The translations under genes were made by a program, and so were the position numbers. Shown here piece after piece: positions 1 through 64,000 of a stretch of 64,000 bases of DNA; within the stretch, counting starts at the first letter, position 1; every line of letters starts with the position of its first letter. Origin of the DNA: a virus. The stretch is taken from IMG/VR virus record IMGVR_UViG_3300029786_000322, one strand, 5' to 3'. The notes under the pieces were generated by a model. It did no database searches and had not been told where the DNA came from. It saw only the letters and a list, made by a program, of their open reading frames with translations.

Positions 1-297
1 ATGCAACAAATTACATCATATAACCAGCTGTTCACTAATATTTCAGAGCATCCAGAATATCCATACATAATCATTGATTTTCTTGTTGTAAATGATGAGA
101 AAGTAGATCTTTGGTGTTCGCAGCGTACTTCATCATTATTGAAGATTGGAGAACCAAAGCATCGGCTATTGAGAGGAAAAGTAGCTTATGATACCCCGGA
201 AATGAAAAGAATAGGCAGAGAGATAAAGAGAAAACTGCAGAAAGATTTGCGTGGTACTGGTTTTGAAGTGCATAGCAATCTGCGTTTTAGGTTCTGA
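1..297 (+). CDS. hypothetical protein, 3' portion of a gene that starts upstream of the window
   Basis: Open frame running from the window edge to a stop at 297. No recognisable domain. Confidence 0.35.
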   Translation: MQQITSYNQLFTNISEHPEYPYIIIDFLVVNDEKVDLWCSQRTSSLLKIGEPKHRLLRGKVAYDTPEMKRIGREIKRKLQKDLRGTGFEVHSNLRFRF

Positions 298-395
298 CAT
301 TTACAGATGGAATTAAGAAGAGTCTTCTGGCTCTTCTTTTTTTTATTGCATATTAAGGGTGTAAACAAAACATATTTGAAAGGAGAATTGAAACT

Positions 396-890
396 ATGAA
401 AGAGTACAAAGAATTTAAAGATCAGGATGAAATGTATAAAGTAATTACTTTCTGGAGTAATTGCTGCGGTGACCTGCATCACAACGGGGAATACGATGTC
501 AGCGAGGAACAGCTTCCGGAAGAATTGCAAAGGGCATACCGCGAACTGTGGGAAGAAGGCAACGGATGCCTGGAATATCTTCTTGAGTATGGCGGCAGAT
601 ATTACGTTGCGTTGTCTGCGGAATTTGATGGCGATTACGCAGATATGCTTGGTCTTTCCATGGACGAACTGTATGCGGTTGGTAAATGCAATGCACTTAA
701 ACTGTATTGCACGGATCTGTTTAAGGATACACTGCTTCTTATGGCAAAAAAGCCGCTAGATGGAGATTGCCACGAATTCATATTCCTGGTTCCGGCAATG
801 GAGTCGAAGGAAGTTTACGATGAAATCGAGAAGGAAATCAGCGAAAAAATCTGGGATGTCCCGAAGGAAGTTGTGGATAAGAGAAGATAG
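396..890 (+). CDS. hypothetical protein, acidic, 164 aa
   Basis: ATG with a GGAG RBS (gaaaggagaattgaaactATG). Clean 164-codon ORF. Confidence 0.6.
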   Translation: MKEYKEFKDQDEMYKVITFWSNCCGDLHHNGEYDVSEEQLPEELQRAYRELWEEGNGCLEYLLEYGGRYYVALSAEFDGDYADMLGLSMDELYAVGKCNALKLYCTDLFKDTLLLMAKKPLDGDCHEFIFLVPAMESKEVYDEIEKEISEKIWDVPKEVVDKRR

Positions 891-1039
891 CAACAAATCA
901 CTTAAGGGGGAATGGGAAACCGTTCCTTCTTTTTCTGCCTGCAAGCAGACGATGTATACAGTTTATTTCAAAAATTAAAATATGAGGTTTTTCAGTATAC
1001 GGTTGTAAAAATATTTTTAAAAAAACTTTCTAAATTCCT

Positions 1040-1068
1040 TTGACAATTTTCCAGATGGCGCAATATGT
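1040..1068 (+). promoter_or_regulatory. conserved promoter-like element copy 1 (TTGACA-N11-GGCGCAATATGT)
   Basis: One of 12 copies sharing the -35-like TTGACR, an 11-nt AT-rich spacer and an invariant GGCGCAATAT. Lies upstream of leader RNA copy 1 and the helicase gene. Confidence 0.65.
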
Positions 1069-1073
1069 GTATT

Positions 1074-1219
1074 GTAAAGGTCATAAACCGGGCTGCCAGG
1101 GTTACCGGCTGGCAGAAATCCTTTCGATATTTGTTTACGCTTCCGGGGAAACCCGGAAAGGAGCAGGAGGACAGCAGCACATGCTGCTTCCGGGTCCGAT
1201 TCCCGGATGCTTCTTTTAC
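1074..1219 (+). ncRNA. structured leader RNA, copy 1
   Basis: Three hairpins shared with copies at 12637 and 17663. CUGCCAG..CUGGCAG. CCGGGGAAACCCGG, which carries a GNRA loop. CCGGGUCCGAUUCCCGG, which has a tRNA T-loop-like UUCGAUU loop followed by a U-tract. A closing stem AAAGGAGC/GCUUCUUU has G-U covariation between copies. Confidence 0.55.
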
Positions 1220-1280
1220 AAGACCGCACGAAGCGGCGCAAAAACCACATAAACATGACAAAATACAGGGAGATTAAAAA

Positions 1281-3584
1281 ATGAATCAGAATAAGAAGAT
1301 AGCAGAGAAAAAATCAAGACCATACCAGCAGGAATGCATTGATAAGGTAGACAGCTTAAAAGAAGGAAGATTCCTGATTGCTCTTGCAACAGGGCTTGGG
1401 AAGACATGGATCTTCTCCCACTTTAAGAGATACGGAAGGGTACTTATTCTTTCACACAGGGATGAACTGGTCAACCAGCCGAGACGGTATTTCGACTGTA
1501 GTTTTGGCGTAGAAAAGGCAGAAAACCATTCCAATGGGGAAGAGGTAGTATCTGCGAGTGTTCAGACACTCAGCCATGACTCCCGTCTTAAGCAGTATAA
1601 GCCGGACGATTTCCACACGATCATCATTGATGAGGCGCACCACGCTGCCGCACCATCCTATAAGAAGATCTTAAATTATTTTTCCGGCGCTAAGCGTGTA
1701 ATCGGTGTCACGGCAACTCCGAAGCGTGGCGACAACGTCCGGTTAGATGACGTTTTTAACGAGATTATTTATGCAAAGGATCTTCGTTGGGGGATTAAAA
1801 ATAAATATTTAAGTCCGGTGCACTGCCGGGAGGTCCGTGCAAAATATTCCCTGAAAGGCGTAAAAAAATCTATGGGGGATTTTAATGTATCCGATTTGGA
1901 CGGTTGTATTACGGAAGAAGCTGTAATAAGTGTTGCAAAAGTTCTTACAGACTGTCTCCAGGAGAATCGGCATATTCTTATTTATTGTACTACTGTCAGA
2001 ACCTGTAATTTCCTGAAGGCAGTAGTTGACAAACTGCTCCCGGAAAAAGAACGTGGCAGTGTTGCTGTTTTATCAGGGAAAACACAGGAAGAAGATAGAA
2101 AAAATATGCTTGATGGTTTTATGAACGGGAGTGTCCGCGCCATTATTAACTGCATGGTTTTAACAGAAGGTACAGATCTTCCTATTGCGGATACCATTAT
2201 CAACTTCCGGCCGACGTGCAACGCGTCTTTGTATCAGCAGATCATCGGAAGAGGAACCCGGCTCTATGAAGGTAAGGAAAACTGTTTATGCATTGATATT
2301 CTTCCAGATGATGGCAGCGGGACAAGAAATCTGTGTACAGCTCTTACTCTTTTTGGTATAGATGCAAAACTTCTTGGAAAGAAACAGTCTCGAATGCTTG
2401 AAGGTGAGATTGATCCGCTTGAGATTAGCGATGAAATTGCAGGACGATTTGCAGAACTTACAAAGGCGTATGAATATCGGTTGGAGCAGGTTAATCGCTT
2501 TGTGCAGGAGCAGGAAGAAATTATATCTTCTGCGCGGAAGAAACCACATGCAGATTTAAGCGACCTTGCGCATGCAGTAGATAAATATAATTCAAAGAAA
2601 ATGGATGAATTCCAAAATGATTATGATTTTCTTGGAATGGATTACTCACTTATGCCGGATACGGAACATCGTTATTGTATCAAACCTACATGGAATGACC
2701 ATATTTACCTTGCTGATCCAGATGTTATGGGTAATACAACAGTTACGTTTGATCTTACTGCCAGTGTCGGGAAATATTATATCGGTGAAATGAAAATGCA
2801 GGATGCAATTTCATTTGTTCATGATTTTTGTATGGTATCTCCAGATTATATGAAATATTCCTGGAACGTGGCATTACAAGATGAATGGGGGAAAATAAAA
2901 GCAACTGAAAATCAAATTGGACGTCTTATGAATGAGTATGACGGGTTTCACAAAGGAAATATTAACAAACTTCAAGCATCCAGACTGATTGATCTTGCCT
3001 CTCGTATTTCGAAGATGAAGGCAGAGGGGAAAATGATGCTTATTACACCAAGAATGCAGGAAAAAACAATTGATAAAAAAAAGAAAATGTTTAAGGAAAT
3101 ACTCGAAAAGGAACTGAGGGCAAAAGAGCAGGGGCGTAGTGAGTTTGGAGAATTCCAGTCGAAAATCTTTGCTTTGGCAGAAAAAAAGAAAAAAGACGAA
3201 GAGAAATTAAAGAACCAAAAGCCTTTGGAAGAAGAAATGCTCGAAAATGGGGCGATTACAGTTAATATTGCTGTTTTTAGTTCAAAAAAAACAGCAAGCG
3301 ATGCGCAGATAAAATTTCTTGGTAATTTAAAAGATAAATTAAAAAACAGAGGAGTGGCTGTCGATAAAAAAATTCCTTATATAGGAATGGGAGCAGAAGA
3401 GGCAAGTGTATATATTACTATATTAAAAACGCTTGTAGATCGTAACGTAGACCTTATAAAATATGGTAAAAAAATTTATTTTAATCCAAATACAATCATG
3501 AGTGTTGTATTAAAACTAAAGGACACTTCATCCAGAGAAATTAAATGTTGTATCCCGTTCGAAAAAATAGAAGAATTGAGATAA
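1281..3584 (+). CDS. superfamily-2 DEAD/DEAH-box helicase (type III restriction res-like ATPase core) with a long Lys-rich C-terminal extension
   Basis: Walker A ATGLGKT, DEAH box IIIDEAHH, motif III VTATP, motif VI QQIIGRGTR. RBS AGGGAG precedes the ATG. Confidence 0.85.
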   Translation: MNQNKKIAEKKSRPYQQECIDKVDSLKEGRFLIALATGLGKTWIFSHFKRYGRVLILSHRDELVNQPRRYFDCSFGVEKAENHSNGEEVVSASVQTLSHDSRLKQYKPDDFHTIIIDEAHHAAAPSYKKILNYFSGAKRVIGVTATPKRGDNVRLDDVFNEIIYAKDLRWGIKNKYLSPVHCREVRAKYSLKGVKKSMGDFNVSDLDGCITEEAVISVAKVLTDCLQENRHILIYCTTVRTCNFLKAVVDKLLPEKERGSVAVLSGKTQEEDRKNMLDGFMNGSVRAIINCMVLTEGTDLPIADTIINFRPTCNASLYQQIIGRGTRLYEGKENCLCIDILPDDGSGTRNLCTALTLFGIDAKLLGKKQSRMLEGEIDPLEISDEIAGRFAELTKAYEYRLEQVNRFVQEQEEIISSARKKPHADLSDLAHAVDKYNSKKMDEFQNDYDFLGMDYSLMPDTEHRYCIKPTWNDHIYLADPDVMGNTTVTFDLTASVGKYYIGEMKMQDAISFVHDFCMVSPDYMKYSWNVALQDEWGKIKATENQIGRLMNEYDGFHKGNINKLQASRLIDLASRISKMKAEGKMMLITPRMQEKTIDKKKKMFKEILEKELRAKEQGRSEFGEFQSKIFALAEKKKKDEEKLKNQKPLEEEMLENGAITVNIAVFSSKKTASDAQIKFLGNLKDKLKNRGVAVDKKIPYIGMGAEEASVYITILKTLVDRNVDLIKYGKKIYFNPNTIMSVVLKLKDTSSREIKCCIPFEKIEELR

Positions 3585-3653
3585 TAATATTATATTAAAA
3601 TAAAAGTTTGTTACTATGTATAAAAATAAATACAATATTCTTTTAAAATTTTT

Positions 3654-3680
3654 TTGACGTTTGTTTAAATGGCGCAATAT
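3654..3680 (+). promoter_or_regulatory. conserved promoter-like element copy 2
   Basis: TTGACG-N11-GGCGCAATAT, directly upstream of the conserved 55-nt element and mini-array A. Confidence 0.6.
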
Positions 3681-3702
3681 TCATAACGAAGGAAGTAAAC
3701 AG

Positions 3703-3757
3703 TTAAAAATAATCCCACGGGGATAGAGGTTAGTGAATAGCTTTAAGCCACTGTTAT
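3703..3757 (+). ncRNA. conserved 55-nt structured element (leader of mini-array A). A near-identical copy follows the tnpB stop codon at 59021-59073
   Basis: TTAAAAATAATCCCACGGGGATAGAGGTTAGTGAATAGCTTTAAGCCACT versus TTAAAAGTAATCCCACTGGGATAGGGCTTTGTGAATAGCCTTAAGCCACT. Two hairpins, the second with compensatory changes (GGTT/AGCT versus GGCT/AGCC). Confidence 0.5.
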
Positions 3758-3758
3758 A

Positions 3759-3992
3759 GTTGCACCACGCAAGGGTGCAGGGGTGAAATATTATACTGAA
3801 TCGTCGCTGCCTGCATAGATATAGTTGCATCCCTTATGGGATGTATGGGTTGAAATTCAATAGAAACAGATGCATTCGGAGGTGTTACAAGTTGCACCCC
3901 CGCAAGGGGTGCATGGGTTGAAAATAAGAAATGGTAGGAAGGAATTCAGATATGAACATTAGTTGCATCCCGCAAGGGTGCAGGGGTGAAGT
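3759..3992 (+). CRISPR. mini CRISPR array A: 4 type I-C-like repeats, 3 spacers of 33-35 nt
   Basis: Repeats at 3759-3789, 3824-3856, 3891-3925 and 3962-3992. They keep GTTGC...(G/T)GGTTGAAAT ends, but each has a different palindromic stem. Spacer 2 recurs in array D. Confidence 0.7.
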
Positions 3993-4151
3993 AAAAGGAT
4001 GTTGCCAGATATGTCAACCAAACTCGACTATTGAATAAATAACCGAGCATGATTCCTTCGGAACTGCTGAATCATGTAGTCTGACTGGTGAAGCGATGGT
4101 ATACATATTTGAACAAATTAAACAAAAATACAGAATCAGAGGGAAAATAAT

Positions 4152-4799
4152 ATGTCAAAAACAAAAGGACTATCAAAGAAGAAAAAATTACTAAAAACGC
4201 TCATACATAAATACCTTCCATTGCAGGTACTACTTACTGTCTTTTTGTATGCAGTAATTGTATTTATTAACATTCCAATTAATAAATGGCTTACTCTCAA
4301 CTGTCAGAAATGGTCAAGTGGGGAATATCATTTTTATGATGCATTTTTTATTCTTCCATTTGCTGAACTGTTAATTTTTGCCATTATGTCTGCCGTTATT
4401 TGCGCTGTTTATTATTTTGTCAGTGGAATAATCGCATATAGGAATTACTGTTACATTCCACTTACAGAAGATGAAATCAAGAAAAAAGGATTTAAAAATG
4501 CAGATGAGTATTTTGCTTATGTGTGCAACATGTGTTCTTATGGTTTTAAAAATAATAAAGACTACATTCTTGTTGGTGATGAAGACCTCCAAAAAATGTT
4601 AACTACCTGTCTGCAGGTATTTCCTGATAATGGGACAATTTTTGGAATAAACCGCCATATGGTACGAAATATCATATGGGATCCTGATTTTCTTTCCGCA
4701 CTTGCACTAGCCAGTGACCAAAGGGCGGAAATCATCAATGGACGTGTTGTATTGTCTGGCACCACAAAAGATGGTGACAGAAAAGAATATAAGATATAA
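4152..4799 (+). CDS. membrane protein with two N-terminal TM helices, array-linked paralog family (copy 1)
   Basis: RBS GAGGGAAAATAATATG. Paralog of 25498-26145 with shared blocks INIPINKWLT and AYRNYCYIPLTEDEIK. Sits directly downstream of array A. Confidence 0.7.
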   Translation: MSKTKGLSKKKKLLKTLIHKYLPLQVLLTVFLYAVIVFINIPINKWLTLNCQKWSSGEYHFYDAFFILPFAELLIFAIMSAVICAVYYFVSGIIAYRNYCYIPLTEDEIKKKGFKNADEYFAYVCNMCSYGFKNNKDYILVGDEDLQKMLTTCLQVFPDNGTIFGINRHMVRNIIWDPDFLSALALASDQRAEIINGRVVLSGTTKDGDRKEYKI

Positions 4800-4815
4800 A
4801 GCAAGGAGATATAAT

Positions 4816-5034
4816 ATGTCAAAGAAAGCATCAGAAACACCGGAGGTGCCATCATATATCCCTCCGGCAAGTGAAAAGGAAAAGATTATAGAAAAGATCC
4901 GAAAAAAAGGAATTGAATGCAAACCGGATGGTACCGGGATTCCAATATTCTACACAAATGACCCGAAAGTAATGGATATGATCCGAAAAGAGATCAATGA
5001 ACGATTTTCGTTCGGGTTTCATATTCGTCCATAG
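4816..5034 (+). CDS. hypothetical small protein, 72 aa
   Basis: AAGGAG RBS 7 nt upstream of the ATG. In frame with track ORF 4714-5034. Confidence 0.5.
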   Translation: MSKKASETPEVPSYIPPASEKEKIIEKIRKKGIECKPDGTGIPIFYTNDPKVMDMIRKEINERFSFGFHIRP

Positions 5035-5073
5035 GGAAAATAATAGAAAATAAGATTATAGGAGAAATAGTAC

Positions 5074-5406
5074 ATGTCAAAGAAAAAAATATCAAAAAAG
5101 AAAAATGTATTAAAGGTGTTATGGAATGAGTGTATAACATTCAAGGTGTTAATTTTTATCATAGCATATGTAGTGCTTGCGTTTATTAATATGCCATTTG
5201 AAAAATGGCTCTCACTTTATTTCGAATGGGAAAAATTAAAGGATTATCAAGAAGTATTCATGGAGGAGATAACATTATTAGTAATTCTCCCTCTCATGGA
5301 GATAGCTGCTGTTGCATTAATTTGTTTTATTATCTATGAGTTTTTTTGCTCTGTCAGTAAGATGATTGCATCTGATGAAGTAATTTCGATTGAAAAGGAA
5401 GAATGA
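5074..5406 (+). CDS. truncated paralog of the array-linked membrane protein (N-terminal TM part only)
   Basis: MSKKKISKKKNVLKVLWNEC matches the N-terminus of 25498-26145. RBS ATAGGAGAAATAGTACATG. Confidence 0.55.
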   Translation: MSKKKISKKKNVLKVLWNECITFKVLIFIIAYVVLAFINMPFEKWLSLYFEWEKLKDYQEVFMEEITLLVILPLMEIAAVALICFIIYEFFCSVSKMIASDEVISIEKEE

Positions 5407-5474
5407 TACGAAAAGAACACCGCTATTAGGTCAGAAATAAATAGCAGAGGTTTGCAGATATAAGGAGGATCGGA

Positions 5475-5645
5475 ATGTGTACTTTAAAGGATAAGTTAGT
5501 GGAATGTGGAGCATGTGTAGCAGCTGTAATTCTTGTGTTGGCAGTTTGTTATGGACTAAGTTGGATTGTAACATGTGGAGTTATTAAGCTGATTACGATG
5601 TGTTTTGGATTAACATTTAAGTGGTCCATTGCAACCGGTAAATGA
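5475..5645 (+). CDS. small Cys-rich membrane peptide, 56 aa
   Basis: Strong RBS TAAGGAGGATCGGAATG. Hydrophobic core AAVILVLAVCYGLSWIV. Confidence 0.4.
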   Translation: MCTLKDKLVECGACVAAVILVLAVCYGLSWIVTCGVIKLITMCFGLTFKWSIATGK

Positions 5646-5901
5646 GCTATGACAATATTAAATTTTATCATTGAGTGTTGGAAGAATTCTTGCGACGAAA
5701 AAATCAAAAGGAATTATGTTGAATCCCTTGCTAAAGTGGCGGTTTCAGTGGCCATCATTATTATATCTGTTTTATTATATTTGCACATATGAAATGTATA
5801 ACGGAAATGTATATTTTGGGGGAGGAGGGGTAAGTACAAACATAATTTTTAAAAAAGTAGCGCAAAGAAAGAATTCACTAATGCAGAAGGGGCGTAACAA
5901 T

Positions 5902-7725
5902 ATGATCAACGGAGAATTAGTTGTAGATAATTTTGCGGGCGGAGGAGGAGCTTCCACAGGAATTGAACTTGCTACCGGATACAGCGTAGACATAGCTATT
6001 AACCATGATCCGGAGGCCATTAAGATGCATAAAGTAAATCATCCCAATACAAAACACTATTGTGAAAACGTATGGGAGGTTGATCCAGTAAAAGCCTGCA
6101 AGGGGCACCCTGTCGGTCTTGCATGGTTTTCTCCGGACTGTAAGCATTTTTCCAAGGCCAAGGGGGGAAAACCGGTAGAAAAGAATATTCGCGGTCTTGC
6201 GTGGGTTGTGCTTAAATGGGCGGCACTTGTCAGACCAAGAGTTATCATGCTTGAAAATGTGGAAGAATTTCAGACATGGGGACCATGTATTCCTATCAGG
6301 GATAAAGATACAGGACGCGTTATTGTCAGCATGGTAGGAAGGCATGACAGAGAGAAGAACGAGCCGCGTACGAGGGTTGCAGATCCAGGAGAAGTTGTTC
6401 CTGTGGATCGCCAGATATTCCAACCAGATCCTAAAAGGAGCGGCCAGACATACAAAAAATGGAGAAAGCAGCTAGAAGCACTTGGATATGAGATAGATAC
6501 AAAGGAACTTGTAGCAGCTGATTATGGCGCACCTACTATGAGAAAGAGATTCTTTATGATTGCACGGTGTGATGGCAAGCCGATTGTCTGGCCGGAACCA
6601 ACACATGGACCGGCAGATAGTGAAGAGGTAAAGGCAGGACTGTTAAAACCATACGTTGGAGCGTATACGCAATTGGATTTTTCTCTTCCTTGCCCGAGCA
6701 TATTTGATACGGCAGAGGAAATCAAAAGGAAATATGGAATACGCGCTGTACGTCCATTGGCGCAGAAAACAATGGATCGAATCGCAAGAGGATTGAAAAA
6801 GTTCGTATTAGACAATCCGGAGCCGTTTATTATCCAATGCAATCATGGTGGAGAGCGTAGACAAAACGACATCAAAGAGCCTTTACCTACTATTACTGGA
6901 AAACACGGATATGGAATTGTGGAACCTAAGATTGTTCCATATATGGGAACCAATACAACAAATCATCCAGGTGGAAATTGTAAAAATCCTATACATACAA
7001 TTACAACAGGAAATCAACAGTGCCTTATCAGCCCAACGCTGATTCAGTATCATTCCGAAACATCGAAGGATGAAGTCAGAGGCCAATCGATTGAAGATCC
7101 GATAATGACCGTGGATGGTTCGAACCGATACGGATTGGTCACGTCGTTTCTACATAAATATTATGACGGAGGATACACTGGAGCTGGTGATACTGTCGAA
7201 AATCCGTTACCGACAGTAACATCCTGGGATCATAACAGTCTGTGTGCAGTTAATCTGATCCAAATGAATAATCATTGCGATGGAAGGGACGTGAAGGAGC
7301 CAATTCCAACAATCACAGCAGGCGATGGTCATTTCGGAGAGGTTAGAGCATTTCTGATCAAGTATTATGGTCAGGGAACTGGACAGGATGTTAAGGAACC
7401 TTTGGATACGGTTACATCAAGAGATCGATTTGGTTTAGTTACAATTAATGGTACCGACTATAAGATCGTGGATATCGGATTGAGGATGCTTGAACCGAAA
7501 GAACTGTATGGATGCCAGGGATTTCCAGATGATTACATCATAGACCGCGATTACACAGGGAAAAAATACCCAAGAAGCGAGCAGGTACGCAGGTGTGGAA
7601 ATGCTGTATGTCCTCCGATTCCGGCTGCTCTTGTAAAAGCAAATCTTCCGGAATTATGCGTAGCGAAACGCACTGGGAATATGAAAATTCGTGAGGAACA
7701 GACCGGGCAGCTTAGATTTGCATAA
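5902..7725 (+). CDS. DNA (cytosine-5)-methyltransferase, probably multispecific (five tandem target-recognition-like repeats)
   Basis: Motif I FAGGGGAS, PC motif SPDCKHFS, ENV motif MLENVEEF, motif VIII-like QTW. Five repeated blocks KEPLPTITG / EDPIMTVDG / ENPLPTVTS / KEPIPTITAG / KEPLDTVTS. The start is placed at MINGEL, which has an AAGGGG RBS. The track ORF extends to 5671, but the N-terminal extension looks non-coding. Confidence 0.8.
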   Translation: MINGELVVDNFAGGGGASTGIELATGYSVDIAINHDPEAIKMHKVNHPNTKHYCENVWEVDPVKACKGHPVGLAWFSPDCKHFSKAKGGKPVEKNIRGLAWVVLKWAALVRPRVIMLENVEEFQTWGPCIPIRDKDTGRVIVSMVGRHDREKNEPRTRVADPGEVVPVDRQIFQPDPKRSGQTYKKWRKQLEALGYEIDTKELVAADYGAPTMRKRFFMIARCDGKPIVWPEPTHGPADSEEVKAGLLKPYVGAYTQLDFSLPCPSIFDTAEEIKRKYGIRAVRPLAQKTMDRIARGLKKFVLDNPEPFIIQCNHGGERRQNDIKEPLPTITGKHGYGIVEPKIVPYMGTNTTNHPGGNCKNPIHTITTGNQQCLISPTLIQYHSETSKDEVRGQSIEDPIMTVDGSNRYGLVTSFLHKYYDGGYTGAGDTVENPLPTVTSWDHNSLCAVNLIQMNNHCDGRDVKEPIPTITAGDGHFGEVRAFLIKYYGQGTGQDVKEPLDTVTSRDRFGLVTINGTDYKIVDIGLRMLEPKELYGCQGFPDDYIIDRDYTGKKYPRSEQVRRCGNAVCPPIPAALVKANLPELCVAKRTGNMKIREEQTGQLRFA

Positions 7726-7865
7726 ATTGCATAAATTGCTATACTGTAAAAAGAAAATGTAAATATTGCTATCATTTGTATTTTTATAGACGTTCATATG
7801 CGCAATACATAATTCTTTTTGAAAAAGTAATGAGATGGTAACAAAGAAAAAAGGAGAGTGAAAGA

Positions 7866-8324
7866 GTGGTTCAAAATTTTGAGGCGTATGGAGTTGAAAT
7901 TACGGTAGAGAAACCAATTGCTGTATGCGTAGCGTGCTCATTTTGTGTAAACATAGATATGGCGGTGGATAAAAATGTTACTCATTTTTGTGAAATTCTT
8001 GGGAAAGAAATGACTAATCAAGAAGCTGATAATAAACCTTGTTCAGAATGTCCAATTACATATAGAAATAAAGAGTCTTTAAATGAAAAGAAGGAGAAAG
8101 GAAAAATGTTGATAATAAGTATTGTAATTTTATTTATGGGACTTGTATACATGGGGGCTATTGGAGTTGAAACTTTTTCACGCTCATTAATTTTTATTAT
8201 GATTTCCATCGTTGAGCTTTTTCTTATCGTGTATGCGGACCGAAAAGATTTTGAAGAAAAAAGAAAACGTGATCATTCCATAACTCAATATGATCCGGAT
8301 GAAGAAACAATAGAAGAGGATTAA
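7866..8324 (+). CDS. hypothetical Cys-rich protein with a C-terminal TM segment (GTG start)
   Basis: AAGGAGAGTGAAAGAGTG RBS. CxxC...CxxC pairs, then a hydrophobic stretch LIISIVILFMGLVYMGAIGV. Confidence 0.45.
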   Translation: MVQNFEAYGVEITVEKPIAVCVACSFCVNIDMAVDKNVTHFCEILGKEMTNQEADNKPCSECPITYRNKESLNEKKEKGKMLIISIVILFMGLVYMGAIGVETFSRSLIFIMISIVELFLIVYADRKDFEEKRKRDHSITQYDPDEETIEED

Positions 8325-8512
8325 AAAATGGGGGATGAAATTTGCTATTTGCATGCTTCAGAATAGGAAATTAAAAGGATAATGGAGAATAGAAATGGGA
8401 GTTTTTCAAACAAAAGTATACAAGGAATGTTATCCATTTTCGAGAGAGGTTTTGTACAATACAGAAAAACGGAAATTAATAATTCATTTACTAGAAAGGT
8501 GGTGATATAATT

Positions 8513-8782
8513 ATGCATGAAATAGAAAACAAAATTTTAGAAGAATTGCTTGTTGCACCTTTGTGCATTGTTCAAGACCGGTATGGTGGATGTTATTCTG
8601 GAGCAGAATATCTGGCATTTAATATGGAACCGTATTTAGTAACAGAATTGGACGTAGATGCAGGTGATATGAGCTGTCGCGATTTTTGGGAATACGAAGC
8701 GAAAGAGTATATTATTGGAAAAGGAAATACTCCGTTAGAAGCACTATGCGATTTACAAATTAAATTAACTTCAAAGAAGTGA
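8513..8782 (+). CDS. hypothetical protein, 89 aa
   Basis: RBS AAAGGTGGTGATATAATTATG. Confidence 0.5.
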   Translation: MHEIENKILEELLVAPLCIVQDRYGGCYSGAEYLAFNMEPYLVTELDVDAGDMSCRDFWEYEAKEYIIGKGNTPLEALCDLQIKLTSKK

Positions 8783-8976
8783 TTGTGGCAGAAAGAACGG
8801 GTATAAAATGAAAAAGATTCCATGGCTTGTCTTATCTATCAATAACAGCAGAGTACCACTTCCATATGATGCTCCGCATGGGAGTGGTAGTTCATAAAAA
8901 AGCTTCCATCAATGCTTTTGAAAAGCTATAATTATAACGTGTTATGGTCAAGCTTATAATAAGGAGATGAATAAAT

Positions 8977-9192
8977 ATGTACGGTATATCAAGGAAAATC
9001 CATGAGAGATTCATAAATAGAAAGTCAAAGAAACACGATGAAAAATATACAGTCCCATTTCCTACGGACATTCCAAACCCAAATATCGTGGTTTTCGGTA
9101 CTCATGGGAGTGGTAAATGTCGGATGCCTCTTCGCGTTAATGCTCAAATAAAAGAACTGACTACATATGATGGACTGACAGAAAGGAGATAA
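8977..9192 (+). CDS. hypothetical protein, 71 aa
   Basis: RBS ATAAGGAGATGAATAAATATG. Confidence 0.5.
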   Translation: MYGISRKIHERFINRKSKKHDEKYTVPFPTDIPNPNIVVFGTHGSGKCRMPLRVNAQIKELTTYDGLTERR

Positions 9193-9194
9193 AT

Positions 9195-9539
9195 ATGGGA
9201 ACTATTAGAAACAGATTAACGATTGTGAATGATTACAATTTTGATAGAATTACCAACACAAGACAAAATGCGGTTGAATATTTTGGAAAAATCATGCGAG
9301 ATGAATTTGACTTTCCGGATTATGATGTGAACACACAGATGATAAGTCCTATTTTGCCAAGTGTAGTAAACGGCATATACACCTTTGTTATTATGGGAGA
9401 CTGCTCAAAAGACGGATGGGAATTATCTAACGATTTTAAAAAGTACAGAGACGAGTGGATTCGGAAAAATAAGGGTCTAAATATATTGGTTGCAGACTTT
9501 GGAGAGGGAGATGCAGAAGCATATATAAAAGAGTATTAA
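9195..9539 (+). CDS. hypothetical protein, 114 aa
   Basis: RBS GAAAGGAGATAAATATG. Begins 2 nt after the upstream stop. Confidence 0.55.
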   Translation: MGTIRNRLTIVNDYNFDRITNTRQNAVEYFGKIMRDEFDFPDYDVNTQMISPILPSVVNGIYTFVIMGDCSKDGWELSNDFKKYRDEWIRKNKGLNILVADFGEGDAEAYIKEY

Positions 9540-9746
9540 TGCCCGTTTACAGTCTATAAAAGACATATTGTATCCAGAATTAAGCAAACAAGCCGTTTCT
9601 TCTCGCCTGTAGAAGGAAGGTTGAACTGGATGAAGATGTGACAGTAGACAACTGGAAGGCTCGTATAGATATTGATGAATTAGAAGCTACATATCGGGTC
9701 GCAGATTTATATACCGGTTCAATCGAAGCGTGATAGTTAATGTGTA

Positions 9747-9780
9747 AAGAAAGAGTCTTGGAATAAGGCTCTTTTTTTTA
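9747..9780 (+). terminator. rho-independent terminator
   Basis: AAGAGTCTT-GGAATA-AGGCTCTT stem followed by T8. Confidence 0.65.
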
Positions 9781-9815
9781 TTTCAGAAAAATTTTCAAGA
9801 AATTTCTGATTTACT

Positions 9816-9842
9816 TTGACGATTTTTCAAAAGGCGCAATAT
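9816..9842 (+). promoter_or_regulatory. conserved promoter-like element copy 3
   Basis: TTGACG-N11-GGCGCAATAT. Confidence 0.6.
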
Positions 9843-9885
9843 GTGTAATGAAGACGAAAATAAGACGATTTTGGAGGGAGAAAAA

Positions 9886-10215
9886 ATGAAAATTTACTTT
9901 GAGGATGGAAAACTTGTCAATATTAAGCAATTACCGATTGCGCCGGATTATGTGATTGATGCTTCTGATGGAGTAACTGCCTGCATGGATATGCTGGATC
10001 GAATTTACTCGACTAATCGAGATGCAGTTGTATATACAAATTCAATTATTGCATTCAGTAACCGGTATGCATGGAATGAAGAGAAGAAAATTTCGGATGT
10101 TTATATCAGAGATGGAGAGGGTATGGAATTTACCAATATTGCGCTTCTGACAAATAGACAACTTCGGGAGGGGCATAATCTCGCGAAGTTGTATCTTGGC
10201 GGTGAGTTCCGGTAG
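9886..10215 (+). CDS. hypothetical protein, 109 aa
   Basis: Start moved to MKIYFEDG, which has a GGAGGGAG RBS. The track start at 9841 lies inside the promoter element. Confidence 0.55.
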   Translation: MKIYFEDGKLVNIKQLPIAPDYVIDASDGVTACMDMLDRIYSTNRDAVVYTNSIIAFSNRYAWNEEKKISDVYIRDGEGMEFTNIALLTNRQLREGHNLAKLYLGGEFR

Positions 10216-10609
10216 GAAAGAAAGGGAAAAATCATGGACAAAAGTGGAGTAATTAACGGATAGACTTACGAGGAAACAAACCAGACTGCGAAAACTGCAT
10301 GATTGTGGGAAAAAATATGTACAGATAGGATGTCCTACGACAGCTTATGGGATTTGTGTAGGCATACAAAAAGGAAATTGATGAATACTATGCGGTCGGA
10401 GTCCCAGAAGAGCGCCTGGAAAATGCAGAAAAGCAGAGAAAGGAAGAAAAACTTGAGCAAGAATCTAATTTGCATATGAGGGTATAGCAGATTCAAGATC
10501 GGTTGTATGTATTATTTTTGAAAGGGGTGATGCCTATTGAGAGTTAATTTTAAAGAGAGTACATAAATAGCAGTTTAAAAAATCATAAAGAATGTGAGGG
10601 AAAAAATAT

Positions 10610-12394
10610 ATGAGTGGTTTACCATTTGATCCTATTATTATTGCGGTTGTCGCGGTCGTTGTGATCCTTATCGGCATACTTGCCAGCGGGTATGTCAAAG
10701 CGCCGGCAGACAAGGCATACATCATTTCCGGACTTAAGAAAGTTCCGAAGGTGTTAATTGGCCGGGCAGGAATTAAGATTCCTTTTCTGGAAAGAAAAGA
10801 CGAACTTCTGTTAAAGCAGATCGGTATTGATATTAAAACCGGAGGCTATGTTCCAACGAAAGATTTCATCGGTGTTGATATTGATGCGATTGCAAAAATC
10901 CGTCTGATTTCCATGCAGGATGTAGGCAAAGAGAAAACCTATACCAGAACAATCGTTGATGAGATTGTTGACGGCAGCAATACAAAAGATGGAGATAAAG
11001 AATATTCAACTCATACAGAAACTGTTACAATCAAGATTACAGAAGATATGGCGCGTGCGGCAATGCGGAATTTCCTTAATATGAAAGAATCCAACATTGT
11101 TGAAGCTTTACAGGATTCTTTACAGGGAAATATGAGAGAAATCGTTGGTACGCAGACATTGCGTGCTTTGTGCCAGGATCGTAAATCTTTTGGTGATGAG
11201 GTTCAGAGCAAAGCGCAGCCGGATATGAATGCCCTCGGTGTATGGATCGAGTCCTGCAATATTCAGCGTATTGAGGACGAACAGGATCTGATCAATGCTC
11301 TTGGTATGGATAACATGGCTGCTATCCAGAAGAGTGCAAGCATTGCAAAGGCAGAGGCTGACAAAGACGTTGCGATTGCACAGGCGAAGGCAGCAAGAGA
11401 AGCAAATGATGCAAAAGTCGCCGCTGATACGGAAATTGCTGAGAAGCAGAACGAGCTTGCAATCAAAAAGGCAGAATTACAGCAGCTCTCTGACACAAAG
11501 AAGGCGATTGCGGATGCTGCTTATAAGATTCAGGAACAGGAACAGCGTAAAGCGATTGAGACAGCAAAAGTTAATGCAGATATTGCAGAGCAGGAAAGAA
11601 CTGTTGAACTTCGCGAGAAGGAAGCACAGGTTGCAGAACAGACACTTAATGCGACGGTAAAGAAGCAGGCGGATGCAGATAAGTACAGCAGACAGCAGGC
11701 TGCAGAAGCAAATCTGATTGAAAAATCCCGTCAGGCTGATGCAGAAAAATATCAGCAGGAGAAGGAAGCAGAAATCCAAAAGATTAAGGCAGAGGCCGAT
11801 AAGGAAGCGAAGAAAAAAGAAGCAGAAGGTATTCTTGCAATCAAGAGATCAGAAGCAGAAGGTATCGCCGCTGTAGGTAAAGCAGAAGCTCAGGCAATCG
11901 AAGCAAAAGGTATTGCAGAAGCTCAAGCAATGGAGAAAAAAGCAGAAGCTTATTCAAAGTATAACAAGGCTGCTGTTGCAGAAATGACGATCAAAATGCT
12001 TCCAGAGCTTGCAGCCAAAGTTGCTGAGCCGCTTGGACAGATTGACAAAATCACAATCATCGGAGGCGGCGATGGCAGCAATGGTATCGAACAGGTTGCC
12101 GGGAATGTTCCTGTTGTTATGGCGAAGGTCTTTGAGAGTGTCAAAGAAGCTACAGGGATAGATCTGACAAGTATTGTTAATGCTGAGTCTTACGATGCGA
12201 AGGTTAACCGCAATGTTAATTTAACCGGTATCAAAGATACGGTGGCAATTTCCGGCGGATCAAAGAGTGATACTGACGCAGATAAAACCGAGAATTCCGG
12301 CATCGATTCTGATTTATCAGGAGAAAATGCAGAGGTCATCCGTTCTTTGGCAGAAAATGCTAATCAGGAATCAGCTGACAGTAATCTGGACTAA
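10610..12394 (+). CDS. flotillin-like SPFH/band-7 domain membrane protein with a long Ala/Glu/Lys coiled-coil
   Basis: N-terminal TM segment IIIAVVAVVVILIGILASG, an SPFH core, then EA-repeat coiled coil AEAQAIEAKGIAEAQAMEKKAEAY typical of FloT/YqiK-type flotillins. Confidence 0.75.
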   Translation: MSGLPFDPIIIAVVAVVVILIGILASGYVKAPADKAYIISGLKKVPKVLIGRAGIKIPFLERKDELLLKQIGIDIKTGGYVPTKDFIGVDIDAIAKIRLISMQDVGKEKTYTRTIVDEIVDGSNTKDGDKEYSTHTETVTIKITEDMARAAMRNFLNMKESNIVEALQDSLQGNMREIVGTQTLRALCQDRKSFGDEVQSKAQPDMNALGVWIESCNIQRIEDEQDLINALGMDNMAAIQKSASIAKAEADKDVAIAQAKAAREANDAKVAADTEIAEKQNELAIKKAELQQLSDTKKAIADAAYKIQEQEQRKAIETAKVNADIAEQERTVELREKEAQVAEQTLNATVKKQADADKYSRQQAAEANLIEKSRQADAEKYQQEKEAEIQKIKAEADKEAKKKEAEGILAIKRSEAEGIAAVGKAEAQAIEAKGIAEAQAMEKKAEAYSKYNKAAVAEMTIKMLPELAAKVAEPLGQIDKITIIGGGDGSNGIEQVAGNVPVVMAKVFESVKEATGIDLTSIVNAESYDAKVNRNVNLTGIKDTVAISGGSKSDTDADKTENSGIDSDLSGENAEVIRSLAENANQESADSNLD

Positions 12395-12410
12395 CAGAAT
12401 ATGTAATTTA

Positions 12411-12456
12411 AGACATATACCGGGGTACTTGCGTATTCTGGTATATGTCTTTTTAT
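12411..12456 (+). terminator. rho-independent terminator
   Basis: 11-bp stem AGACATATACC / GGTATATGTCT followed by TTTTTAT. Confidence 0.7.
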
Positions 12457-12479
12457 GCTTTTATGGTGAGAGTTTTATT

Positions 12480-12590
12480 TTTGATCATGGCGAAACGATA
12501 CCAAAGAAAGTCCGGTTTGCAGTGTACGAAAAATGCAACCACCGGTGCAATTTTTACTTCGAAAAGATCGGACTGGATATGGCGTAAGTT
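12480..12590 (+). pseudogene. internally deleted remnant of an HNH endonuclease gene (compare 49753-50169)
   Basis: Encodes ...KKVRFAVYEKCNHRC|NFYFEKIGLD, i.e. the N- and C-terminal ends of the HNH protein fused, with the catalytic core missing. Confidence 0.4.
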
Positions 12591-12602
12591 TTCAAAAAAT
12601 CT

Positions 12603-12629
12603 TTGACGATTTTTCAAAAGGCGCAATAT
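12603..12629 (+). promoter_or_regulatory. conserved promoter-like element copy 4
   Basis: TTGACG-N11-GGCGCAATATGTATAGTG. Confidence 0.65.
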
Positions 12630-12636
12630 GTATAGT

Positions 12637-12780
12637 GTAAAGGTCATAAACCGAGCTGCCAGGGTTACCGGCTGGCAGAAAATCCTTTCGAAAAATGTTT
12701 ACGTTCCGGGAAATCCCCGGAAAGGATAGTGGGTACGCAGCGCAAGTTATTCCGGGTTCGACTCCCGGATATCCTTTTTC
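12637..12780 (+). ncRNA. structured leader RNA, copy 2
   Basis: Same three-hairpin architecture and T-loop-like terminal hairpin plus U-tract as copy 1. Closing stem AAAGGAUA/UAUCCUUU. Confidence 0.55.
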
Positions 12781-12812
12781 AAAATTGCAGGAAAAATGTG
12801 GAGGAAAAGAGA

Positions 12813-13118
12813 ATGGATGAACTGATCAAGAAACTTCGGATGTATGCAGACACATACAAAAAAGAACCAGCCGGACGGGAAGTTGAAGGTACCGTGGAAT
12901 TGCTCGAAAATTCTGCAGATGCTTTGCAGGAAGCAGGGGAGGCTGTTCAAAAATTAAAGCAGAGATTTGTGGATGGAATAGATGTCCATTACCAGGGACA
13001 TGATGCCGACGATTACATTGAGTGTCCTTTCTGCGGATACGAGGTTGCAGCGATCGACGATTACTGTGAGCTGCGCCCAAATCATTGTCCGAAATGTGGA
13101 ACAAAGCTGATATACTAG
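12813..13118 (+). CDS. small zinc-ribbon protein, 101 aa
   Basis: GGAGGA RBS. C-terminal CPFCG...CPKCG zinc ribbon. The track ORF start at 12729 overlaps the leader RNA. Confidence 0.6.
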   Translation: MDELIKKLRMYADTYKKEPAGREVEGTVELLENSADALQEAGEAVQKLKQRFVDGIDVHYQGHDADDYIECPFCGYEVAAIDDYCELRPNHCPKCGTKLIY

Positions 13119-13133
13119 ATATAGGAGGCTGGC

Positions 13134-13361
13134 ATGAAAGAATTGAGGAAGTTGTGCATGCACCCATTGTGCGATGCAGAGCCAAAAATGCATACGATTT
13201 ACGAATATATCGGAAAAGCCGGGACGAAAGGTACGACAGTTTTGTGGTTCCTTGAGATCCCAAAAAAGGAGCCAAAGTGTATGGGATCAGTGAGGAAGAC
13301 CATGTTTCTCCGTATATGGAAGGCATGGCATTCCGGTATGCAGAATTCAAACCATACATGA
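13134..13361 (+). CDS. hypothetical protein, 75 aa
   Basis: RBS TATAGGAGGCTGGCATG. Confidence 0.45.
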   Translation: MKELRKLCMHPLCDAEPKMHTIYEYIGKAGTKGTTVLWFLEIPKKEPKCMGSVRKTMFLRIWKAWHSGMQNSNHT

Positions 13362-13470
13362 TTGATGAGATTTACAGCAATGGATTCGTTGTCTGCCACG
13401 AGTGTTAGGATAAGACAAAAATGCGTGTCCAATTAACAAGAAGGAATATGCGGTAAGTAATGGAGATATT

Positions 13471-13950
13471 GTGGATATAAATGCAGAATACCACAAAAGG
13501 GCATCAAATCTTGGCATGGAGAAGCAGAGGACTTACCTTCAGTATGAGATCTCCAAGCCAGATGCCATCAGAAAAGATCTTGAGACCGCAAAAAAGAGGC
13601 TGGAAAAGGCAAAAGAAAGAAATTTTAAAACGTTGGATGAGTGGGAAGAAAAAATTGAAGCTTATACGAAAGTGTTGGAAGACAGCAAAGTATCTTCCTT
13701 GTTTTACAATGATATTTCTAACGCCATTTCGGACGGAACAGCACAGTGCCGTATCTGTACCTTCGTTTGGCAGGGTAAATGGAAATATACGGAAAATATT
13801 TCCCTTGGAGTGTGCGTCGTGATCAAGCACATGGGGTACACCTACATTTTTGGCACAAGTCCAGACAGCCAGTATTCTCCATGTTTTGCAGTATGGGAAA
13901 GCGAAGGAGAACCAGAGCTGGAAGAAGAAAACTACCTTATAGTCAAGTAA
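13471..13950 (+). CDS. hypothetical protein, 159 aa (GTG start)
   Basis: GGAG lies 8 nt upstream of the GTG. Coiled-coil-like N-terminus. Confidence 0.45.
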   Translation: MDINAEYHKRASNLGMEKQRTYLQYEISKPDAIRKDLETAKKRLEKAKERNFKTLDEWEEKIEAYTKVLEDSKVSSLFYNDISNAISDGTAQCRICTFVWQGKWKYTENISLGVCVVIKHMGYTYIFGTSPDSQYSPCFAVWESEGEPELEEENYLIVK

Positions 13951-14002
13951 GAAAGAAGCCGTGGAATCCCGACTTTTCTGCTGCATTGTGTGTATATTTT
14001 AA

Positions 14003-14075
14003 CGCCGCCTGCGGGATTCGAACCCGCGGATAAAGAGTTCAAAGCTCCCTGCGTTAACCTTTTCGCCAAGGCGGA
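14003..14075 (-). tRNA. tRNA-Gln(TTG), provisional
   Basis: T-arm GCGGG-TTCGAAT-CCCGC, anticodon loop CTTTGAA, U1 as in Gln tRNAs. Acceptor pair 1-72 is mismatched. Confidence 0.5.
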
Positions 14076-14076
14076 G

Positions 14077-14144
14077 CACACCCGGAAGGACTCGAACCCT
14101 CGTTACCGGTTTTGGAGACCAGTTTCTGTCCATCAGACAGGTGC
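14077..14144 (-). tRNA. tRNA-Trp(CCA), provisional (short D-arm)
   Basis: Anticodon arm CTGGT-CTCCAAA-ACCGG identical to the canonical Trp arm. T-loop TTCGAGT. Acceptor GCACCTG/CGGGTGT has two G-U pairs. Confidence 0.5.
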
Positions 14145-14148
14145 ATAA

Positions 14149-14219
14149 CAGGCGATAATGGAATCGAACCATTGTTTTCTGAGTCAGAATCAGATGTCTT
14201 ACCATTGAACGAATCGCCC
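14149..14219 (-). tRNA. tRNA-Gln(CTG), provisional
   Basis: Anticodon arm TCTGA-TTCTGAC-TCAGA, T-arm AATGG-TTCGATT-CCATT. Confidence 0.55.
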
Positions 14220-14221
14220 AG

Positions 14222-14295
14222 TATCCCCAAAGGGACTCGAACCCTTAACCGACAGATTAGAAATCTGTTGCTCTTTCCAATTGAGCTATGGGGAT
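14222..14295 (-). tRNA. tRNA-Arg(TCT)
   Basis: Acceptor ATCCCCA/TGGGGAT, D-stem GCTC/GAGC, anticodon arm ACAGA-TTTCTAA-TCTGT, T-arm AAGGG-TTCGAGT-CCCTT. Confidence 0.7.
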
Positions 14296-14301
14296 ATATA
14301 G

Positions 14302-14391
14302 CGCAGACACCGGGGATCGAACCCGGACAGCGGGTGTGCCGCATGCCACATTAGCAGTGTGGAGGGGTACCATTTACCTTTATATGTCTGC
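14302..14391 (-). tRNA. class II tRNA-Ser(GCT), provisional
   Basis: 90 nt. Anticodon arm CCACA-CTGCTAA-TGTGG, long variable arm GCGG..CCGC, T-arm CCGGG-TTCGATC-CCCGG, acceptor GCAGACA/TGTCTGC. Confidence 0.55.
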
Positions 14392-14396
14392 ATAAG

Positions 14397-14468
14397 AGGC
14401 ATCGGAGGGGATCGAACCCTCGCCTTCCGGGTTGCAGCCGGACGCCTTCGCCGTTTGGCTACGATGCC
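14397..14468 (-). tRNA. tRNA-Cys(GCA)
   Basis: Acceptor GGCATCG/CGATGCC, anticodon arm TCCGG-CTGCAAC-CCGGA, T-arm GAGGG-TTCGATC-CCCTC. Confidence 0.7.
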
Positions 14469-14498
14469 ATATAATTCTTCCCGATAAGAGAAGATGAG

Positions 14499-14582
14499 CG
14501 CTGGGGCAGGGAGTCGAACCCTGATATCCTTTCGGAATGACGGTTTTCAGGACCGTTGCTTTACCAGTTGAGCCACCACAGC
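14499..14582 (-). tRNA. class II tRNA-Ser(TGA), provisional (C33, one acceptor mismatch)
   Basis: 84 nt. Anticodon arm ACGGT-CCTGAAA-ACCGT, variable arm TCC-GAAA-GGA, T-arm CAGGG-TTCGACT-CCCTG. Confidence 0.5.
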
Positions 14583-14827
14583 AAAAATAAAAGCATACAC
14601 CTCTCAATCGAAAGATGTATGCTTTGCAATTCCAGGTATTTCCAATATTCTCCCGGAAATTTCCCTACAATGACCACATTTCTTTCAATTTGAGACAATA
14701 TTTATTTGCACGACAACTACGCCAGATACATGACTGCGACTGACTCATACTTGCCTGTGAATATTGTCTCATTACTGCTGTAATCATTGATTTTCCCTTC
14801 CTTTCCTTGGTTTTCTTGAATATTTAG

Positions 14828-14901
14828 TGTGTCTGGTGGGACTTGAACCCGACGACCCCACGATTAAAAGTCGCGTGCTCTGCCAACTGAGCTACAGACA
14901 C
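14828..14901 (-). tRNA. tRNA-Lys(TTT)
   Basis: Acceptor GTGTCTG/CAGACAC, D-arm GCTC-AGTTGGCA-GAGC, anticodon arm CGCGA-CTTTTAA-TCGTG. The T-stem has a 1-nt bulge. Confidence 0.65.
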
Positions 14902-14906
14902 ATAAG

Positions 14907-14978
14907 CGGATCAGGAGGGAATCGAACCCTCATCTTCCGGTAGACAGCCGGATGTACTAGCCGCTATACTACAGATCC
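14907..14978 (-). tRNA. tRNA-Asp(GTC), provisional (U37, one acceptor U-U)
   Basis: Anticodon arm TCCGG-CTGTCTA-CCGGA, T-arm GAGGG-TTCGATT-CCCTC. Confidence 0.55.
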
Positions 14979-14982
14979 ATAA

Positions 14983-15055
14983 AGCTCCCGTCCGGCTTCG
15001 AACCGGAAACCTTCTGATTACAAGTCAGATGCACTACCAGTTGTGCTACAGGAGC
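14983..15055 (-). tRNA. tRNA-Thr(TGT)
   Basis: Acceptor GCTCCTG/CGGGAGC, D-stem GCAC/GTGC, anticodon arm TCTGA-CTTGTAA-TCAGA, T-arm TCCGG-TTCGAAG-CCGGA. Confidence 0.7.
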
Positions 15056-15139
15056 AGGAACACTTCCGACGGGTGCTGCCCCGCTATCTCCGCCGTGACA
15101 GGGCGGTGACTCTGTTGTTTGTCCTCGGAAGTAAATAAG

Positions 15140-15221
15140 TGCGCCGGGGAGGACTCGAACCTCCGGTGTTTCTTTGTGGCTGATTTACAGTCAGCTGCTG
15201 TCGCCTCTGAGCCACCGACGC
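15140..15221 (-). tRNA. class II tRNA-Tyr(GTA)
   Basis: Anticodon arm GCTGA-CTGTAAA-TCAGC, long variable arm, T-arm GGAGG-TTCGAGT-CCTCC, acceptor GCGTCGG/CCGGCGC. Confidence 0.7.
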
Positions 15222-15226
15222 ATAAG

Positions 15227-15298
15227 CTGGTCCGGAGGGTCTCGAACCCTCAACGCCCCGGTTAACAGCCGGGTGCTCTACCATTGAGCTACGGATCA
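15227..15298 (-). tRNA. tRNA-Asn(GTT)
   Basis: D-arm GCTC-AATGGTA-GAGC, anticodon arm CCCGG-CTGTTAA-CCGGG, T-arm GAGGG-TTCGAGA-CCCTC. One A-C acceptor mismatch. Confidence 0.65.
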
Positions 15299-15299
15299 G

Positions 15300-15371
15300 A
15301 GCATGTGACGGGTCTCGAACCCGCCCGTCCTGCTTGGAAGGCAGGTGTGCCGCCAACAACACTTCACATGC
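15300..15371 (-). tRNA. tRNA-Gly(TCC)
   Basis: Acceptor GCATGTG/CACATGC, anticodon arm CCTGC-CTTCCAA-GCAGG, T-arm GCGGG-TTCGAGA-CCCGT. Confidence 0.7.
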
Positions 15372-15436
15372 ATGCGGATAAAAGAAGTGCCTGTTTTCTC
15401 TTATCCATTCAGTTTTTTTACCGCATCGCTGCGGAG

Positions 15437-15508
15437 TGGACAGGAGTGGTAACGATCCACCCTGTAAGGATTTTCAGTCCTTCGCTAATCCATCTCAGCT
15501 ACCTGTCC
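15437..15508 (-). tRNA. tRNA-Phe(GAA) with an atypical T-loop (A54/U58 swapped)
   Basis: Perfect acceptor GGACAGG/CCTGTCC, D-arm GCTG-AGATGGAT-TAGC, anticodon arm AAGGA-CTGAAAA-TCCTT, T-arm GGTGG-ATCGTTA-CCACT. Confidence 0.55.
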
Positions 15509-15880
15509 ATGGCTTTTTCTGCAATAAAAAAGCCGCATCAAGAAATTTCCTCTTCTCTCTGCGGTCATCTGCGTTTTGCAATATTTCGGTTTTAAGTGCC
15601 TGGTTTAAAATCGAAATCGACCGCGGGAAGGTGTATCATAATAGTTCTGTCCCCATGTTTTCCCGGATTTTGAGCATGAGAAACTAAACATATTGCTGAA
15701 ATCGCCGTATGTTCTACAATCATTATTAAAATTTTTACTACTCATCATCTTTAACATGGTTTTCTTTTCCTTTCATTTTAATTAATGCTGGATAAACAAA
15801 AAGCCCGTCACTTAACTCAAAGCTACACACCCAAATAGCTCTGAGTTAAAAGACAGGCACTTCTTTTATCTCATGCACCT

Positions 15881-15909
15881 ATCATATCATACTGATCGTG
15901 AAGTGTCAA
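15881..15909 (-). promoter_or_regulatory. canonical sigma70-type promoter driving the tRNA cluster
   Basis: On the minus strand: TTGACA, a 17-nt spacer, then TATGAT. Confidence 0.6.
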
Positions 15910-15925
15910 CAGGAAATTTAAAAAA

Positions 15926-15994
15926 GGTTATTTTTGGTTATTTTGGTTATTTTTCAAAATAAAACAAAATAAAACAAAATAAAACAAATAAAAA
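15926..15994. repeat. short tandem repeats (GGTTATTTT x3, then AAAACAAAAT x3-4)
   Basis: Direct reading. The two AT-rich blocks are imperfect reverse complements of each other. Confidence 0.6.
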
Positions 15995-16019
15995 TCTCCG
16001 CCAAAATAGACGGAGATTT
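15992..16019. terminator. bidirectional hairpin terminator
   Basis: AAATCTCCG-ccaaaataga-CGGAGATTT, flanked by A/T runs on both sides. Ends the minus-strand gene 16025-16645. Confidence 0.6.
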
Positions 16020-16024
16020 GAAAA

Positions 16025-16645
16025 TTAACAGGTTAATTCGTAGTCGTACAGATCGAGCGGCGTTTTGTTTCCGCTGGACCACTCAAACTCTTCGTTGTCC
16101 CAAATGCTGCGGGCGTTGTTCAGATTGATCTCATCCGTCAATACCTTTTCTTCGATATTAATGAACCGTTCCAAAGATTCTTTGAAGCGGTTGATGACTT
16201 CCTCGGGATTCTTTGAATGCCAGCTGTATTCGTCGAAAAACCTTCCACTGGCGGTAATTGTTAATTTCTCGCCGTTATCCGACAATCCAGATAGTTCAAG
16301 TGTAACCATTCCCTCGGAAATATCGCTATAATATTCGCCTGGTTTGTTGGTATCGTTGATTTTGTTCCCTAGTTCTTCCGCTTTTTCCATCATGCCCCAA
16401 ATTTCCCCTGGAAGCGTAAGGTAGTCTTCTGGATAGTATTCCACGGTTGGGTTGATTTCCTCTTGCAGGAGATCTTCAACAAAATTGTCTCCTTTAAAAA
16501 TAGCAAAAGAGTCGACACCTCTTGCGGAAACCTCAACTTTCCCGCATTTGCATGGGAATATTTTAAAAAGTCTTCTATCTCGAGTGTCATAAGCTACTGA
16601 AAAAATGCCGCATTCTTTGCATTTAAAATTTCTTTGTGTTTTCAT
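16025..16645 (-). CDS. hypothetical protein with an N-terminal C4 zinc ribbon, 206 aa
   Basis: Start at MKTQRNFKCKECG with a GAAGGGAGAAAAATC RBS. The longer track ORF start overlaps the divergent promoter. Confidence 0.6.
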   Translation of the reverse strand: MKTQRNFKCKECGIFSVAYDTRDRRLFKIFPCKCGKVEVSARGVDSFAIFKGDNFVEDLLQEEINPTVEYYPEDYLTLPGEIWGMMEKAEELGNKINDTNKPGEYYSDISEGMVTLELSGLSDNGEKLTITASGRFFDEYSWHSKNPEEVINRFKESLERFINIEEKVLTDEINLNNARSIWDNEEFEWSSGNKTPLDLYDYELTC

Positions 16646-16673
16646 GATTTTTCTCCCTTCATCAATGGTTTTA

Positions 16674-16694
16674 TTTACACTTTTAATATGAAAT
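16674..16694 (-). promoter_or_regulatory. conserved motif GTTTACACTTTTAATATGAAAT upstream of a minus-strand gene (copy 1 of 3)
   Basis: Also found at 17577-17598 and 63823-63844, each 30-50 nt upstream of a minus-strand start codon. Confidence 0.45.
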
Positions 16695-16728
16695 ATTAAA
16701 AATATTTCAAAAAATTTCCCGGAAATTT

Positions 16729-16755
16729 TTGACGAAATTTCAAAAGGCGCAATAT
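16729..16755 (+). promoter_or_regulatory. conserved promoter-like element copy 5
   Basis: TTGACG-N11-GGCGCAATAT. Divergent from the minus-strand motif at 16674. Confidence 0.6.
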
Positions 16756-16783
16756 ATGTAATGAAAGGAGGAGGAAATACAAA

Positions 16784-17116
16784 TTGAAATGTTTGACATG
16801 CAAGAAACACTGGTCGCAGGGAGGCCGCTGTTCAGAGAACGTGAGAAACTGCCTGCATTATGAGGAAGAACCAAGAGGAAAAATGGTCCGCACAGAACTG
16901 TCTTTTCGTATGGATGCAGAGGCGGAAACTCCGGTGGTCAGATTTGGAGAGAAAATACTGGTTTCCGATGGTTCAAAAGCGGTCGAGATGACTGTGGTCA
17001 AGATCAACTGGGTTAATCTTCGGGATATGCTCTGCAATGTATCCGCGGATTATCATGAGAATGAGATGCCGCGATTTGAGAAAGAAAAGAAGTTCAAAGC
17101 ATTACATGGAAAATAG
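16784..17116 (+). CDS. hypothetical protein, 110 aa (TTG start)
   Basis: AAAGGAGGAGG RBS 9 nt upstream of the TTG. The stop codon abuts the first repeat of mini-array B. Confidence 0.5.
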   Translation: MKCLTCKKHWSQGGRCSENVRNCLHYEEEPRGKMVRTELSFRMDAEAETPVVRFGEKILVSDGSKAVEMTVVKINWVNLRDMLCNVSADYHENEMPRFEKEKKFKALHGK

Positions 17117-17222
17117 TTGCATTCCAGTGGAATGCATGGGGTGAAAGAAATAGGCAAATCGCATGACAATTTCTGAAATTAAATTGTTGCGCTCCCGTGG
17201 AGGGGGGCGTATGGATTGAAAT
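17116..17222 (+). CRISPR. mini CRISPR array B: 2 repeats, 1 spacer
   Basis: Repeats GTTGCATTCCAGTGGAATGCATGGGGTGAAA and GTTGCGCTCCCGTGGAGGGGGGCGTATGGATTGAAAT. Begins at the last base of the upstream stop codon. Confidence 0.55.
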
Positions 17223-17275
17223 GTGGAATCCTGTGATTGGCACATACTTGGGTGTAGTGCAGAAAAAGTGACCCA

Positions 17276-17551
17276 TTACAGATCACTTTCGATGAAAATT
17301 TGCTTTGCGATTTTTCCGATCACCCAATTTGGAATGTCGCTGCGGCATCCAGAATGGATTTCTCCGTTTTCAACAAAAAAGAATGCGGATTCTTCCGTTT
17401 TCATGCGGTCTAAAGCTTGCGCAGAAAAATATAAGGAATGGTGGAAGTCGCATCTTTGTGCCTCCTCATATGTATGGACTTCCTCTATTTTCCCATCGAT
17501 CAGGCTGACACAGCCGGACCAGAACTCTTTTCCTTCGAATATTGCTGCCAT
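17276..17551 (-). CDS. hypothetical protein, 91 aa
   Basis: AAGGAG RBS. Preceded on the minus strand by the conserved TTTCATATTGAAAGTGTAAAC motif. Confidence 0.55.
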   Translation of the reverse strand: MAAIFEGKEFWSGCVSLIDGKIEEVHTYEEAQRCDFHHSLYFSAQALDRMKTEESAFFFVENGEIHSGCRSDIPNWVIGKIAKQIFIESDL

Positions 17552-17576
17552 GTTTTGCTCCTTTCAAAATACTTTC

Positions 17577-17598
17577 GTTTACACTTTCAATATGAAAT
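17577..17598 (-). promoter_or_regulatory. conserved minus-strand upstream motif, copy 2
   Basis: GTTTACACTTTCAATATGAAAT. Confidence 0.45.
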
Positions 17599-17628
17599 GA
17601 AAATATTTCAAAACATTTCCAAAAACTT

Positions 17629-17655
17629 TTGACGATTTTTTAAATGGCGCAATAT
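17629..17655 (+). promoter_or_regulatory. conserved promoter-like element copy 6
   Basis: TTGACG-N11-GGCGCAATATGTATCATG. Confidence 0.65.
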
Positions 17656-17662
17656 GTATCAT

Positions 17663-17805
17663 GTAAAGGTCATAAACCGAGCTGCCAGGGTTATCGGCTG
17701 GCAGAAATCTTTTCGATATTTGTTTACACTCCGGGGAAACCCGGAAGGGGTAGTGAGGACGCAGCGTGTGCTGTTTCCGGGTTCGATTCCCGGGTATCCC
17801 TTTTG
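17663..17805 (+). ncRNA. structured leader RNA, copy 3
   Basis: Same architecture as copies 1 and 2. CCGGGUUCGAUUCCCGG T-loop-like hairpin plus U-tract. Closing stem AAGGGGUA/UAUCCCUUUU. Confidence 0.55.
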
Positions 17806-18020
17806 ACTGCCACATACGGTCTTCTCAAAATTCAGCCGTCTGCGGCCTGTGGAACTTTCCACTGGACCAAAATAACGATAACCGCCAGAATAACAGCAGC
17901 GTGCGTTGGCGTGAGAACTATCGGCGCACAGGGATTACTCCTTTCATATTTATCTATCAAACCTTTCCGTACATCGTATGGAAAGGTTATGGGACAGCAG
18001 GTGCATAGACATGAACTATT

Positions 18021-18050
18021 CCGGGATCGTTTCCCGGATGTTCCATTTTT
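18021..18050 (+). terminator. attenuator-like hairpin plus T-run in the long 5' UTR of the 18083 gene
   Basis: CCGGGATCGTTTCCCGG followed by ATGTTCCATTTTT. Confidence 0.4.
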
Positions 18051-18082
18051 AAAACATTAAAACAAATCATAGGAGGGAATTG

Positions 18083-18808
18083 ATGATGGAGAAAGAAGTA
18101 GTATATGTTGCAGAACTGGATTCCGATGTTGATGATGTCGTTGCGGCACATTACTTATTTAACGAGGGTGTGTTAAAGTGTGTAGTATGCGATCCATATC
18201 CAAGAACACCGGAGGGGTTGGCACGAAAGGGAAAGCTGGAAGCGCTTGGCATCGATGTGGTTAAGAAAATGCCACCGGTTGCAAAATATGTGTTTGTTGG
18301 CGGCGCTCTTACGGCTGTTGCTGGCTATATCCGGATGCACCATGTCGACTGGCTGGTAATGAACGGAGGCTTTGTTGGAGCAAATATTGCGACCTTTGAA
18401 CTGGATAAGTTCAAGGGGAAGAACACTGTCCGTACCTTCAATTTCAACTGCGATGTTGTGGCTGCAGATACGGTTTTGAAAACTGATGAGAAGCATATTT
18501 CTCATATTGTTCTTGTCGGAAAAAACGTCTGCCATGACGTCCGAAATACGAAAAATGGTCTCTGGAGTGGCGAGAAATACAAGAAATTGTTCGATGAGTA
18601 CCGGGTTAAGGATGAGAAGCGTCAACACGACTTGCTTGCCTGCCATGAGGGGCTTGCATTTCTGCGGGGAACCAATGCGATCTGTGAGTATGAGATGGTA
18701 AGACCATACAACACAGGCTTGAATGGCAAGCTGACGCAGTGGGGTAGCACAAAAACCATGGAAACACCATATCGCGAAGTGCTTGCTGCTGTTGGCTACC
18801 AGAATTAA
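18083..18808 (+). CDS. hypothetical protein, about 241 aa
   Basis: GGAGGG RBS. ATG at 18083; the track gives a TTG at 18080. Confidence 0.6.
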   Translation: MMEKEVVYVAELDSDVDDVVAAHYLFNEGVLKCVVCDPYPRTPEGLARKGKLEALGIDVVKKMPPVAKYVFVGGALTAVAGYIRMHHVDWLVMNGGFVGANIATFELDKFKGKNTVRTFNFNCDVVAADTVLKTDEKHISHIVLVGKNVCHDVRNTKNGLWSGEKYKKLFDEYRVKDEKRQHDLLACHEGLAFLRGTNAICEYEMVRPYNTGLNGKLTQWGSTKTMETPYREVLAAVGYQN

Positions 18809-18810
18809 AA

Positions 18811-18915
18811 GCTGCATCATGTGCGGGGGTGTATGGATTGAAATGTCGGAGTATGGTGTAAGAATCATATATATTCCTACGTTGTGCTCCTCCCGGTTGG
18901 TGCACGGGTTGAAAT
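18811..18915 (+). CRISPR. mini CRISPR array C: 2 repeats, 1 spacer
   Basis: GCTGCATCATGTGCGGGGGTGTATGGATTGAAAT, a 35-nt spacer, then GTTGTGCTCCTCCCGGTTGGTGCACGGGTTGAAAT. Starts 2 nt after the upstream stop codon. Confidence 0.55.
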
Positions 18916-19613
18916 ATAGTTCTAAAAATGGTTGGAAGACCTGTTTTTTGGTTACACCCATTGTCAGCTGTAAACCACAGTTAAGGCTTTCGGATGCGGT
19001 TAAAGTTTAAAAAGGCAACACCGCCAGATGGCTGTTCCTTTCGCGCCCTGAGATCAAGAAATCATTATGGGGCGGGCACTTACCAAATGAACTTGAAAGA
19101 AAGATCTACGTGGAATCCATGATCCACAGGACAAAGGATAATCCCATTGTCCTTTATGACTTTGATGACAGGTTTTACCAGTGCATGTACATGCTCCACT
19201 ATGCGTGAAGATGGCACAGTCGCTGAAAGACGGTTCTTAAAACTCCCGGCAGAATACGACTCTCTGCAACATAAGATCGATCATATCAAACGTGCACGGC
19301 ACCATGGTTCCAGACGTGTTTCAAACCTCTGGGCATATGCAGACGACGTCAATAAAGACATTGTTGTAAAAACAGCCCAGTTTGTTACGGATACTGCCGT
19401 GCTGCATGTTAACAGCATGCAGTTGCGGTGTTATCACTGTGTCCTCAGTCAGCGAGTCCATACGGGAAAACAGGTATGGAAGCACGCGAATTTAGTCATG
19501 TGAGACTTCACGGCCGGCCGCCGAAAGGACGTACACTACAAAAGCCTTTTGCACCTGACTTTTCTGTGGTATACTGAAAATATAAAAGATATTTCAAGGA
19601 GAAGGCAGAGAAA

Positions 19614-20486
19614 ATGAGAAAAAGTGTGAAAGATTTTGGAAATTTTGTAAGAAAAGACAATTACCCGGAGCTTCCAGAAGAATTGAAAGAATTTAACTAT
19701 TTTTTGAGTGATGGCGAGACGGGACATGTGATCATGGCTGTGCCTGAGCACACTTTGAATAAAGCAGAAGAAAATGTGGATGAACTGGATGATTACGAAT
19801 GTCCAGTTCCAGTGGCATATGTTCTTAAGAATGGCTATCGGCTGTATAAGAACCATGTAATATGCCAGGTTCCGTACGATGAGAAACTGGGGGTGCGTAT
19901 TCCGGAAGAATATTACGAACCGTCGATTATTTCTACAGATGCCGGGGAAGCAGAGAATCCGGTGTCCGGAGAGTTCCCTTATGAGAAAAGGAAATGCTAT
20001 CCAGAATTTGCAAACCATGCAGAAGCTGTAGTTGCGGATATCGTTAAGGATTACGTGCAGATCCGCGTATTTTTTAAAAATCCTACAGAAAACGAGATTG
20101 CACAGTTTTCTCCGGATGCCAGACTGAAAATTCGTTTTACGGAGATGGATGGAACCTGTCTGTTTACCGTTAAAGCTGGTGATTTGTCATGGATGGATGC
20201 ACCATACCATGCAAAACTTGCAAAAGATTTGTCTGGATTCGACTTTACAGGTGAAAGTGAGATTCCGTTATATCTCCTCCTGATCGACTCATCGAATGGT
20301 GAGGTCAAAGCGGTTCGAAATGTCCAGTTGTCAGAAGAGTTTTCCAGCAAATTGAGAAATCTGGTGGATCGTCAGGTCAACTCTGATTTTGATAAAAAGA
20401 AATATGCGGATATATTGTCCAACATTTATCTCCTTTTTTCATCGGATGAGCTGGCGGATGCCAGCACCATTAAGTGTCAGTGGTAG
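19614..20486 (+). CDS. hypothetical protein, 290 aa
   Basis: RBS GGAGAAGGCAGAGAAAATG. Confidence 0.65.
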   Translation: MRKSVKDFGNFVRKDNYPELPEELKEFNYFLSDGETGHVIMAVPEHTLNKAEENVDELDDYECPVPVAYVLKNGYRLYKNHVICQVPYDEKLGVRIPEEYYEPSIISTDAGEAENPVSGEFPYEKRKCYPEFANHAEAVVADIVKDYVQIRVFFKNPTENEIAQFSPDARLKIRFTEMDGTCLFTVKAGDLSWMDAPYHAKLAKDLSGFDFTGESEIPLYLLLIDSSNGEVKAVRNVQLSEEFSSKLRNLVDRQVNSDFDKKKYADILSNIYLLFSSDELADASTIKCQW

Positions 20487-20506
20487 GTAAGAAGATATAC
20501 TTTACT

Positions 20507-20724
20507 GTTGCGCCCCATTGGGTGCATGGGTTGAAATCTTTATGACCTTCTGAAAAGTGAGGGCATCTTAGTTGCACCCCCGCAAGGGATGTATGGGTTG
20601 AAATTCAATAGAAACAGATGCATTCGAAGGCGTTACAAGTTGCACCCCGCGAGGGGTGTATGGGTTGAAATTGCAGAAAGCTCAGGATTGGAAGGTTGCA
20701 TCCTATGGGATGCATGGATTGAAA
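20507..20724 (+). CRISPR. mini CRISPR array D: 4 repeats, 3 spacers
   Basis: Repeats at 20507-20537, 20571-20604, 20639-20671 and 20695-20724 with divergent stems. Spacer 2 (20605-20637) is near-identical to spacer 2 of array A. Starts 20 nt after the upstream stop. Confidence 0.7.
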
Positions 20725-20764
20725 CGAACATATTTGTTATTATTTATTATTGAGATCAGAAAGG

Positions 20765-20800
20765 TCTGCAGTCAGTTAATCTGGCTGCAGATTTTTTTTG
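20765..20800 (+). terminator. rho-independent terminator
   Basis: TCTGCAGTCAG-ttaat-CTGGCTGCAGA followed by T8. Confidence 0.7.
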
Positions 20801-20828
20801 CAATTTTTTAAAAATTTTCCAAAATCTT

Positions 20829-20855
20829 TTGACGATTTTTTAAAAGGCGCAATAT
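20829..20855 (+). promoter_or_regulatory. conserved promoter-like element copy 7
   Basis: TTGACG-N11-GGCGCAATAT. Its flank CCAAAATCTTTTGAC matches spacer 3 of the main array. Confidence 0.6.
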
Positions 20856-20863
20856 ACATATTG

Positions 20864-21085
20864 AAGGGATAAACAGGGGCTTACCGTTTGTTTCTTCAAT
20901 AAGAGTTTTTCTCTTATATGCCTCCTTAAGTTTCCTGCGCTGCATTTACAGCATTTTGGCAGCGCAGGGGGAATCCACAGGACTGCATTTGACGTTGTGT
21001 GGCGGCCTGCTCATCCGGTTCAACCCCGGAGGATTCCCTTACCGCTTATTTTTGCGGAGACAAAAATTTTAAAAAATATTCAAAA
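20864..21085 (+). ncRNA. candidate small structured RNA between promoter copies 7 and 8
   Basis: No ORF with an RBS. Several strong hairpins, including CCTGCGCTGC...GCAGCGCAGG, GGGAATCC...GGATTCCC and CCGC-ttattttt-GCGG. Confidence 0.35.
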
Positions 21086-21090
21086 ATTCT

Positions 21091-21117
21091 TTGACGATTT
21101 TTTAAAAGGCGCAATAT
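21091..21117 (+). promoter_or_regulatory. conserved promoter-like element copy 8 (cas operon promoter)
   Basis: TTGACG-N11-GGCGCAATAT, 95 nt upstream of cas5. Confidence 0.65.
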
Positions 21118-21170
21118 GTGTATTGAAGGAATAAACAGGGGCTTGCCGCTGTTGATTACCAGAGTTAAAA

Positions 21171-21200
21171 GTTGTGCCCCTATGGGGTGCATGGGTAATA
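21171..21200 (+). CRISPR. solitary degenerate CRISPR repeat in the cas5 5' UTR
   Basis: GTTGTGCCCCTATGGGGTGCATGGGTAATA has the repeat 5' end and hairpin but a degenerate 3' handle. Confidence 0.35.
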
Positions 21201-21210
21201 AGAGAAAGGA

Positions 21211-21885
21211 ATGGAAAAAGAAAAAATGGGAGTGAAACTAAAAGTCTGGGGAGATTACGCATTGTTCACCAGACCAGAACTGAAAACTGAACGGTATACA
21301 TACGATGTGATGACACCGTCGGCGGCTAGAGGAATTCTGGAATCTATCTACTGGCATCCGGGACTTCGGTGGTATGTAGACAAGATTCATGTATTAAATC
21401 CGATTGCCACTACGAGCGTGAGAAGAAATGAACTTCTCAGTAAGATACCAAAGTCAAATATGCTGCAGGCATACAACGGCGGGGATGTGAAACTGTATAA
21501 CTCGTCAAGAGACGATATTATCCAGAGGGCATCTGTTATTCTCCGGGATGTCTGCTATGTGATTGAGGCGCATTTTGAAATGACAGGGAAAGCGAGCCCA
21601 ACAGACAGCCCGGCAAAGTTTATAAGTATCTTTAACAACAGGGCAAGAAAAGGGGCATGTTATTCGATGCCGTATTTTGGTGTAAGGGAATTCCCGGCAC
21701 ACTTTGAACTCTGCGAAGGAGATGAAAAGATCCCATCCTACTATGAAGGACTTCCGGATAAAGATCTCGGGCTGATGCTTTATGATCTGGATTACTCCTG
21801 CGGTAGAGATATCCAGCCAATGTATTATCATGCGATTATGAAAAACGGCGTTATTGACGTTGGGAACAGTGAGGTGCTTCGATGA
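21211..21885 (+). CDS. cas5: Cas5 (type I-C Cas5d, crRNA-processing subunit)
   Basis: N-terminal LKVWGDYALFTRPE...SAARGILESIYWHPG is the Cas5d signature. The stop overlaps the cas8c start (ATGA). Confidence 0.9.
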   Translation: MEKEKMGVKLKVWGDYALFTRPELKTERYTYDVMTPSAARGILESIYWHPGLRWYVDKIHVLNPIATTSVRRNELLSKIPKSNMLQAYNGGDVKLYNSSRDDIIQRASVILRDVCYVIEAHFEMTGKASPTDSPAKFISIFNNRARKGACYSMPYFGVREFPAHFELCEGDEKIPSYYEGLPDKDLGLMLYDLDYSCGRDIQPMYYHAIMKNGVIDVGNSEVLR

Positions 21886-23621
21886 TCCTTCAGTCACTTG
21901 TGAAATTATATGAAACACTTGCGGATCAGGGAAAAGTGTCCCGTCCTGGCTGGTGTAATGCAAAGGTATCCTATGCGGTGGTTTTAAACCATGATGGGAC
22001 GATTAAAGATATTGTTTCCGTGAAACAGAAAGTGAAGAGAGGAAAGAAGACTGTTGAAATTCCAATAATTATGCAGGTTCCAGAGATGGTCACCCGCGCT
22101 AACAACATTGCCTCCAGCTTTCTCTGCGAAAATGCAAAGTATCTCTTTGGGATTGACGAAAAGATGAGTTTGCGTACACTGGAATGTTTTAAGGCGGCAA
22201 AGAAAAAACATCTTGATATTCTTGATGTTGTGGATTCACCTGTAGCACAGACGGTATGTAACTTTTTCCGTTCATGGGATCCGGAACAGGCGTTGGATCA
22301 ACCGGCTGTTGCAAAACTTGCAGAAGAGTTTTATAAAGGCGGAAACCTCGTTTTTGAAGTAGATGGGGAATATGTGCATGATAATGAAGAAGTCCGCAGG
22401 GCATGGATGGATTACAGCAGTGTACCATATGAAATGGTAACTGGAAGATGCCTTATTACTGGAGAGGAAGCGGAGATTGCCCGCACGCACGGGAAAATCA
22501 AAGGAGTTCCGGGAGCACAGTCATCTGGCGCGTCGCTTGTATCATTTAACGGAGCATCCCTTGAGTCTTATGAAAAAACACAGAGCTACAACGCGCCGAT
22601 TAGCACCTATGCGGCGTATGCATATGTGACCGCGCTGAATTACTTGCTTTCTACGGACGGGTATCACAGCAAGGTAGGAGATTCCATGGTGGTTTTCTGG
22701 ACAGATTCCGGGGATGTGGATGATGTGAGCAGACTGCGGAAGATGATGGGAAGCATCAATGAAAAGGATCACACCCCTACAGATACGGATGAAAAACTGT
22801 ACGTCCTCTGCCTTGCACCAAATGCCGGGCGAATTGCAGTCCGGTTCTTCTATGAGGATGCGATCGGGGTAATCTGGGAAAACCTGTCCGAACATGCCAG
22901 TCGGATGAAGATTGTAAAACCAGTATTTGAGGATCAAGAATTTATCAATATCTGGCAGATGCTCATGGAGACAGTCAACCAGAATCTTACAGATAAAACA
23001 CCTGTCCCGCATATGTCAGCAATGACGTTACAGTCAGTCATTTCGGATACACCGTATCCGCAGAGTCTGTATGCAGGTGTGTTATCTCGTATCCGCGCGG
23101 AGCACAAAGGTGTTACTTACAGAAAAGCATCGATTATTAAAGCTTTTTTAATAAAGAACTACAAATGGGAGGAAGGAAAAAATATGGAAGCATTAAATGA
23201 AGGCTGTAAGGATCGGGCATATATCCTTGGAAGACTGTTTGCGGTTATGGAAAAGGCACAGAAAGAAGCAGTTGGCAATATCAACCAGACAATTTGTGAT
23301 AAGTTTTACAATTCCGCGTGCACAACACCAAGATCGATCTTTCCAGTACTGATCAGGCTATCTAACAGTCATTTAAGTAAGTTGAAACGGACAAAACCGG
23401 GGAGAGGATATTATTTTACAGCTAAAATGCAGGATTTAATGGATAAAATTCCGGTAACAGATGATGATCCGGGATTCCCGCGGCGTTTCTCATATGAGGA
23501 TCAGGGTAAGTTTGCACTTGGTTATTATCATCAGATGCGGGCGGAATATACAAGCAGTAAGTTAAAAGATAATGATTCAGAAGGTGATCAGACAAATGCA
23601 GAGAATATGGAGGAAAACTAA
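21882..23621 (+). CDS. cas8c: Cas8c (Csd1), type I-C large subunit
   Basis: 579 aa. Its position between cas5 and cas7 and its size fit Csd1. N-terminal MILQSLVKLYETL. Confidence 0.85.
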   Translation: MILQSLVKLYETLADQGKVSRPGWCNAKVSYAVVLNHDGTIKDIVSVKQKVKRGKKTVEIPIIMQVPEMVTRANNIASSFLCENAKYLFGIDEKMSLRTLECFKAAKKKHLDILDVVDSPVAQTVCNFFRSWDPEQALDQPAVAKLAEEFYKGGNLVFEVDGEYVHDNEEVRRAWMDYSSVPYEMVTGRCLITGEEAEIARTHGKIKGVPGAQSSGASLVSFNGASLESYEKTQSYNAPISTYAAYAYVTALNYLLSTDGYHSKVGDSMVVFWTDSGDVDDVSRLRKMMGSINEKDHTPTDTDEKLYVLCLAPNAGRIAVRFFYEDAIGVIWENLSEHASRMKIVKPVFEDQEFINIWQMLMETVNQNLTDKTPVPHMSAMTLQSVISDTPYPQSLYAGVLSRIRAEHKGVTYRKASIIKAFLIKNYKWEEGKNMEALNEGCKDRAYILGRLFAVMEKAQKEAVGNINQTICDKFYNSACTTPRSIFPVLIRLSNSHLSKLKRTKPGRGYYFTAKMQDLMDKIPVTDDDPGFPRRFSYEDQGKFALGYYHQMRAEYTSSKLKDNDSEGDQTNAENMEEN

Positions 23622-23622
23622 G

Positions 23623-24534
23623 ATGAGCACACCAATTAAGAACAGATATGATTTCGTAGTATTATTCGACGTAGAGAATGGAAATCCGAACGGTGATCCG
23701 GATGCCGGAAATATGCCGAGAGTTGATCCAGAGACTGGCATCGGGCTTGTGACAGATGCCTGCATAAAGCGCAAGATCCGTAATTATGTGGAAACTGTAA
23801 AAGAAGATGCAGCCGGGTTCAAGATCTATATTAAAGAGGGGGTCCCGCTGAACCGGAGTGACCTTAAGGCAGTCGAAAGTCTTGGTATTGACGTCGGTGA
23901 CGACAAAAATGCACTTGAAGATGTAAAGAAGCTGAAAAAGACAGATGAAGATGTGGATCTTAAGCTCCGTGACTATATGTGTAGTAATTTCTATGATATC
24001 CGTACATTTGGTGCTGTCTTGACTACCTTTACAAAGGCGGCATTAAACTGTGGGCAGGTACGTGGCCCGGTACAGATTGGTTTTGCAAAAAGTATTGATC
24101 CTGTTTTCAGCCAGGATATTACTGTAACCAGAGTTGCAATCACAACGGAAAAGGATGCGGAAAAGAAAAATACAGAAATGGGAAGAAAGAGTATTATTCC
24201 TTATGGACTTTACCGTGTGGAGGGATATATTTCTGCTAATCTTGCCCGTAAGACCACCGGCTTTTCTGAAGACGATCTGGAACTGCTTTGGGAAGCAATC
24301 ATTAACATGTTTGAGAATGACCATTCCGCAGCACGCGGGAAGATGGCAGTGCGTGAGCTCATCGTATTCAAGCATAACAGCGAGCTTGGCAATTGTCCAT
24401 CGTACAAACTGTTTGAAACTGTTGATGTTAAGAAGAATGATGGTGTTGAGTTTCCTCGTAAATATTCCGATTATGCAGTGACTATTCATGAGGATGCGAT
24501 TCCGGATGGCGTGACAATGACTCGCAAAATCTAA
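23623..24534 (+). CDS. cas7: Cas7 (Csd2), type I-C backbone subunit
   Basis: Start at MSTPIKNRYDF with a GGAGGA RBS. DVENGNPNGDPDAGNMPR is the Csd2 signature. Confidence 0.9.
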   Translation: MSTPIKNRYDFVVLFDVENGNPNGDPDAGNMPRVDPETGIGLVTDACIKRKIRNYVETVKEDAAGFKIYIKEGVPLNRSDLKAVESLGIDVGDDKNALEDVKKLKKTDEDVDLKLRDYMCSNFYDIRTFGAVLTTFTKAALNCGQVRGPVQIGFAKSIDPVFSQDITVTRVAITTEKDAEKKNTEMGRKSIIPYGLYRVEGYISANLARKTTGFSEDDLELLWEAIINMFENDHSAARGKMAVRELIVFKHNSELGNCPSYKLFETVDVKKNDGVEFPRKYSDYAVTIHEDAIPDGVTMTRKI

Positions 24535-24784
24535 AAAGATTTCCAGAGATTACAAGGCAACCCGCGTTTTGCGGGCTGCATCTGCTTGGGTTATGCCGAA
24601 ATGTAGAATTCCGGTGCGAACTGAAAGCTTACATAGCTTCTCTGGGAGACTCGCACCGGAAATGGAGGTATTAGTGTACAAAAAGAACACAAAACCCAAC
24701 TGTATAAGGCCGTTTGAGAACAATTAATTAGAGGAATTGTTTATATTTTGGCGATCGGGAGAGTTGTTTCTGTTCACTTTTACA

Positions 24785-25482
24785 GCTACGCCCCATGGAG
24801 GGGCGTATGGATTGAAAATGATTGTTATTGTTTTTTATTCATGGAGAGGAAAGCTACGCCCCATGGAGGGGCGTATGGATTGAAAAGTAAGGTTTCGTCT
24901 CGAAGCCTTTATTCTGTTTTGCTACGCCCCATGGAGGGGCGTATGGATTGAAATACCAAAATCTTTTGACATTCTTATAAATGGTAACAGCTACGTCTTA
25001 TGGGGTACGTATGGATTGAAATCATAATAATTGTAGAGATCTCAATACAAAATAAAGCTGCGTCTCATGGAATACGTATGGATTGAAATGAAAAGGCGAG
25101 TTTGCGAAAGCAGATATTGGAATGTTGCGTCTCGTGGAGTACGTATGGATTGAAATTCCAACTTTAACTACATAACTATCCTGATAAACTTGCTGCACCC
25201 CATGGAGAGTGTATGGATTGAAATTTAAAAAATCATGGATAACATCTGCGATAAGACGTTGCACCTCGCTAGGGGTGTATGGGTTGAAATTTCCATAATC
25301 GGTAGCCAATTATTATCATTAGGTGTTGCACCCCATAGAGGGTGTATGGATTGAAATTATATAAAAATGATGAATATGTAAAAAAAATAAAAGAGTTACG
25401 CTCCATGGAGTGCGTATGGCTTGAAACCTCTTATTTTTTTAAAGATATCACAATTACGCCCAAAGTGGGCTTACGTAAATTT
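24785..25482 (+). CRISPR. main CRISPR array: 10 repeats of 33 nt plus a degenerate terminal repeat, spacers of 33-37 nt
   Basis: Repeats at 24785, 24853, 24921, 24990, 25057, 25124, 25192, 25258, 25325 and 25395. A degenerate eleventh sits at 25454-25482. The first three are identical (GCTACGCCCCATGGAGGGGCGTATGGATTGAAA). Later ones keep the GYTRC 5' end and TATGGATTGAAAT 3' handle but have different, internally complementary stems. Confidence 0.85.
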
Positions 25483-25497
25483 AAAGGAGAAAAGTAC

Positions 25498-26145
25498 ATG
25501 TCAAAAACAAAAGGAATATCAAAAAAGAAAGATATATTAAAGGTATTTTGGAATGAGTGTGCAGTATTTAAGGTAGTTGTTTGTATTCTTGCGTATGTGA
25601 TACTCGGCTTTATCAATATACCAATTAACAGGTGGCTTACATTTCATGTACCTAAATGGTCAGATGGGAAACTACATGATATAACAGGATCATTTTTTGT
25701 TCTTCCTATCCTTGAAGTATTAGCGGTCACTTTAATTTATCTTATCGCTAATGGATGCTTTTATTTCATCAGCAAGATGATCGCGTACAGGAATTACTGT
25801 TACATTCCGCTTACGGAAGATGAAATTAAAGGAAAGAAATTTAAGAATGCAAATGAGTATTTTTCCTATGTCCTCAATGTCCTTTCCTATGGTTTTAAGA
25901 ATGAAAAAGAAAATCTCCAGGTTAGTGATGATGATCTTCGAGAAATGCTTATAACTTGTCTGATTGTATTCCCTGATAATGGGACAATATTTCAGATAAA
26001 ACCAGAAACTGCGTGGAATGTTTCAGACGACATCCTTTTCTCCGAAGCCGTTGAATTGAATTGCGGAAAAGCAGAAATAATTGATAAGCATGTTGTATTG
26101 TCTGGTGATAATAGAAACGGCAAAAGAGAAGAATATACAGTGTGA
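25498..26145 (+). CDS. membrane protein with two N-terminal TM helices, array-linked paralog family (copy 2)
   Basis: Paralog of 4152-4799. RBS AAAGGAGAAAAGTACATG. Starts 16 nt after the terminal degenerate repeat. Confidence 0.7.
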   Translation: MSKTKGISKKKDILKVFWNECAVFKVVVCILAYVILGFINIPINRWLTFHVPKWSDGKLHDITGSFFVLPILEVLAVTLIYLIANGCFYFISKMIAYRNYCYIPLTEDEIKGKKFKNANEYFSYVLNVLSYGFKNEKENLQVSDDDLREMLITCLIVFPDNGTIFQIKPETAWNVSDDILFSEAVELNCGKAEIIDKHVVLSGDNRNGKREEYTV

Positions 26146-26196
26146 AAGTTGATAGGTCCTCATTCGAATTTTTTATCAAATTATGGAGGAATGGCA

Positions 26197-26721
26197 ATGG
26201 AAACAATAAGAGATTACGAAGCAATGGTATACGTACTTGAACATAACCGGAAAAGTGCCGGAACAGGTGAAAATATCAGTTGGAAGAAAATATCATATGA
26301 AAAGTTAAGTAAAGAGATGAAAAGCTATACCGGACGGATTAAGCGTATGCTTGGAGAACTTATATTAAACGGACGGATAGAGATTAAAACAGAACGTCCT
26401 TTTGTTTACCGTGTTCTTATTAAATCCGTGTTTACAGAAGAAGAATTTAAGGAATACCAGGATACCCGTCTTCTTGGAAAATTCCATGACTCATTATCAA
26501 AATTAACTGATACTGTGGAAACTGCTTCCGAAACAGTACAAGCTGTTTGGCGTCCAAGTGAAGCTATGCAGAAACGCCAGACGGGTGCGGGGAATACGTT
26601 TGTGTATAGCAAAGGGAATTCTTTAAGCGTGCATGAGAGTTTTGAACGGTCAAAACAGAACCGGGAATACCGGCCGGCAGGAGAAAAGGCAGGAAAGAGA
26701 AAAGCTGTAACGATATGGTAA
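26197..26721 (+). CDS. hypothetical protein (possible DNA-binding regulator)
   Basis: GGAGGA RBS with 6-nt spacing to the second ATG. Confidence 0.45.
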   Translation: METIRDYEAMVYVLEHNRKSAGTGENISWKKISYEKLSKEMKSYTGRIKRMLGELILNGRIEIKTERPFVYRVLIKSVFTEEEFKEYQDTRLLGKFHDSLSKLTDTVETASETVQAVWRPSEAMQKRQTGAGNTFVYSKGNSLSVHESFERSKQNREYRPAGEKAGKRKAVTIW

Positions 26722-26749
26722 TTAAAAAGTAGGAAGGAAGTGAAGCGGA

Positions 26750-27214
26750 ATGTATGGTCTTATTATTAAGAAAAAATGGTTGGATTTAATCATGAGCGGG
26801 CAGAAGACTCTGGAGATCCGCGGAAGCAGGACTTCCCATGCAGGAGAAGAGATTGCGCTTCTCGAAAGCGGATCACAGAAGATCCGTGGTTTTTGTACGA
26901 TTAAAGAAGTAACGGCCTTGGATAAAGGAAAATGGGAAGCACACAGGGATCGCCATTGCGTGGATGTGCCGTGGGAAAATCTTATTAAACGATATAAGAC
27001 GCCATATGCGTGGCACTTATCTTCAATCACACCAACGGAGGAACTTACATATGAGCATCCAAAGGGTGCCGTGATCTGGGTTAACCTGGATCATGTTCCT
27101 GTATTTAAAAAAATGAACAATAAAGGAAGAAATTGTCATGAACAAATCAAGGGAACCAGCTTGCACAAATATTTCATCTCGGGAGGGTTCTATGGAAAAT
27201 ATCATAACTTATAA
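26750..27214 (+). CDS. ASCH-domain (PUA-like) protein
   Basis: KKKWLDLIMSGQKTLEIRGSRTSH matches the ASCH N-terminal beta-barrel motif. Confidence 0.55.
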   Translation: MYGLIIKKKWLDLIMSGQKTLEIRGSRTSHAGEEIALLESGSQKIRGFCTIKEVTALDKGKWEAHRDRHCVDVPWENLIKRYKTPYAWHLSSITPTEELTYEHPKGAVIWVNLDHVPVFKKMNNKGRNCHEQIKGTSLHKYFISGGFYGKYHNL

Positions 27215-27596
27215 AACGACAAACTTATTTTCAACACCAGATCTGGTTTCTCTTTTCACATCTGTTGGATGGGTTAATGAAAGTGCAGAATATCCTAATC
27301 GATTGGAAAATGCAATGTATCATTCAGATATTGTTTTTAGCGCATGGGACGGAGATAAGCTTGTTGGTTTATTAAGTACCATAAGTGATACAATGCATGT
27401 TTATATAACATATCTTCTAGTCGATCCATCTTATCAAAATAGAAAGATAGGTACTAAATTGTTAAATATGTTTGAAAAACATTATGTTAATTACAAAAAA
27501 GAACTTAAAACGGAGAAAGCATCAGATTATTATAAACGCTTTGGGTGGCATTCGGATTCTGTGGGGATGGTTAAGAATGATCTTCCCCCTTTATGA
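27192..27596 (+). CDS. GNAT-family N-acetyltransferase
   Basis: GGGAGGG RBS. Motif A QNRKIGTKLL plus YYKRFGW. Confidence 0.65.
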   Translation: MENIITYKTTNLFSTPDLVSLFTSVGWVNESAEYPNRLENAMYHSDIVFSAWDGDKLVGLLSTISDTMHVYITYLLVDPSYQNRKIGTKLLNMFEKHYVNYKKELKTEKASDYYKRFGWHSDSVGMVKNDLPPL

Positions 27597-27751
27597 TTAT
27601 TGATTCTTAACAAATGCACCAATTGCGAAGTAGAAGGAGACGCAAATGTCATATATGAGTGAGTGGATTTATTCCGAAGAAGATGCATATTTTATTATTT
27701 TAGCAGTTGCTGATATTGTAACAGGGATTTCAACACTTGGAGGTTTTAACC

Positions 27752-28177
27752 ATGAATAACGTTGTATTGATAATTATAGCTATTGCCACAACATTTGTAA
27801 TTGATAAAGTATTTGATGATGTTCTAAGTCCTGCTGCAAAGTTTATTGTGACATTGTTGACGATATTGTTTTTCGTTTTTATTTATGTTTTTGGACAGTA
27901 TGCAGCGGGTTCTGCCACTGCTGAACTACACAAATTTGTAGAACAACTTGATACGGAACAGCAGAATCAGGTAGTTGAGACAGAAAAACAAGCTAATCCA
28001 AAAAAGCAAACAAGAAAAGAGCAGGAAGAGAAATTACATAAACTTGCCGCATCTGGTAAAGCGAAGATTGTAATAGATGGTGAACCGACAAGTGATGAGT
28101 TTGATATTGATGGCATTAAATTAAAAGATTATGATATCAAATTTAAGAATGGAAAAGTCTATTTGATATCAAAATAG
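27752..28177 (+). CDS. membrane protein. C-terminal domain is paralogous to 37364-37699
   Basis: GGAGG RBS. Two TM helices. C-terminal DIDGIKLKDYDIKFKNGKVYLISK matches DIDINGINLDRYNIKIKEGKIYLIDK. Confidence 0.5.
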   Translation: MNNVVLIIIAIATTFVIDKVFDDVLSPAAKFIVTLLTILFFVFIYVFGQYAAGSATAELHKFVEQLDTEQQNQVVETEKQANPKKQTRKEQEEKLHKLAASGKAKIVIDGEPTSDEFDIDGIKLKDYDIKFKNGKVYLISK

Positions 28178-28414
28178 GAAGCTATTACTATGTATTTCAT
28201 TACTCTTATCTAAGTTTTGTTAGAATTAAAGAGGTTTGTCATGCTTATTGTTTTGAGCGTCATTATAGTATTTATGGGTAATTCAGAATGGGTATCCTGC
28301 AAGAATTGTAATAGAAAAATCTGAGGCTATTAATTCATTATTCTTTCCTAAAAATACAGAAGCCAAAGATTAGATTATTCTTGCAAAAATGCATTTAAGG
28401 AGGAACAAATTTTA

Positions 28415-28903
28415 ATGAATACGTTGGAAAATTTAGAAATGGTATTGTTTGACTTTGATGATACGCTGTGTATACATAGTCATCGCTCAGATTCTTATGA
28501 GGAACTGATGGAATATTTGTCATATATTCATTCAGGTGAAACATTTCCAAAATCATGGAATAAATCAAAACCGAATTTGCAGTTAAAGAAATTCATGGAT
28601 TATCTTGCTTATAAGAATATCCCTATGGGTTTAATTAGCGGAGTGCGTGATTGTAAGACTGCGGAAAGAAAGATCAAATGGGTTAAAGAAAATTACGGTT
28701 ACTTACTGGAAAATTACTGTGTATCCAGTCAGGAACAGAAGATTATTGAACTTAAGGTCCTTGCAAAGGTTAACAGGCTTCATGAAAACCAGATTGCTAT
28801 TATCGACGATTTATATCCCAATCTTGAAAAAGCAGAAAGTGAAGGTTTCGTTGCTCTTTCCCCAATGCAGGTTGTCAATTTATTTAATGAAATATCTAAA
28901 TAG
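28415..28903 (+). CDS. HAD-superfamily phosphatase (nucleotidase-like)
   Basis: Motif I LFDFDDTL (DxDxT). AAGGAGG RBS. Confidence 0.7.
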   Translation: MNTLENLEMVLFDFDDTLCIHSHRSDSYEELMEYLSYIHSGETFPKSWNKSKPNLQLKKFMDYLAYKNIPMGLISGVRDCKTAERKIKWVKENYGYLLENYCVSSQEQKIIELKVLAKVNRLHENQIAIIDDLYPNLEKAESEGFVALSPMQVVNLFNEISK

Positions 28904-29092
28904 AGACCTACTGATACTGCCGAGATTGCACAAGATTACGATTTTCCATTGCAGGATATGTGAGAGATAATTTGTTGAATTAGAGGTGATTATATTGGAT
29001 TTATTTGGAAGAGATTTATGGACCCAAGCAGATGAAGATTTTTTAGGTAGAAAGTGTTATTTGTTGCAAAGTACGGTTGGAAGGGGATTTTA

Positions 29093-30088
29093 ATGAATAA
29101 GTTGGAAAATTTAAAAATGGTGCTGTTTGACTTTGATGATACATTGGCTGTGCATAGTCAAGGACATCGCATAAGCGATCATCTGATGAAATATATGATA
29201 AACGTGCATTCTGGAAGTAAAGAATTATGGAATACCTCGAAACCGAATTTACAATTAAAGAAATTCATGGATTATCTCGCCTGTAAGAACATTTCTATGG
29301 GATTGATTAGTGGAGTACATGATTGTAAAGCCGCGGAAAGAAAAATCGAATGGGTCAAAGAAAACTATGGGTATTCATTAGAGAATTATTGTGTATCCAG
29401 TCAAGAACAGAAGATGATTGAATTATCAACCATTGCAGAGGTTAATGGATTTCATGAAAGCCAGATTGCTCTTGTTGATGACTACTATGAAAATCTCGGA
29501 AATGCTGAAAAAATGGGATTTACAACATTTTCTCCTATGGAAATTGTTAATTTGGTTAATTGCTTTCAAAATACAGATTTGGAAAAAATGTTGATCAGCC
29601 CTGATCCTGGGTGGGGGATAAATTTACGAAATAAATACATATTCTGGGATATAGACGGCACTTTAGCGGAATACCGGTTTAACGGGCATGTTTCAGATCC
29701 GGAAGGTACTGATAACGGTATGAGTTTAAAAGAAATTGAGGATGGGGTTTTTCTCAAGAGAAAACCATCTTATCATATGCAGATGGTATTGTCTACATGT
29801 GGCGCGAAGCAGAACATTGTAATGGGGCACTGCCAGGTACAGAAAGAAATGGATGATAAACAGCTCTGGCTGGACAAGTATTATCCAAGTATCACAGAAC
29901 GTTTACTTGTGTCGGAAGATAAATCGAAAGCAGATACCATTTTGCAATACTGTAAGGATCATGATATTAGCTTGCAAGATGTGGTATTTGTTGATGACAC
30001 GATTCCATTTCTCCGCGAAGCAGAGCGAAAAGGGATTAAATCATTTCATATCAGCAGTTTTTTGGATTGGGATTTCGAAAGGAGGTAA
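29093..30088 (+). CDS. tandem HAD-domain phosphatase
   Basis: The N-terminal domain is paralogous to 28415-28903 (LFDFDDTL). A second DxDGT motif sits at IFWDIDGTLAEY. Start taken at MNKLENLK. Confidence 0.7.
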   Translation: MNKLENLKMVLFDFDDTLAVHSQGHRISDHLMKYMINVHSGSKELWNTSKPNLQLKKFMDYLACKNISMGLISGVHDCKAAERKIEWVKENYGYSLENYCVSSQEQKMIELSTIAEVNGFHESQIALVDDYYENLGNAEKMGFTTFSPMEIVNLVNCFQNTDLEKMLISPDPGWGINLRNKYIFWDIDGTLAEYRFNGHVSDPEGTDNGMSLKEIEDGVFLKRKPSYHMQMVLSTCGAKQNIVMGHCQVQKEMDDKQLWLDKYYPSITERLLVSEDKSKADTILQYCKDHDISLQDVVFVDDTIPFLREAERKGIKSFHISSFLDWDFERR

Positions 30089-30092
30089 CATA

Positions 30093-31160
30093 ATGGATTT
30101 ATGTATTGACTACAACTTGTTGTTTGCAGAATTAAAGAAACATGGTTTCTGCCTTGGTTTTTCAACAATTGAGAATGTTGCGCTTTCAAAGGATCAGGTG
30201 GATTACTGGCATCGTGGCAATTTCATTTGTTGTGTAAAATCAAAGGGATTAATTGCAACTTATGTATGCTTTATTACTGGTGATGAATTGAAAGATGAAT
30301 TCTCTACTTATAAGAGTGTTCATGAGTATTTGAATTTCACAGATACTATAGAAGCTCAGCGGAGACCATCAATCATTAAAGCATTTGAAAACGTTTTATT
30401 TGCCAGTTATTCTGATGCAGTTGCTAAATATAATCAGATGCTTGCTGTTTTTCCAAAATTTACACCAGCATTTAAAGAATTGTTTGCAGAAGAAATGGAT
30501 GCTCTTGCAGTATCTAATACGTCAATTCAGGTTAAACCTGATTTGTCTAAAATTTATATAAATAAAGAGCATGAATATTGTTACATCTCAGCTGTTACAC
30601 CGGATAGTGTTTGTGTTAACCGGCTCACCGCTGTATCTTTTGAAAAAGAGCTGGATTATCGTGAATTGCAGCAATACACTGCCGTTCCAGAAGTTTTTGA
30701 CGAATTACGTTCACTTCTGTTAACAGTATTACACGGTCTTTCTTCTGTTATCAAGATAAATAATCTGCCTGAAGATAACAGTGTTTCTTTGAAATATTAT
30801 AATGAAACCGATGAATTCCGTGATACAAGATATACTGCAGTTGGTCAAAATTTCGAATTGATACTTATCAATATGCTTGGTGCTTCCTGTTATTTGAGTG
30901 ATAAGTCTCGTACACATGATTCAGATAATAAGTGTCACGCATACGATATTGCTGATGTTTTTTCAGCAAATGCTAAAGCCAAACGTATTCATGATTTTCT
31001 TGTAAAACTCATGAAAGAGTTTGCGCCTATTTTAGCAGGTGACCTGGCATTGCGGAAGCAGCTTTTCGATTATTTGTATACACTTGAGGATGGTGATAAT
31101 TCCGTTAATGCGCAGCAACCAGGGTTGCCAGATAATACGGATTCTTTGCCTCATAAATAG
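30093..31160 (+). CDS. hypothetical protein, 355 aa
   Basis: AGGAGGTAACATAATG RBS. The track ORF 29853-31160 has a spurious N-terminal extension overlapping the previous gene. Confidence 0.6.
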   Translation: MDLCIDYNLLFAELKKHGFCLGFSTIENVALSKDQVDYWHRGNFICCVKSKGLIATYVCFITGDELKDEFSTYKSVHEYLNFTDTIEAQRRPSIIKAFENVLFASYSDAVAKYNQMLAVFPKFTPAFKELFAEEMDALAVSNTSIQVKPDLSKIYINKEHEYCYISAVTPDSVCVNRLTAVSFEKELDYRELQQYTAVPEVFDELRSLLLTVLHGLSSVIKINNLPEDNSVSLKYYNETDEFRDTRYTAVGQNFELILINMLGASCYLSDKSRTHDSDNKCHAYDIADVFSANAKAKRIHDFLVKLMKEFAPILAGDLALRKQLFDYLYTLEDGDNSVNAQQPGLPDNTDSLPHK

Positions 31161-31188
31161 GAAGAAAAAGGAGGAAAATAATTGCGAT

Positions 31189-31971
31189 ATGTATACTAAA
31201 ATATATGCTATTTTTACGACAGTGGTTAAATATTTTATTCTGGCGTGTGGTATATCCTTATTACTATTTTTCTTTTATGATAATGAATTAGAACCAACAA
31301 AAGACAATATTAAATGTGTAGTTAGCATAATATATATGAATTTATTAACTGCAGTAGTAATTACATATTTATTTAAAAAATTAATTGGTAGTATTAAGGA
31401 AGACGTTGTAAATGCAAAGCCGTATGGAAAAGCGCAAATAGGAAATAAAGAAAAAACGTATGAGAATATAAGAGAAATAATTACTGTTCACGAAGCAGGT
31501 CATGCAGTAATGTCTTATTTAAAAAATGCAGATACAATTATTGTGAATGCTTCTCTTTGCGAACCCAATGTAGTATCGGGATATGATAGCGTAGTAAATG
31601 CAGAAGTTGTGAAAAGCATGATACTTATTAAATACGCAGGAGCAATAGCAGAAGAATTAATATTTGGACATTATGATGCAGGTTCTTTTCTCGGATCTAA
31701 TTCAGATTTTAAAAATGCGACGGAATTAATTAAGGGCTACATTACTATGATTGATCCAGAACGGAGCAAAACACTATTAGATGACGAACTGAAAGATCAA
31801 CTTATAGATATATCAAAAACTTTTTATCAAGAATGCAAAGAATTACTTAGCTGTAATATAAAATTAGTTGAACATTTATCTAATGTATTGACATACAAAG
31901 AAAGATTAACCACAGAAGAAGTACTTGAGATAATAAATGCTTTCAAGGAGAGCAAAGAAATAAATACTTAA
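31189..31971 (+). CDS. membrane-anchored M41 (FtsH-like) zinc metalloprotease domain protein with no AAA module
   Basis: Two N-terminal TM helices. TVHEAGHAVMSY is the FtsH HEAGH zinc-binding motif. Downstream helical region resembles the FtsH peptidase domain. Confidence 0.65.
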   Translation: MYTKIYAIFTTVVKYFILACGISLLLFFFYDNELEPTKDNIKCVVSIIYMNLLTAVVITYLFKKLIGSIKEDVVNAKPYGKAQIGNKEKTYENIREIITVHEAGHAVMSYLKNADTIIVNASLCEPNVVSGYDSVVNAEVVKSMILIKYAGAIAEELIFGHYDAGSFLGSNSDFKNATELIKGYITMIDPERSKTLLDDELKDQLIDISKTFYQECKELLSCNIKLVEHLSNVLTYKERLTTEEVLEIINAFKESKEINT

Positions 31972-32131
31972 ATTTTTATCATTTCCGGATGTCACGATTA
32001 TCTGCAATGATTGCCACGGCAGAGGCTTTGCGGTTGTTGCAGAGAGTATTCGTGAACTGTCCGACAATATAAAGCAGCTGATTGAACAGAACAATAAGGA
32101 TTGAAGATGATATTCTGTATTTAATGTCAAA

Positions 32132-32332
32132 GTGAAAGGAGAATTGTATATGGTTGTTATTATTGGAGCAATAATTGTTTTTTGCCTTTTCATGGGAGTT
32201 ATTCTTATAATTTCCGGATGTCACGATTATAACGAAGCAAACAGAGGAATGGAGATTGGCATTGGTATTTCTCTTATCCTCGCCCCAATTGTTGTTACGT
32301 TGACATATCTGGCTTTTGGAGGTGTGTTGTAA
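32132..32332 (+). CDS. small membrane protein, 66 aa
   Basis: RBS GAAAGGAGAATTGTATATG. Two hydrophobic segments. Confidence 0.45.
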   Translation: MKGELYMVVIIGAIIVFCLFMGVILIISGCHDYNEANRGMEIGIGISLILAPIVVTLTYLAFGGVL

Positions 32333-32524
32333 TTTCTTGCGGAGCAGAGCAGAGGAAGGCTCACCGGGCTCATGACCTGGGTGTCGGATGTTCGATTCCT
32401 TTCTCCGCAATTAATTTTAAAAAAGGGAGGTTATAACATGTTCTAACTGATTAGAAAACATAAACAAGCATTCGTTCAAAAGAAAGATTCGTATGTGAAA
32501 AAAGGATGGGAGGAAAAGAAAATC

Positions 32525-33490
32525 ATGGGAATGGATGTAAACATGCTTGCCTGCGTGCGGGCACTTGCAGAAAACAGAATACAGGATGCGAAGAAATACG
32601 CGGTCTGCTGTTGTGCCAATGACAATACGAAGAAAAATGAGAGCCAAGTCAGAAGATGTAAAAATCTTCTGCTCAACGGTCCAAATATGATCGAGCTGCC
32701 AGCAAATCTTAACGGGCTCCTACGTATGGAAGATGTGTCCAGCTTTCATGCCGAGCGGTACTACCTTGGGAAAACCCAGTGGGATCTTTTTGAAAAGATT
32801 AAACGTGGTGTGGCGGTCACGCTTAAATTAATGGAGTATGGGATTCCCTACAAAAACAGCACCCTCATATACGGCGTGCCCGGCACTGGGAAAACGGAGT
32901 TTGCCAGATATGTGGCGTATTCCCTGGGTATTCCTTATGCATATATTAATTTTTCCTTCCTGATCGACTCATTCATGGGGAATACATCGAAGAATATCCA
33001 GCGTGTGTTTGATTTCTGCAAAGGGCAGAAATGTGTCCTGATGCTTGATGAGATCGACTGTATCGGATTAAAGCGCGGCATAGGAGGAAATGGGGGACCA
33101 GATGGGGAAATATCAAGAACGACCATTTCTCTTATGCAGGCATTGGACGATCTGACAGACGGGCAGATCATCATTGCTGCCACGAACCGGTACGACCTGC
33201 TTGATCCCGCTTTGTCCAGACGGTTCCAGAACCATGTGGAATTCCGTCCATTCAATTTTGAAGAAAACAGGGAGATGATGGAAAAATTCCTGGCGGCAGT
33301 GGACGAGTCTTTGCTGAGTGTTATGGAAATTGTAACGTATGCAAGAGAAAACCATACGCAGGCAGAGGTAACCGGGCATCTCATTGAAGTACTGACGCGC
33401 AAGGTATCGCAGGAAGTGGATGTGGAAGCGGCGCTGGAAGCACTAAAAAGTGGGAATGGAAGAACAGATGACTGGGAAAAGCTTTTCTAA
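32525..33490 (+). CDS. AAA+ ATPase of the FtsH/Cdc48 clade
   Basis: Walker A GVPGTGKTEF, Walker B VLMLDEID, sensor/second region IIIAATNRYDLLDPALSRRF. GGGAGG RBS. Confidence 0.75.
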   Translation: MGMDVNMLACVRALAENRIQDAKKYAVCCCANDNTKKNESQVRRCKNLLLNGPNMIELPANLNGLLRMEDVSSFHAERYYLGKTQWDLFEKIKRGVAVTLKLMEYGIPYKNSTLIYGVPGTGKTEFARYVAYSLGIPYAYINFSFLIDSFMGNTSKNIQRVFDFCKGQKCVLMLDEIDCIGLKRGIGGNGGPDGEISRTTISLMQALDDLTDGQIIIAATNRYDLLDPALSRRFQNHVEFRPFNFEENREMMEKFLAAVDESLLSVMEIVTYARENHTQAEVTGHLIEVLTRKVSQEVDVEAALEALKSGNGRTDDWEKLF

Positions 33491-33520
33491 CCGGTATTAA
33501 TGGCAATAAGGAGGAAAATC

Positions 33521-34444
33521 ATGGACAATCAGATTAACATTAAATATATGTTCACTGTGATCGGTGGAGGCTGGGAGCGTGTATCGAGGGCGTATTTTAT
33601 TGCTGATGATAGGGTTTATTTTTTAAATAAGTTTTCACCAGATGATTTAAAAATGTTGGAGAATCATTTTGATGATATCACAGCTACACTTGCTTCCGTG
33701 AATTTTGATACAACCGGGCTGGATTTTGTGAATCATGGCACGAATGTAGGGTTTGATATGCCGACAATTACCATGTACCGGTATGAGGATGGGAAATACA
33801 AAAAATTGTGGTCAGAAGGGGATTATCGAAATTCAGAAGCTGTCGATACAATCCAGAGCATTTTTCAGGATTCCGGCTACCTGGCAAAAGGGGGAAACCC
33901 GGTCTGCAAATACCGCTACTTCATGAGTGGGATGTTTTACCCGACTGACGGAAACGAATACGAGATCAATATTCCATCTCCAGTGATACATGACTCTGAA
34001 GAAGAAGCTATGGCTGATGGAAACTTTGGTTACCGCTTTATACAGATAGATAGATCGGTTGGACCGGTAATCGTTATATTTGAAAATGAAAATTTCAAAG
34101 TCACAACTGATGAAAAAGGTCAGTCCTGTTTAGAACAATGGGTTGAAGGGAAAATCGTCGGTACTTATACGTTTGAACAATTCAAAAAATCGGGCGGATA
34201 CATTCGAATGCTTAAACCGGAATGCAAAGGGAGAGGTTTCATTGATGGAAATACCGATTTTGTTCCAACGGAGAAAACGTTTGCGGACATATTCCCGGAT
34301 ATTCAGCCGCAAAAGCTTTATTACATTGATAACGAAGCATATTGGATTGGTGAATTAAAGAGAAATAAGGAAGAAACTCCGGATGGAAAGCCGAAGCTGT
34401 ATACCGGGGATATTAACGAGCTGATCAAGAAGTTCCAAAAGTAA
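33521..34444 (+). CDS. hypothetical protein, 307 aa
   Basis: AAGGAGG RBS. The C-terminal 22 aa and the downstream hairpin are shared with 48041-48427. Confidence 0.55.
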   Translation: MDNQINIKYMFTVIGGGWERVSRAYFIADDRVYFLNKFSPDDLKMLENHFDDITATLASVNFDTTGLDFVNHGTNVGFDMPTITMYRYEDGKYKKLWSEGDYRNSEAVDTIQSIFQDSGYLAKGGNPVCKYRYFMSGMFYPTDGNEYEINIPSPVIHDSEEEAMADGNFGYRFIQIDRSVGPVIVIFENENFKVTTDEKGQSCLEQWVEGKIVGTYTFEQFKKSGGYIRMLKPECKGRGFIDGNTDFVPTEKTFADIFPDIQPQKLYYIDNEAYWIGELKRNKEETPDGKPKLYTGDINELIKKFQK

Positions 34445-34515
34445 TCAGATCCGCAAAGTTGCCTCATGCCGGGGCAGTTTCTTATCGTCAAATACGGATA
34501 CACAGAGGTTTAAAT

Positions 34516-35256
34516 ATGTTGGAAAAATACAGTTATGAATTGTGGAATGGAAATTGTCTGGAATTAATGAAATCTATTCCTGATAAATCAATAGATATGA
34601 TTTTATGTGATCTGCCATATGGGACAACTAAGTGCAAATGGGATATCGTAATACCATTTAAACCAATGTGGGATCAATATAGTCGTATTGCAAAAGATAA
34701 TGCTGCAATCGTATTGTTTGGACAGGAGCCATTTTCTTCTTTATTAAGGGTAAGCAATATCAGCGATTACAAGTATGATATTTACTGGGAAAAAGAGCGG
34801 TTAACAAATATTAATCAGGTTAAACGGAGAGTTGGGAAAACTGTAGAGACAATATCTGTATTTTATAAAAAACAATGTACATATAATCCTCAAATGGTTA
34901 AGCATGAAGGGAAACTAAGGAAAAACAGGGTAAAAAATGGTAAACTCGGAAAACTTACAGATGAAAATGAAAAAAAAGTAATTGAGTATAATGATACTGG
35001 GTGGCGTTACCCTACGCAAGTTTGGAAATTCCAAAGAGATTGTCTGACTTCAAATTTGCATCCAACCCAAAAACCATTGCTTTTATGTGAGACACTTGTC
35101 AAAACATTTTCCAATGAAGGCGATATTGTCCTGGATAATTGTATGGGGTCTGGAACAGTTGGTGTAGCATGCAAACTTCTAAACCGTAAATTTATTGGTA
35201 TAGAACTTGAAGAGAACTATTTCAAAATTGCAAAGGAAAGGATTAGCCAAAATTGA
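34516..35256 (+). CDS. DNA N6-adenine / N4-cytosine methyltransferase (beta class)
   Basis: DLPYG (DPPY-type catalytic motif) comes early. The SAM-binding FxGSG motif comes late (NCMGSGTVGVA). Confidence 0.7.
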   Translation: MLEKYSYELWNGNCLELMKSIPDKSIDMILCDLPYGTTKCKWDIVIPFKPMWDQYSRIAKDNAAIVLFGQEPFSSLLRVSNISDYKYDIYWEKERLTNINQVKRRVGKTVETISVFYKKQCTYNPQMVKHEGKLRKNRVKNGKLGKLTDENEKKVIEYNDTGWRYPTQVWKFQRDCLTSNLHPTQKPLLLCETLVKTFSNEGDIVLDNCMGSGTVGVACKLLNRKFIGIELEENYFKIAKERISQN

Positions 35257-37073
35257 GAAAAGGACAGATTAAATTACTGGAAAAAGCAGAAAAAGAAGGA
35301 TTTACAGAAGAACAGCTGGCTGTATTACGTGGTAATCAGATGTTATACACTTTAGATTATTATTACTTTTTGCTGAAGCGTGGTGTTTCTGCTTCTGTAA
35401 TTAATGCAATCATCAAAGCTGGTGAAGGATGGGGAATGCATTCGTTTGGATTCCAGTTGATGGAATGTGGTTATTCATTGGAGGATATCCTTACATATAT
35501 TGAGAAAAGCAAAAAGCTGTTACTTAATCATAATTATTTTTACGAAGAGATCATGACAGGGAAAAGTAAAAATGAAACTGATGTGTCTTTGCGTAAAAGC
35601 TATGCAGAAACACTTATACAGATTCCCGAATTATTGAGTTGCCATGATCAATATATTACAAGGGCTGTCGAATTTGCAATCAATTCACGAATTTCAGTGA
35701 AAGATTTTATTGAGGAATTTTTCCCAAAGGAAGAGGATAGCTGGAAGGTCTTTAGAAACGGAAATTATAAAGATAGCCAGTATACCGCTTTACTTTCGTT
35801 TTGGCGTAACCATATTCCACATTTATCAGACTTGTTATTGCCCAATGACAACAGTTTGTTTTACGAGCAGAAAGAAGTAGCTTTGGAAGATCAGATGAAA
35901 CTTTTTATGGAAGCATGGAAAGCCCTTAACCATGTAACAGGGAAAGAACATTTCATTAAAATAAAAGACTGCCCCATGTACTACAGGAGTATTGACATTA
36001 ATAAGTCAGCAGTTAATATTGATCTGGCTTCGTCTTCTTATACAAATATTAACAATGGCGAATTCCATTTTGATGCACCGGAAGTATCTATGAAACTGGT
36101 CATTTTTCATTCCGGTGGATATTACTATAAGGGTTTCAAAGACCGGCTGTTTCCGCTTTCCTTAAAGAAATTAAGTTCCATATGGAATGATTATGGAAAT
36201 CTTGGAAAACAGGTGGTTGCATTCATCCTTGGACATGCAATGGAAAAATTAAATGCCCCGGTCATGAAGGATATCCTGCGAACATTTGAAAAAGATAATT
36301 TTATGCTGCTTCCAATCAGACTTATCGACTGCCGAGATTCGTATAATTACAATCATCTGCTTCAGAAGAGGTGGGTTGCTGCGGATAAGATCAACTGGAG
36401 CAGGACAGACGTCAACCTTGCTTACCTCGTAATTAAAAGTCTTCCGTACCTGGGACGTGAAATCGATAAAAAACGATTATTACAGACAAAAGATGCATCC
36501 CTGCTTGATGTGGTGGATTCTTCCTTCTGGAAGAGGAGATGGAACAACAAATGTATTTCCACTTTCCTCGGATGCTTTATTGCAGACGGTATCAGTGATG
36601 TGCCTGAAGACGGCGGTCTGAATAAGGTCAGAACCACAGCGGATGATTACATAAAAATGGCACACGAGATGCACCAAAAGGTTAAGCTTGGGTTCCGTAG
36701 CTGGAAGAAACTTAAGGATGCGCATGACAAAATATCAAAGAAATACAAAAATCGACTTCACCGGGTGCATGTTCCAAAGAACAGCAAGTTCAACCATCTG
36801 AGGGAACTGCTCCCGGAATCCTATGAATGGATCCGTACAGGCAGCCGTCTCCGCATGGAAGGTATTGAGATGGGACACTGTGTGAATTCTTACTGGCAAT
36901 ACATAAACCAGGATACCTGTGCCATATATTCCTTTACAGCAGGAGAAAAACGCTACACTGCAGAATTCCGTGTTGGCAGTAACGGGAAATATACGGTCCG
37001 GCAGATCCAGTCAAAGTATGACAGGGGATGTCCGGCTTCTGTCCGGAAACAGGTGGGTAAGTTGATTTCCTAA
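35253..37073 (+). CDS. hypothetical large protein, 606 aa (TTG start)
   Basis: Long clean ORF. A PcfJ-like assignment for the C-terminal region is possible but uncertain. Confidence 0.55.
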   Translation: MRKGQIKLLEKAEKEGFTEEQLAVLRGNQMLYTLDYYYFLLKRGVSASVINAIIKAGEGWGMHSFGFQLMECGYSLEDILTYIEKSKKLLLNHNYFYEEIMTGKSKNETDVSLRKSYAETLIQIPELLSCHDQYITRAVEFAINSRISVKDFIEEFFPKEEDSWKVFRNGNYKDSQYTALLSFWRNHIPHLSDLLLPNDNSLFYEQKEVALEDQMKLFMEAWKALNHVTGKEHFIKIKDCPMYYRSIDINKSAVNIDLASSSYTNINNGEFHFDAPEVSMKLVIFHSGGYYYKGFKDRLFPLSLKKLSSIWNDYGNLGKQVVAFILGHAMEKLNAPVMKDILRTFEKDNFMLLPIRLIDCRDSYNYNHLLQKRWVAADKINWSRTDVNLAYLVIKSLPYLGREIDKKRLLQTKDASLLDVVDSSFWKRRWNNKCISTFLGCFIADGISDVPEDGGLNKVRTTADDYIKMAHEMHQKVKLGFRSWKKLKDAHDKISKKYKNRLHRVHVPKNSKFNHLRELLPESYEWIRTGSRLRMEGIEMGHCVNSYWQYINQDTCAIYSFTAGEKRYTAEFRVGSNGKYTVRQIQSKYDRGCPASVRKQVGKLIS

Positions 37074-37172
37074 TCGGTACCGGAAACAAAACTGCCGTAA
37101 GGAAAACATGACATGCGGATTTTTATGTCATCCTTTAAATACGGAATAAGATCGGAGATTCGATAATAAATC

Positions 37173-37367
37173 ATGGGTTTTAAATTTGAAGAAAAAAACG
37201 TCAGCTTAAAATGCACTGAGTGCGGTCAGGATTACGAAGATACGCAGATAATTGTGAATGGTGTTCCGAGCTGCAAATTCCACATATGTCCGGAATGTAA
37301 AAGAAAAGTAATTGAAAAAGCTTTTGGAAAGATCAACGAAGTTAATAAGAAAGGTGATAGGAAATGA
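37173..37367 (+). CDS. small zinc-ribbon protein, 64 aa
   Basis: CTECG...CPECK. A pseudogene copy lies at 44845-44980. Confidence 0.5.
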   Translation: MGFKFEEKNVSLKCTECGQDYEDTQIIVNGVPSCKFHICPECKRKVIEKAFGKINEVNKKGDRK

Positions 37368-37699
37368 ATACATGTTTTTTGATTTTTGGAATTATTTTTA
37401 TAGTTGCTGGAATACTTCTCGAAATATACGGATTGGGTAGTCATAATAAGAGGCCTATTGCGGTTTGCGAAGGTATTACGCTTGTATTATTAGGTATTGG
37501 TATGTTCATAGAACGGAATGAAAAATCGCCTTATGAAATACAGGCAGAACTTGAGTCGGAAGCTATTGAAAACTATGATAACGGTTCAGAAGTTTATATC
37601 AATGGCAAGAAAACCGATGACATAGACATTAACGGTATTAATCTTGATAGATACAATATTAAAATCAAGGAAGGAAAAATTTACCTGATTGATAAATAA
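37364..37699 (+). CDS. membrane protein, paralog of the 27752 gene's C-terminal domain
   Basis: Overlapping ATGA start, two TM helices, shared C-terminal motif. Confidence 0.5.
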   Translation: MNTCFLIFGIIFIVAGILLEIYGLGSHNKRPIAVCEGITLVLLGIGMFIERNEKSPYEIQAELESEAIENYDNGSEVYINGKKTDDIDINGINLDRYNIKIKEGKIYLIDK

Positions 37700-37707
37700 G
37701 CAGCCAA

Positions 37708-37750
37708 AACACAGTTCCATATTCATGATATAGGACTGTGGTTTTTTTTG
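37708..37750 (+). terminator. rho-independent terminator
   Basis: CACAGTTCC...GGACTGTG followed by T8. Confidence 0.7.
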
Positions 37751-37780
37751 TAAGAAAATAAATAAAATTTTAAATTTCCT

Positions 37781-37807
37781 TTGACGAATTTTGAGATGGA
37801 TAAATAT
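37781..37807 (+). promoter_or_regulatory. conserved promoter-like element copy 9 (degenerate: GGATAAATAT)
   Basis: TTGACG with the same 11-nt spacing, but the downstream box is diverged. Confidence 0.4.
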
Positions 37808-37902
37808 ATATACAGAAGATAAAAATTGCCATACAGGAGACAGAACGCATAGAATTTTCTGCCATCCTTTAAATATCAGAAAATTAAAGGAGAATAATTT
37901 CC

Positions 37903-39348
37903 ATGAAAGAAAAATTTTTCCACCAGCTTCTTTCCATGTTTAGGGTAACACCGGAATATCCGGAAACGCTTATCCCGTCCGTAGAGGAAACCGCAAGAAT
38001 TTTAAAAACAAACCCGGAAATATATAAGAGATTTGAGAATGCCTACCAGACTTCAGATGCTATAGGTATTCCCGGCTATCCCGTAAATGCAAAACAGGCT
38101 GCCAGAGAAAAAGAGGGAGTGGATACATCTGCTCCGGATCTTTCCTCTCTTATGAACAGGATCGTTAGAGAGTTGGAAAACGATACTTTTATCTGGCAGT
38201 ACACGGATGGAACTGTTTCCCCATTTAGTATCAACATTCCGGAAATAACAGAAATACCGGAACCTGTAACGGTGGAAGAGTTAAACATTGTTCCAAGGGA
38301 ATACCGCCCACAGCTTGCCGGGAATATCGTCTGCAGGGGCTGGAATGACCATGCAGGGCGGCAGGCTGCATACTGGTATAATCTTGCAGTTAGTGAAAAA
38401 TCAGAAAAGAAAAGGGAAGAAGCTTATTCCATGTTCCGGAAAAGTCTGGATATCCTTAACCCTGATCCTGTTACATACAAAATGATCGGGATGCATGTCA
38501 ATTCCATGGGTTACTGGCTTCCAAAGATGGTGAATGCCATAAAGGAAGACGGCTTCTTTAAAATTCCAGACACAACAATCATTAAAATCCCGCTTCCTCT
38601 GTTACAGCTCACATTTCTGGAATACAGCGACATTAACCGTACAACCCTTGATATCGTTGATGATTACTGCAGGAAGGTTTTTTCGTTGGACGAGACAAAG
38701 GAATACTTCATTAAAACCGGAGTTTTTTCATCCAAATATGATTTCAGAAATGCCCGTGTAAGTGGGTCAAAGGAAGTCCGTGAACTTGGCGAATACCTGC
38801 TGTATATCCATGGATTTTCAAGGGTTGTTGGTGGCCCAACATCCTATGGTGCTGCCACAACTAACGAGTGGGTGGTTCGTGACTTTATTCCGGACACAGA
38901 GAATAACCCAACGATCTACCATGGTCTGCCGCTCCATACGGAATACCGGGTATTTGTGGATTTTAATGCTACAGATCCCTTTGAGCAGGTGCTTGGTATC
39001 AGTCCGTATTGGGAACCAAAAACCATGAAAAATCATTTCATGCCTCTTGTAGAAGGTCGCAGTGGAATGAATCCGGATGCATACCATGACTACTGCACGT
39101 ATTCCGTTGCCGAGGAAAAACTGATGAAGAGGTACGAAGAAAACAAGGAGAGAGTTCTGGATCATGTTTTGAATATCGTCCGCTGCAATGAACAGATGCA
39201 CGGACAGTGGTCCATGGATATTATGCAGAATGGAAATGATTTCTGGTTTATCGACATGGCAACAGCAAGTGAATCTGCATTAAAAGAATGTATTCCGAAA
39301 GGAAAATTAAAAAAGATGAAAGAAAACTGGATTCCGGAGATCAGATAG
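37903..39348 (+). CDS. hypothetical protein, 481 aa
   Basis: RBS AAAGGAGAATAATTTCCATG. Confidence 0.65.
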   Translation: MKEKFFHQLLSMFRVTPEYPETLIPSVEETARILKTNPEIYKRFENAYQTSDAIGIPGYPVNAKQAAREKEGVDTSAPDLSSLMNRIVRELENDTFIWQYTDGTVSPFSINIPEITEIPEPVTVEELNIVPREYRPQLAGNIVCRGWNDHAGRQAAYWYNLAVSEKSEKKREEAYSMFRKSLDILNPDPVTYKMIGMHVNSMGYWLPKMVNAIKEDGFFKIPDTTIIKIPLPLLQLTFLEYSDINRTTLDIVDDYCRKVFSLDETKEYFIKTGVFSSKYDFRNARVSGSKEVRELGEYLLYIHGFSRVVGGPTSYGAATTNEWVVRDFIPDTENNPTIYHGLPLHTEYRVFVDFNATDPFEQVLGISPYWEPKTMKNHFMPLVEGRSGMNPDAYHDYCTYSVAEEKLMKRYEENKERVLDHVLNIVRCNEQMHGQWSMDIMQNGNDFWFIDMATASESALKECIPKGKLKKMKENWIPEIR

Positions 39349-39357
39349 GGGGAAACT

Positions 39358-40059
39358 ATGAAAATTATTTATTCTAAATATACATTTGAAGAAGTCCACA
39401 ATACAAGAAGAAAATGGTTATCTGATGAACCTGGTACTTCGCATGAAAAAATAAAAATTGTATTACGATCCTTTCCATTTTTAGTTTATTTTTTATTTTG
39501 TGAGTATATCCTTCTCAAGTATACCCTTCTCATTAACATATTTGATTATTCACAGCCGCTGGCTTATAGAAATGTTATGAGGAAAATAATGAACCTTGAT
39601 ATTTATAAAAACGCAGGGGTTTATACGAAGTTTTCAATCGATATACTATCGTACATATGTTATATGAGCGCTATTGGCATTGCATTATGTCTAATAGCGA
39701 TACTAATTTGCAAAATATATAAAAATATTGTATGCAGAATTATACCAATCAGTACGCCATGTATAGATAGAAATAAGAAAAATCGATACGGGTATGATAA
39801 AACAATTGATATTGAAAAATTACTTGAAAGACAGAAAATGTTAAAAGAATTTATCAGTGATCACAATGCAGTATTTGTTCTAACAGGGAACGTGTTAAAA
39901 GTGACAATTTGTGAAGATGGATATTGCGAAGAAAAGTCTTTCCAGTTATCAGAGACAGAAGCAGAAAACATTCGGGAAAATGGGACATTTGATTTTTCTT
40001 ATCTTGATGAAGAATGGGAAAAAATAATGTCGTACATACGAGGAGAAGAGAAAATATGA
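39358..40059 (+). CDS. membrane protein, 233 aa
   Basis: Several hydrophobic helices. Confidence 0.5.
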   Translation: MKIIYSKYTFEEVHNTRRKWLSDEPGTSHEKIKIVLRSFPFLVYFLFCEYILLKYTLLINIFDYSQPLAYRNVMRKIMNLDIYKNAGVYTKFSIDILSYICYMSAIGIALCLIAILICKIYKNIVCRIIPISTPCIDRNKKNRYGYDKTIDIEKLLERQKMLKEFISDHNAVFVLTGNVLKVTICEDGYCEEKSFQLSETEAENIRENGTFDFSYLDEEWEKIMSYIRGEEKI

Positions 40060-40634
40060 ACAGTGAAATATTTAGAGTAGGTCAAACCTACAGTTTCATG
40101 GGTTACGATTGGACGGCCTGTGAGCTGATCAATAAAGGTAAAACCCTTGTGATTCAGTCCCATGGTGTAACCCATGGGGAATGGCCGGGCTTTGTAATGC
40201 CACAGTTTGGCAATGGTAATTACTATGCTGATTCCATTGATGGACAGGATATCAGTGCCTATGACAACAAGATGCAGGCACTCTACGATGCCATCAAGGA
40301 TGCTGAGGATTCATCCACTTCCTATGGTAAGGGATTGTTTCTTATTAGCAAAGAAAAAGTCGGTTTTACGGAATGGGGTAAATCTGGTTCCGGAAATTAC
40401 TGGCAGGCTTTGAAAAAAACAGCGGAAAACGCCTGTTCGTTCGGGTCTCCCGACAACTATGCGTGGCTTGGTACCGTCTACGGTAGCGGCGGCGCGTGGT
40501 ATGTCAACTCGAATGGCGGCGTCTCCTACAACGATCAGAGCGACGACTATGTGGTCGCGCCCGCTTTTAATCTCGACTTATCCAAAGTTGAGGTTGTTGA
40601 AAATCAAATTGTCAAAATAAGGTTAGAAAGGTGA
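40056..40634 (+). CDS. hypothetical protein, tandem paralog A
   Basis: About 60% identical to 40631-41257 (WTACELINKGKTLVIQSHGVTHG...VAPAFNLDLSK). GGAGAAG RBS. Confidence 0.6.
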   Translation: MNSEIFRVGQTYSFMGYDWTACELINKGKTLVIQSHGVTHGEWPGFVMPQFGNGNYYADSIDGQDISAYDNKMQALYDAIKDAEDSSTSYGKGLFLISKEKVGFTEWGKSGSGNYWQALKKTAENACSFGSPDNYAWLGTVYGSGGAWYVNSNGGVSYNDQSDDYVVAPAFNLDLSKVEVVENQIVKIRLER

Positions 40635-41257
40635 AAAATATGAATAGTCAAATTACAAAAAATAACAATGTTTTAGAACTCGGAAAAACATACCAATTTG
40701 CCGGTTATAAATGGACAGCCTGTGAACTGATCAATAAAGGTAAAACTCTTGTGATCCAGTCCCATGGTGTAACCCATGGCGCATGGCCGGGATATGTAAT
40801 GCCGCAGTTCGGCAACGGGAATTTTTATGCAGCAGATATTGATGGCGAGGATATTAGTGCCTACGATGACAAGATGCAGACACTCTACGATGCCATCAAG
40901 GAGGCTGAGGATTCATCCGCTTCCTATAGTAAGGGATTGTTTCTTATTAGCAAAGAAAAAGCCGGTTTTACGGAATGGCGTGAACCCGGCTCTGGAAATT
41001 ACTGGCAGGCTTTGAAAGAGGCTGCGATGAATTATCAGTCGTTCGGGGCTGCCGACGGCATCGCGTCGCTCGGTACTGTCAACGGCAGCAACAACGCGTG
41101 GTATGTCTACTCGGATGGCTACGTCTACAACGACGAAAATCAGGACTACGACTTTGTTGTCGCGCCCGCTTTTAATCTCGATTTATCCAAAATAGAGATT
41201 GTTGGGGACGAGATTATCATTATGCATAAAGAAAATTTTAAAGATGAAGAAAAATAA
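40631..41257 (+). CDS. hypothetical protein, tandem paralog B
   Basis: See paralog A. Confidence 0.6.
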   Translation: MKNMNSQITKNNNVLELGKTYQFAGYKWTACELINKGKTLVIQSHGVTHGAWPGYVMPQFGNGNFYAADIDGEDISAYDDKMQTLYDAIKEAEDSSASYSKGLFLISKEKAGFTEWREPGSGNYWQALKEAAMNYQSFGAADGIASLGTVNGSNNAWYVYSDGYVYNDENQDYDFVVAPAFNLDLSKIEIVGDEIIIMHKENFKDEEK

Positions 41258-41402
41258 TATAATGAATTACGTTTTAAATTTATGGCGAAAAATCCACAGG
41301 CTTGCCTGTGGGATGAAAGCTACATTTTTCACTTACTTGTTTCAACAGTTGGACACATAAGTGAAACTACAGTGATCAAATACATTGAGGAGCAGAAAAC
41401 AC

Positions 41403-42791
41403 ATGGATGCTGACGAGTACAAAAAACTTCTGAAAAAATTTCATAAACTTTCTGACAGGCATATCCTGGTCGCTGAGACGGATATGTCTTATCCTGATGT
41501 GCAGAAGGTCGTAAATTTCTCCGGCAGGATCCGGAAAGCTGGCAATGAGCTTGTTGGTGTCATGAAAAAGAATTATGAACAGCTCATGCGTACCAAAAAG
41601 TACCGCAAGATGCTCCAGCTGTATGGCTCCACTGAGGACAAAAACAAACGCAAAACATATGCCGGACAGCTCAACGAAATGCAGGAACAGTATAATCTCA
41701 CAAAGGAGTCCTGCCGGACGTTGATGATACCCATTGGCAAGAAGTACGGCATTGATGCCATATTTGCCCTCGCGAAAGCCGAGGACGTGTGGCGAGGTGT
41801 TGAAAAATGCCTTTACGGGAATGGAAGGATGCTTCATTTCTCCAGATATGGAGACTTTCCATGCATCAGGGCAAAGCAGATCAACCGCGGCGTCCCGATG
41901 CCCGTAAAAAACGATGAACTGAAGTTTAAGCTGGGAAAATTAGTTTTCGGGATACAGGTCAAAGACCGGTTCCAGACAGACGAAGTCAATGCCGTCCTGG
42001 ATTATCTGGCACAGCCGGAAGTCATAGACAACAAGGCAGTAAAGACTCTTCAGGATGAAGCGTGCTGTATCAGCACGTACCGGCCTTGCTACGCAACGCT
42101 CGTACCGAAATTCATCCGTGGGAAATACAGGGTGTACCTGCATCTCGTCATCGAAGGAAAGGCAAAACCGAAGTACGACAGTTCCGGCAATCCGCGGCAT
42201 AAATACGGCAGGGGCGTCGTTGGTGCGGACATTGGCACACAGACGATAGCCTATACTTCCGATACAGAGACAGGACTTAAAAACTTATCGGAAAGAGGCA
42301 ACAGCATACAGAAATCCGAACGTCTGGAAAGACTGTATTACCGCGCCATGGACCGAAGCAGACGTGCCACGAATCCGGAGAATTACAACGCCGATGGCAC
42401 CATTAAGAAAGGGAAGAAGAAGTGGACTTACTCCAGGCATTACAAAAAGCTGAAGGCAAAACATGCGGAACTCTGCCGCATAAATGCCACAAACAGGCAG
42501 CTTGCCATAAATGAGGATGTAAACCACCTGCGTTGTCTCGGAGATACATTTGTCACGGAACCTAAAAATGCAGCCAGGCTCATGAAACGGGCGAAAGAGA
42601 CAACTGTTAATAACAAAGGCAAGATCAACAGGAAGAAACGTTTTGGAAAGTCGGTAAAGAACCGGTGCCCGGGCGGTTTCCAGGCTGCCGTGGAAAATAA
42701 GTTCAAAACATCCGGCGGTACATATATAGAAGTACCCAATAATTACAGGGCAAGCCAGTATGACCACACGGCAGATGATTACATAAATTAG
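41403..42791 (+). CDS. tnpB: TnpB-like RuvC-fold protein, truncated by an insertion (lacks RuvC-III and the C-terminus)
   Basis: RuvC-I VVGADIGTQTIAYTSD and the central region FQAAVENKFKTSGGTYIEVPNNYRASQYDH. The frame stops right after a 217-bp segment that is repeated at 43153-43370. Confidence 0.6.
   Translation: MDADEYKKLLKKFHKLSDRHILVAETDMSYPDVQKVVNFSGRIRKAGNELVGVMKKNYEQLMRTKKYRKMLQLYGSTEDKNKRKTYAGQLNEMQEQYNLTKESCRTLMIPIGKKYGIDAIFALAKAEDVWRGVEKCLYGNGRMLHFSRYGDFPCIRAKQINRGVPMPVKNDELKFKLGKLVFGIQVKDRFQTDEVNAVLDYLAQPEVIDNKAVKTLQDEACCISTYRPCYATLVPKFIRGKYRVYLHLVIEGKAKPKYDSSGNPRHKYGRGVVGADIGTQTIAYTSDTETGLKNLSERGNSIQKSERLERLYYRAMDRSRRATNPENYNADGTIKKGKKKWTYSRHYKKLKAKHAELCRINATNRQLAINEDVNHLRCLGDTFVTEPKNAARLMKRAKETTVNNKGKINRKKRFGKSVKNRCPGGFQAAVENKFKTSGGTYIEVPNNYRASQYDHTADDYIN
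42570..42788 (+). repeat. direct repeat copy 1 (about 217 bp, tnpB internal segment)
   Basis: Near-identical to 43153-43370. The two copies flank a roughly 365-bp insert. Confidence 0.7.
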
Positions 42792-42812
42792 AGTTGTAGA
42801 AAGGATATATGA

Positions 42813-43193
42813 ATGATTCTAACAGAACATGAACAGGTAATTATTAACAATATGAGACACCCATCAATTCGTACAGTAACGGCGAGCAAATCGTATAAAG
42901 ATTTATCCGATGAAGAGCTTACTTCACTAATTGGCAAAATAGATGACTATGTGAATGAAATTGGTGAAACACAGAGAGCTTTCGGTAATTATGATGAATT
43001 TTACGTATTAGAATTTGATTCGATTAAGGCTCATCTAGTAGATGAATGTCAACGCAGAAAAATTATGCTTAGAATGCAAGGCGATAAATTTGACGTTTAT
43101 CGAAAAGAATATAATGAAATAGTAAATAGCGCAATGAATCATCCTGTTGGATGCAGCCAGACTCATGAAACGGGCGAAAGAGACAACTGTTAA
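42813..43193 (+). CDS. hypothetical ORF inside the insert that splits tnpB
   Basis: 126 aa, RBS AAAGGATATATGAATG. Its end runs into repeat copy 2. Confidence 0.35.
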   Translation: MILTEHEQVIINNMRHPSIRTVTASKSYKDLSDEELTSLIGKIDDYVNEIGETQRAFGNYDEFYVLEFDSIKAHLVDECQRRKIMLRMQGDKFDVYRKEYNEIVNSAMNHPVGCSQTHETGERDNC

Positions 43194-43596
43194 TAACAAA
43201 GGCAAGATCAACAGGAAGAAACGTTTTGGAAAGTCGGTAAAGAACCGGTGCCCGGGCGGTTTCCAGGCTGCCGTGGAAAATAAGTTCAAAACATCCGGCG
43301 GTACATATATAGAAGTACCCAATAATTACAGGGCAAGCCAGTATGACCACACGGCAGATGATTACATAAAAAAGAAGCTGTCCGACAGGATGTATAAACT
43401 TACAGACGGGACACTGGTACAAAGGGACTGGTACTCATCATTCCTGTTGTACTGCTACAATTACAGAACCAATGATATAGATAAAAAGAAATGTGCTGCA
43501 GAATTTAAAAAATGCTACAGCATGGAAAAGGAATTAATTGAATGGATCAAAAAACATAAGATCAAAGTGCTGAACAGCGGAATTAAAACCGCTTGA
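43147..43596 (+). pseudogene. tnpB: displaced C-terminal fragment of tnpB, including the RuvC-III-like QRDWYSSF region
   Basis: In frame with the repeat. Continues ...HTADDYIKKKLSDRMYKLTDGTLVQRDWYSSF, which aligns to the TnpB C-terminus. Confidence 0.5.
43153..43370 (+). repeat. direct repeat copy 2
   Basis: See copy 1. Confidence 0.7.
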
Positions 43597-44023
43597 CTAT
43601 ATGTTCGTAGGGAGACTGACTATGCTTCCTTGTCGCCAGACAGAAATTTACTGAAAAACAACTAGCTTTCTTTACATAATAATGTGGCCGTAGGGCTGCA
43701 TGGTAATAAAGTCCTTGCTTGAAATAGACTTATACCTGTATTCCAAAGCCTGCAAATGGTGTACGATTACAGGCAAAACTTGAGAGCAAGAACCCCACAG
43801 GCTTGCCTGTGGAAGTAGTCAGTTATGCCGTATTAAACGATTGTCCTCCTGGAACAACGACATATTTTTTTGTTGAAAAAATGTTCAGAAGAAAAATCAA
43901 ATGAGAATATTAGAGATAACATTCTTAAATCAAGTAACACTTATAGTTTCATGGAGAGATAGGTTAACTACTCCTGACAATGCAGGAGACTTTTTCTTAG
44001 ATATTTTATTAAATAAATGACCG

Positions 44024-44059
44024 ATAGCCTTGTGTTTTTTACACAGGGCTATTTTTTTC
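44024..44059 (+). terminator. rho-independent terminator
   Basis: ATAGCCTTGTGT-tttttt-ACACAGGGCTAT followed by T7. Confidence 0.6.
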
Positions 44060-44098
44060 TAATTTCGCAAAAATTTTTAAAAACTTTTCAAGATTTCT

Positions 44099-44125
44099 TT
44101 GACGATTTTTCAAATGACGCAATAT
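44099..44125 (+). promoter_or_regulatory. conserved promoter-like element copy 10
   Basis: TTGACG-N11-GACGCAATAT. Confidence 0.55.
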
Positions 44126-44168
44126 CTATAGTGTAAGGATAAAAATGCGAAGTACAAGGAGGAAAAAT

Positions 44169-44801
44169 ATGGGAAAATTAAAGAAAATTGTTGTATCAGC
44201 ACTGATTGTCGGCATGTTGTGCGCATGTACCGGGTGCGGGTTGTTTGATAGTGAGGTTAATGAGTTGAACGGAACGATAAAAGGAAATACCTATAATATT
44301 TCCTTTTATTCCAATGAAGGAGAGAAATTCATGGAAATGTCCGGTCAGAAGATTGACATGAATTCGAATACTGTTGAAGAACCTACATATACGGATAGCG
44401 GGTGGGGATATACCCAGACTCTTTCCAGTGTAGTCACAATTACTGTAGATGGCAAGGAAGTTGAAAGTTGTGGAACTACAATGTTGTTTGCAGAAAATGG
44501 CCTGTCGCCGGATGTTGATTTTACACAGCCGGATAAAATTAACAGTAAGACGGATGGGAAGCTGTCTGATAATACTATCATTGCCAAGACGGTAAATAAA
44601 TATAAAAACTATTTTGGAAAGTCTAGGATTGTAGTCATTCAATCACAGCTTGGAGATCCAATCTGCGCATATTCCGGGGATGAAGTGTATTGGAAAGTGT
44701 GCAAGGACCTACCAAAGACAACAAAACTGATGGTTGATGGAAGGGCGTTGTATATCCACCGTGCGAATTTCCAGATCATCGACAAAGCACTTCTTAAATA
44801 A
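44169..44801 (+). CDS. lipoprotein, about 210 aa
   Basis: AAGGAGG RBS. Signal peptide with a lipobox-like LCACTGC. Confidence 0.6.
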   Translation: MGKLKKIVVSALIVGMLCACTGCGLFDSEVNELNGTIKGNTYNISFYSNEGEKFMEMSGQKIDMNSNTVEEPTYTDSGWGYTQTLSSVVTITVDGKEVESCGTTMLFAENGLSPDVDFTQPDKINSKTDGKLSDNTIIAKTVNKYKNYFGKSRIVVIQSQLGDPICAYSGDEVYWKVCKDLPKTTKLMVDGRALYIHRANFQIIDKALLK

Positions 44802-44844
44802 CGGGAGAAAAATAATGGAAATTCATAAAAGAAACGTTGTGATC

Positions 44845-44980
44845 AAATGTCATGAGTGAGGTCGGGATTACGAAGATACGCAGATAATTGTGAATGGTAT
44901 TCCGTGCTGCAAATTTCATGTATGTCCGGAATGTAAAAGAAAATTAGTTGAGGCAGTTTTTGGGAACCACGGAAATAACA
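44845..44980 (+). pseudogene. zinc-ribbon gene copy with a premature TGA (paralog of 37173-37367)
   Basis: AAATGTCATGAGTGAGGTCGG versus AAATGCACTGAGTGCGGTCAGG. A TGC to TGA change creates a stop. Confidence 0.5.
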
Positions 44981-45005
44981 TAAAATAACATAAGGAAGTG
45001 AATGT

Positions 45006-45761
45006 ATGAAAAAAATAATAAAGCGTATGCTTCAGGCAAAAACAAAAGAAGAACTTTTGACATGCGAGGTAGATCTGCAGATTCAATACAATCATCTTTC
45101 AGAAGAATTGTTGGAGGATGGTGCGATAAGTGAAAAGGATTACGAGGGAATTTTGACGTTTTACCGTTCCTCTCGAGAATTGTTGGTGGATATTAATGAG
45201 AAAGCAGAAAATTTACAAAAAAAATTTCCGAGAGCCATTGAGATTTTACAGCTTGCGATTTTGTACTATTCCCGAGAAATTCTGCATTTGTTGTATTCGG
45301 GATATTGGGATAATCTGCTTGTGATGAAGGGTAAGAAAAAAGAGCGGTTTGTTAATCTGGTTGAAGAACTTGAAAAAAGCCAGATGGGATTATTCCTTGG
45401 TCTGTGGCAGTGCTTTTCTTTTACAATCATCGGTATTGGGGATTACAAAAAGAGGTCAGAAAGCCGGAATCGCAAAAGGTGGACTGAATATTGTACTGTA
45501 TTAGAGTTGGATCAGCCAGAGGAAATTACTATTTATAACAATGATTATGAAGAGCTTTTGAATCATTCTTTAACTTCCTTTGGTGGAAGCCTGTTTTCGC
45601 AAATTGTAGACAGGTGTCTCGGGCAATACATTGCTTATTTTACAAAGATCGAATACATACTCAATTATCAGCCGATTTTCGTAGGTGCGGCATTTACATT
45701 GTTAAAAATTATAGCAGAAGAAAAGAGAAAATCGCAGAAAACGGAGGTGCAAAAGATGTAA
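45006..45761 (+). CDS. hypothetical protein, 251 aa
   Basis: RBS AAGGAAGTGAATGTATG. Confidence 0.55.
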   Translation: MKKIIKRMLQAKTKEELLTCEVDLQIQYNHLSEELLEDGAISEKDYEGILTFYRSSRELLVDINEKAENLQKKFPRAIEILQLAILYYSREILHLLYSGYWDNLLVMKGKKKERFVNLVEELEKSQMGLFLGLWQCFSFTIIGIGDYKKRSESRNRKRWTEYCTVLELDQPEEITIYNNDYEELLNHSLTSFGGSLFSQIVDRCLGQYIAYFTKIEYILNYQPIFVGAAFTLLKIIAEEKRKSQKTEVQKM

Positions 45762-45941
45762 AGTAAGGTCAGAAAATTAAAATAGATTAATGCGGCGGTA
45801 AAGATTGCAGCAATCATTGTAATTTTTTTGTTTCTCTGATTGTTTTTGGAATCGGATTTGCAGATTTGTCATTTTACACAAAAATCGGGGGAAGACAGCA
45901 TTGGTACAATCTATCTCTATTTGTCCATCATCGTGACAAAT

Positions 45942-46040
45942 GTTGCACTCCCGCGGAGGGGGTGCATGGATTGAAATCGACTTTCGAAACGGTAATTGGA
46001 TTTTACTACGCTGCGTCCCCGCGAGGGGCGCATGGATAAA
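45942..46040 (+). CRISPR. mini CRISPR array G: 2 repeats, 1 spacer
   Basis: GTTGCACTCCCGCGGAGGGGGTGCATGGATTGAAAT, a 32-nt spacer, then GCTGCGTCCCCGCGAGGGGCGCATGGATAAA. Confidence 0.5.
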
Positions 46041-46064
46041 GAAACAGGGAAAGGGAGGGAACGT

Positions 46065-46463
46065 ATGAGTATATTACAAAATGTTGTCGATGAGTATACA
46101 AAAGATTACCATCCGACGGAGAAGCAATTGGATACGGTGGACGAACTTTATACAAACAATAGGGAATTGGATGTTGGTAAGTATTACGGTGATGCCTCAA
46201 TGGTTATCGGTGGAGCAAGAGGAGATATAGCTGCAATGGAAACGATCGCAGGTGTTTGCGCCCGCCTTTGTACAAAACCAGAGGAGGATATGACGGCGGC
46301 TCCGCAGATTGCGGCAGGTGTGCATGCCCGCTGGCCTGACGAGCAAATGGTTCTTTCAAAGGCGGACGGCGGGATGTCGTTTTCTACAAAAATGGATGTT
46401 GTTCGGACGTGTTTTAACGAGAATGACGTGCAGGTTGTGATTGATCCGAAGAGGGAGGTTTGA
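46065..46463 (+). CDS. hypothetical protein, 132 aa
   Basis: GGGAGGGAACGTATG RBS. Lies 25 nt downstream of mini-array G. Confidence 0.5.
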   Translation: MSILQNVVDEYTKDYHPTEKQLDTVDELYTNNRELDVGKYYGDASMVIGGARGDIAAMETIAGVCARLCTKPEEDMTAAPQIAAGVHARWPDEQMVLSKADGGMSFSTKMDVVRTCFNENDVQVVIDPKREV

Positions 46464-46467
46464 AAAA

Positions 46468-47004
46468 ATGAGAAAAAATAAGATTCTTGGAAGAGTAGCA
46501 GCGTGCGTAGCTGCAGGCGTGCTTGTACTTTCAAGTTGCACAGCTTGTGGCGTCAATATATACAGCACTATGGATGACAAAATTGATCTTGTGATTGAAG
46601 GGGAGAAGAACATTGCGCAAATTTCATCCATTGTCGGATCACCGGTGGCATCATTGACTTCAAAAGATAATGTATTGGTAGTCAGGTATAAAAATGGCGC
46701 ATCTTACACATCTGGAATAAAACGTGACGGATGTAAGCTGATTTTTACAAATAAGGTTACAAATACAAGCAATGTCCTTTCAGATCAGCAAGTTAAGGAC
46801 GTCATCTGTTACTCATTTGAAGACTATATGGATAACCAGGATGTGCAAAAAGTAGTAGATGAGATCTGCCATGCGTATAAAGAGGACATGCTTTACAACG
46901 GTTCGTTTAAAGACGAGGGCATAAAATACGATGTATTGTTTGTTACGAGTGATCGAGGTGAAGAGTTGAGGGACGTTACCCTGCAGATAACTGCAAAACA
47001 TTAA
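46468..47004 (+). CDS. lipoprotein
   Basis: GGAGG RBS. Signal peptide ...VLVLSSCTAC. Confidence 0.55.
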   Translation: MRKNKILGRVAACVAAGVLVLSSCTACGVNIYSTMDDKIDLVIEGEKNIAQISSIVGSPVASLTSKDNVLVVRYKNGASYTSGIKRDGCKLIFTNKVTNTSNVLSDQQVKDVICYSFEDYMDNQDVQKVVDEICHAYKEDMLYNGSFKDEGIKYDVLFVTSDRGEELRDVTLQITAKH

Positions 47005-47024
47005 CAATAGGAAGGAGAAAATTA

Positions 47025-47792
47025 TTGAAGAAGAGAATAGTAGTTTCGGTGATTGAAATTCTGCTGGCATGTCTGGTTATTGTTGCAATGCTTTTTGGTA
47101 CTTTTTATGTCAGCCGGAAAATTGATCAAAGATTTTTTACAGGTAAGTCCTACATATATTTGTATCCAGAAGAAGATAACACACCTATTTCTGTTAGTCT
47201 TTCTGATGATACGGTGTATGCGTCAGAAGATCCTTATCCAACATTCAGTCATGAAAGCACATGGAATGTCAAGGGAGACCATGATGGTTTTATTGAGTGT
47301 AATGGAGAATATTATAACAAATTGGGACGAAAAGTGGAGGGATTTGATTGGAAATGGGATTTCCGTAAGGGATACTGTGTTTCAAAGGAAGAAACATATT
47401 CGTTTATATATAAATCATTGAAACAGCTTGGCGTGAATGATTTTGAGGCAAGGAAATTCCTACATGACTTACCATGGATGGATCGTTCTCCATATAATGT
47501 TATTTCGTTTCAGTCAGATATATATCAGGACCATGTGAAGCTGAAAACGGAACCGGAGTCTGATACCGTGAACCGTATATTTATGGTTTGGTATCCGTCA
47601 AAAAAGAAAATTAATATTGAACCTCAGAAGCTTGCTACTTTGAAAAGAAAAGATTTTGATGTTCTTGAACTAGGTTATACGGAAACGGAAAAATGGATGT
47701 GCGTTTTTTCAAAGGAAGATCGATTTTATCCAAGACCGTTTTTGTCTTTTCATCCTGAAATAAGAAAAATAATGGATAATATCAGGAAATAG
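47025..47792 (+). CDS. membrane-anchored protein, 255 aa (TTG start)
   Basis: RBS GGAAGGAGAAAATTATTG. N-terminal TM helix. Confidence 0.5.
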   Translation: MKKRIVVSVIEILLACLVIVAMLFGTFYVSRKIDQRFFTGKSYIYLYPEEDNTPISVSLSDDTVYASEDPYPTFSHESTWNVKGDHDGFIECNGEYYNKLGRKVEGFDWKWDFRKGYCVSKEETYSFIYKSLKQLGVNDFEARKFLHDLPWMDRSPYNVISFQSDIYQDHVKLKTEPESDTVNRIFMVWYPSKKKINIEPQKLATLKRKDFDVLELGYTETEKWMCVFSKEDRFYPRPFLSFHPEIRKIMDNIRK

Positions 47793-47817
47793 ACGATTTT
47801 AGGAGAAAAATTGATTT

Positions 47818-48018
47818 ATGGGATCAAAGGATTTTATTTTTTATTATTACATAGTTTGCGGAATATTATTTATGGTATATGGATTCGTGTTGATTGGCGG
47901 TTTTCTTAAAATGAAAAGCAACGATACTGGTGTGCCTTATCTAATAGTAGGTATTGTTGAAATTTTTTTAGGTATTTTATTGATGTTTTTGTTGTGGAAA
48001 ACAAAATTTGCTTATTAA
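47818..48018 (+). CDS. small membrane protein, 66 aa
   Basis: Two TM helices. Confidence 0.4.
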   Translation: MGSKDFIFYYYIVCGILFMVYGFVLIGGFLKMKSNDTGVPYLIVGIVEIFLGILLMFLLWKTKFAY

Positions 48019-48040
48019 AAAAGTGATGGAGGAAAGATTA

Positions 48041-48427
48041 TTGAAGAAGAGAATAGGAATGCTTACAGTAATTGGATGTATTTTTTTTAGTGGAATGTTT
48101 GTCGGTGGATGCAGAATGCCGGATACGGTTAAAGGAACATTGTCGTCAGATGGAACTATCTATGATGTTGAGTCGTACAAGTTGAGTGGAGACGTTACGT
48201 TTCTTCCAATTTCTGTACAGAAGATTGATAACCACAGTGCAGAGTCGACTGTGATTACAGAATTTGTTAATATCAAGGATAAGACGGTGTGGATGCAGTC
48301 GTACAAAGGATATTATCGGGCAGACAGTGGTGTTGGGCAGAGCATGGTTCAAGAACTTGATCCGGATGGAAAACCGAAGCTGTACTCCGGGGATATTAAC
48401 GAACTGATCAAAAAATTTCAGAAATAA
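48041..48427 (+). CDS. putative lipoprotein (TTG start). Its C-terminal 22 aa are shared with 33521-34444
   Basis: GATGGAGGAAAG RBS. Start context paralogous to 47025. C-terminus DPDGKPKLYSGDINELIKKFQK. Confidence 0.45.
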   Translation: MKKRIGMLTVIGCIFFSGMFVGGCRMPDTVKGTLSSDGTIYDVESYKLSGDVTFLPISVQKIDNHSAESTVITEFVNIKDKTVWMQSYKGYYRADSGVGQSMVQELDPDGKPKLYSGDINELIKKFQK

Positions 48428-48445
48428 TAAGGTTACTTTATAAAA

Positions 48446-48472
48446 CTGCCTCGTTTTGGGGCAGTTTTTGTT
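48446..48472 (+). terminator. rho-independent terminator
   Basis: CTGCCTCG-tttt-GGGGCAG followed by TTTTTG. Confidence 0.65.
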
Positions 48473-48509
48473 TAAAATTTAAAAAATGAAAGAAAATACA
48501 GATTTGACT

Positions 48510-48536
48510 TTGACGATTTTATAAATGGCGCAATAT
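48510..48536 (+). promoter_or_regulatory. conserved promoter-like element copy 11
   Basis: TTGACG-N11-GGCGCAATATGTATAGTG. Confidence 0.65.
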
Positions 48537-48818
48537 GTATAGTGAATGGAGAAATAGGGGTTCTCTTAAATCTTAACTTAGCCAATTCAAGGCTTAAAAA
48601 ACATTACAATAACAGAAACGGAGGAAAAATTATGAAGAAAAGAACAAAATTAGTAGGATTGATCCTTTTGGCAGCACTTTTGACGGCCACTTTTTCTGGG
48701 TGTTCCTATGAAGAGGAATATGTTCCAGTAGATACACAGACTGATGTTTTACAAAATACCGAAAACAGCAATGGCACTGTAAGTATTCCAAACTTAATAT
48801 GATACGGGAAAGTATTCT

Positions 48819-49307
48819 TTGAAAAACTGGCATGTAACGGATACAAAGTCGATCAACATGAATGTGCATACCAAAAATTTGCTGGATGGGTATGATGTCA
48901 TGGTGGAGCATATGCATGCAGACATCTCACTTGTAAGCACATCTCCGCAGATTAACGGTATTACACAAGATTCCATGGATAATTCTTTCCACGGAAACAC
49001 CCAGGACGGTTTTGTAATTGATAATAAAACAAGCTATTACCGGACTTTCGCAATAGAAGGATACACGGATCAGTTTTACCAGTTATGGGGGTGTGCATTC
49101 GGAGATTTCGGAACTCTAAGCAGTACTTATAAACGTTTGACAGAACTCAATATTATTAAAGTTGGGACATATGCTGAACGCTTATCAGTTGTTTATGATC
49201 TTGCCATCAAGGCTCCAGGCGATAAGAAATACCATTCCACTTCTGTAAAGAGTGAGATTTTAATCCCCGTCAGCCAGAATGTCAAAACAAGAACCGTGGA
49301 ATATTAG
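48819..49307 (+). CDS. hypothetical protein, 162 aa
   Basis: Clean ORF. May be fused by a frameshift with the small lipoprotein-like ORF at 48632-48802. Confidence 0.4.
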   Translation: MKNWHVTDTKSINMNVHTKNLLDGYDVMVEHMHADISLVSTSPQINGITQDSMDNSFHGNTQDGFVIDNKTSYYRTFAIEGYTDQFYQLWGCAFGDFGTLSSTYKRLTELNIIKVGTYAERLSVVYDLAIKAPGDKKYHSTSVKSEILIPVSQNVKTRTVEY

Positions 49308-49318
49308 GAGGTCAGGTC

Positions 49319-49600
49319 TTGAGGATTTATATAAAGAATAAAAATAACTTTGGAGATTTTCTGATTCTTATTTTTGTCATCATTTTTCTAATCTTGTCAA
49401 TTATTCTTTCTATTGTATATGGTATAGATGCCCTTATAGCTATTACTGCACTTTTAACAATATGTTTTTGCGGAATAATTGCCGTTATGCTTATCATTTT
49501 GGCAATTTATGGCATGGTTATTCTTATAAAAAATACATTCGGGATAAAATTTGACAGGTCAGAGGGGAAAGATAAAAATGGGAAAAAGAAGAAAAAATAA
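49319..49600 (+). CDS. membrane protein, 93 aa (TTG start)
   Basis: TAGGAGG RBS. Three hydrophobic helices. Confidence 0.45.
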   Translation: MRIYIKNKNNFGDFLILIFVIIFLILSIILSIVYGIDALIAITALLTICFCGIIAVMLIILAIYGMVILIKNTFGIKFDRSEGKDKNGKKKKK

Positions 49601-49748
49601 GGAAATTCCAAAATACGCAAATCGAACAGGGTGGACCCAGCCGGTATATGCCTGTCCGACATGCGGGGCGCGTTTGATCAGTCCTGATACCTGTATTGAA
49701 TGCGGCCAGCGAATTCGATGGACGGATCCAAAAAATGAAGGATGGTGA
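49578..49748 (+). CDS. small zinc-ribbon protein
   Basis: CPTCGARLISPDTCIECG. Confidence 0.4.
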   Translation: MGKRRKNKEIPKYANRTGWTQPVYACPTCGARLISPDTCIECGQRIRWTDPKNEGW

Positions 49749-49752
49749 AATA

Positions 49753-50169
49753 ATGTCAGCACATAAAAAGATACCCAAGAAAATCCGGCTTCTGGTGTAT
49801 GAAAAATGCAACCACCGGTGTGCATACTGTGGATGTGAGCTGGAATACAAGGATATGCAGGTGGATCATGTAAAGTCTGTTTTTGCCAATACCGATGTCA
49901 GCCATACAATGACAGAAGAGGAAATGTATTCGGAAAAGAACTTTCTTCCGGCATGCCGGCAGTGTAACTTTTATAAGTCATGTGGTAACCTGGAGTCTTT
50001 CCGGGAAGCATTAACAAGCACACTAATGAGAAATCTGCAGAAAACATTTCAGTATCGTCTGGCAATTAAGTATGGACTCATACAGGAACATATTGAGCCG
50101 GTGCAATTTTATTTTGAAAAAATTGGCATTAACATAGATGCCTCAGATTGCGGTCAAAAGGAGGAATAA
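49753..50169 (+). CDS. HNH endonuclease
   Basis: YEKCNHRCAYCGCEL...VDHVKSV...ACRQCN. Contains the HNH His-Asn-His and Cys ligands. Confidence 0.75.
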   Translation: MSAHKKIPKKIRLLVYEKCNHRCAYCGCELEYKDMQVDHVKSVFANTDVSHTMTEEEMYSEKNFLPACRQCNFYKSCGNLESFREALTSTLMRNLQKTFQYRLAIKYGLIQEHIEPVQFYFEKIGINIDASDCGQKEE

Positions 50170-50193
50170 CATGGAAGATAGATATTTATTGCG
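49997..50193 (+). repeat. direct repeat copy 1 (HNH 3' end plus the start of the next gene)
   Basis: Repeated at 50671-50866. The copies flank a roughly 480-bp insert carrying two small ORFs. Confidence 0.7.
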
Positions 50194-50460
50194 GTCAGAA
50201 ATTGGAAATGAAATTTAACTTTCTTTGGTGTGGAAGAGAATTAACTAAAGAAAATTTTGGTGGAGTTTTTAATGATAAGTCAGATACGAAAGAGAGGATA
50301 AATTATGAAAAATAGTATCAATAATTGGTTCAAAAAGAATACTAAAGAAGAAGAAAAAATATTTAGACAAGGGTTACTTGCTTTTTTAATATTTATTATT
50401 GTAGTGATACTCTTAAAAGTATTTAGATTGGGAATTTTTTATGGGTAAAGGGAGAGAACA

Positions 50461-50655
50461 ATGAAAGTAATAACTGCAAGCACAATTGGAAATCTTATCT
50501 CAGCACACATAGAAGGGGATGAGAAAAAATTTCTCGCATATGCAAATTTTATTGCAGATGCATATGACGAAGCAGGAGAAGAGCGTAGTGCTAGAATTAT
50601 TAGAAAAAGGATAGACGGTACATATAAAAATGAACCACAAGTTACTTTGGATTAG
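50461..50655 (+). CDS. hypothetical protein, 64 aa, inside the insert
   Basis: RBS AAGGGAGAGAACAATG. Confidence 0.45.
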   Translation: MKVITASTIGNLISAHIEGDEKKFLAYANFIADAYDEAGEERSARIIRKRIDGTYKNEPQVTLD

Positions 50656-50670
50656 AACGATAAACTGACA

Positions 50671-50866
50671 CTTTCCGGGAAGCATTAACAAGCACACTAA
50701 TGAGAAATCTGCAGAAAACATTTCAGTATCGTTTGGCAATTAAGTATGGACTCATACAGGAACATATTGAACCGGTTAAATTTTATTTTGAAAAAATTGG
50801 AATTAACATAGATGCCTCAGATTGCGGTCAAAAGGAGGAACAACATGGAAAATAGATACTTATTCC
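50671..50866 (+). repeat. direct repeat copy 2 (includes a pseudo-3' end of HNH and supplies the RBS and start of the 50845 gene)
   Basis: See copy 1. Confidence 0.7.
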
Positions 50867-51279
50867 GTGGCAAGCGGATCGACAATGGTGAATGGGTGGA
50901 AGGATATCTGTCATACCCATTTTGCACGAAAAAGGGCAACGAAAGTTATTATTTCTACGCAAAGGATAGTTTGGGTTTCTTCTGTCGTTGTGTTGTAGAT
51001 GCATCTACTATCTGCCGGTGCACAGGATGTGAGGACATGAACGGTAAGCTTATTTTTGAGAATGATATTCTACACAATGGAAATTATTTTGTTGTTAAAT
51101 GGAATGCACCTTGTGCAAGATTTGACATTGTATTAAATAATTCACATAACATTCCAATAGGAAAATGGGAACCAATGATTTGTGATTGGGAAACCAATGA
51201 TTTTAAGGAATATAGAAAATCCGTTGATTATGAAGTTATCGGCAACATCTTTGACAACCCGGAATTATTGGAGGTGTAG
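50845..51279 (+). CDS. hypothetical phage protein (possibly YopX-like)
   Basis: AAAAGGAGG RBS. N-terminal RYLFRGKRIDNGEWVEGY loosely resembles YopX-family starts. Confidence 0.45.
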   Translation: MENRYLFRGKRIDNGEWVEGYLSYPFCTKKGNESYYFYAKDSLGFFCRCVVDASTICRCTGCEDMNGKLIFENDILHNGNYFVVKWNAPCARFDIVLNNSHNIPIGKWEPMICDWETNDFKEYRKSVDYEVIGNIFDNPELLEV

Positions 51280-51393
51280 GCATGATTAAAGGAAGAAAAG
51301 TATATGATCCGCTGACAAAAACATGGAGCACCGGATATTGGATTATGGATAATAAGGGTAATTATTATCCTGTGTGGTCGGAAAGGAATAGCC

Positions 51394-51588
51394 ATGACGA
51401 TTGATGAAGCAATTATCATCATGATTGTTCTAGGAATTATTTTAGTTGTTAATTCATTTAAACTTAAAGATGATGAGGATGATTGGTGGGTTGGTCTAAT
51501 AGGCGGTATTGTCGTATTTTTTTTGGGTGTTTTAACGATGATATTGGCATACAAATATCCGTCAATAATTCATTTATTGGAGGTGTAG
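51394..51588 (+). CDS. small membrane protein. Paralog at 56728-56949
   Basis: Shared block IVLGIILVVNSFKLKDDEDDWWVGLIGGIVVFF. Confidence 0.45.
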   Translation: MTIDEAIIIMIVLGIILVVNSFKLKDDEDDWWVGLIGGIVVFFLGVLTMILAYKYPSIIHLLEV

Positions 51589-51590
51589 GC

Positions 51591-51899
51591 ATGATTAAAG
51601 GAAGAAAAGTATATGAGGCGGCTGTGGAACGAAACAATGAAAAAACTCGGATAATTGATGGAGTTACAGAGTGTTGCGGATATTATGTTGGACCAGGTGT
51701 GTTTCAAGTGGAACTGTTAAATCCTGCCCTATTTGCGGAAGGAAAATTGAAAGGAGCAATGAAGAATGAGATTATATGCGGTAAATGCGGATGTGCTGGT
51801 CCGTATGTAAAAATTAAAGAATTTCCTAACAAGATGGACGCGCAGGGAAAAGCAAAGAAAACATGGAACAGGAGGGTAAATGATGGGAAGATTGATTGA
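51591..51899 (+). CDS. Cys-rich small protein. The N-terminal module MIKGRKVY recurs at 51282 and 52223
   Basis: GGAGGTGTAGGCATG context repeated three times. CGKCGCAGPY motif. Confidence 0.5.
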   Translation: MIKGRKVYEAAVERNNEKTRIIDGVTECCGYYVGPGVFQVELLNPALFAEGKLKGAMKNEIICGKCGCAGPYVKIKEFPNKMDAQGKAKKTWNRRVNDGKID

Positions 51900-52131
51900 T
51901 GCAGATGATGTAATATCATTGCTTGCCAATCATCATTTTGATGACAGCAAGGAAAATACGAAGATATTGAACGGCAGGGGTTGCTTCTGCGGTTGCCAAT
52001 CAGTGAAGATGCACCAGTGTATTCCATCGAGTATTGTTGCGGGAAAAACAAAAGTAATCGGTCTGGAATGTGTTTTAGAGGATTTTGCGAGAATTGTAGT
52101 GATAAGGCGTACTACATACGTGAAAGCGTAG
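51880..52131 (+). CDS. hypothetical protein. The N-terminal 26 aa are identical to 52392-52688
   Basis: MMGRLIDADDVISLLANHHFDDSKENT is duplicated. Confidence 0.45.
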   Translation: MMGRLIDADDVISLLANHHFDDSKENTKILNGRGCFCGCQSVKMHQCIPSSIVAGKTKVIGLECVLEDFARIVVIRRTTYVKA

Positions 52132-52222
52132 CTAAACAATGCAGCATTTGCGAAATTAATAAATCAGTATTCTTTACTCGTGAGGAAACAGAAACTAAGC
52201 TGAAAGAAATGGAGGAAAATCA

Positions 52223-52411
52223 ATGATTAAAGGAAAGAAAGTAGTAATAAACGACAAATACTATGTGTCAGAGAAAAATAAAGGCAAGATTTTTGAAGTT
52301 ACAAGTGAGCCGTATAGTGTATGCGGAACCGTAGTTGTAAAGCTGAAAGGCTTAAGCGGCTGTTATGCGTTGGATGGATTAGATGAGGTGAATGATGGGA
52401 AGACTGATTGA
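52223..52411 (+). CDS. hypothetical small protein
   Basis: RBS GGAGGAAAATCAATG. Confidence 0.45.
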   Translation: MIKGKKVVINDKYYVSEKNKGKIFEVTSEPYSVCGTVVVKLKGLSGCYALDGLDEVNDGKTD

Positions 52412-52688
52412 TGCAGATGATGTAATATCATTGCTTGCCAATCATCATTTTGATGACAGCAAGGAAAATACTGATTTGTTGATACACAATTTATGCAAGG
52501 AAGTAAAGAGTGTTCCAACCGCCTACGATGTGGATGCAGTTGTGGATAAATTAAAGCAGCGAAGCAAAGAATATAATTCTGGCGTTAGGCTTCATGGGAA
52601 ACCAGAAGAAATGATTACCACTGAAGCAATCGAGATTGTTAAAAGCGGTGGCGGTGGTGTAGATGCAATTAGATCTGTCGGCAATTGA
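52392..52688 (+). CDS. hypothetical protein, paralog of 51880
   Basis: See 51880. Confidence 0.45.
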   Translation: MMGRLIDADDVISLLANHHFDDSKENTDLLIHNLCKEVKSVPTAYDVDAVVDKLKQRSKEYNSGVRLHGKPEEMITTEAIEIVKSGGGGVDAIRSVGN

Positions 52689-53030
52689 GAATAGAAAACA
52701 GTTGGTGACTATGAGAGAAATCATACCGATCAATATCATGAATGTCCTTATTCCGACAAAGACGATGTAGACGATTGTATGGATTATTTTATGGGTGAAT
52801 GCCAGAACACATGCAGTTTCTGCCCTATGGAAGACAAATATGGAGTGATCTGGTAAATTACTTGTTGAGGGGAAAATAAGAATTTATTTTAAAAGGGAAA
52901 GGAAAAAAAATTATGGATCAAAATACTAAAGTGGTAGTTTCAGCAGCTATTATTGTTTACTGTATTTTCCGTATATTCCAATTCTTTCATATGAGATAGT
53001 GATACAGGTTGTAAAGGAGTGGTGATAAAG

Positions 53031-53657
53031 ATGGCAATAAAAGCGATTTTATTCGATACAGAGATGGTCAGGGCAATTCTGGAAGGTAGAAAGAGTTGCA
53101 CTAGAAGAATTGTGAAACCACAACAGCTCATAGGGATGTTGCCGGATAAATGCAAAAATGGAGCACCTGAAAAATTCTTGAAAGAAAAGAAACTCATGTT
53201 CAAACCATATTGCGATATGACAGATATAGAACTGATAAATACTGCATACAAAGCTCCATATCAGCCGGGCGATATTCTTTATGTCCGGGAAACATGGAAA
53301 AAGGCGCCGAACGGATACTATTACTACGAAGATTGGCAAAGGAATGACATTGCCGATGTTACAAAGTGGAAACCATCCATCCGCATGCCGAAAGAAGCAG
53401 CGCGTATCTGGCTGAAGGTTACGGATGTGAGAGTGGAGCGGTTGCAGGAGATCAGCGCAGAAAGTGCGTTGGCAGAAGGAGCAGATAAGTATATCCACAC
53501 AAATGGAGGACTTGATGAAAACATGACAATTACATCGTTTATAGGGATTTGGAACAGCACCATTAAAAAATCCGACATTGATCGTTATGGTTGGGATGCA
53601 AACCCCTATGTGTGGATTATCGAGTTTGAGCGGTGTGAAAAGCCGGAGGGAGTGTGA
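53031..53657 (+). CDS. hypothetical protein, 208 aa
   Basis: AAAGGAGTGGTGATAAAGATG RBS. Confidence 0.55.
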   Translation: MAIKAILFDTEMVRAILEGRKSCTRRIVKPQQLIGMLPDKCKNGAPEKFLKEKKLMFKPYCDMTDIELINTAYKAPYQPGDILYVRETWKKAPNGYYYYEDWQRNDIADVTKWKPSIRMPKEAARIWLKVTDVRVERLQEISAESALAEGADKYIHTNGGLDENMTITSFIGIWNSTIKKSDIDRYGWDANPYVWIIEFERCEKPEGV

Positions 53658-53661
53658 TGGT

Positions 53662-53955
53662 ATGTGTACAATGAAGTGGAAAGAAGTTGTCCCAGAACAA
53701 GATGACTGGGAAAAGCAAATAGACATCGTTGCCTATTATGGTAGTATCACCGTAGGAAGCATTGTTTATTGTGGCGAAGAGATAGGATGGCAGTCAGTGA
53801 TTGATGGCCACATGAATTTTATGCAAGCAGAATCCTTAGAGGATGCCAAAAGGGAAATGATTGATATATTGGAGGAGCACTGTACCGACCAAATCAACTA
53901 TTATAAGGAGTTACAGGGATATCTTGAAGAATTAAATGCAGCGGAGGTGAACTGA
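53662..53955 (+). CDS. hypothetical protein, 98 aa
   Basis: GGAGGGAG RBS. A 56-nt piece of this gene is duplicated at 54770-54826. Confidence 0.45.
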   Translation: MCTMKWKEVVPEQDDWEKQIDIVAYYGSITVGSIVYCGEEIGWQSVIDGHMNFMQAESLEDAKREMIDILEEHCTDQINYYKELQGYLEELNAAEVN

Positions 53956-54140
53956 TGGTTAAAGCAGTATTGATTATGGATATGCCGGAATCGTGCGATA
54001 TGTGCGATTTTGCAGACGATACACAGCCACCAAGGTATGGAGAGCGAACGTTGTATTGCAATGCTCCAGGTATTGGAGATGATGTGACAGATTATATTGC
54101 GTGCAGACCAGATTGGTGTCCGCTCCGGGAACTGCCATAG
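53955..54140 (+). CDS. small Cys-rich protein, 61 aa
   Basis: Overlapping ATGA start. CDMCDF...CNAPG...C. Confidence 0.4.
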   Translation: MVKAVLIMDMPESCDMCDFADDTQPPRYGERTLYCNAPGIGDDVTDYIACRPDWCPLRELP

Positions 54141-54233
54141 AAACAGTAAGTGAATATGCAAATCTTGTCTGGAAAATTGCAGGTTGGAATGTGTGCCTGG
54201 ATGAAATCTTAAAGTGAATGGGAGTAGAATTGT

Positions 54234-54464
54234 ATGAATAAACGAATTGCGAAAAAGAAATATAAGAAAGCTGTTGAGATCATAAAAAATCCTAAAGCAC
54301 ATGGATTAGCTTCAGTAATGATTATCAACCAAGCTTGTGTTGATACAAATGGGCAGCCGTGTGATCCGAGGGAAAAACCGGATTCAAGGATAATTCGCCT
54401 TAAACGTCCAAAGATCATCTATATTCGCGATTGCAAAACCGATAAGGAAAAGTGGAAGTGGTGA
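54234..54464 (+). CDS. hypothetical protein, 76 aa
   Basis: RBS GGGAGTAGAATTGTATG. Confidence 0.45.
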   Translation: MNKRIAKKKYKKAVEIIKNPKAHGLASVMIINQACVDTNGQPCDPREKPDSRIIRLKRPKIIYIRDCKTDKEKWKW

Positions 54465-55643
54465 TTGAAGGAAGTGTGTTTCCGCCTATGACAAACGAAA
54501 GGATTTTGATTATGAAACGTATTTTATTTTGTATATCACTAAGGTTTATTATGGCGTCTTTTTTTGTCCATGTAACTTTATCAGAGCCGGTAGTTAAATT
54601 CTTTATGAAATTTTCAAATAATATAGAGGAAGTGGCTTGGTTCCTTATAGTATGGTTTTTAATAGTGGAATGGTTTTTTACTCTGGTTGTAACAACAGAT
54701 TTGGCAAGTTTGTTTTTCAAAAACGATTCTGAAAACAATGAACCGAAGTATCAGGCAAGTGGAAAGAAGTTACCCCAGAACAAGATGTCTGGGAAAAGCA
54801 AATAGACATCGTTGCCTATTATGGCACTTAATTTTGTAATCCATGACAAAATTGATAACGAAGAAATTGCTGGATTATGGATATCCTCACAGAAGAAAGC
54901 GTCGTCGATACTATCTTGGAAGCAAGTTGTTTTGCAAATTAAAGAAGGTATACTTAATCTAACCGGCATTCCTCAAATCCATATCAGAAATAAATTAGAG
55001 CAAAAACTAATTGATTTCATATTAACAGAATTCAACGCTATAAAATTACTAAAATTTCAGTGTAGCTGCAACACCTACATCGCAGTTATCCTAACAGACT
55101 TTAGGTGTTGCAATAATTTTAAAAAAAATGGAGATACAGAAATGAAATATGATAATATTAAATACCATCTAATCAATACTATCAATGAAGTAACTAAAGA
55201 AATTAATTCTTTAGATGAATTTTCTCAAAATCAAATATTCAATGAAGATATCATTCCAGATGAGCCAACTTTATTATTTTTAAATAATAGCTACTATTGT
55301 TTAAACGAATTACTCTTAAGCCTTAATAACCTATGATTTTTTGGTGATACCTGGCGTATGGATCTTTCTATTCACCAAAATAATAAAATTTAGGATGCCA
55401 ATCGGGAATCCTCTGCTATTCAAATATGCTATTTTTTTCAGTTCTTTTCATTGCATTCCATTCCTGCTTATTGGTTTATGCCATCAGTCACGAAACGAGA
55501 AGAAAAAAGTATCCGTGCCACTGGTATATGTCAGGGAGCCGACTTTGGACGAAGTAAGGGAAAAGATAAATGATGTGATTGGTTTTACGAGAGTTCAGTT
55601 TACTTATTTAATTTAAAACGATATCTAAAAGGAAGATTCTAAA

Positions 55644-55931
55644 ATGTCATACAGGACTTACATCAACAATACGCAGGTGTTTGGTAATAACGAATGTTAC
55701 CCAGAATGGATCAAGTACGTTGAAAGCAAGGGTATTACAGTCGGTGAAGACGGAGATTATGAGGGAGAACTTGACGATTTCATGGAAGCTCTGGATGTCG
55801 TCGAGTCGATCGTAATGCGGCTTGAATCAGAAAGGCGGGAGAGGAAAAAGAAGGGAGAAAAGTTCTTCTTTATAAATGGGTACATATATAATATGAAGAT
55901 TCGAAATAATCATAAGAAAGGAAATTTTTGA
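55644..55931 (+). CDS. hypothetical protein, 95 aa
   Basis: RBS AAAGGAAGATTCTAAAATG. Confidence 0.5.
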   Translation: MSYRTYINNTQVFGNNECYPEWIKYVESKGITVGEDGDYEGELDDFMEALDVVESIVMRLESERRERKKKGEKFFFINGYIYNMKIRNNHKKGNF

Positions 55932-56263
55932 TGTACAGAAAAATAATTTTGGGAATAATGCTATTTTTTATGGCACGTTTGTTGTATTTGTATATAGCAT
56001 GGTGGGTGTGCGGAAGCTCAAAAAAACTAATGCATGCTTTGCGTGCACTGTGGTATTTATTCCTGGCTGCTCTTGCTCTTTACTTCCGGTATCAGGGTAA
56101 TTTTTGGGAGAAAGCGACAGAGTTTTCATTTACGAATTGGAAAGATATTGTGTTTCTTGTGATGTATGCGATCCCTATTGTGTTAACAGTTGCAGATGTC
56201 GTGCTTACAAGGAAATACGATAAGAAAGAGAAAAATAAGGAGGATTCAAAATGTACAGAGTGA
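55928..56263 (+). CDS. membrane protein, 111 aa
   Basis: Overlapping ATGA start. Three TM helices. Confidence 0.45.
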   Translation: MMYRKIILGIMLFFMARLLYLYIAWWVCGSSKKLMHALRALWYLFLAALALYFRYQGNFWEKATEFSFTNWKDIVFLVMYAIPIVLTVADVVLTRKYDKKEKNKEDSKCTE

Positions 56264-56727
56264 TCATCTTGGCTTTGCTATTTGCTTTGCTTGCGAGATT
56301 CGCATATAAGCTTGGAGTGTCGAATAAAGTTCTTCAGCCAGAGTATTTTTGATCTGGGGGATATTTACAATGAAGTTGTTGAAGATCCGGAAGAAGAAAG
56401 CTTGCGAAGACATCCTCGAATACAAAGGTCATTCCTGGAGGGGGGAAACATACAAAAATTTTCAAGTTAAAGGAAGGCTGCAAGATCAAAGTAAGTGCCT
56501 GTTAATGGTGAGGTGTGTATGTCTAAATATTACGGGGATATTCCATGTGTGAAACTAAATGGAATTGTACATATAACTAAGTGTGCGACAGAATGCCTGT
56601 GTGGTCAAAAATGGAGTTACTCGCGATCTTCAAATAGAGAAGATTTTAAAACAGAGAATATAATTTGGAGAAGTCTGAATGCGGTAACCTGTGAAAAATG
56701 TAAAGAACTAGGAGTTAAAAAGGGAAA

Positions 56728-56949
56728 ATGAATCAAATCGAAAAATGCAATAAATTTGCAGAAAATTTCTTTTCTTCCTTATGGAAACCTCATGGAATCA
56801 TCATGATTGTTCTAGGAGTTATTTTAGTTGTTAATTCATTTAAACTTAAAGACGATGAGGATGATTCTTGGTGGGCTGGTCTAATAGGCGGTATTGTCGT
56901 AATTTTTTGGGGTGTTTTAACGATTATATTGGGACACAATTATTCGTAA
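56728..56949 (+). CDS. small membrane protein, paralog of 51394-51588
   Basis: Shared block listed at 51394. Confidence 0.45.
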   Translation: MNQIEKCNKFAENFFSSLWKPHGIIMIVLGVILVVNSFKLKDDEDDSWWAGLIGGIVVIFWGVLTIILGHNYS

Positions 56950-56976
56950 AACAAAAATAAGAAAGGATCAGAGAAA

Positions 56977-57285
56977 ATGGGATTACAAATGAGAAAAATA
57001 CCATATGGCTACACATTTTACCCGGTGTTGTGGAAAGGAGAAGCGTATGCTGTTGATCTTCTTTGGAGTAGAGATGGAATCGTGTCCGGGTACGTTATGG
57101 TGCACATATGCCAGTACATAGAGAAAAAAATATTTTTGTACGGATATTCTGGTAAACGGCTGTTCAATGCAGGGAAAATCTACAATGAGCACAGAGTGCC
57201 CCTTCTGACCTACTGGATCAGGAGGTTACCAGTGATACTTCTTCGAAGTACCACAACGGGTGAAAGCACAGAGGATCAAAGATAA
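56977..57285 (+). CDS. hypothetical protein, 102 aa
   Basis: RBS AAAGGATCAGAGAAAATG. Confidence 0.45.
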   Translation: MGLQMRKIPYGYTFYPVLWKGEAYAVDLLWSRDGIVSGYVMVHICQYIEKKIFLYGYSGKRLFNAGKIYNEHRVPLLTYWIRRLPVILLRSTTTGESTEDQR

Positions 57286-57411
57286 TCAATGGCATTATCA
57301 GAGATTATTTATTTTTCTGATTATTGATATACTTCTCAACTGCATCTGCTGTACGGTCACTTACAGTTTTATTCTCTGTAAAAATAAAATTTAAAAAGTT
57401 TCCAAAATCCT

Positions 57412-57438
57412 TTGACAAAATCACAAAAGGCGCAATAT
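57412..57438 (+). promoter_or_regulatory. conserved promoter-like element copy 12 (drives tnpB)
   Basis: TTGACA-N11-GGCGCAATATGTATACCG. Confidence 0.65.
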
Positions 57439-57485
57439 GTATACCGTAAAGGTAAAAATACCACAATGGAAAGGAGACAACTGAT

Positions 57486-59015
57486 ATGGGTTACATGCGT
57501 ACTGCAACTGTATATATCAATGAGGGACACCCTCTGTTCAAATATGCAGACAACTTAACAGCACTGACCAACAACCTCAGTAACGCGGCACGTTTCCGTC
57601 AGCGGCAGGTGCTCTCAGCTGTCTCCAAAGAGGAAGCTGACTGGACAGCCAACGAGCGCGAGGTTATGGAGGAAATCCGTAAAACAGTCCCTCTGAGGGA
57701 AAAGGCATCCATGCCGACCAAAGGAAAACATTTCCTCGGATATATGTTTCTTGAGGGGATCTTGCGGGTGAACCATAACCCGGATTTTTACGCTGAAGGA
57801 CTGCCTCGCCAGACAGCACAGCATGTCTTAAAGACTGCAGTGAAAGACATGAAGAGTTTTTATAAAGCCATTAAGGAATACAATAAAAACCCTGACCGTT
57901 TCACCGGACAGCCAGAACTTCCAGGCTACAAACGCAAGGGAGGCCATTCCACTGCGCTGATCACCAACCAGGACTGCACAATCAAAACCTGTGACGGCAA
58001 GTGGTATGCGTACTTTCCTCACGCAAAGGATAAACCCGTGTGCCTTGGATATCCGATACCGAATGCAAGACTTAAACAGGCATGCATCACTCCGAACAAC
58101 GGACGGTATAAGTTGTCCTTTCAGTTTGAAGTAGATGCAGATATCCCGGAAATCCCAGAGGATATCCGTCCAGAGCGTATCTGTGCCATTGACTTTGGTG
58201 TGGACAACCTTATGTCGGTCACAAACAACTGCGGTCTGCCATCCCTGATTTATAAAGGCGGTGTGGCAAAGTCCGTCAACCAGAAATACAACAAAACGAT
58301 AGCTGCACTCGTGAGCGAGCAGACCCTCCGTACCGGGGAAAAGTTTGTCCCAGATGCAGCGTATCACGCTGCAACAAACAGAAGAAACGACCAGATCTCT
58401 GATTTCATGCGAAAGTGCGCAAAACACTTCGTGGCATGGTGCATAGAAAACCGTATCGACACCGTTGTCATGGGTATAAACAAGTACTGGAAGCAGGAAG
58501 CAGGCCTCGGCAAAAGAAACAACCAGAACTTTGTGCAGCTCCCGTTTGACAGGCTGCGTAACATCATCCGCTATCTCTGCGTATGGGAAGGCATCTTCTG
58601 TCTGGATCAGGAGGAAAGCTATACTTCAAAAGCAAGCTTTCCGGACAGGGACTTTATCCCTGTATACGGTAATGAGAAAGGAAAACCCTCCTTCTCCAGA
58701 CAGCGGAGACCTGTACATTACAAGGGAATGTACAAAAAGGATGGCTTCCGCGGGCTTTATACAACAAAATCCGGCGATATCATCAACTCCGACCTGAATG
58801 GATCTGCAAATATCCTGCGGAAAGCATTCCCAAACGCTTTCACAGAAAAACCTGCGCCTGATTTTAACAGTGTGGTAATTATCCGCCATCCGGATGAAGA
58901 AAAAGTCAAAAATAACCGGAAGAAACAGACGGCAGTGCAAAAACAGGACAGCCATGCAAAAATCAAACGGCAGCGCAAAAAGGATGCAAAGCGTAAAAAA
59001 CATCCGGCTGCGTAA
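57486..59015 (+). CDS. tnpB: TnpB-like RNA-guided-nuclease-family protein (RuvC-I/II/III present, zinc finger degenerate). No tnpA present
   Basis: RuvC-I ICAIDFGVDNLMSVT, RuvC-II region VAWCIENRIDTVVMGINKYWKQ, EESYTSK, RuvC-III INSDLNGSANILRK. AAAGGAGACAACTGATATG RBS. Confidence 0.85.
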   Translation: MGYMRTATVYINEGHPLFKYADNLTALTNNLSNAARFRQRQVLSAVSKEEADWTANEREVMEEIRKTVPLREKASMPTKGKHFLGYMFLEGILRVNHNPDFYAEGLPRQTAQHVLKTAVKDMKSFYKAIKEYNKNPDRFTGQPELPGYKRKGGHSTALITNQDCTIKTCDGKWYAYFPHAKDKPVCLGYPIPNARLKQACITPNNGRYKLSFQFEVDADIPEIPEDIRPERICAIDFGVDNLMSVTNNCGLPSLIYKGGVAKSVNQKYNKTIAALVSEQTLRTGEKFVPDAAYHAATNRRNDQISDFMRKCAKHFVAWCIENRIDTVVMGINKYWKQEAGLGKRNNQNFVQLPFDRLRNIIRYLCVWEGIFCLDQEESYTSKASFPDRDFIPVYGNEKGKPSFSRQRRPVHYKGMYKKDGFRGLYTTKSGDIINSDLNGSANILRKAFPNAFTEKPAPDFNSVVIIRHPDEEKVKNNRKKQTAVQKQDSHAKIKRQRKKDAKRKKHPAA

Positions 59016-59020
59016 ATACA

Positions 59021-59073
59021 TTAAAAGTAATCCCACTGGGATAGGGCTTTGTGAATAGCCTTAAGCCACTTAT
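59021..59073 (+). ncRNA. conserved 55-nt structured element immediately 3' of tnpB (candidate omega-RNA terminal scaffold). Near-identical copy at 3703-3757
   Basis: See 3703-3757. Confidence 0.5.
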
Positions 59074-59092
59074 GTTACTCTAACTCCCGAAA

Positions 59093-59133
59093 CCACGCCT
59101 GATGGCGGAGCGGAGCGAAGGTTTCAGGCGTGG
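59093..59133 (+). terminator. long hairpin 3' of the tnpB locus (terminator-like, weak U-tract)
   Basis: CCACGCCTGA, a 20-nt loop, then TCAGGCGTGG, followed by TAATTCATTTT. Confidence 0.4.
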
Positions 59134-59581
59134 TAATTCATTTTAAATCTGTAATGGATCCATCCGTTTCATTCCATAATATCAGTTACAATCAGATGTT
59201 ATTAGCTCTTTATCCGGATATTATAAAGAAGGCATTCGCTGAATATGAGAAGAGATTGTTTGAACAGACTTTGCAGAATGAAATGGAAAAGAAAGCTGCT
59301 GAATGGGATGGGGTTATAGATGCCGTTCAAGATTCTTCCAGCAGACGAGAAAGGTTAGAAAAACGACTCATATATTTAAAGGATTATTTACAAAAGTACG
59401 ATGGTGTGAGTGAACAGATTTATAATAGTTTTAGCAAAGAAATTACAGAAATAGAAGAAGAACTGGGGAAGCTTGGAGGTTGATACATATCCGCAACTTT
59501 TTAGGGTGTTTCGTTATTTCTTAGCTGATAAGATATTTTGGAGACATAAGATTTACGTTTGATAAAAAGGAGAGAAGTGAT

Positions 59582-60325
59582 ATGTTTAACAATTACGTGG
59601 AAATGCTTAAGAAGGCAACGGAAGCAATGACAAGTTTGCACCACACAGAGGCAGGCCCTGCGGAGTACTTCAGCGCAGTAGGATATGAATTTGCGGTAAT
59701 AGGACTTGGGATTCTTTGGTTAGCCATTATTGTTGCTGTTATTGCAATTCCCATAGTGATTACTAAATGGGTATTAAATGGAAAATTTGCAACCAGAAAA
59801 TGGAAAAAATTTTGCAGCATATGGAAAGATGCAAAAGCTATTATTAAACAGAGAAATGATTTGGAAGTTGATTTTCGCTTTTCGATATTACACGATGTGA
59901 ATGATGTTGTTAATACAATCTTTTCGTTTTATCAGCAGCACTGTGGAAAGGATCGGGTAAAACCGTTTATAGACGCTGCTGCTAAACTTTCAGCAAAAAA
60001 ACTTTGGAAATACATACAGTTTGAAGATCTAACAAATCTGTACTCTAAGAGTTGGGAAAAGAGTGGTGTTTTTATAGATAAAAAAGATAAAATAAATATT
60101 TTTATGACGGGTTTAGGAGTAGAAAAACCAGATGATCATGATTATGATTTAATCGTAAATTCCGATTATATTGATTTGAAAGAAGATGCAAAAAAAATAT
60201 TTACAGATGTAGGTGAATATAAAAAAGAGAAAAAGATAAACCATATTATGACCAATGTGTATTTGATCTTGTTATATGCAGTATATGCAATATTTCTGAT
60301 TCCTTTAATTTTGATTTTCATTTAA
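59582..60325 (+). CDS. membrane protein, 247 aa
   Basis: AAAGGAGAGAAGTGATATG RBS. TM helices at both ends. Confidence 0.55.
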   Translation: MFNNYVEMLKKATEAMTSLHHTEAGPAEYFSAVGYEFAVIGLGILWLAIIVAVIAIPIVITKWVLNGKFATRKWKKFCSIWKDAKAIIKQRNDLEVDFRFSILHDVNDVVNTIFSFYQQHCGKDRVKPFIDAAAKLSAKKLWKYIQFEDLTNLYSKSWEKSGVFIDKKDKINIFMTGLGVEKPDDHDYDLIVNSDYIDLKEDAKKIFTDVGEYKKEKKINHIMTNVYLILLYAVYAIFLIPLILIFI

Positions 60326-60370
60326 GATTTGCAAATTGGAGAGTACAATACTGTTTTTAAGGAGAGATTT

Positions 60371-61111
60371 ATGTTAGTAAAACTTGTACCAGGATTAGAA
60401 AAATATGCTATGGATTCATCAAACGTAACGCTTTTACTTCTTGTAGTATTTGCGTCAATTGTTATCAAGGATATTTTTGAGCAGAAAAAACTGTTGAAGG
60501 AGTATGAGGCTTTTTGGATATACCCTATTATAAGTGTTATATTGTTGATTGGCATTGCTCTAAGTCCGGATATAACATCAGATTTATTTATGATACTTGA
60601 ACTTCTCTGTAGTGTAAAGATGGGGGCGCTCCAATACGAGCTGAATAAGAAATCAAGGAACAGAATGGGGTCATGTGCGATTTATATACTCATATTGCCG
60701 GATAATACGGTAATTGTTGAAAAACCCATGTATGAAAATGAAATGCAGTTGTCAGGATGTATATTTTATAATCCAGAATCCAAGAAATATGAAACTTATG
60801 GGACTGTATCGGATAAAACACTTGCAAAAGTCAGAAATAATGAACCCGATCTATATAAAAAGATAGTCAATAATGAGCCGGTCAATGCGCAGGATTATCC
60901 TTTATCATGTGTATGGGAAAGTAATATCCCAAAGGAACATGATGAGCTGCTGCAATACATAATCGAAGAGTGTGTTTATCTGTATTCAGATCAGCTTATA
61001 GAGTTTGGAGAGTACATGGATAAAGAGACAAATATTATTTTCCAACTTTACGGGAAAAGAAATGATGCAGTCAGCATAACACTTAATGAGTATTTTCAGC
61101 ATTACCGATAA
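60371..61111 (+). CDS. hypothetical protein with N-terminal TM helices
   Basis: AAGGAGAGATTTATG RBS. Confidence 0.55.
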   Translation: MLVKLVPGLEKYAMDSSNVTLLLLVVFASIVIKDIFEQKKLLKEYEAFWIYPIISVILLIGIALSPDITSDLFMILELLCSVKMGALQYELNKKSRNRMGSCAIYILILPDNTVIVEKPMYENEMQLSGCIFYNPESKKYETYGTVSDKTLAKVRNNEPDLYKKIVNNEPVNAQDYPLSCVWESNIPKEHDELLQYIIEECVYLYSDQLIEFGEYMDKETNIIFQLYGKRNDAVSITLNEYFQHYR

Positions 61112-61186
61112 ATGAAATTATAGACAAGATTAAGGCAGAGTTGAATAAACAGTCCTCAGAGAAAGACACATAGGTTATAAAATAAA

Positions 61187-61762
61187 TTGGAATATATCTG
61201 CCGTTGGGCGGGGCTTGTGAAACCGAGAGTGATCATGTTGGAAAACGTAGAAGAATTTAAAACATGGGGACCATTGAACCGGCGGCATCATCCAATTAAG
61301 GCAAAACAGGATAAGACATTTGAGCGGTTTGTGCAACAACTTCGGGAGCTTGGCTATGAAGTGGAGCTCCGTGAGCTGATTGCTGCCGATTATGGTGCGC
61401 CGACTATGCGCAAACGATTCTTTATGATCGCGCGGTGTGACGGCAAGCCGATTGTATGACCAGAGCCAACACACGGACCGGCAGACAAGTGAATAGGTAA
61501 AAGCCGGACTGTTAAAACCATACGTTGGAACATACACACAGATTGATTTCAGCCGGCCGTGTCCTTCGATTTTTGATACATCAGAGGAGATCAAAGAAAA
61601 GTACGGCATCCGGGCAGTACGTCCGTTGGCTCCGAAAACAATGGATCGGATCGCAAGAGGTTTGAAAAAGTTTGTACTCGACAATCCGGAACCATTTATC
61701 ATTCGGTGTAACCACGGCGGCGAGCGCAGACCGAACGATATCCGGGAACCAATACAACAAAT
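61187..61762 (+). pseudogene. decayed second copy of the C5 methyltransferase (frameshifts and stops), 5' and middle part
   Basis: RVIMLENVEEFKTWGP...ADYGAPTMRKRFFMIARCDGKPIV parallels 6240-6600. Downstream, homology continues in other frames (KAGLLKPYVG, IRCNHGGER). Confidence 0.6.
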
Positions 61763-61798
61763 CAAATGTTAAATGCCTCACAAAAAAGGAGAAAAAAT

Positions 61799-62218
61799 AT
61801 GTTAGAAATGATCGAAAAAGTTATTAGAGATGGAGGAAATCTGCATATTGAACCTGCATTATACGGAGGAGATATCTTTGTCTGCATTGATTTCCCGTGT
61901 TATTTTGGTTTAAACAATGCAACTGAGTTGTCAGACGCTACTATTGTTTACGAAGGAACAGAACTAAAAGACACCATTGTCGACATCTGCTCACCTGGAG
62001 ATATACGTGCGATAGCAGTTGAAGATTTTTTAACGGATTATGCAGTCAAAGATCCGGCTTTGTTGGTTGCAAGAGCAGAAAATTTACAGACGGCATTAAA
62101 CCATCTCGAAGAGCGTCTGGCAGAATGGTACCATCTGACAGACGCTCAACAGAAAACAATACTGCTCTCTTTTGCAGCAGAACGGAAAAAATACCTCGAA
62201 AATGTAGTACAATATTGA
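61799..62218 (+). CDS. hypothetical protein, 139 aa, inserted within the decayed methyltransferase copy
   Basis: AAAAGGAGAAAAAATATG RBS. Confidence 0.5.
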   Translation: MLEMIEKVIRDGGNLHIEPALYGGDIFVCIDFPCYFGLNNATELSDATIVYEGTELKDTIVDICSPGDIRAIAVEDFLTDYAVKDPALLVARAENLQTALNHLEERLAEWYHLTDAQQKTILLSFAAERKKYLENVVQY

Positions 62219-62469
62219 AAACTATCATGACTTAAAGGGAAATACCCTATACCCACCCACCATCACAAGAAAGGATTTTTTATGAGACAAAATAGATTGA
62301 CAAAACAGAAGATTCTTTTGTTTACCTTGATGTTTGCAATGGCCGTAGAATATATTCCGCAGCCCTCTTCTGCAACAAACTCCACGACCATCGTGACATC
62401 TGAGGCTAAAGAAAAATTTTCATTATCGGATGTCCCGAAGTACAAAGACCAGGCGGTTGCCAGGGCTTT

Positions 62470-62669
62470 CCAGATGATTACATCATAGACCACGATTACA
62501 CAGGAAAAAATACCCAAGAAGCGAGCAGGTACGCAGGTGTGGAAATGCTGTATGTCCTCCGATTCCGGCTGCTCTTGTAAAAGCAAATCTTCCGGAATTA
62601 TGCGTAGCGAAACGCACTGGGAATATGAAAATTCGTGAGGAACAGACCGGGCAGCTTAGGTTTGCTTAA
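62470..62669 (+). pseudogene. 3' terminal fragment of the decayed methyltransferase copy
   Basis: About 95% identical to 7515-7725, including the stop codon. Confidence 0.6.
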
Positions 62670-62780
62670 ATTTTGGAAAATGATGGTAGGAAATTTAAAG
62701 AGCATGATTAAAAATGAATAGAAGAAAAGCCAAAAAGTGAAAGAATAACACCTATCTTTTATGTAGTAAGTATATTTACA

Positions 62781-62872
62781 GTTGCATCCCTTATGGGATG
62801 TATGGGTTGAAATGCAATCAGGCTGCGGATGCTACCGGCTTGTTGCGCTTTATGAGGCGCATGGATGGAAAT
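62781..62872 (+). CRISPR. mini CRISPR array H: 2 repeats, 1 spacer
   Basis: The first repeat, GTTGCATCCCTTATGGGATGTATGGGTTGAAAT, is identical to repeat 2 of array A. The second is GTTGCGCTTTATGAGGCGCATGGATGGAAAT. Confidence 0.55.
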
Positions 62873-62948
62873 TGCAGAAAAAAAGTGGGAAAAGACAGAC
62901 AGTAAAAAAAGAGCTGCAGATTTTTGCAGCTCTTTTGCGTGTCCGCGG

Positions 62949-63791
62949 TTAAGCGTACATTTTCTCCATGATTTTTCTGATATTTTCCTTCTTCTTCCCG
63001 GATACTCCAGGGAGTCCGGTCATCAGGAAATCAAACATCTCATCCTGACAGCCGCCTGTGGAATAGAGCATGTATCCAACCAGTTCCTCTTCTTTTGCGG
63101 TTTCGAGGAATTTCTGGAGGGCAAGTGCACCTGCATTTTCTCCAGTTTCCGCTTCTGCTTCAAGTACATACTCGTTGCAGGAGCCATACCAGTTGATGTA
63201 AAGCCGGACGAAAGTATCTGGTGTTTGATACAAGAGGACTTCCATCTGGCTGATCGCCTCCTGGCAGGTAATATTACGTCCAGAGTCAGTGTCAGCGAAA
63301 AAGTACCAGTTTCCGCGATATTTGAATTCGTTAGTGGAGAGGTCGTAACCTTGGATAAGCTTTTGGCCTTTCCTTGGTCCATCAAGATACCCGGACCCAT
63401 CTGGGAACTTGTGCCAGATGCAGTTCGGGAAAATCTCAGATACAGAGTCTGTTGCCCTCATATCTTCCGGAATTTCCTCTGGATCCATATGGCGGAATAC
63501 CAGCACCTTAAGATCTCCCAGCTCGAATTCGTCATACGAACTGCACCTGGAATCGGAGCGGGTGTTGAAGATGAGAAAACTCAGCTTGTCAAGCAGCTCC
63601 TTGTTTGATAGGTTGTATCCGAGAGCTTTCGCTCCCTGAAAGTTCATGTAACCGGAAACTTTTTCCTTTCGGTCATGTGACAGCAGCTCAAGCGGGATCG
63701 CACCGGATGCCTCACTGTTGTCAATTCTGATTAAAAGATCCTCGTTTACTTCCTTTTCCTGGAGGATAATATCATATCTTGCGTATTTCAT
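62949..63791 (-). CDS. hypothetical protein, 280 aa
   Basis: GAAAGGAGAAAAACCATG RBS on the minus strand. Preceded by the conserved minus-strand motif. Confidence 0.6.
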   Translation of the reverse strand: MKYARYDIILQEKEVNEDLLIRIDNSEASGAIPLELLSHDRKEKVSGYMNFQGAKALGYNLSNKELLDKLSFLIFNTRSDSRCSSYDEFELGDLKVLVFRHMDPEEIPEDMRATDSVSEIFPNCIWHKFPDGSGYLDGPRKGQKLIQGYDLSTNEFKYRGNWYFFADTDSGRNITCQEAISQMEVLLYQTPDTFVRLYINWYGSCNEYVLEAEAETGENAGALALQKFLETAKEEELVGYMLYSTGGCQDEMFDFLMTGLPGVSGKKKENIRKIMEKMYA

Positions 63792-63822
63792 GGTTTTTCT
63801 CCTTTCGATGTTTAAAAAATCG

Positions 63823-63844
63823 GTTTACATCTTCAATATGAAAT
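63823..63844 (-). promoter_or_regulatory. conserved minus-strand upstream motif, copy 3
   Basis: GTTTACATCTTCAATATGAAAT. Confidence 0.45.
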
Positions 63845-64000
63845 AAAAAAAAGACACGGACAAAGCCGCGCCATGAGTTGATTTTGTATGTGTGATGGAT
63901 TTTTATCCGGATTACCTGGTGGTGCCAGATTGGGAAACTTTTTGCACTTCTTCGAATGTCACGCTTGGGAAAGATGCAAAACAGGTTGTTGGCAGAGCGT

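What the first reader, a model, noticed from the sequence alone, without database searches (positions are those of the whole stretch)
1040..57438. Twelve copies of a rigidly spaced promoter-like element, TTGAC(G/A)-N11-GGCGCAATAT
In all 12 copies the distance between TTGACR and GGCGCAATAT is exactly 11 nt. Positions are 1040, 3654, 9816, 12603, 16729, 17629, 20829, 21091, 37781, 44099, 48510 and 57412. The downstream box is invariant in 10 of 12 copies. With a 17-nt spacer the -10 would be ATATGT-like, a poor sigma70 match. The TGTATAGT that would fit an extended -10 is too far away. The conservation therefore suggests recognition by a dedicated, possibly phage-encoded, sigma or transcription factor, or a combined promoter and operator. 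The element precedes the helicase, the cas operon, tnpB, the leader RNAs and array A.
Basis: seen in the sequence. Interest (0 to 1): 0.6.

Follow-up and report, generated by a model that had tools for sequence, protein, structure and literature searches.

The report
Megaplasmid-wide promoter with unusual -10
The twelve repeats are real: they are copies of one standard promoter that a very common human-gut Lachnospiraceae megaplasmid places in front of its operons, and its second recognition box matches no described sigma-factor consensus, so what reads it is still unknown.

Summary
There are 10 exact copies of TTGACR-N11-GGCGCAATAT and 2 near copies, all on the + strand, against 0.09 expected by chance. 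A profile search finds exactly these 12 and nothing in between.

Each copy is about 70 nt long:
- UP-like A-tracts
- TTGACG
- a variable spacer
- ARAW-GGCGCAATAT
- an invariant T-G eight nt after the box, the likely start site

All copies lie between genes, often just after a terminator. They precede operons, three ~145-nt ncRNAs, a mini CRISPR array, cas5c-cas8c-cas7 and tnpB.

In about 1.1 Mb of related human-gut contigs, 249 boxes have TTGAC at exactly N11 and none at any other spacing. In diverged orthologues the two boxes are kept while the spacer and flanks drift.

The host element looks like a conjugative megaplasmid, not a phage. The motif is absent from IMG/VR and nearly absent from 185,000 reference genomes.

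The geometry matches the SigN promoters of Bacillus plasmid pBS32. No sigma gene was found in about 328 kb of sampled DNA, and a small Roseburia faecis chromosomal islet carries two such promoters with no regulator gene.

Verdict: a real promoter family with a new consensus. Whether host sigma-A, a dedicated sigma or an added regulator reads it is unresolved.

The parts
1012..1080 (+). Promoter cassette 1. Core 1040-1066 (TTGACA-N11-GGCGCAATAT); predicted start G at 1074. Drives ncRNA 1074-1217, then the ResIII/DEAD helicase 1281-3584.
3626..3694 (+). Promoter cassette 2. Core 3654-3680; predicted start 3688. Drives a mini CRISPR array (repeats 3822-3856 and 3890-3924) and ORF 4152-4799.
9788..9856 (+). 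Promoter cassette 3. Core 9816-9842; predicted start 9850. A T-run lies just upstream. Drives the ORF that starts at 9886 after a GGAGGG ribosome-binding site.
12575..12643 (+). Promoter cassette 4. Core 12603-12629; predicted start 12637. Preceded by a 19-pair terminator at 12410-12451. Drives ncRNA 12637-12780.
16701..16769 (+). Promoter cassette 5. Core 16729-16755; predicted start 16763. The ribosome-binding site AAAGGAGG begins at 16764. Transcription must therefore start by about position 36 of the element (counted from the first T of TTGACG), which places the -10 inside the box.
17601..17669 (+). Promoter cassette 6. Core 17629-17655; predicted start 17663. Drives ncRNA 17663-17805.
20801..20869 (+). 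Promoter cassette 7. Core 20829-20855; predicted start 20863. Preceded by an 18-pair terminator at 20758-20798. Followed by about 230 nt without an ORF.
21063..21131 (+). Promoter cassette 8. Core 21091-21117; predicted start 21125. Drives the type I-C cas5c-cas8c-cas7 operon, 21211-24534.
37753..37821 (+). Promoter cassette 9, the most divergent copy. Core 37781-37807 with box GGATAAATAT; predicted start 37815. Drives ORF 37903-39348.
44071..44139 (+). Promoter cassette 10. Core 44099-44125 with box GACGCAATAT; predicted start 44133. Preceded by a 13-pair terminator at 44023-44053. Drives a DUF5052 lipoprotein gene.
48482..48550 (+). Promoter cassette 11. Core 48510-48536; predicted start 48544. 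Drives a small secreted-protein operon.
57384..57452 (+). Promoter cassette 12. Core 57412-57438 (TTGACA); predicted start 57446. Drives tnpB, 57486-59015.
15881..15935 (-). Contrast promoter on the minus strand. It has the same kind of A/T-tract (aaatttcct) and TTGACA, but a canonical 17-nt spacer and an extended -10 (TGaTATGAT). It precedes a small ORF and the 13-tRNA cluster.
24955..24988 (+). CRISPR spacer. It is a copy of a sibling variant of this promoter (TTGACATTCTTATAAATGGtAAC). The targets, in the R. faecis chromosome and in gut contigs, carry a 5'-TTC PAM.

Best explanation
Each copy is a complete bipartite promoter for a bacterial multisubunit RNA polymerase. It is the standard promoter of a very prevalent human-gut Lachnospiraceae conjugative-type megaplasmid lineage.

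Anatomy, counted from the first T of TTGACG as position 1:
- A-tracts at -28 to -15 and -7 to -4, placed like the distal and proximal UP subsites that bind the alpha C-terminal domain
- TTGACR at 1-6, a consensus -35 for sigma region 4
- a spacer at 7-13 that is free to vary
- ARAW-GGCGC-AATAT at 14-27
- R-T-R-T-A-N-T-G at 28-35, with an invariant pyrimidine-purine step T34-G35 taken as -1/+1
- a short conserved initial transcribed stretch, G(T)AARG

With +1 at G35 the -35 sits at -34 to -29, GGCGC at -17 to -13 (the extended -10 position) and AATATR at -12 to -7, which gives a fixed 16-bp spacer.

Shown: the copies are discrete, intergenic, co-oriented and rigidly spaced, and the two boxes are under selection.

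Inferred: the start site, and the identity of the factor. I think the polymerase is the host core enzyme with host sigma-A docked through the UP and -35 half. On this view the GGCGC-AATAT half is a deliberately non-consensus -10 region that also carries element-specific control.

My odds: about 0.9 that this is a promoter; about 0.45 that host sigma-A reads it, with or without an added regulator; about 0.3 that a dedicated sigma reads it.
For: Non-randomness and discreteness: 11 matches against 0.09 expected, and 12 profile hits separated from noise by about 8 orders of magnitude in E-value.

Promoter context:
- All copies are on the coding strand in intergenic gaps.
- Strong terminators lie directly upstream of 12603, 20829 and 44099.
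- Canonical sigma-70-like matches are not enriched anywhere in the window: 51 against 50.9, 72 against 65 and 47 against 58. These cassettes are therefore the only over-represented promoter-like signal for about 85 genes.

Conservation profile over 61 non-redundant contexts: UP-like A-tracts, T34 at 1.4 bits and G35 at 1.5 bits, with decay to background by position 41-47.

Start site: the ribosome-binding site of ORF 16784 begins at position 36, so the start and the -10 must lie at or inside the box.

Rigid spacing: 252 of 252 profile hits have N11. Anchoring on the box alone, 249 have TTGAC at N11 and 0 at any other spacing.

Footprinting:
- In an orthologue whose coding sequence is 85% identical, the cas-operon promoter core is 44/45 identical while the 5' UTR is scrambled.
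- In another orthologue the upstream region and spacer differ, but TTTGACGA and ATGGCGCAATAT are kept.

Host RNA polymerase:
- The -35 is consensus.
- parA and a ParB_N-domain gene sit behind this promoter.
- A roughly 700-bp R. faecis chromosomal islet carries two family promoters next to host pst/pho genes, with no regulator gene.
- No sigma gene was found in about 328 kb of non-redundant DNA.
Against: There are no transcript 5' ends, so the start site and the -10 register are inferred.

No register with a 16-18 nt spacer gives a -10 with both A-11 and T-7. Only CAATAT at 15 nt does. This is atypical for sigma-A.

The invariance of GGCGC at -17 to -13 is not a known sigma-A preference; sigma-A prefers TRTG there.

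A canonical extended -10 promoter with the same UP and -35 style exists on the same element. The box is therefore not simply how -10 elements look in this host.

The sigma search used phmmer with three queries plus partial Pfam coverage. It reached only part of a roughly 300-kb element, so a divergent or distant sigma gene could have been missed.

Positions 1-6 and 14-27 of the conservation profile are inflated, because the loci were fetched with a pattern that fixed those positions.
Confidence: 0.55

Rival explanations
1. Dedicated-sigma regulon. The megaplasmid encodes its own sigma-70-family factor, or a sigma-appropriating factor. Its region 4 reads TTGACG and its regions 2 and 3 read GGCGCAATAT. 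This would give the element an orthogonal, host-independent transcription programme, as SigN does for pBS32.
For: - The architecture equals that of the Rend-seq-mapped SigN promoters: TTTACG at -34 to -29, N11, a 5-bp block CCAGA at -17 to -13, A-11 T-10 A-9, and +1 G. About 15 such copies sit on one strand of pBS32.
- Spacing is rigid.
- The -10 half is invariant and non-canonical.
- The motif is confined to this family of mobile elements. IMG/VR gave only single hits that look like chance. Of 185,579 reference species genomes, two Lachnospiraceae genomes carry full cassettes; four other single hits look like chance.
- A canonical sigma-A promoter coexists on the element for the tRNA cluster, which implies two promoter classes.
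Against: - No sigma-70-family ORF was found with SigA, RpoE or SigN queries among 5,122 ORFs of all loci.
- Pfam and PHROGs found none in the window proteins, nor in 66 further ORFs for hits better than about 1e-9.
- The first ORFs behind the cassettes in related loci, those scanned, are not sigma genes, so no autoregulated sigma gene like sigN was seen.
- The R. faecis chromosomal islet has two such promoters and no sigma gene.
- The UP and -35 half is textbook sigma-A.
Confidence: 0.3
2. Plain strong sigma-A promoter copied around the element. On this view the apparent invariance reflects recent duplication or gene conversion of one promoter module rather than any special recognition.
For: - The -35 is consensus and the upstream tracts are UP-like.
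- The copies share about 70-85 nt.
- 20829 and 21091 are a tandem duplicate that is a single copy in the diverged orthologue.
- No specific factor was found.
Against: - The spacer and flanks have diverged strongly between copies and between orthologues while the box and the spacing have not. That pattern is selection, not recency.
- The kept sequence is a poor sigma-A -10 in every standard register.
- A canonical -10 is used elsewhere on the same element.
Confidence: 0.12
3. Not primarily a promoter. The box would be a dispersed protein-binding site for another process, such as partition, silencing (stoperator-like) or replication, that happens to lie next to -35-like sequences.
For: The box is asymmetric, has many copies and always has one orientation relative to transcription. 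In this it resembles the 13-bp asymmetric stoperators of mycobacteriophage L5; this comparison rests on my own knowledge.
Against: - The box never occurs with TTGAC at any spacing other than N11.
- It always lies at the start of a transcription unit, never inside genes.
- Conservation includes UP-like tracts and a pyrimidine-purine start step.
- There is no shared ssDNA hairpin and no conserved dyad.
Confidence: 0.04

Closest known systems
SigN (ZpdN)-dependent promoters of Bacillus subtilis plasmid pBS32 (PMC6751061, Table 2)
   Same: - A promoter family confined to one large plasmid, with about 15-19 near-identical copies on one strand, each heading an operon.
- Identical geometry: TT(T/G)ACG at -34 to -29, exactly 11 variable nt, a conserved 5-bp block at -17 to -13 with G-14, then A-11 T-10 A-9, and a G start.
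   Different: - The -35 is TTGACG, not TTTACG.
- The block is GGCGC, not CCAGA.
- The -10 is AATATR, not TATAAW.
- No SigN homologue or any other sigma gene was found near the cassettes.
- The host is a clostridial Lachnospiraceae, not Bacillus.
Canonical sigma-A / sigma-70 promoters with an UP element (for example rRNA promoters and phage early promoters such as T4 or SPO1 early; my own knowledge)
   Same: - Consensus -35 and A/T-tract UP-like upstream region.
- Terminator-then-promoter layout.
- Many strong, similar copies on one mobile genome, driving early or cargo genes.
   Different: - No TATAAT-like hexamer with A-11 and T-7 at 16-18 nt; only 1 of 12 copies passes.
- An invariant GC block where TRTG would sit.
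- Zero tolerance in spacing.
Asymmetric operator/stoperator sites of mycobacteriophage L5 repressor gp71, and the global KorA/KorB operators of IncP plasmids (my own knowledge)
   Same: Many copies of one short site on a mobile element. The sites overlap or adjoin promoter hexamers and are oriented with transcription. They allow element-wide repression and a burst of expression on entry into a new cell.
   Different: No repressor was identified. The box is only about 10-14 bp, is not palindromic, and sits exactly where sigma reads the -10 and extended -10. It is never found apart from a -35 at fixed distance, except in one subclass that lacks a -35.

Membership tests
Sigma-70/sigma-A housekeeping promoter | -35 hexamer close to TTGACA | tested here: met
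   TTGACG in 10 of 12 copies and TTGACA in 2 of 12. TTGAC is invariant in all related copies.
Sigma-70/sigma-A housekeeping promoter | -10 hexamer close to TATAAT, with A at -11 and T at -7, 16-18 bp from the -35 | tested here: not met
   The consensus scan accepts only the copy at 3654 (AATATT at 16 nt). The registers give AATATR at 16, ATATRT at 17 and TATRTR at 18. Only CAATAT, at 15 nt, has both A-11 and T-7.
Sigma-70/sigma-A housekeeping promoter | Transcription starts 6-8 nt after the -10, at a purine | not testable with these tools
   There is only indirect support: the conserved T34-G35 step, the ribosome-binding-site constraint at 16729, and the ncRNA terminal stem that starts at position 37.
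Extended -10 (TGnTATAAT) promoter | TG at -15/-14, one base upstream of a good -10 | tested here: not met
   The sequence at -15/-14 is C-G, so G-14 only. TATAGT occurs in 3 copies, 22 nt from the -35, and its TG is out of register.
SigN-type plasmid regulon (pBS32) | Bipartite TTTACG-N11-CCAGATATAA consensus | tested here: not met
   The spacing and positions are the same, but the bases differ in both boxes.
SigN-type plasmid regulon (pBS32) | Cognate sigma gene carried on the same element | tested here: inconclusive
   phmmer with SigN, SigA and RpoE found no hit better than E = 0.17 among 5,122 ORFs from about 328 kb of non-redundant DNA. The full roughly 300-kb element could not be read.
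SigN-type plasmid regulon (pBS32) | Promoters restricted to the mobile element and absent from host chromosomes | tested here: met
   The GTDB scan of 185,579 species returned eight loci. Four are full cassettes: one in the R. faecis chromosomal islet and three on one 28-kb Lachnospiraceae contig. The other four are single hits that look like chance.
Sigma-28/SigD (TAAA-N15-GCCGATAT) promoter | TAAA -35 and GCCGATAW -10 | tested here: not met
   By inspection of the sequences: the box shares only the 3' ATAT, and there is no TAAA at the required distance. The consensus used is from my own knowledge.
Single-strand (Frpo-like) leading-region promoter | The strand folds into a long hairpin that rebuilds the -35 and -10 boxes | tested here: not met
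   ssDNA folds of the 12 copies give z-scores from -2.8 to +1.8 with no shared structure.
'Hodor' conjugative megaplasmids (PMC12934698), as the carrier element | >200-kb human-gut Bacillota plasmid with ParA/ParB and a type I-C system with a degraded array; TnpB genes are frequent | tested here: inconclusive
   - Contigs are 200-332 kb and carry the identical Cas8c.
- ParA and a ParB_N-domain gene, SSB, LPD1 and PcfJ are present.
- There is I-C Cascade with degenerate arrays.
- The window's G+C content (about 0.40) is below the 44.6-47.1% reported.
- Rep_3, the T4SS and sortases were not seen in the DNA available.

The most novel reading that the evidence does not exclude
The ARAW-GGCGC-AATAT half is read by a megaplasmid-encoded factor that standard profiles do not recognise. 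This could be a very divergent sigma, or a sigma-appropriating or sigma-docking protein. It may be connected with the stand-alone RNA polymerase beta-prime clamp fragment that sits behind one of these promoters on a related contig. Such a factor would give the element an orthogonal transcription system. That system could keep about 50 operons under one switch and let the plasmid work across distant Bacillota hosts. Rival elements, and the element's own Cas3-less Cascade, would target sibling versions of the promoter.
Probability: 0.25. Interest if true: 0.75.

Novelty: new member of a known kind. Interest (0 to 1): 0.45.

Why it matters
The carrier element is among the most widespread large mobile elements in human-gut metagenomes. 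Identical proteins are indexed in more than 1,500 blocks of the contig collection, on contigs up to 330 kb. Its regulation is undescribed: the only paper on what may be the same class of plasmids contains neither 'promoter' nor 'sigma' in its text.

One roughly 70-nt cassette appears to head most of its operons. These include Cascade, partition genes, tnpB and three ncRNAs.

This gives three things:
- a direct handle for mapping the element's transcription units in existing metatranscriptomes
- a compact candidate promoter part, probably strong, for genetically difficult Lachnospiraceae
- a clean test case for whether large gut plasmids run an orthogonal, SigN-like transcription programme

The finding that the element's own CRISPR array carries a spacer against a sibling promoter, with a correct PAM, suggests that promoters of this family are targets in conflicts between elements or in addiction systems.

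Tried and rejected
- Phage origin. Megablast of window 1-25000 against INPHARED found only a tRNA match. IMG/VR gave 52 single hits that look like chance, with none of the flanking conservation. No structural genes were found by Pfam or PHROGs.
- PLSDB plasmids: no match.
- Host alternative-sigma regulon. Rejected because the motif is essentially absent from reference genomes.
- GCGC methylation switch, prompted by the element's C5 methylase. GCGC is not depleted or enriched (94 observed, 91 expected), and only 10 of the 94 sites lie in cassettes.
- Palindromic operator TTG-N4-TTTT-N2-AAAA-N4-CAA. The T-tract half is not kept in orthologues, for example AAATGGCAGAT in L174.
- Single-strand hairpin promoter.
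- MITE or mobile cassette. There are no terminal repeats or target duplications, and the conservation fades gradually upstream.
- Downstream TRTAnT hexamer as the -10. It would put the start inside the ribosome-binding site of ORF 16784, and it has G at -11 in 5 of 12 copies.
- Literature search for the box sequence: only unrelated papers.
- Sigma gene hunt: local phmmer with three queries, Pfam on window ORFs, on ORFs behind cassettes and on 66 further ORFs, and PHROGs. All were negative.
- Supplementary tables of the Hodor paper were not available.

Full report

Yes. The pattern TTGACR-N11-GGCGCAATAT, allowing two mismatches, occurs 11 times. All copies are on the + strand, at the listed coordinates. 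Dinucleotide-preserving shuffles give 0.09 on average and never more than 2.

Ten copies are exact. The copy at 44099 has GACGCAATAT. The twelfth, at 37781, has GGATAAATAT.

A profile HMM built from the twelve recovers exactly those twelve, with E from 8e-18 to 3e-10. The next hit has E = 0.05, so this is a discrete class and not the tail of a distribution.

The repeat finder shows that the shared unit is about 85 nt, not 27 (family D1).

**2. What carries it?**

Almost all ORFs are on the + strand. Pfam finds:
- a ResIII/DEAD helicase
- a C5 DNA methylase and an N6/N4 DNA methylase
- a flotillin-like protein
- a PcfJ-like protein
- YopX
- tnpB
- a type I-C cas5c-cas8c-cas7 operon, with no cas3, cas1, cas2 or cas4 in view

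There are many short or degenerate I-C arrays and solitary repeats, and a cluster of 13 tRNAs on the minus strand.

The exact Cas8c protein lies on human-gut metagenome contigs of 200-332 kb and is indexed in 1,584 blocks of the collection.

The ten kilobases upstream of the window hold an LPD1 polyvalent-protein gene and one more cassette. About 13 kb downstream of the window hold two more cassettes.

Related loci place parA, a ParB_N-domain gene and SSB genes in the same family of contigs.

No phage structural gene was seen. No phage or PLSDB record matches.

This fits the 'Hodor' conjugative megaplasmids described in a 2026 preprint. Those are >300 kb, from Bacillota, and have a type I-C system with a degraded array; TnpB genes are frequent in them. 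I could not prove identity, and the window's G+C content (about 0.40) is below the reported 44.6-47.1%.

The likely hosts are Lachnospiraceae. A scan of 185,579 species genomes returned eight loci. The four with the full cassette are in the Roseburia faecis JCM 17581 chromosome (one) and on a 28-kb contig of a Lachnospiraceae isolate (three).

**3. Anatomy and comparative evidence**

A scan of metagenome contigs returned more than 116 loci, and their record names point to human-gut samples.

Across all fetched loci, 252 profile hits fall into 83 non-redundant contexts. The TTGAC-to-box distance is 11 in every one.

I then anchored on the box alone (GGCN[CTA]AATAT) in 1.14 Mb. Of these boxes, 249 have TTGAC at exactly N11, none has it at any other distance, and 28 have none; most of those 28 look like chance.

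The positional profile shows:
- A-tracts at -28 to -15 and -7 to -4, relative to the first T of TTGACG
- the -35 hexamer
- a loosely conserved T-rich spacer
- A-R-A-W
- GGCGC, where positions 21-22 are the ones that occasionally vary
- AATAT, almost invariant
- R-T-R-T-A-N-T-G, with T34 at 1.4 bits and G35 at 1.5 bits
- (T)AARG, with decay to background by position 41-47

Positions 1-6 and 14-27 are inflated by how the loci were fetched. The other positions are not.

Two orthologue comparisons act as footprints:
- The cas-operon promoter in a contig whose coding sequence is 85% identical keeps 44 of 45 core positions, while the 5' UTR is scrambled.
- The orthologue of the 17629 copy has an unrelated upstream region and a different spacer (AAATGGCAGAT), but keeps TTTGACGA and ATGGCGCAATAT.

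There are therefore two recognition modules held at a fixed distance. That is the signature of bipartite sigma-type recognition, not of a contiguous operator.

**4. Why a promoter, and where it starts**

- Every copy lies in an intergenic gap, co-oriented with what follows.
- Strong terminators sit just upstream of 12603, 20829 and 44099.
- Canonical TTGACA-16/18-TATAAT matches are no more frequent than in shuffles in any third of the window. These cassettes are thus the only over-represented promoter-like signal.
- At 16729 the ribosome-binding site AAAGGAGG begins 9 nt after the box. Transcription must therefore begin by about position 36, and the -10 must lie within the box. This excludes the downstream TRTAnT hexamer.
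- The conserved pyrimidine-purine step T34-G35 is the obvious -1/+1.
- The three ~145-nt ncRNAs behind 1040, 12603 and 17629 fold with a terminal stem. It pairs positions 37-41 with the nucleotides just before the terminal U-run. This is consistent with that start but shows no covariation.

**5. Which factor reads it?**

With +1 at G35 the layout is TTGACG at -34 to -29, GGCGC at -17 to -13 and AATATR at -12 to -7.

The Rend-seq-mapped SigN promoters of B. subtilis plasmid pBS32 have exactly this layout: TTTACG, N11, CCAGA, TATAAW and a G start. I recovered 15 such sites on one strand in 44 kb of pBS32. That is the closest known analogue, and it argues for a dedicated sigma.

Several points argue against a dedicated sigma:
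- No sigma-70-family ORF appears among 5,122 ORFs of all loci with SigA, RpoE or SigN as queries. The loci hold about 328 kb of non-redundant DNA.
- Pfam and PHROGs scans of window proteins, of ORFs behind cassettes and of 66 further ORFs found none.
- The UP and -35 half is textbook sigma-A.
- parA and a ParB_N-domain gene depend on this promoter.
- A roughly 700-bp islet in the R. faecis chromosome, flanked by pst/pho genes, contains two family promoters and no regulator gene.

Points against plain sigma-A:
- No 16-18 nt register gives both A-11 and T-7; only 1 of 12 copies passes.
- GGCGC is invariant where sigma-A prefers TRTG.
- The same element uses a canonical extended -10 promoter for its tRNA cluster, with a similar A/T-tract and TTGACA.

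I therefore commit to 'promoter' at about 0.9. I split the recognition question: host sigma-A, probably with element-specific control through the box, about 0.45; dedicated sigma about 0.3; simple copied sigma-A promoter about 0.12; non-promoter site about 0.04.

**6. Ideas tested and dropped**

- Single-strand hairpin promoter: fold z-scores from -2.8 to +1.8 with no common structure.
- GCGC methylation switch: GCGC observed 94, expected 91.
- Palindromic operator: the dyad is not kept in orthologues.
- Host alternative-sigma regulon: the motif is absent from reference genomes.
- Phage promoter: IMG/VR hits look like chance.
- The box sequence appears in no relevant paper. The Hodor preprint contains neither 'promoter' nor 'sigma' in its text.

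**7. Verdict**

This is a real, strongly selected promoter family specific to one group of mobile elements. It has a new consensus and an unresolved reader. It belongs to a known kind, alongside the plasmid and phage promoter regulons.

It would rise in importance if the box proves to be read by an unrecognised element-encoded factor. A few hours of read mapping and annotation of a full contig, which these tools could not do, would decide most of this.

Noticed in passing
window 24955-24988; L064 7815-7850; L177 about 10426; L086: One spacer of the array at 24784-25432 is a copy of a sibling promoter variant (TTGACATTCTTATAAATGGCAAC). It matches 32-33 of 34 positions in the R. faecis chromosome and in gut contigs, each time preceded by the type I-C PAM 5'-TTC. 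The 12 resident promoters differ from the spacer at 10 or more positions. With a Cas3-less Cascade, this looks like CRISPR interference with transcription aimed at a promoter.
   Followed up: partly
L064 7560-8000; L177 10180-10700; L086 35-200 (reverse strand): A CreTA-like islet in the Roseburia faecis chromosome, next to pst/pho genes. A standard cassette drives a solitary I-C-like repeat plus a 'spacer'. About 240 nt later the variant promoter drives a 29-aa hydrophobic and basic peptide (MITYSTLFEFCKLIVAIISLIFQIFNHKK) behind a strong ribosome-binding site. The peptide gene is frameshifted in one metagenome copy. It may be a toxin kept silent by the megaplasmid's Cascade.
   Followed up: partly
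window 1074-1217, 12637-12780, 17663-17805: Three paralogous ~145-nt ncRNAs directly behind cassettes. Each has conserved hairpins, a tRNA-like T-arm (TCCGGGTTCGATTCCCGG) and a U-run. The only Rfam similarity is a weak one to the tRNA-like part of the Deinococcus Y RNA (19 bits, E = 0.8). These may be Y-RNA-like or tRNA-mimic RNAs.
   Followed up: partly
L136 9555-10814 (contig OGQJ01000027.1): A stand-alone 419-aa protein homologous to the N-terminal clamp region of RNA polymerase beta-prime, roughly residues 88-340, which by residue range includes the sigma-docking clamp helices. Pfam RNA_pol_Rpb1_1 gives 4e-14 and PDB beta-prime chains give 8.5e-23. It lies about 1.1 kb downstream of a cassette and is followed by a 392-aa HTH_3 protein. 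No other polymerase subunits are nearby.
   Followed up: partly
window 21211-24534; repeats at 3822-3924, 17188, 18810, 20503-20725, 24784-25427, 45943, 62779-62872; 21166-21200: A type I-C Cascade operon with no cas3 or adaptation genes in view. Six scattered mini-arrays or solitary repeats have drifting repeat sequences. A degenerate repeat sits inside the 5' UTR of cas5c.
   Followed up: partly
window 15881-15935 (minus strand), tRNAs 14002-15508: The only near-consensus housekeeping promoter in the window (TTGACA-17-TGaTATGAT). It heads a small ORF and a 13-tRNA cluster on the opposite strand. It shares the A/T-tract and -35 style of the cassettes but not their box.
   Followed up: yes
window 20829-21117 against L075 2986-3060: The two cassettes 262 nt apart upstream of cas5c correspond to a single cassette in a diverged orthologue. 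The intervening roughly 230-nt ORF-less transcript unit is therefore lineage-specific.
   Followed up: partly
L084 3498, L095, L106 (two sites), L107: A recurring relative that lacks the -35: CCCCCAAAAAAGAAAGATGGCTCAATATAT. It keeps the ARAW-GGCnCAATAT half but has no TTGAC. It may be a second promoter subclass.
   Followed up: no
whole window: GGCC (36 observed, 89 expected) and CTAG (19 observed, 41 expected) are strongly depleted, while GCGC and GATC are not. This suggests avoidance of particular restriction systems by an element that carries two orphan-looking methylases.
   Followed up: no
window 41385-43596 and 57486-59015: Two tnpB-type genes. The first is disrupted by a 99%-identical 225-nt internal direct duplication (42568-42792 and 43151-43375). 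The second sits directly behind a cassette rather than in an obvious IS context.
   Followed up: no

Follow-up and report, generated by a model that had tools for sequence, protein, structure and literature searches.

What is the segment of about 145 nt that recurs, each time behind the same promoter-like box, upstream of unrelated genes in this DNA? In the window (the whole stretch of 64,000 nt that was analysed), it is a repeated, folded 5' leader RNA without a match to any catalogued family, best read as a family of leaders that act in cis. The three copies claimed in the earlier note, at 1074-1219, 12637-12779 and 17663-17804, are present and all lie on the + strand. A fourth, diverged copy (class B) was found at about 17897-18051, without a promoter of its own, between copy 3 and gene 18080-18808. 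The leaders and the spacer between the last two are the following.

1074..1219, + strand: class-A leader copy 1, upstream of the helicase gene 1281-3584 (covariance model R1, 165.2 bits, E 1e-37)
12637..12779, + strand: class-A leader copy 2, upstream of the zinc-ribbon ORF with its ATG at 12813 (R1, 161.4 bits)
17663..17804, + strand: class-A leader copy 3 (R1, 164.9 bits)
17805..17896, + strand: conserved non-coding spacer after c3-type leaders, with further small hairpins
17897..18051, + strand: class-B copy, adjoining the RBS of gene 18080-18808 (R1, 38.3 bits, E 1e-7)

A 34-nt anchor, GGCGCAATATGTNNNNTGTAAAGGTCATAAACCG, has three exact occurrences in the window where 0.00 are expected, and the pattern TTCCGGG-N7-CCCGG is found at 1188, 12750, 17775 and 18019 (0.03 expected). 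The covariance model R1, a check that the earlier note had called for, gives the three copies 161-165 bits and the remainder of the window at most about 38 bits, with the fourth copy at the top. A metagenome search yielded about 35 distinct leader variants on human-gut contigs of 265-354 kb. The number of copies differs between relatives, with three in the window and up to 5-6 in related contigs; their orientation is always sense to the downstream gene, and orthologous leader positions are retained in relatives with 71-73% protein identity. At the orthologues of the zinc-ribbon gene, the leaders have diverged in different ways. The spacer at 17805..17896 is conserved downstream of the c3-type copies in more than 10 related contigs.

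The description of the segment as a conserved, structured, non-coding leader was borne out by indels between copies that are not multiples of three and by compensatory changes. A coding role of the overlapping ORFs at 1065-1277 and 17644-18060 was rejected, given that the frame is not conserved and 1-nt indels separate the copies; the AUG that copy 1 carries in its P4 loop, moreover, is missing from copies 2 and 3.

All three class-A copies follow a promoter-like box, in agreement with the conserved promoter that had been proposed.

1040..1073, + strand: promoter-like box of copy 1, TTGACA at 1040-1045 and the invariant GGCGCAATAT at 1057-1066
12603..12636, + strand: promoter-like box of copy 2, TTGACG and GGCGCAATAT at 12620-12629
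17629..17662, + strand: promoter-like box of copy 3, TTGACG and GGCGCAATAT at 17646-17655

The box TTGAC-N12-GGCGCAATAT (11 nt after TTGACA, that is, 12 nt counted from TTGAC in the search pattern) has at least 11 occurrences in the window, each of them on the + strand and ahead of a gene or CRISPR array. Since a good -10 hexamer is absent 16-18 nt from the -35, the box does not match sigma-70 promoters canonically; judging by the sequence, transcription of copy 1 presumably starts near 1074. The box stands without a leader at 57412, 3654, 9816, 16729, 20829, 21091, 44099 and 48510, so the leader is optional, and at 57412, 9816, 16729, 44099 and 48510 it runs straight into an RBS. A candidate antisense promoter within the leader was discarded, being present in copy 1 only and not conserved.

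The leader folds into five helices, namely P1, P2, the closing stem P3, P4 and P5, distributed as follows.

1093..1115, + strand: P1 hairpin of copy 1, CUGCCAG / GGUUACCGG / CUGGCAG
1116..1142, + strand: single-stranded linker of copy 1, AAAUCCUUUCGAUAUUUGUUUACGCUU, containing the anti-Shine-Dalgarno-like UCCUUUC
1143..1156, + strand: P2 hairpin of copy 1, CCGGG / GAAA / CCCGG, with the same stem sequence as P5
1157..1217, + strand: junction and U-run of copy 1, the minimum-energy fold of the isolated domain
1157-1165 and 1208-1216, + strand: P3 of copy 1, 5' strand AAAGGAGCA and 3' strand UGCUUCUUU
1166-1172, + strand: linker L1 of copy 1, with the conserved GG
1173-1188, + strand: P4 of copy 1, AGCAGC/ACAU/GCUGCU
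1189-1207, + strand: P5 T-arm of copy 1, UCCGGG/UCCGAUU/CCCGGA, with a U at 1217 after P3
12656-12678, 12706-12720, 12721-12728 with 12770-12777, and 12751-12769, + strand: P1, P2, P3 and T-arm of copy 2, whose U-run ends at 12779
17682-17704, 17731-17744, 17745-17752 with 17795-17802, and 17776-17794, + strand: P1, P2, P3 and T-arm of copy 3, whose U-run extends to 17804

In the 5' half, the hairpin CUGCCAG-N9-CUGGCAG is indeed common to the three copies, its loop reading GGUUACCGG in the first two and GGUUAUCGG in the third, and the P1 stem and loop are near-invariant in the class-A alignment. Diverged copies in L092 and L155 have another hairpin, CCCGG-AUACAGG-CCGGG, at the P1 position. The linker is the most conserved unpaired segment, near-invariant in class A as AAAUCCUUUCGAuAuuUGUUUAC, and its core UCCUUUC...(UGUUUAC) is kept in the diverged L092, L016 and L111:6823 and at 17938-17955 of the window. 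The P2 stem is invariant, without compensatory change in class A, and its loop is variable. P2 had been described as a GNRA-capped hairpin, which is true of copies 1 and 3 (GAAA) but not of copy 2 (AAAUC); relatives carry UAAUA, AAAA, AAAAA or AAAAU, and therefore the GNRA cap is not conserved.

The 3' half is a tRNA-like three-way junction made of the closing stem P3, a GG-containing linker, the short hairpin P4 and the T-arm-like P5, which is stacked on P3. This junction is the minimum-energy fold for all three isolated 3' domains (-27.6 kcal/mol and z -3.4 in copy 1), and RNAalifold independently predicts the same junction and helices. The variants of the enclosing stem quoted in the earlier note proved exact, and compensatory among 34 distinct sequences in a structure-blind MAFFT alignment. 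In that alignment P3 is 98% paired, with double changes in 4 of its 9 pairs and exchanges between GC and AU at 3-4 positions. In the model-based alignment, 93% of cells pair and double changes affect 26 of 31 pairs, a result reached by 0 of 500 shuffles. The G-U pairs in P3 make the structure strand-specific.

These data bear on the proposal that the leader is a modular intergenic repeat, comparable to pneumococcal BOX/RUP, or a DNA-level site such as an operator or single-strand initiation signal, which spread with or beside the promoter cassette and has no specific RNA function. The modules are found in varying combinations, with P1' and linker preceding the promoter in L149/L145 and the junction lost in the leaders of L112, and decayed copies exist at L010:12397 and L010:14595; the differing copy number among relatives points the same way. 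Nevertheless, compensatory changes keep P3 paired, its G-U pairs are strand-specific, orthologous positions are kept at the protein identities given above and the orientation never departs from sense, all of which make such a repeat very unlikely.

The class-B copy has the same succession of parts, and it ends next to the RBS of gene 18080.

17901-17929, + strand: class-B P1', GUGCGUU...GGCGCAC
17938-17945, + strand: class-B linker, CUCCUUUC
17962-17986, + strand: class-B P2', CCUUUCC/GGAAAGG
17989-17996 and 18039-18046, + strand: class-B P3', AUGGGACA and UGUUCCAU
18020-18038, + strand: class-B hairpin UCCGGG-AUCGUUU-CCCGGA, with the U-run at 18047-18051

In the class-B homologues of L016, L105, L101, L110 and L163, the T-loops are canonical (UUCGAUU, UUCGAGU) and the stems covary. 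Mimicry of a tRNA T-loop had been suggested for the hairpin at this position. The hairpin is T-arm-like in that it is closed by a G-C pair, its loop is framed by U...A and it is directly stacked on the closing stem, but the exact UUCGAUU is present only in copy 3, copy 1 having UCCGAUU and copy 2 UUCGACU. Among the variants, T-loop positions 55-57 drift (U/C/G, C/A and G/A/C, respectively); the GG of the D-loop-like linker is conserved in all classes. Outside tRNA genes, the strict pattern finds three T-arm-like hairpins versus 0.23 expected, or five if the loop variants at 1189-1207 and 18020-18038 are included. One diverged copy, L111:6823-6940, folds into a cloverleaf that is nearly complete but lacks the anticodon loop, and a further T-arm junction at 20967-21040 has no U-run behind it.

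The earlier note placed a U-tract after the T-hairpin. The U-tract does not adjoin this hairpin but lies after the 3' strand of P3, 8-9 nt further. The argument for mutually exclusive folds likewise fails, because the T-hairpin is nested in the enclosing stem and compatible with it, forming with the short hairpin one three-way junction. A role as terminator is nonetheless plausible, as judged from sequence, since the diverged copies present a clean stem followed by a U4-6 tail and the sites appear in a terminator consensus scan. Every class-A and class-B variant has 3-6 U after the P3 stem, and in class-B copies 4-6 unpaired U follow it immediately. The layout of A-run, GC core and U-run resembles the ordinary terminators of the element at 315-338 and 12410-12451. 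As in intrinsic terminators, a GC-rich stem precedes a U-tract on the sense strand, here within a 5' UTR; the branching and the short U-tract are atypical. Branched terminators are unusual, and termination may be weak, given that the U-tract has only 4-5 U, 2-3 of which are pairable with the A-run.

We prefer to regard the element as a cis-acting leader or attenuator, in which a branched, tRNA-like terminator is placed before a gene whose expression needs read-through; the probability that we assign to this reading is about 0.45, slightly short of even odds. Every copy is located in a 5' UTR, and between it and the gene there is neither a second promoter nor room for one. The distance from the leader to the RBS and start codon is 30-64 nt, or 250-276 nt when the spacer and class-B copy intervene, and orthologous genes in relatives retain the leader. 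Two terminator-like junctions stand in tandem ahead of gene 18080, which argues for factor-dependent rather than merely leaky read-through. Moreover, paralogues that differ by compensated changes in P3 and P4 share an invariant P1 and linker, which implies sequence-specific recognition.

We infer the start of transcription, termination at the U-run and the mechanism of control from these features. Transcription would start at the standard promoter-like box, used at least 11 times by the replicon, and P3 with the U-run would act as a branched intrinsic terminator ahead of the gene, so that read-through would then be required for the helicase, the zinc-ribbon gene and the 18080 operon. Control of read-through may reside in the sequence-invariant 5' half (P1 and linker). 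The controller would most likely be a protein or a factor that modifies RNA polymerase, as in nut, put or conAn2 antitermination; alternative pairing through the identical P2 and P5 stems would be a less likely route.

Known read-through systems include lambda PR'-6S RNA/tR' with Q, nut with N and Nus factors, and the put RNA of HK022. The succession of a hairpin and a conserved single-stranded U/C-rich box resembles the boxB-boxA arrangement, and the linker may resemble boxA, given a 1-nt insertion. RNA-based antitermination is also known in Gram-positive conjugative elements (PMC8191782). Like lambda, nut, put and conAn2 (PMC8191782), the leader is a structured RNA right behind the promoter of a mobile element, with a terminator-like structure to be passed, and one replicon carries it behind several of its promoters, as is the case for putL/putR and nutL/nutR. 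ConAn2 measures 260-600 nt, has a GC-rich box and has been described as poorly conserved (PMC8191782). The leader has no sequence similarity to put, nut, EAR or conAn2, which are marked by two stem-loops (put), boxA/boxB (nut), a pseudoknot (EAR) and SL1 beside the GC-rich box (conAn2), and it gave no match to any Rfam family, a search that covers these elements if they are in the library. In contrast to nut, put and conAn2, its terminator, a three-way junction of tRNA-like form, belongs to the conserved element, its operons are short, so that processive antitermination is not obviously needed, and no candidate antiterminator protein was identified. The T-arm junction at 20967-21040, which lacks a U-run, suggests that the tRNA-like fold may serve a role other than termination.

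A riboswitch had also been envisaged. A metabolite riboswitch is unlikely because the downstream genes are mutually unrelated and share no metabolic theme: one encodes a helicase, another a small zinc-ribbon protein and the third a nucleoside-hydrolase-like protein. In such a ligand sensor, the P1 loop, linker and junction would form the aptamer, and strand exchange between P2 and P5 the expression platform. The high conservation of the unpaired segments is in keeping with it, as are the identical, invariant P2 and P5 stems, which could swap into a state on average 3.6 kcal/mol less stable, and the unconstrained minimum-energy fold, which lacks P3 in 22 of 38 variants. The swap is energetically close but falls in invariant sequence, the alternative pairings have no covariation, the identity of P2 and P5 is not kept in diverged copies, no Rfam riboswitch matches and one gene is preceded by two leaders in tandem. 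The linker and the 5' strand of P3 could pair in 91% of cells, no better than in shuffles, and in truncated transcripts they do so in only 3 of 38 variants; this helix and that between the 5' end and UUUAC were both rejected as pairable yet not above shuffles. The leader thus shares with attenuators and riboswitch platforms the 5'-UTR site, the terminator-like stem with U-run and competing pairings of similar energy. Unlike them, it has neither a leader peptide nor a known aptamer, its terminator stem encloses two further hairpins and its alternative folds have no covariation support. We give a ligand-sensing function very little credence.

The tRNA-like shape raises further alternatives to the leader or attenuator preferred here. 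No known family had been recognised by eye, and the Rfam search that the earlier note had asked for agrees: over the whole window, at the gathering threshold and at E<=0.1, it returned tRNAs and no match to the leaders. At E<=10, two leaders gave only chance-level partial matches (E about 1-6), in which they align weakly with tRNA-Sec, mascRNA and the tRNA-like module of Deinococcus Y RNA. A tRNA or tmRNA was rejected: ARAGORN finds 14 tRNAs in the window and none at the leaders, and is negative on six related loci; the Rfam tRNA model does not match at the leaders even at E<=10 on local stretches; and tRNA-Sec scores 14.6-16.5 bits there versus a gathering threshold of 47. The P4 loop has 4 nt and a D stem is absent, whereas a tRNA (RF00005) is defined by a cloverleaf with D-arm, an anticodon arm with a 7-nt loop, T-arm and 7-bp acceptor stem. 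Alanine identity was also dismissed, since the G3-U70-like pair is limited to copy 1 and is therefore treated as a coincidence.

A junction resembling a pre-tRNA could instead be a module for processing or stability, cut by the host RNase P (and RNase Z or the CCA-adding enzyme); cleavage would remove the 5' part and leave an mRNA with a defined, structured 5' end. Parallels exist in tRNA-mRNA co-transcripts and in MALAT1-mascRNA. As in mascRNA, the tufB-operon co-transcripts and the tRNA-like domain of tmRNA, an acceptor-like stem is stacked on a T-arm, an unpaired stretch with GG provides a D-loop analogue, the anticodon arm is reduced or absent and the whole is embedded in a longer transcript. 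The stacked T-arm and conserved GG, the nature of the best weak Rfam alignments, the excess of T-arm-like hairpins outside tRNA genes, the near-complete cloverleaf of L111:6823-6940 and the junction at 20967-21040 without a U-run all speak for processing. There is also a precedent in the comparable tRNA-like YrlA of M. smegmatis, which is cleaved by RNase P (PMC4201824). However, the coaxial stack comprises 14-15 bp (6 bp in P5 and 8-9 bp in P3) versus the 12 bp that RNase P measures, and the closing stem has 8-9 bp versus the 7 bp of tRNA-like processing signals. A conserved discriminator or CCA is absent after the stem, T-loop positions 55-57 vary, neither ARAGORN nor the Rfam tRNA model calls the leaders, and the high conservation of P1 and linker would be left unexplained. 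On balance, processing is an unlikely explanation.

The resemblance to Y RNAs is closest in the T-arm, CCGGGUUCGAUUCCCGG, which in YrlA and Deinococcus Yrn1 (RF01053; PMC4201824) is identical or nearly so and likewise follows a short hairpin and a GG-containing unpaired stretch; Y RNAs also occur on phages and mobile elements. The T-arm and GG stretch align to RF01053 positions 43-85 with 16-19 bits and E 0.8-2, versus a gathering threshold of 80. Identity with Y RNA was rejected on the missing Ro-binding motif and TROVE neighbour: GNCGAAN0-1G (PMC4201824) is absent from all copies, the nearest being UUUCGAU and UUUCGAA, and a Pfam scan of 60 window ORFs found no TROVE/Ro60 domain. Y RNA is a free-standing gene beside rsr with a Ro-binding helix, unlike the leader, which lies in a 5' UTR and ends in a U-run; a helix of its 5' and 3' ends is not conserved among leaders. 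The same evidence bears on the idea of an abundant trans-acting small RNA of about 145 nt, which at least three strong promoters would produce and termination at the U-run would release; it would either imitate tRNA or serve as its decoy, like a Y RNA, or else regulate through its anti-Shine-Dalgarno motif. The high copy number, the invariant, exposed pyrimidine motif UCCUUUC and the tRNA-like 3' domain with Y RNA as its best weak Rfam match would suit it. Each copy, however, lies in a 5' UTR and must be passed to reach the gene that follows, no target was identified, and the low Y-RNA scores and lack of Ro-binding motif and Ro60/TROVE gene count against it, which leaves a small RNA quite unlikely.

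A more speculative proposal, for which we see only a slender chance, combines the terminator with the tRNA-like fold: the junction would be a functional mimic of the tRNA elbow as well as the leader terminator, and a tRNA-recognising factor, of the host or encoded by the element, would bind the nascent T-arm/GG elbow and thereby control formation of the closing stem. Conceivable binders would be RNase P, the CCA-adding enzyme, an enzyme that modifies tRNA or a tRNA-binding defence or anti-defence protein. If true, reading of the elbow would couple the expression of genes of the element, the helicase gene among them, to the state of the host tRNA-processing machinery. To our knowledge, such a regulatory principle has not been described for bacterial leaders.

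A conserved multi-copy leader whose branched terminator has the shape of a tRNA would add a new RNA family to those catalogued. The element appears to organise its gene expression around one standard promoter, with RNA modules as optional additions, and the leader offers a concrete route to understanding the timing or dosage of genes in such megaplasmids or huge phages. Functional tRNA mimicry, if confirmed, would link transcription control to machinery that recognises tRNA. An ordinary attenuator would still be a well-supported candidate family for Rfam, and would provide a compact natural promoter-plus-attenuator cassette from gut Firmicutes.

The carrier is an extrachromosomal element of about 300 kb from human-gut Firmicutes, either a huge phage or, more likely, a 'Hodor' megaplasmid (PMC12934698). 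In IMG/VR, exact-pattern searches with two leader motifs and a helicase-based search returned nothing or chance matches in unrelated genes, and 71 single matches to the promoter pattern were judged to be chance. The annotated phage and plasmid collections INPHARED and PLSDB gave no match in near or distant mode. In a scan of GTDB representative genomes with the leader pattern, all 29 matches failed the covariance model and thus serve as a 228-kb negative control. Helicase relatives of about 45% identity (L017-L020) were set aside as different elements, in which promoter and leader are absent. One protein of the element is listed in 758 blocks of a public assembly index. None of the CRISPR spacers of the element matches the leader; one of them resembles the promoter.

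Three copies of a folded leader RNA of ~145 nt are found in the window:

1074-1219, + strand, leader copy 1
12637-12779, + strand, leader copy 2
17663-17804, + strand, leader copy 3

Together with the box upstream, they can be aligned over ~165 nt, and the flanking DNA is unrelated on either side. A 34-nt anchor has three exact occurrences in the window (0.00 expected), and TTCCGGG-N7-CCCGG is found in it at the three copies and at 18019 (0.03 expected). A search of the complete window with a covariance model of 34 distinct homologues, filters switched off, scored the three copies at 161-165 bits; the second-ranked match reached 38 bits at 17943-18056, and all others stayed below 11 bits. Alignment, anchor counts and model scores thus agree that the repeat described in the earlier note is real, and every hairpin quoted there is present, with corrected details. 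The leader comprises five helices:

P1, CUGCCAG/CUGGCAG, loop GGUUACCGG
P2, CCGGG/CCCGG, variable loop
P3, closing stem of 8-9 bp
P4, short hairpin
P5, UCCGGG-N7-CCCGGA

When 50 distinct sequences are aligned on the model, pairing holds in 93% of cells and double changes are seen in 26 of 31 pairs; out of 500 shuffles none does as well, and slid controls are 34-56% paired. As such an alignment leans to its model, the count was redone on a plain MAFFT alignment of 34 sequences. Even there the covariation reported earlier for the enclosing stem holds, P3 being 98% paired and four of its positions showing GC<->AU or UA<->CG exchanges. RNAalifold predicted P1, P2, P3, P4 and P5 unaided from the same alignment, in which P1, P2 and P5 are invariant within class A (leaders like the three copies). 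Support for these helices comes from diverged copies carrying other sequences at their positions: the P1 hairpin differs in loci L092 and L155; P2 is CCUUUCC/GGAAAGG or UUCCUC/GAGGAA in locus L016 and in class B, a diverged leader lacking its own promoter (~17897-18051 in the window); and P5 appears as UUCAGGG/CCCUGAA, CUCGGG/CCCGGG or UUUCCGG/CCGGAAU. The minimum-energy structure of the isolated 3' domain is the P3-P4-P5 three-way junction in all copies. G-U pairs in P3 tie the structure to the + strand, and one-base indels between copies rule out a conserved reading frame. Beside such strand specificity, a modular repeat or a site acting at the DNA level seems quite improbable.

A degenerate DNA pattern detected 74 loci on metagenome contigs, and nhmmer with a covariance model gave 59 matches of at least 80 bits, beyond which weaker homologues are diverged, decayed or truncated. 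Among the homologues are 36 distinct class-A sequences of full or near-full length, with up to 5-6 leaders per related contig. All copies sit in 5' UTRs, with no space for a further promoter before the gene. Leaders of the first type lie 64 nt upstream of the helicase ATG and those of the second 30-41 nt upstream of the start of an orthologous 101-aa zinc-ribbon protein; relatives with a 71-73% identical helicase keep a near-identical leader before both genes. The third type is followed by a conserved non-coding module, usually a second, class-B leader, and a gene at +250-276. This module of ~135 nt (17805-17945) ends in a hairpin and CUCCUUUC and has homologues in L110, L149, L117, L100, L014, L148 and other related contigs. 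Depending on the relative, it runs on into the class-B junction or into UGUUUAC and a new promoter, so that RNA modules appear to be shuffled.

The window contains at least 11 instances of the box upstream, TTGAC(A/G)-N11-GGCGCAATAT followed by ~17 semi-conserved transcribed bases (..GUAAAGG..); they stand before genes, CRISPR arrays and non-coding RNAs:

1040, 3654, 9816, 12603, 16729, 17629, 20829, 21091, 44099, 48510, 57412, all + strand, promoter-like boxes

Only three of these precede a leader; the promoter is generic and the leader optional. The box at 57412 leads directly to the RBS and the ATG start of a gene for TnpB (57486-59015, OrfB_IS605 / Cas12f-like TNB), and one relative has an IS200/605 TnpA and TnpB pair downstream of the helicase (L014:4905-6938). 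The -35 is perfect and a canonical -10 is missing at 16-18 nt, so that we infer promoter activity, and a transcription start near 1074, from sequence; the combination suggests that a dedicated sigma factor or regulator may recognise the box. A variant, TTGACA-N14-GGTGCGACAATA, occurs in L149 and L145. In L016, whose helicase is 64% identical, another repeated motif, AAGCGGGAATCCTCGGnTATTCAATTGnCGAGTAnTTCACAAA (L016:146-190, 882-925), replaces the standard promoter and leader before the helicase, and L016:60-131 still has the class-B tRNA-like junction.

P3 is laid out like the element's ordinary terminators, with a GC core between an A-run and a U-run. No class-A or class-B variant lacks the U-run, and in class B 4-6 U follow the stem as a clean tail. 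Gene 18080 lies behind two such terminator-like structures in tandem, and genes behind leaders have no other promoter. The simplest reading, to which we assign a probability of roughly 0.45, is that the leader may be a promoter-proximal branched terminator that would have to be read through before the gene is expressed. A factor would most naturally act at P1 and the linker between P1 and P2, since these are the most strongly conserved parts and the terminator is less so. Leader read-through with a factor site has parallels in nut, put and conAn2, elements of phages and of conjugative plasmids from Gram-positive bacteria (PMC8191782). As a kind of element, cis-regulatory leaders with a terminator are well known; the novelty lies in the proposed terminator, a tRNA-like three-way junction, and in its modular use behind a standard promoter. 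The literature searched contained no description of this leader. The U-tract is short, and termination alone does not explain the tRNA-like shape.

The T-loop likeness pointed out earlier is borne out: P5 is stacked straight onto the 3' strand of P3, like a T-arm on an acceptor stem, and in its loop a U...A frame and the closing G-C pair are retained. GG is always present in the unpaired stretch that separates P3 from P4, as in a D-loop, and a diverged relative (L111:6823-6940) comes close to a full cloverleaf. Such a junction could be an RNase P/Z processing or stability signal, the main rival, which we hold to be less likely. That the leader is a trans-acting tRNA mimic or anti-SD RNA is unlikely; the shape would suit it, and every copy lies in a 5' UTR. 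The leader is not a tRNA, as tRNA finders and models are negative at the leaders; T-loop positions 55-57 drift among variants. In line with the earlier note, no catalogued Rfam family matches: the leader aligns, without significance, with tRNA-like modules only, those of Deinococcus Y RNA (positions 43-85), tRNA-Sec and mascRNA. A Y RNA in the YrlA sense was ruled out, the Ro-binding helix and motif being absent (PMC4201824) and the score 16-19 bits against a threshold of 80; no Ro60 gene was found among 60 window ORFs.

Outside tRNA genes, three strict T-arm-like hairpins occur in the window vs 0.23 expected, and two more (1189-1207 and 18020-18038) have variant loops that the strict pattern missed. 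Of these three, one is part of a distinct non-coding RNA of a third kind (20846-21080), which follows a standard promoter and lies shortly before the promoter of the cas operon. This RNA has a long hairpin and a T-arm three-way junction (20967-21040; T-arm 21014-21030, UCCGG-UUCAACC-CCGGA), the closing stem of which has no following U-run.

The enclosing stem and the T-hairpin had been proposed as mutually exclusive folds. This argument fails because the two are nested, and with P4 they make one junction. Pairing of the invariant linker UCCUUUC with the 5' strand of P3, which is purine-rich, is possible in 91% of cells, but shuffled controls equal this and truncated transcripts rarely adopt the pairing, so this switch was rejected; a helix between the 5' end and UUUAC is likewise unsupported. 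P2 and P5 share one stem sequence, and a partner swap could abolish the junction; under constrained folding the swapped state lies on average 3.6 kcal/mol above the junction state. These stems are invariant, hence beyond covariation, and diverged copies do not keep P2 = P5; the identity is recorded as unexplained, not as evidence. A riboswitch, which the 5' UTR position would fit, is very improbable.

Public assemblies contain the protein of the helicase gene (1281-3584) in identical form in 758 blocks; the contigs are 265-354 kb long and come from human-gut metagenomes. The carrier was absent from INPHARED phages and PLSDB plasmids, the leader and carrier sequences from IMG/VR, and a scan of GTDB species-representative genomes with one leader DNA pattern gave no real copy; among the collections searched, the carrier is known solely from metagenome assemblies. 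Sixty tested window ORFs gave no match to phage structural-protein families; other genes encode methylases, a flotillin-like protein, a PcfJ-like protein, TnpB, GNAT, ASCH and YopX. Type I-C cas5, cas8c (Csd1) and cas7 are present (21211-24534), and cas3, cas1 and cas2 are absent from the window. The CRISPR repeats are degenerate, forming scattered mini-arrays and solitary units with covarying hairpins:

3815-3924, 17188-17222, 18810-18844, 20503-20724, 21170-21203, CRISPR repeats
24784-25432, 45953-46043, 62772-62880, CRISPR repeats

A recent preprint (2026) describes 'Hodor' conjugative megaplasmids of >300 kb in human-gut Bacillota, once filed as huge phages and bearing a type I-C system whose array is degraded (PMC12934698). 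Contig size, gut origin, the type I-C system with its degraded array and the lack of structural-protein matches in 60 ORFs suggest that the window, compared by description alone, fits Hodor better than a phage (PMC12934698).

The cas5 5' UTR holds one degenerate CRISPR repeat. The 'spacer' at 24955-24990, between two repeats, reads ACCAAAATCTTTTGACATTCTTATAAATGG... and matches the standard promoter of the element itself in its -35 half (20819, 17619, 57402), with 15/15 identical and ~24/29 similar. Either this is a guide aimed at the element itself, and Cas3-less CRISPR interference could then act on its own promoters, or the array has a remnant of a promoter in it.

The window has 13 tRNAs in a single array, one elsewhere and one that the finders missed. 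In the array gap, 14302-14387 (- strand) probably encodes tRNA-Ser(GCU) of type II, its variable arm long and its D-arm odd; it is missed by ARAGORN and scores 28.3 bits in Rfam, just below the tRNA threshold of 29. Long direct repeats of 76-99% identity between distant parts and between adjoining genes indicate duplicated gene segments:

6505-6886 and 7559-7728 vs 61373-61755 and 62503-62672, direct repeat pairs
40084-40383 / 40686-40985, direct repeat pair
42568-42792 / 43151-43375, direct repeat pair
49997-50193 / 50671-50867, direct repeat pair

In one related contig (L010:1511-6154), and not in another (L012:4235-6154), a reverse-transcriptase (RVT_1) gene interrupts an LPD1-domain gene, which looks like a group II intron insertion.

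Follow-up and report, generated by a model that had tools for sequence, protein, structure and literature searches.

Does the sequence shared by the leader of a gut phage's CRISPR mini-array and the 3′ flank of a transposon nuclease gene have a common function, or is it the trace of a past rearrangement? The window analyzed here, a 64,000-nt stretch of DNA, is an AT-rich phage-like segment with a cluster of 13 tRNA genes and one further tRNA gene. The gene upstream of mini-array A encodes a DEAD/ResIII helicase, and the nearest tnpB gene is located 55 kb away. An initial annotation of the window described a structured 55-nt element in the array-A leader that recurs with 90% identity at 59021–59073, directly 3′ of tnpB. 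The element was placed at the junction between a TnpB omega-RNA scaffold and its guide, and was interpreted either as a shared RNA-processing or loading signal or as a product of recombination between an omega-RNA locus and a CRISPR array.

A 50-nt element in the array-A leader and the tnpB 3′ flank

The array-A locus consists of four consecutive features.

3654–3681, + strand: promoter copy upstream of array A (TTGACG, 16 nt, AATATT), inside a conserved TTGAC-N17-GGCGCAATAT block
3682–3702, + strand: short segment next to the promoter (..GAAGGAAGTAAACAG), which matches in type the leaders at promoter copies 20802 and 21064 (cas operon)
3703–3752, + strand: IS605-family right-end/omega-RNA fragment in the array-A leader, with hairpin 1 (3712–3724), hairpin 2 (3725–3744) and then AAGCCACT
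3759–3991, + strand: mini-array A, with four repeats (3759–3789, 3824–3856, 3891–3924 and 3962–3991) read from the sequence

The promoter copy at 3654–3681 matches the consensus in a promoter scan, lies ~100 nt upstream of array A and is predicted to be active. The conserved promoter that had been noted ahead of array A is real as a sequence feature and represents one of 12 copies of the TTGAC-N17-GGCGCAATAT block in the window, another of which (57412–57439) is found upstream of tnpB.

The element is located between this promoter copy and array A (3703–3752; TTAAAAATAATCCCACGGGGATAGAGGTTAGTGAATAGCTTTAAGCCACT), and its second copy (59021–59070; TTAAAAGTAATCCCACTGGGATAGGGCTTTGTGAATAGCCTTAAGCCACT) begins 6 nt past the tnpB stop codon (59013–59015). 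Both copies are on the same strand and align without gaps, with 44 of 50 nucleotides identical (88%). A degenerate 41-nt pattern of the element matches only these two sites in the window and has no match in 100 shuffles. The sharing of an element by the array-A leader and the tnpB 3′ flank is thus borne out. A covariance model (R1), which was built from ten tnpB-side copies and from which the array-A copy was left out, scores the resident copy at 59021–59070 with 65.5 bits and finds the array-A copy with 35.7 bits (E~5e-10). No third copy is detected in the window by model R1 with filters off.

The resident element lies inside the right end of a tnpB unit

The tnpB locus is organized as follows.

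57412–57439, + strand: phage promoter copy fused upstream of tnpB, a member of repeat families D1/D2
57486–59015, + strand: solitary tnpB (509 aa), without tnpA and without a left end in the window
59021–59070, + strand: resident element copy in the omega-RNA/right-end region, with hairpin 1, hairpin 2 and AAGCCACT
59071–59141, + strand: rest of the transposon right end, with a variable linker, a right-end hairpin (59093–59133; CCACGCCTGA..TCAGGCGTGG) and the terminal TAATTCAT
59142–59161, + strand: predicted omega-RNA guide (TTTAAATCTGTAATGGATCC), placed from the right-end boundary and the published reRNA/omega-RNA organization (PMC13565253)

The tnpB product matches the Pfam family OrfB_IS605 (35.8 bits; cut-off 30.5) and the NCBIfam family guided_TnpB (112.3 bits; cut-off 100), together with a weak match to the TNB domain. 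The columns of the RuvC residues D236, E377 and D436 are invariant in an alignment of 20 sequences (the window TnpB and 19 homologs). TnpB relatives of ~500 aa number in the thousands in the protein database. In classical IS605 units, a divergent Y1 tnpA adjoins tnpB, as observed for the 90% homolog (L002), the 68% homolog (L003–L006) and copies of the 57% homolog (L105–L107), and the left end of the relatives carries a matching hairpin (present with tnpA in L002, L003 and L105–L107).

In homologs with 90%, 68%, 64%, 61% and 57% identity, the element is positioned immediately 3′ of the stop codon in almost unchanged form; the 90% homolog L002 has an identical element, and those of the 57–68% homologs are nearly identical. 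The element is followed in the homologs by a variable ~20-nt linker, a hairpin (CCACGCCTGA..TCAGRCGTGG) and TAATTCAT. The right-end hairpin and TAATTCAT are invariant in six closely related aligned transposon copies and likewise in the homolog copies compared. The hairpin at 59093–59133 is the sole hairpin of this kind in the window and is also part of the predicted consensus fold. Scanning metagenomes with 19 nt of the element yielded 45 loci, and the right end abuts at least four unrelated flanks directly past TAATTCAT in metagenome loci. The occurrence of one right end against at least four different flanks defines the transposon boundary at 59141. In the published reRNA/omega-RNA organization, the guide begins past the transposon right end (PMC13565253; PMC8612924). 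The element, which had been taken for the scaffold end next to the guide, lies instead within the right end, ~70 nt before the predicted guide at 59142. This guide has no second match in the window or the fetched loci except for its own phage site, and the four left-end flanks compared for a TAM display no clear motif.

Homology to the transposon L002 begins only at 57468, the ribosome-binding site. Left-end sequence and tnpA are absent from the window, and the phage promoter replaces both from 57467 upstream. As judged from this layout, the locus at 57486–59141 appears to be an IS200/IS605-family tnpB unit with a predicted omega-RNA, from which the mobility parts (tnpA and the left end) are missing, and the unit appears to have been captured by the phage, with a phage promoter cassette in place of tnpA and the left end. 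In a search by the downstream ORF for an empty site, all three recovered contexts contain tnpB.

Two covarying hairpins across the transposon family

On its own, the 55-mer has an ordinary thermodynamic folding energy (z about −1); the leader with repeat 1 reaches a z of about −2. Because single-sequence folding is not significant, the structural evidence was taken from comparative data. Comparison of the homologs defines hairpin 1 as AUCCC-loop-GGGAU and hairpin 2 as GGGCU-loop yGUGAAy-AGCC. In distant loci, the stems contain compensatory changes both in hairpin 1 (GUUC/GAAU, AUUUCC/GGAAAU and UGCGG/CCGCA) and in hairpin 2 (GUGCU/AGCAC, GAGGGCG/CGUCCUU and GAAGCCU/AGGCUU). The search of related loci with a covariance model, as suggested by the initial annotation, locates the module at the 3′ end of tnpB homologs, and model R1 recovers it down to roughly 31–45% protein identity.

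Across 22 aligned loci, 92.5% of the stem cells are paired, compared with 83% in shuffles and 22–54% in slid-partner controls, and both sides are changed in six of 11 pairs. Compensatory cells number 20 against 4.6 expected, a count that is reached by none of 500 shuffles; the 22-locus alignment was fitted to model R1, which somewhat favors structure in these figures, and the slid controls and the raw sequences agree with them. Throughout this transposon clade, the element is a genuine structural module of the RNA (or of single-strand DNA). This family-wide covarying structure, conserved in homologous tnpB loci, disposes of the notion of a generic terminator or spacer without conserved structure, which had been named as the finding that would overturn the initial reading. 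Rfam searches (gathering and E≤0.5) identified tRNAs only, with no family over the element, the arrays or the promoter-proximal ncRNA.

Array A and the phage type I-C system

The phage encodes CRISPR effector genes, next to which the main array is located.

21211–24534, + strand: type I-C effector genes cas5c (21211–21885), cas8c (21882–23621) and cas7c (23572–24534), assigned by Pfam and NCBIfam
24784–25432, + strand: main I-C array with 10 repeats, adjoining cas7c, with a leader that does not contain the element

The repeats of array A consist of a GC-rich hairpin followed by ..ATGG(A/G)TTGAAAT, in the type I-C pattern (about 31–34 nt, handle ..GG(N)TTGAAAT), and enclose three spacers of 34, 34 and 37 nt. 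The first and last repeats are degenerate (AGGGGTGAAAT and AGGGGTGAAG, respectively). The array-A repeats form families with repeats of other arrays in the window, which contains at least seven I-C arrays or mini-arrays with mutually divergent repeats. The element is absent at the other six arrays in the window (model R1 with filters off). The effector gene products match Cas_Cas5d (2.5e-38), Cas_Csd1 (3e-165) and Cas_Cas7 (1e-107) in Pfam, and the NCBIfam models for type I-C Cas5c, Cas8c/Csd1 and Cas7/Csd2 all score above their cut-offs. On the grounds of the I-C repeat pattern and the phage Cas5c, Cas8c and Cas7c, array A is assigned by sequence to the phage-borne type I-C system and not to TnpB. 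Cas5c is the expected processing enzyme in type I-C systems, and the phage Cas5c, Cas8c and Cas7c are likely to carry out processing and binding for array A. A Pfam scan of 19 ORFs, several of which are matchless, gave no match to cas3, cas1, cas2 or cas4; the scan covered the larger ORFs in 64 kb of a genome of ~205 kb or more. Spacers and guide have only self-matches across all fetched loci.

Missing parts and sequence changes in the leader copy

The leader copy at 3703–3752 contains neither the right-end hairpin nor TAATTCAT. Left-end sequence and the tnpB 3′ coding part are also missing, and the sequence upstream of the copy is not homologous to the tnpB 3′ end. Within the copy, an A replaces the family-invariant G of GTAAT, and a C-to-G change breaks one conserved C–G pair of hairpin 2. 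The 35.7 bits of the leader copy compare with about 46–66 bits for the 14 closest transposon copies and 17–32 bits for more distant copies. The distance of the leader copy to the close family members is about the same for all of them (45–49 of 58), a pattern expected of a fragment that is old and has drifted. By the same measure, no candidate for the donor transposon lineage is singled out.

Both hairpins are still foldable in the leader copy. One hairpin 2 difference between the leader and resident copies is a G–C to A–T double change that keeps the pair. The A–T state is present in the transposon relatives L017 and L143; it may reflect a constraint on RNA structure or may have been inherited from such a family member. 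Repeat/anti-repeat pairing was evaluated for six repeats against 58851–59141, and the duplex energies fall within those of shuffles (z −2.0 to +0.3). The repeats thus have no unusual complementarity to the tnpB 3′ region, and tracr pairing of the kind proposed for transposon-CRISPR intermediates (TranC) is not indicated.

Sister strains keep array A with a truncated element

The window arrangement is exactly repeated, with an identical leader, in nine metagenomic contigs and likewise in the 205-kb contig behind L007. The nine window-type contigs have an identical array A, from which the sister-strain contigs depart in repeat 1; the three spacers show no difference in any contig that extends over them. 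The sister-strain contigs L112, L130, L151 and L152 share the helicase 3′ end, the promoter position and array A with identical spacers. Their element is cut to the 3′ 30 nt (GTTAGTGAATAGCTTTAAGCCACTGTTATA), and a promoter-ncRNA-small ORF cassette replaces hairpin 1 together with the 5′ arm of hairpin 2. Window-type and variant sequences part exactly at the 3′ edge of the promoter core, right past GGCGCAATAT, where the variants continue into an ncRNA of ~170 nt next to the promoter, accompanied by a small zinc-ribbon-like ORF. At this locus, a relative with 73% identity in the helicase carries the promoter and the same ncRNA family, without array A or the element.

Since a full element cannot arise again from half of one, the full fragment is older than the truncation. 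For the array-A locus, either insertion of the ncRNA cassette or its deletion may have been the later event. The strongest argument on function comes from the strains that keep array A without the full element, which indicates that the element is not needed as a leader. A conserved CRISPR leader is not supported for the array-A element, which is absent at the other six arrays and truncated in sister strains. A shared RNA-processing or loading signal finds no support either, as sister strains hold only the 3′ 30 nt, the other arrays lack the element and the array is served by I-C Cas proteins.

Among the collections searched, the phage lineage was recovered only from ENA, Logan and other metagenome assemblies. 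The GenBank phage collection gave no match to either locus in blastn 'distant' mode, and IMG/VR scans with two element patterns and the helicase gave no match.

Origin of the leader fragment

The leader element is probably an inert relic of recombination between an insertion sequence right end and a promoter/array cassette, with no required role in the array. The 50-nt element is an internal module of the predicted omega-RNA/reRNA scaffold and right end of an IS200/IS605-family transposon, native at 59021–59070, and the copy at 3703–3752 would, in this scheme, be a detached, diverged fragment of such a right end. The fragment would have been placed between the phage promoter cassette and the first array-A repeat by illegitimate or cassette-shuffling recombination. 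It would then be transcribed within the 5′ leader of the pre-crRNA and discarded when the repeats are cut by the phage Cas5c. Of the two readings offered initially, recombination of an omega-RNA locus with a CRISPR array fits the data as a past event.

The 5′ junction contains the short shared string TTAAAA(G)T, and the 3′ junction contains (A)GTTGC. In the cas5c leader, the sequence is ...GAGTTAAAA|GTTGTGCCCC, with the repeat-like hairpin following the divide, and the array-A leader reads ...CAGTTAAAA-[ATAATCCC...CACTGTTATA]-GTTGCACC, with the element enclosed. The transposon element is bordered by TTAAAAGT on the left and by TTATAGTTGC on the right in relatives such as L096. These identities of 5–8 nt are compatible with a microhomology-mediated insertion between TTAAAA and the first repeat; they are short and could be coincidental. 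Given the 12 promoter cores, the divergence at the core edge and the fusion of tnpB to a promoter cassette, the genome seems to exchange cassettes at promoter cores as a general habit.

The kept A–T pair and the foldable hairpins were counted against the relic reading, as was the identical leader in nine contigs, in which no within-type decay is visible.

In a different explanation, which we consider unlikely, the fragment is a co-opted leader module whose hairpins were retained as an aid to the array. The hairpins would either form a 5′ cap that stabilizes the pre-crRNA against 5′-to-3′ decay or bind TnpB as a decoy or handle and thereby couple or titrate it upon transcription of the array. 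The foldability of both leader hairpins and the compensatory G–C to A–T change speak for such a module. The fragment also keeps its omega-RNA orientation and comes right after a conserved phage promoter, and TnpB with its intact RuvC triad and the phage promoter are kept in every recovered contig of the phage. However, array A persists in the variant strains in spite of the loss of hairpin 1 and of half of hairpin 2, the module is found at none of the other arrays in the window, and the leader copy is mutated at a family-invariant base and at one stem pair. The folding energy is ordinary as well (z about −1 for the element and −2 for the leader with repeat 1).

A more specific form of contact between the two loci is that the half scaffold in the leader (hairpins 1 and 2) is still recognized by a domesticated TnpB, so that transcription of array A recruits or titrates TnpB or is cleaved by it; we regard this as very improbable.

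It is extremely improbable that the locus is an incipient TnpB-to-CRISPR hybrid of the TranC type, in which the leader piece and repeat 1 would replace the 3′ part of the omega-RNA and the array-A spacers would guide TnpB, alone or with a 5′ scaffold supplied in trans from the tnpB locus. The idea draws on parallel layouts. The tnpB side consists of hairpin 1, hairpin 2, a linker, a GC-rich hairpin, a short tail and the guide, and the array-A side consists of hairpin 1, hairpin 2, 6 nt, the repeat hairpin, AGGGGTGAAAT and the spacer. Splitting of an omega-RNA into tracrRNA and crRNA is moreover a published TnpB-to-Cas12 route, as related in PMC13565253 for Jin et al. 2025. Against a hybrid, the repeats are canonical type I-C repeats with cognate phage-encoded Cas5c, Cas8c and Cas7c, and no significant repeat/anti-repeat complementarity exists with 58851–59141. 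The right-end hairpin and the guide-adjacent TAATTCAT end are missing at array A, tnpB is 55 kb away, and the module is truncated in sister strains.

Chance resemblance, or reuse of a common intrinsic terminator or filler at both sites, is effectively refuted, although hairpin 1 on the minus strand scores with a T-rich run as a weak terminator-like site at both loci: 0 matches are expected for the 41-nt pattern, the element is tied with covariation to the coding strand at the 3′ ends of tnpB homologs, the stem is just 5 bp long, and both loci are flanked by plus-strand ORFs.

The interpretation in the initial annotation is partly supported overall; the repeat that it singled out is real and non-trivial, and its link to TnpB RNA biology is correct.

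Relation to known systems

The tnpB side of the pair resembles the omega-RNA/reRNA systems of IS200/IS605 TnpB proteins such as that of ISDra2 (Karvelis 2021, PMC8612924; structure, PMC10097598; review, PMC13565253). The similarity includes a non-coding conserved stretch from the tnpB 3′ end to the right end, which contains 59021–59070, a predicted flanking guide, an intact RuvC triad and relatives that carry Y1 tnpA with left- and right-end hairpins. In contrast to those systems, the ~500-aa TnpB clade observed here has a TNB region without the usual cysteine zinc finger, its RNA is a predicted one, and the phage unit, which is driven by a phage promoter, has neither tnpA nor a left end. Being only a 50-nt internal piece, the array-A copy cannot alone be an omega-RNA.

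In the account given in PMC13565253 of Jin et al. (Cell 2025), TranC systems are transposon-CRISPR intermediates, and type V tracrRNA and crRNA originate by omega-RNA splitting. Like the TranC systems as outlined there, the present locus joins an omega-RNA-derived sequence to a CRISPR array in a genome that encodes the matching TnpB. Compared with that outline, the array analyzed here is of type I-C with its own Cascade genes, is located 55 kb from tnpB and has no anti-repeat pairing. Its repeats are also unrelated to the transposon end, its junction is strain-variable, and no array flanks tnpB.

Virus mini-arrays with host-identical repeats that rely on host Cas proteins, and phage CRISPR-Cas systems without adaptation and/or nuclease genes, have been reviewed (PMC11656645). 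Array A is similarly short and resides in a large phage genome with effector genes and with no cas1, cas2, cas4 or cas3 found in the window (19 ORFs scanned). It differs from those mini-arrays in that the phage carries its own Cas5c, Cas8c and Cas7c and the repeats differ from each other; a transposon-derived leader piece is not a described feature of such mini-arrays.

CRISPR repeat-like regulatory RNAs have been reported in the leaders of cas operons (Shmakov et al. 2023, bioRxiv 10.1101/2023.03.03.530964). The cas5c 5′ UTR of the phage (21167–21200) contains a comparable solitary repeat-like hairpin after TTAAAA, behind the same promoter type, a likeness by layout only. The array-A leader resembles this cas5c 5′ UTR layout, except that the transposon fragment separates TTAAAA from the repeat.

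If the leader fragment is a relic, the locus provides a clean worked example of how an omega-RNA module can be recognized, from two covarying hairpins 3′ of tnpB, in a large and little-studied clade of ~500-aa TnpB proteins from gut Firmicutes. It would also illustrate how a large phage shuffles promoter-led cassettes that hold ncRNAs, mini-arrays and a captured tnpB. The case warns that a shared leader sequence should not be taken as a shared function. If TnpB were to bind the leader RNA, the locus would represent natural crosstalk between a transposon nuclease and a CRISPR array and would carry far greater weight. Recognition of the half scaffold in the leader by TnpB would physically connect an omega-RNA system with a type I CRISPR array in a phage, possibly as an early, reversible step toward TranC or type V systems.

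The wider context of the window is, in our view, more interesting than the shared element itself: it comprises an apparently Cas3-less I-C module, divergent mini-arrays, a promoter-captured tnpB and a repeated promoter-ncRNA cassette.

Exchange between scattered type I-C-like arrays

The window contains at least seven I-C-like arrays or mini-arrays, which are scattered along the sequence and include array A (the four-repeat mini-array) and the main array.

I-C-like arrays and mini-arrays other than array A and the main array
17111-17222, array or mini-array
18810-18916, array or mini-array
20500-20725, array or mini-array
45941-46043, array or mini-array
62772-62870, array or mini-array

The repeats differ among these arrays and even inside a single array. 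The differences are compensatory changes in the repeat hairpin, and the ..TGG(A/G)TTGAAAT handle is retained. Spacer 2 of array A (3857-3890) is the same spacer, with two mismatches, as that at 20606-20638 in the 20.5-kb array. In the contig L146 (228-317), array A spacer 2 is followed by the next spacer of the 20.5-kb array. Because spacer 2 is common to both arrays and is found in this order in L146, array A and the 20.5-kb array are paralogous and recombine with each other.

Type I-C effector genes and the main array

The phage encodes type I-C effector genes and, downstream of them, the main array.

21211-24534, cas5c, cas8c and cas7c
24784-25432, main array of 10 repeats

Genes for cas3, cas1, cas2 and cas4 were not found among the 19 window ORFs scanned against Pfam, and the effector module therefore seems to be deficient in both interference and adaptation, at least in this part of the genome. 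Spacer 3 of the main array (24956-24989) includes a copy of the upstream block of the phage promoter (CCAAAATCTTTTGACA..TAAATGG). This copy may act as a promoter inside the array; alternatively, the spacer may target the promoters of related phages.

The 5' UTR of cas5c contains a solitary repeat-like hairpin (21167-21200; GTTGTGCCCCTATGGGGTGCATGGGTAAT) directly downstream of a promoter copy. The TTGAAAT handle is missing from this hairpin, which is similar to cr-like autoregulatory RNAs that have been described. Two neighbouring copies of the promoter (20802 and 21064) upstream of the cas operon enclose a non-coding segment of ~200 nt (20860-21060) that is GC-rich and appears to be structured.

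TnpB-type elements

The tnpB unit contains neither tnpA nor a left end, and homology to the transposon upstream of tnpB begins only at the ribosome-binding site (57468). A phage promoter cassette is fused to tnpB at 57385-57485. Since tnpB was found in all three contexts recovered via the downstream ORF and five metagenomic contigs share the same right-end/flank junction, the phage tnpB looks fixed and domesticated, not mobile.

A different IS605-type unit, comprising a Y1 tnpA and a 536-aa TNB-domain protein, is observed in L014 (4905-6938), a relative whose helicase is 71% identical. The unit lies downstream, ~1.1 kb from the helicase gene, with a 250-aa minus-strand ORF in between. The helicase neighbourhood has been struck by TnpB-type elements more than once.

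Promoter-proximal RNA family and methylase-region duplication

A promoter-proximal non-coding RNA family of ~170 nt, without a match in Rfam, has at its end a hairpin resembling a tRNA T-arm (TTCCGGGTTCGAYTCCCGGA) and a run of T. Variant strains carry one copy at the array-A locus, as does the relative with a 73% identical helicase.

Copies of the ~170-nt RNA family
1040-1225, window
12603-12790, window
17629-17815, window
4387-4582, minus strand, array-A locus of the variant sister strain L130
6345-6600, array-A locus of the 73% relative (L009)

The window also contains a duplication (6505-7728 versus 61373-62672) with blocks that are 76-99% identical. The first copy falls within a C-5 cytosine DNA methylase ORF (5671-7725), and contigs of the same phage have, in the region of the second copy, a small ORF with a DNA_methylase domain.
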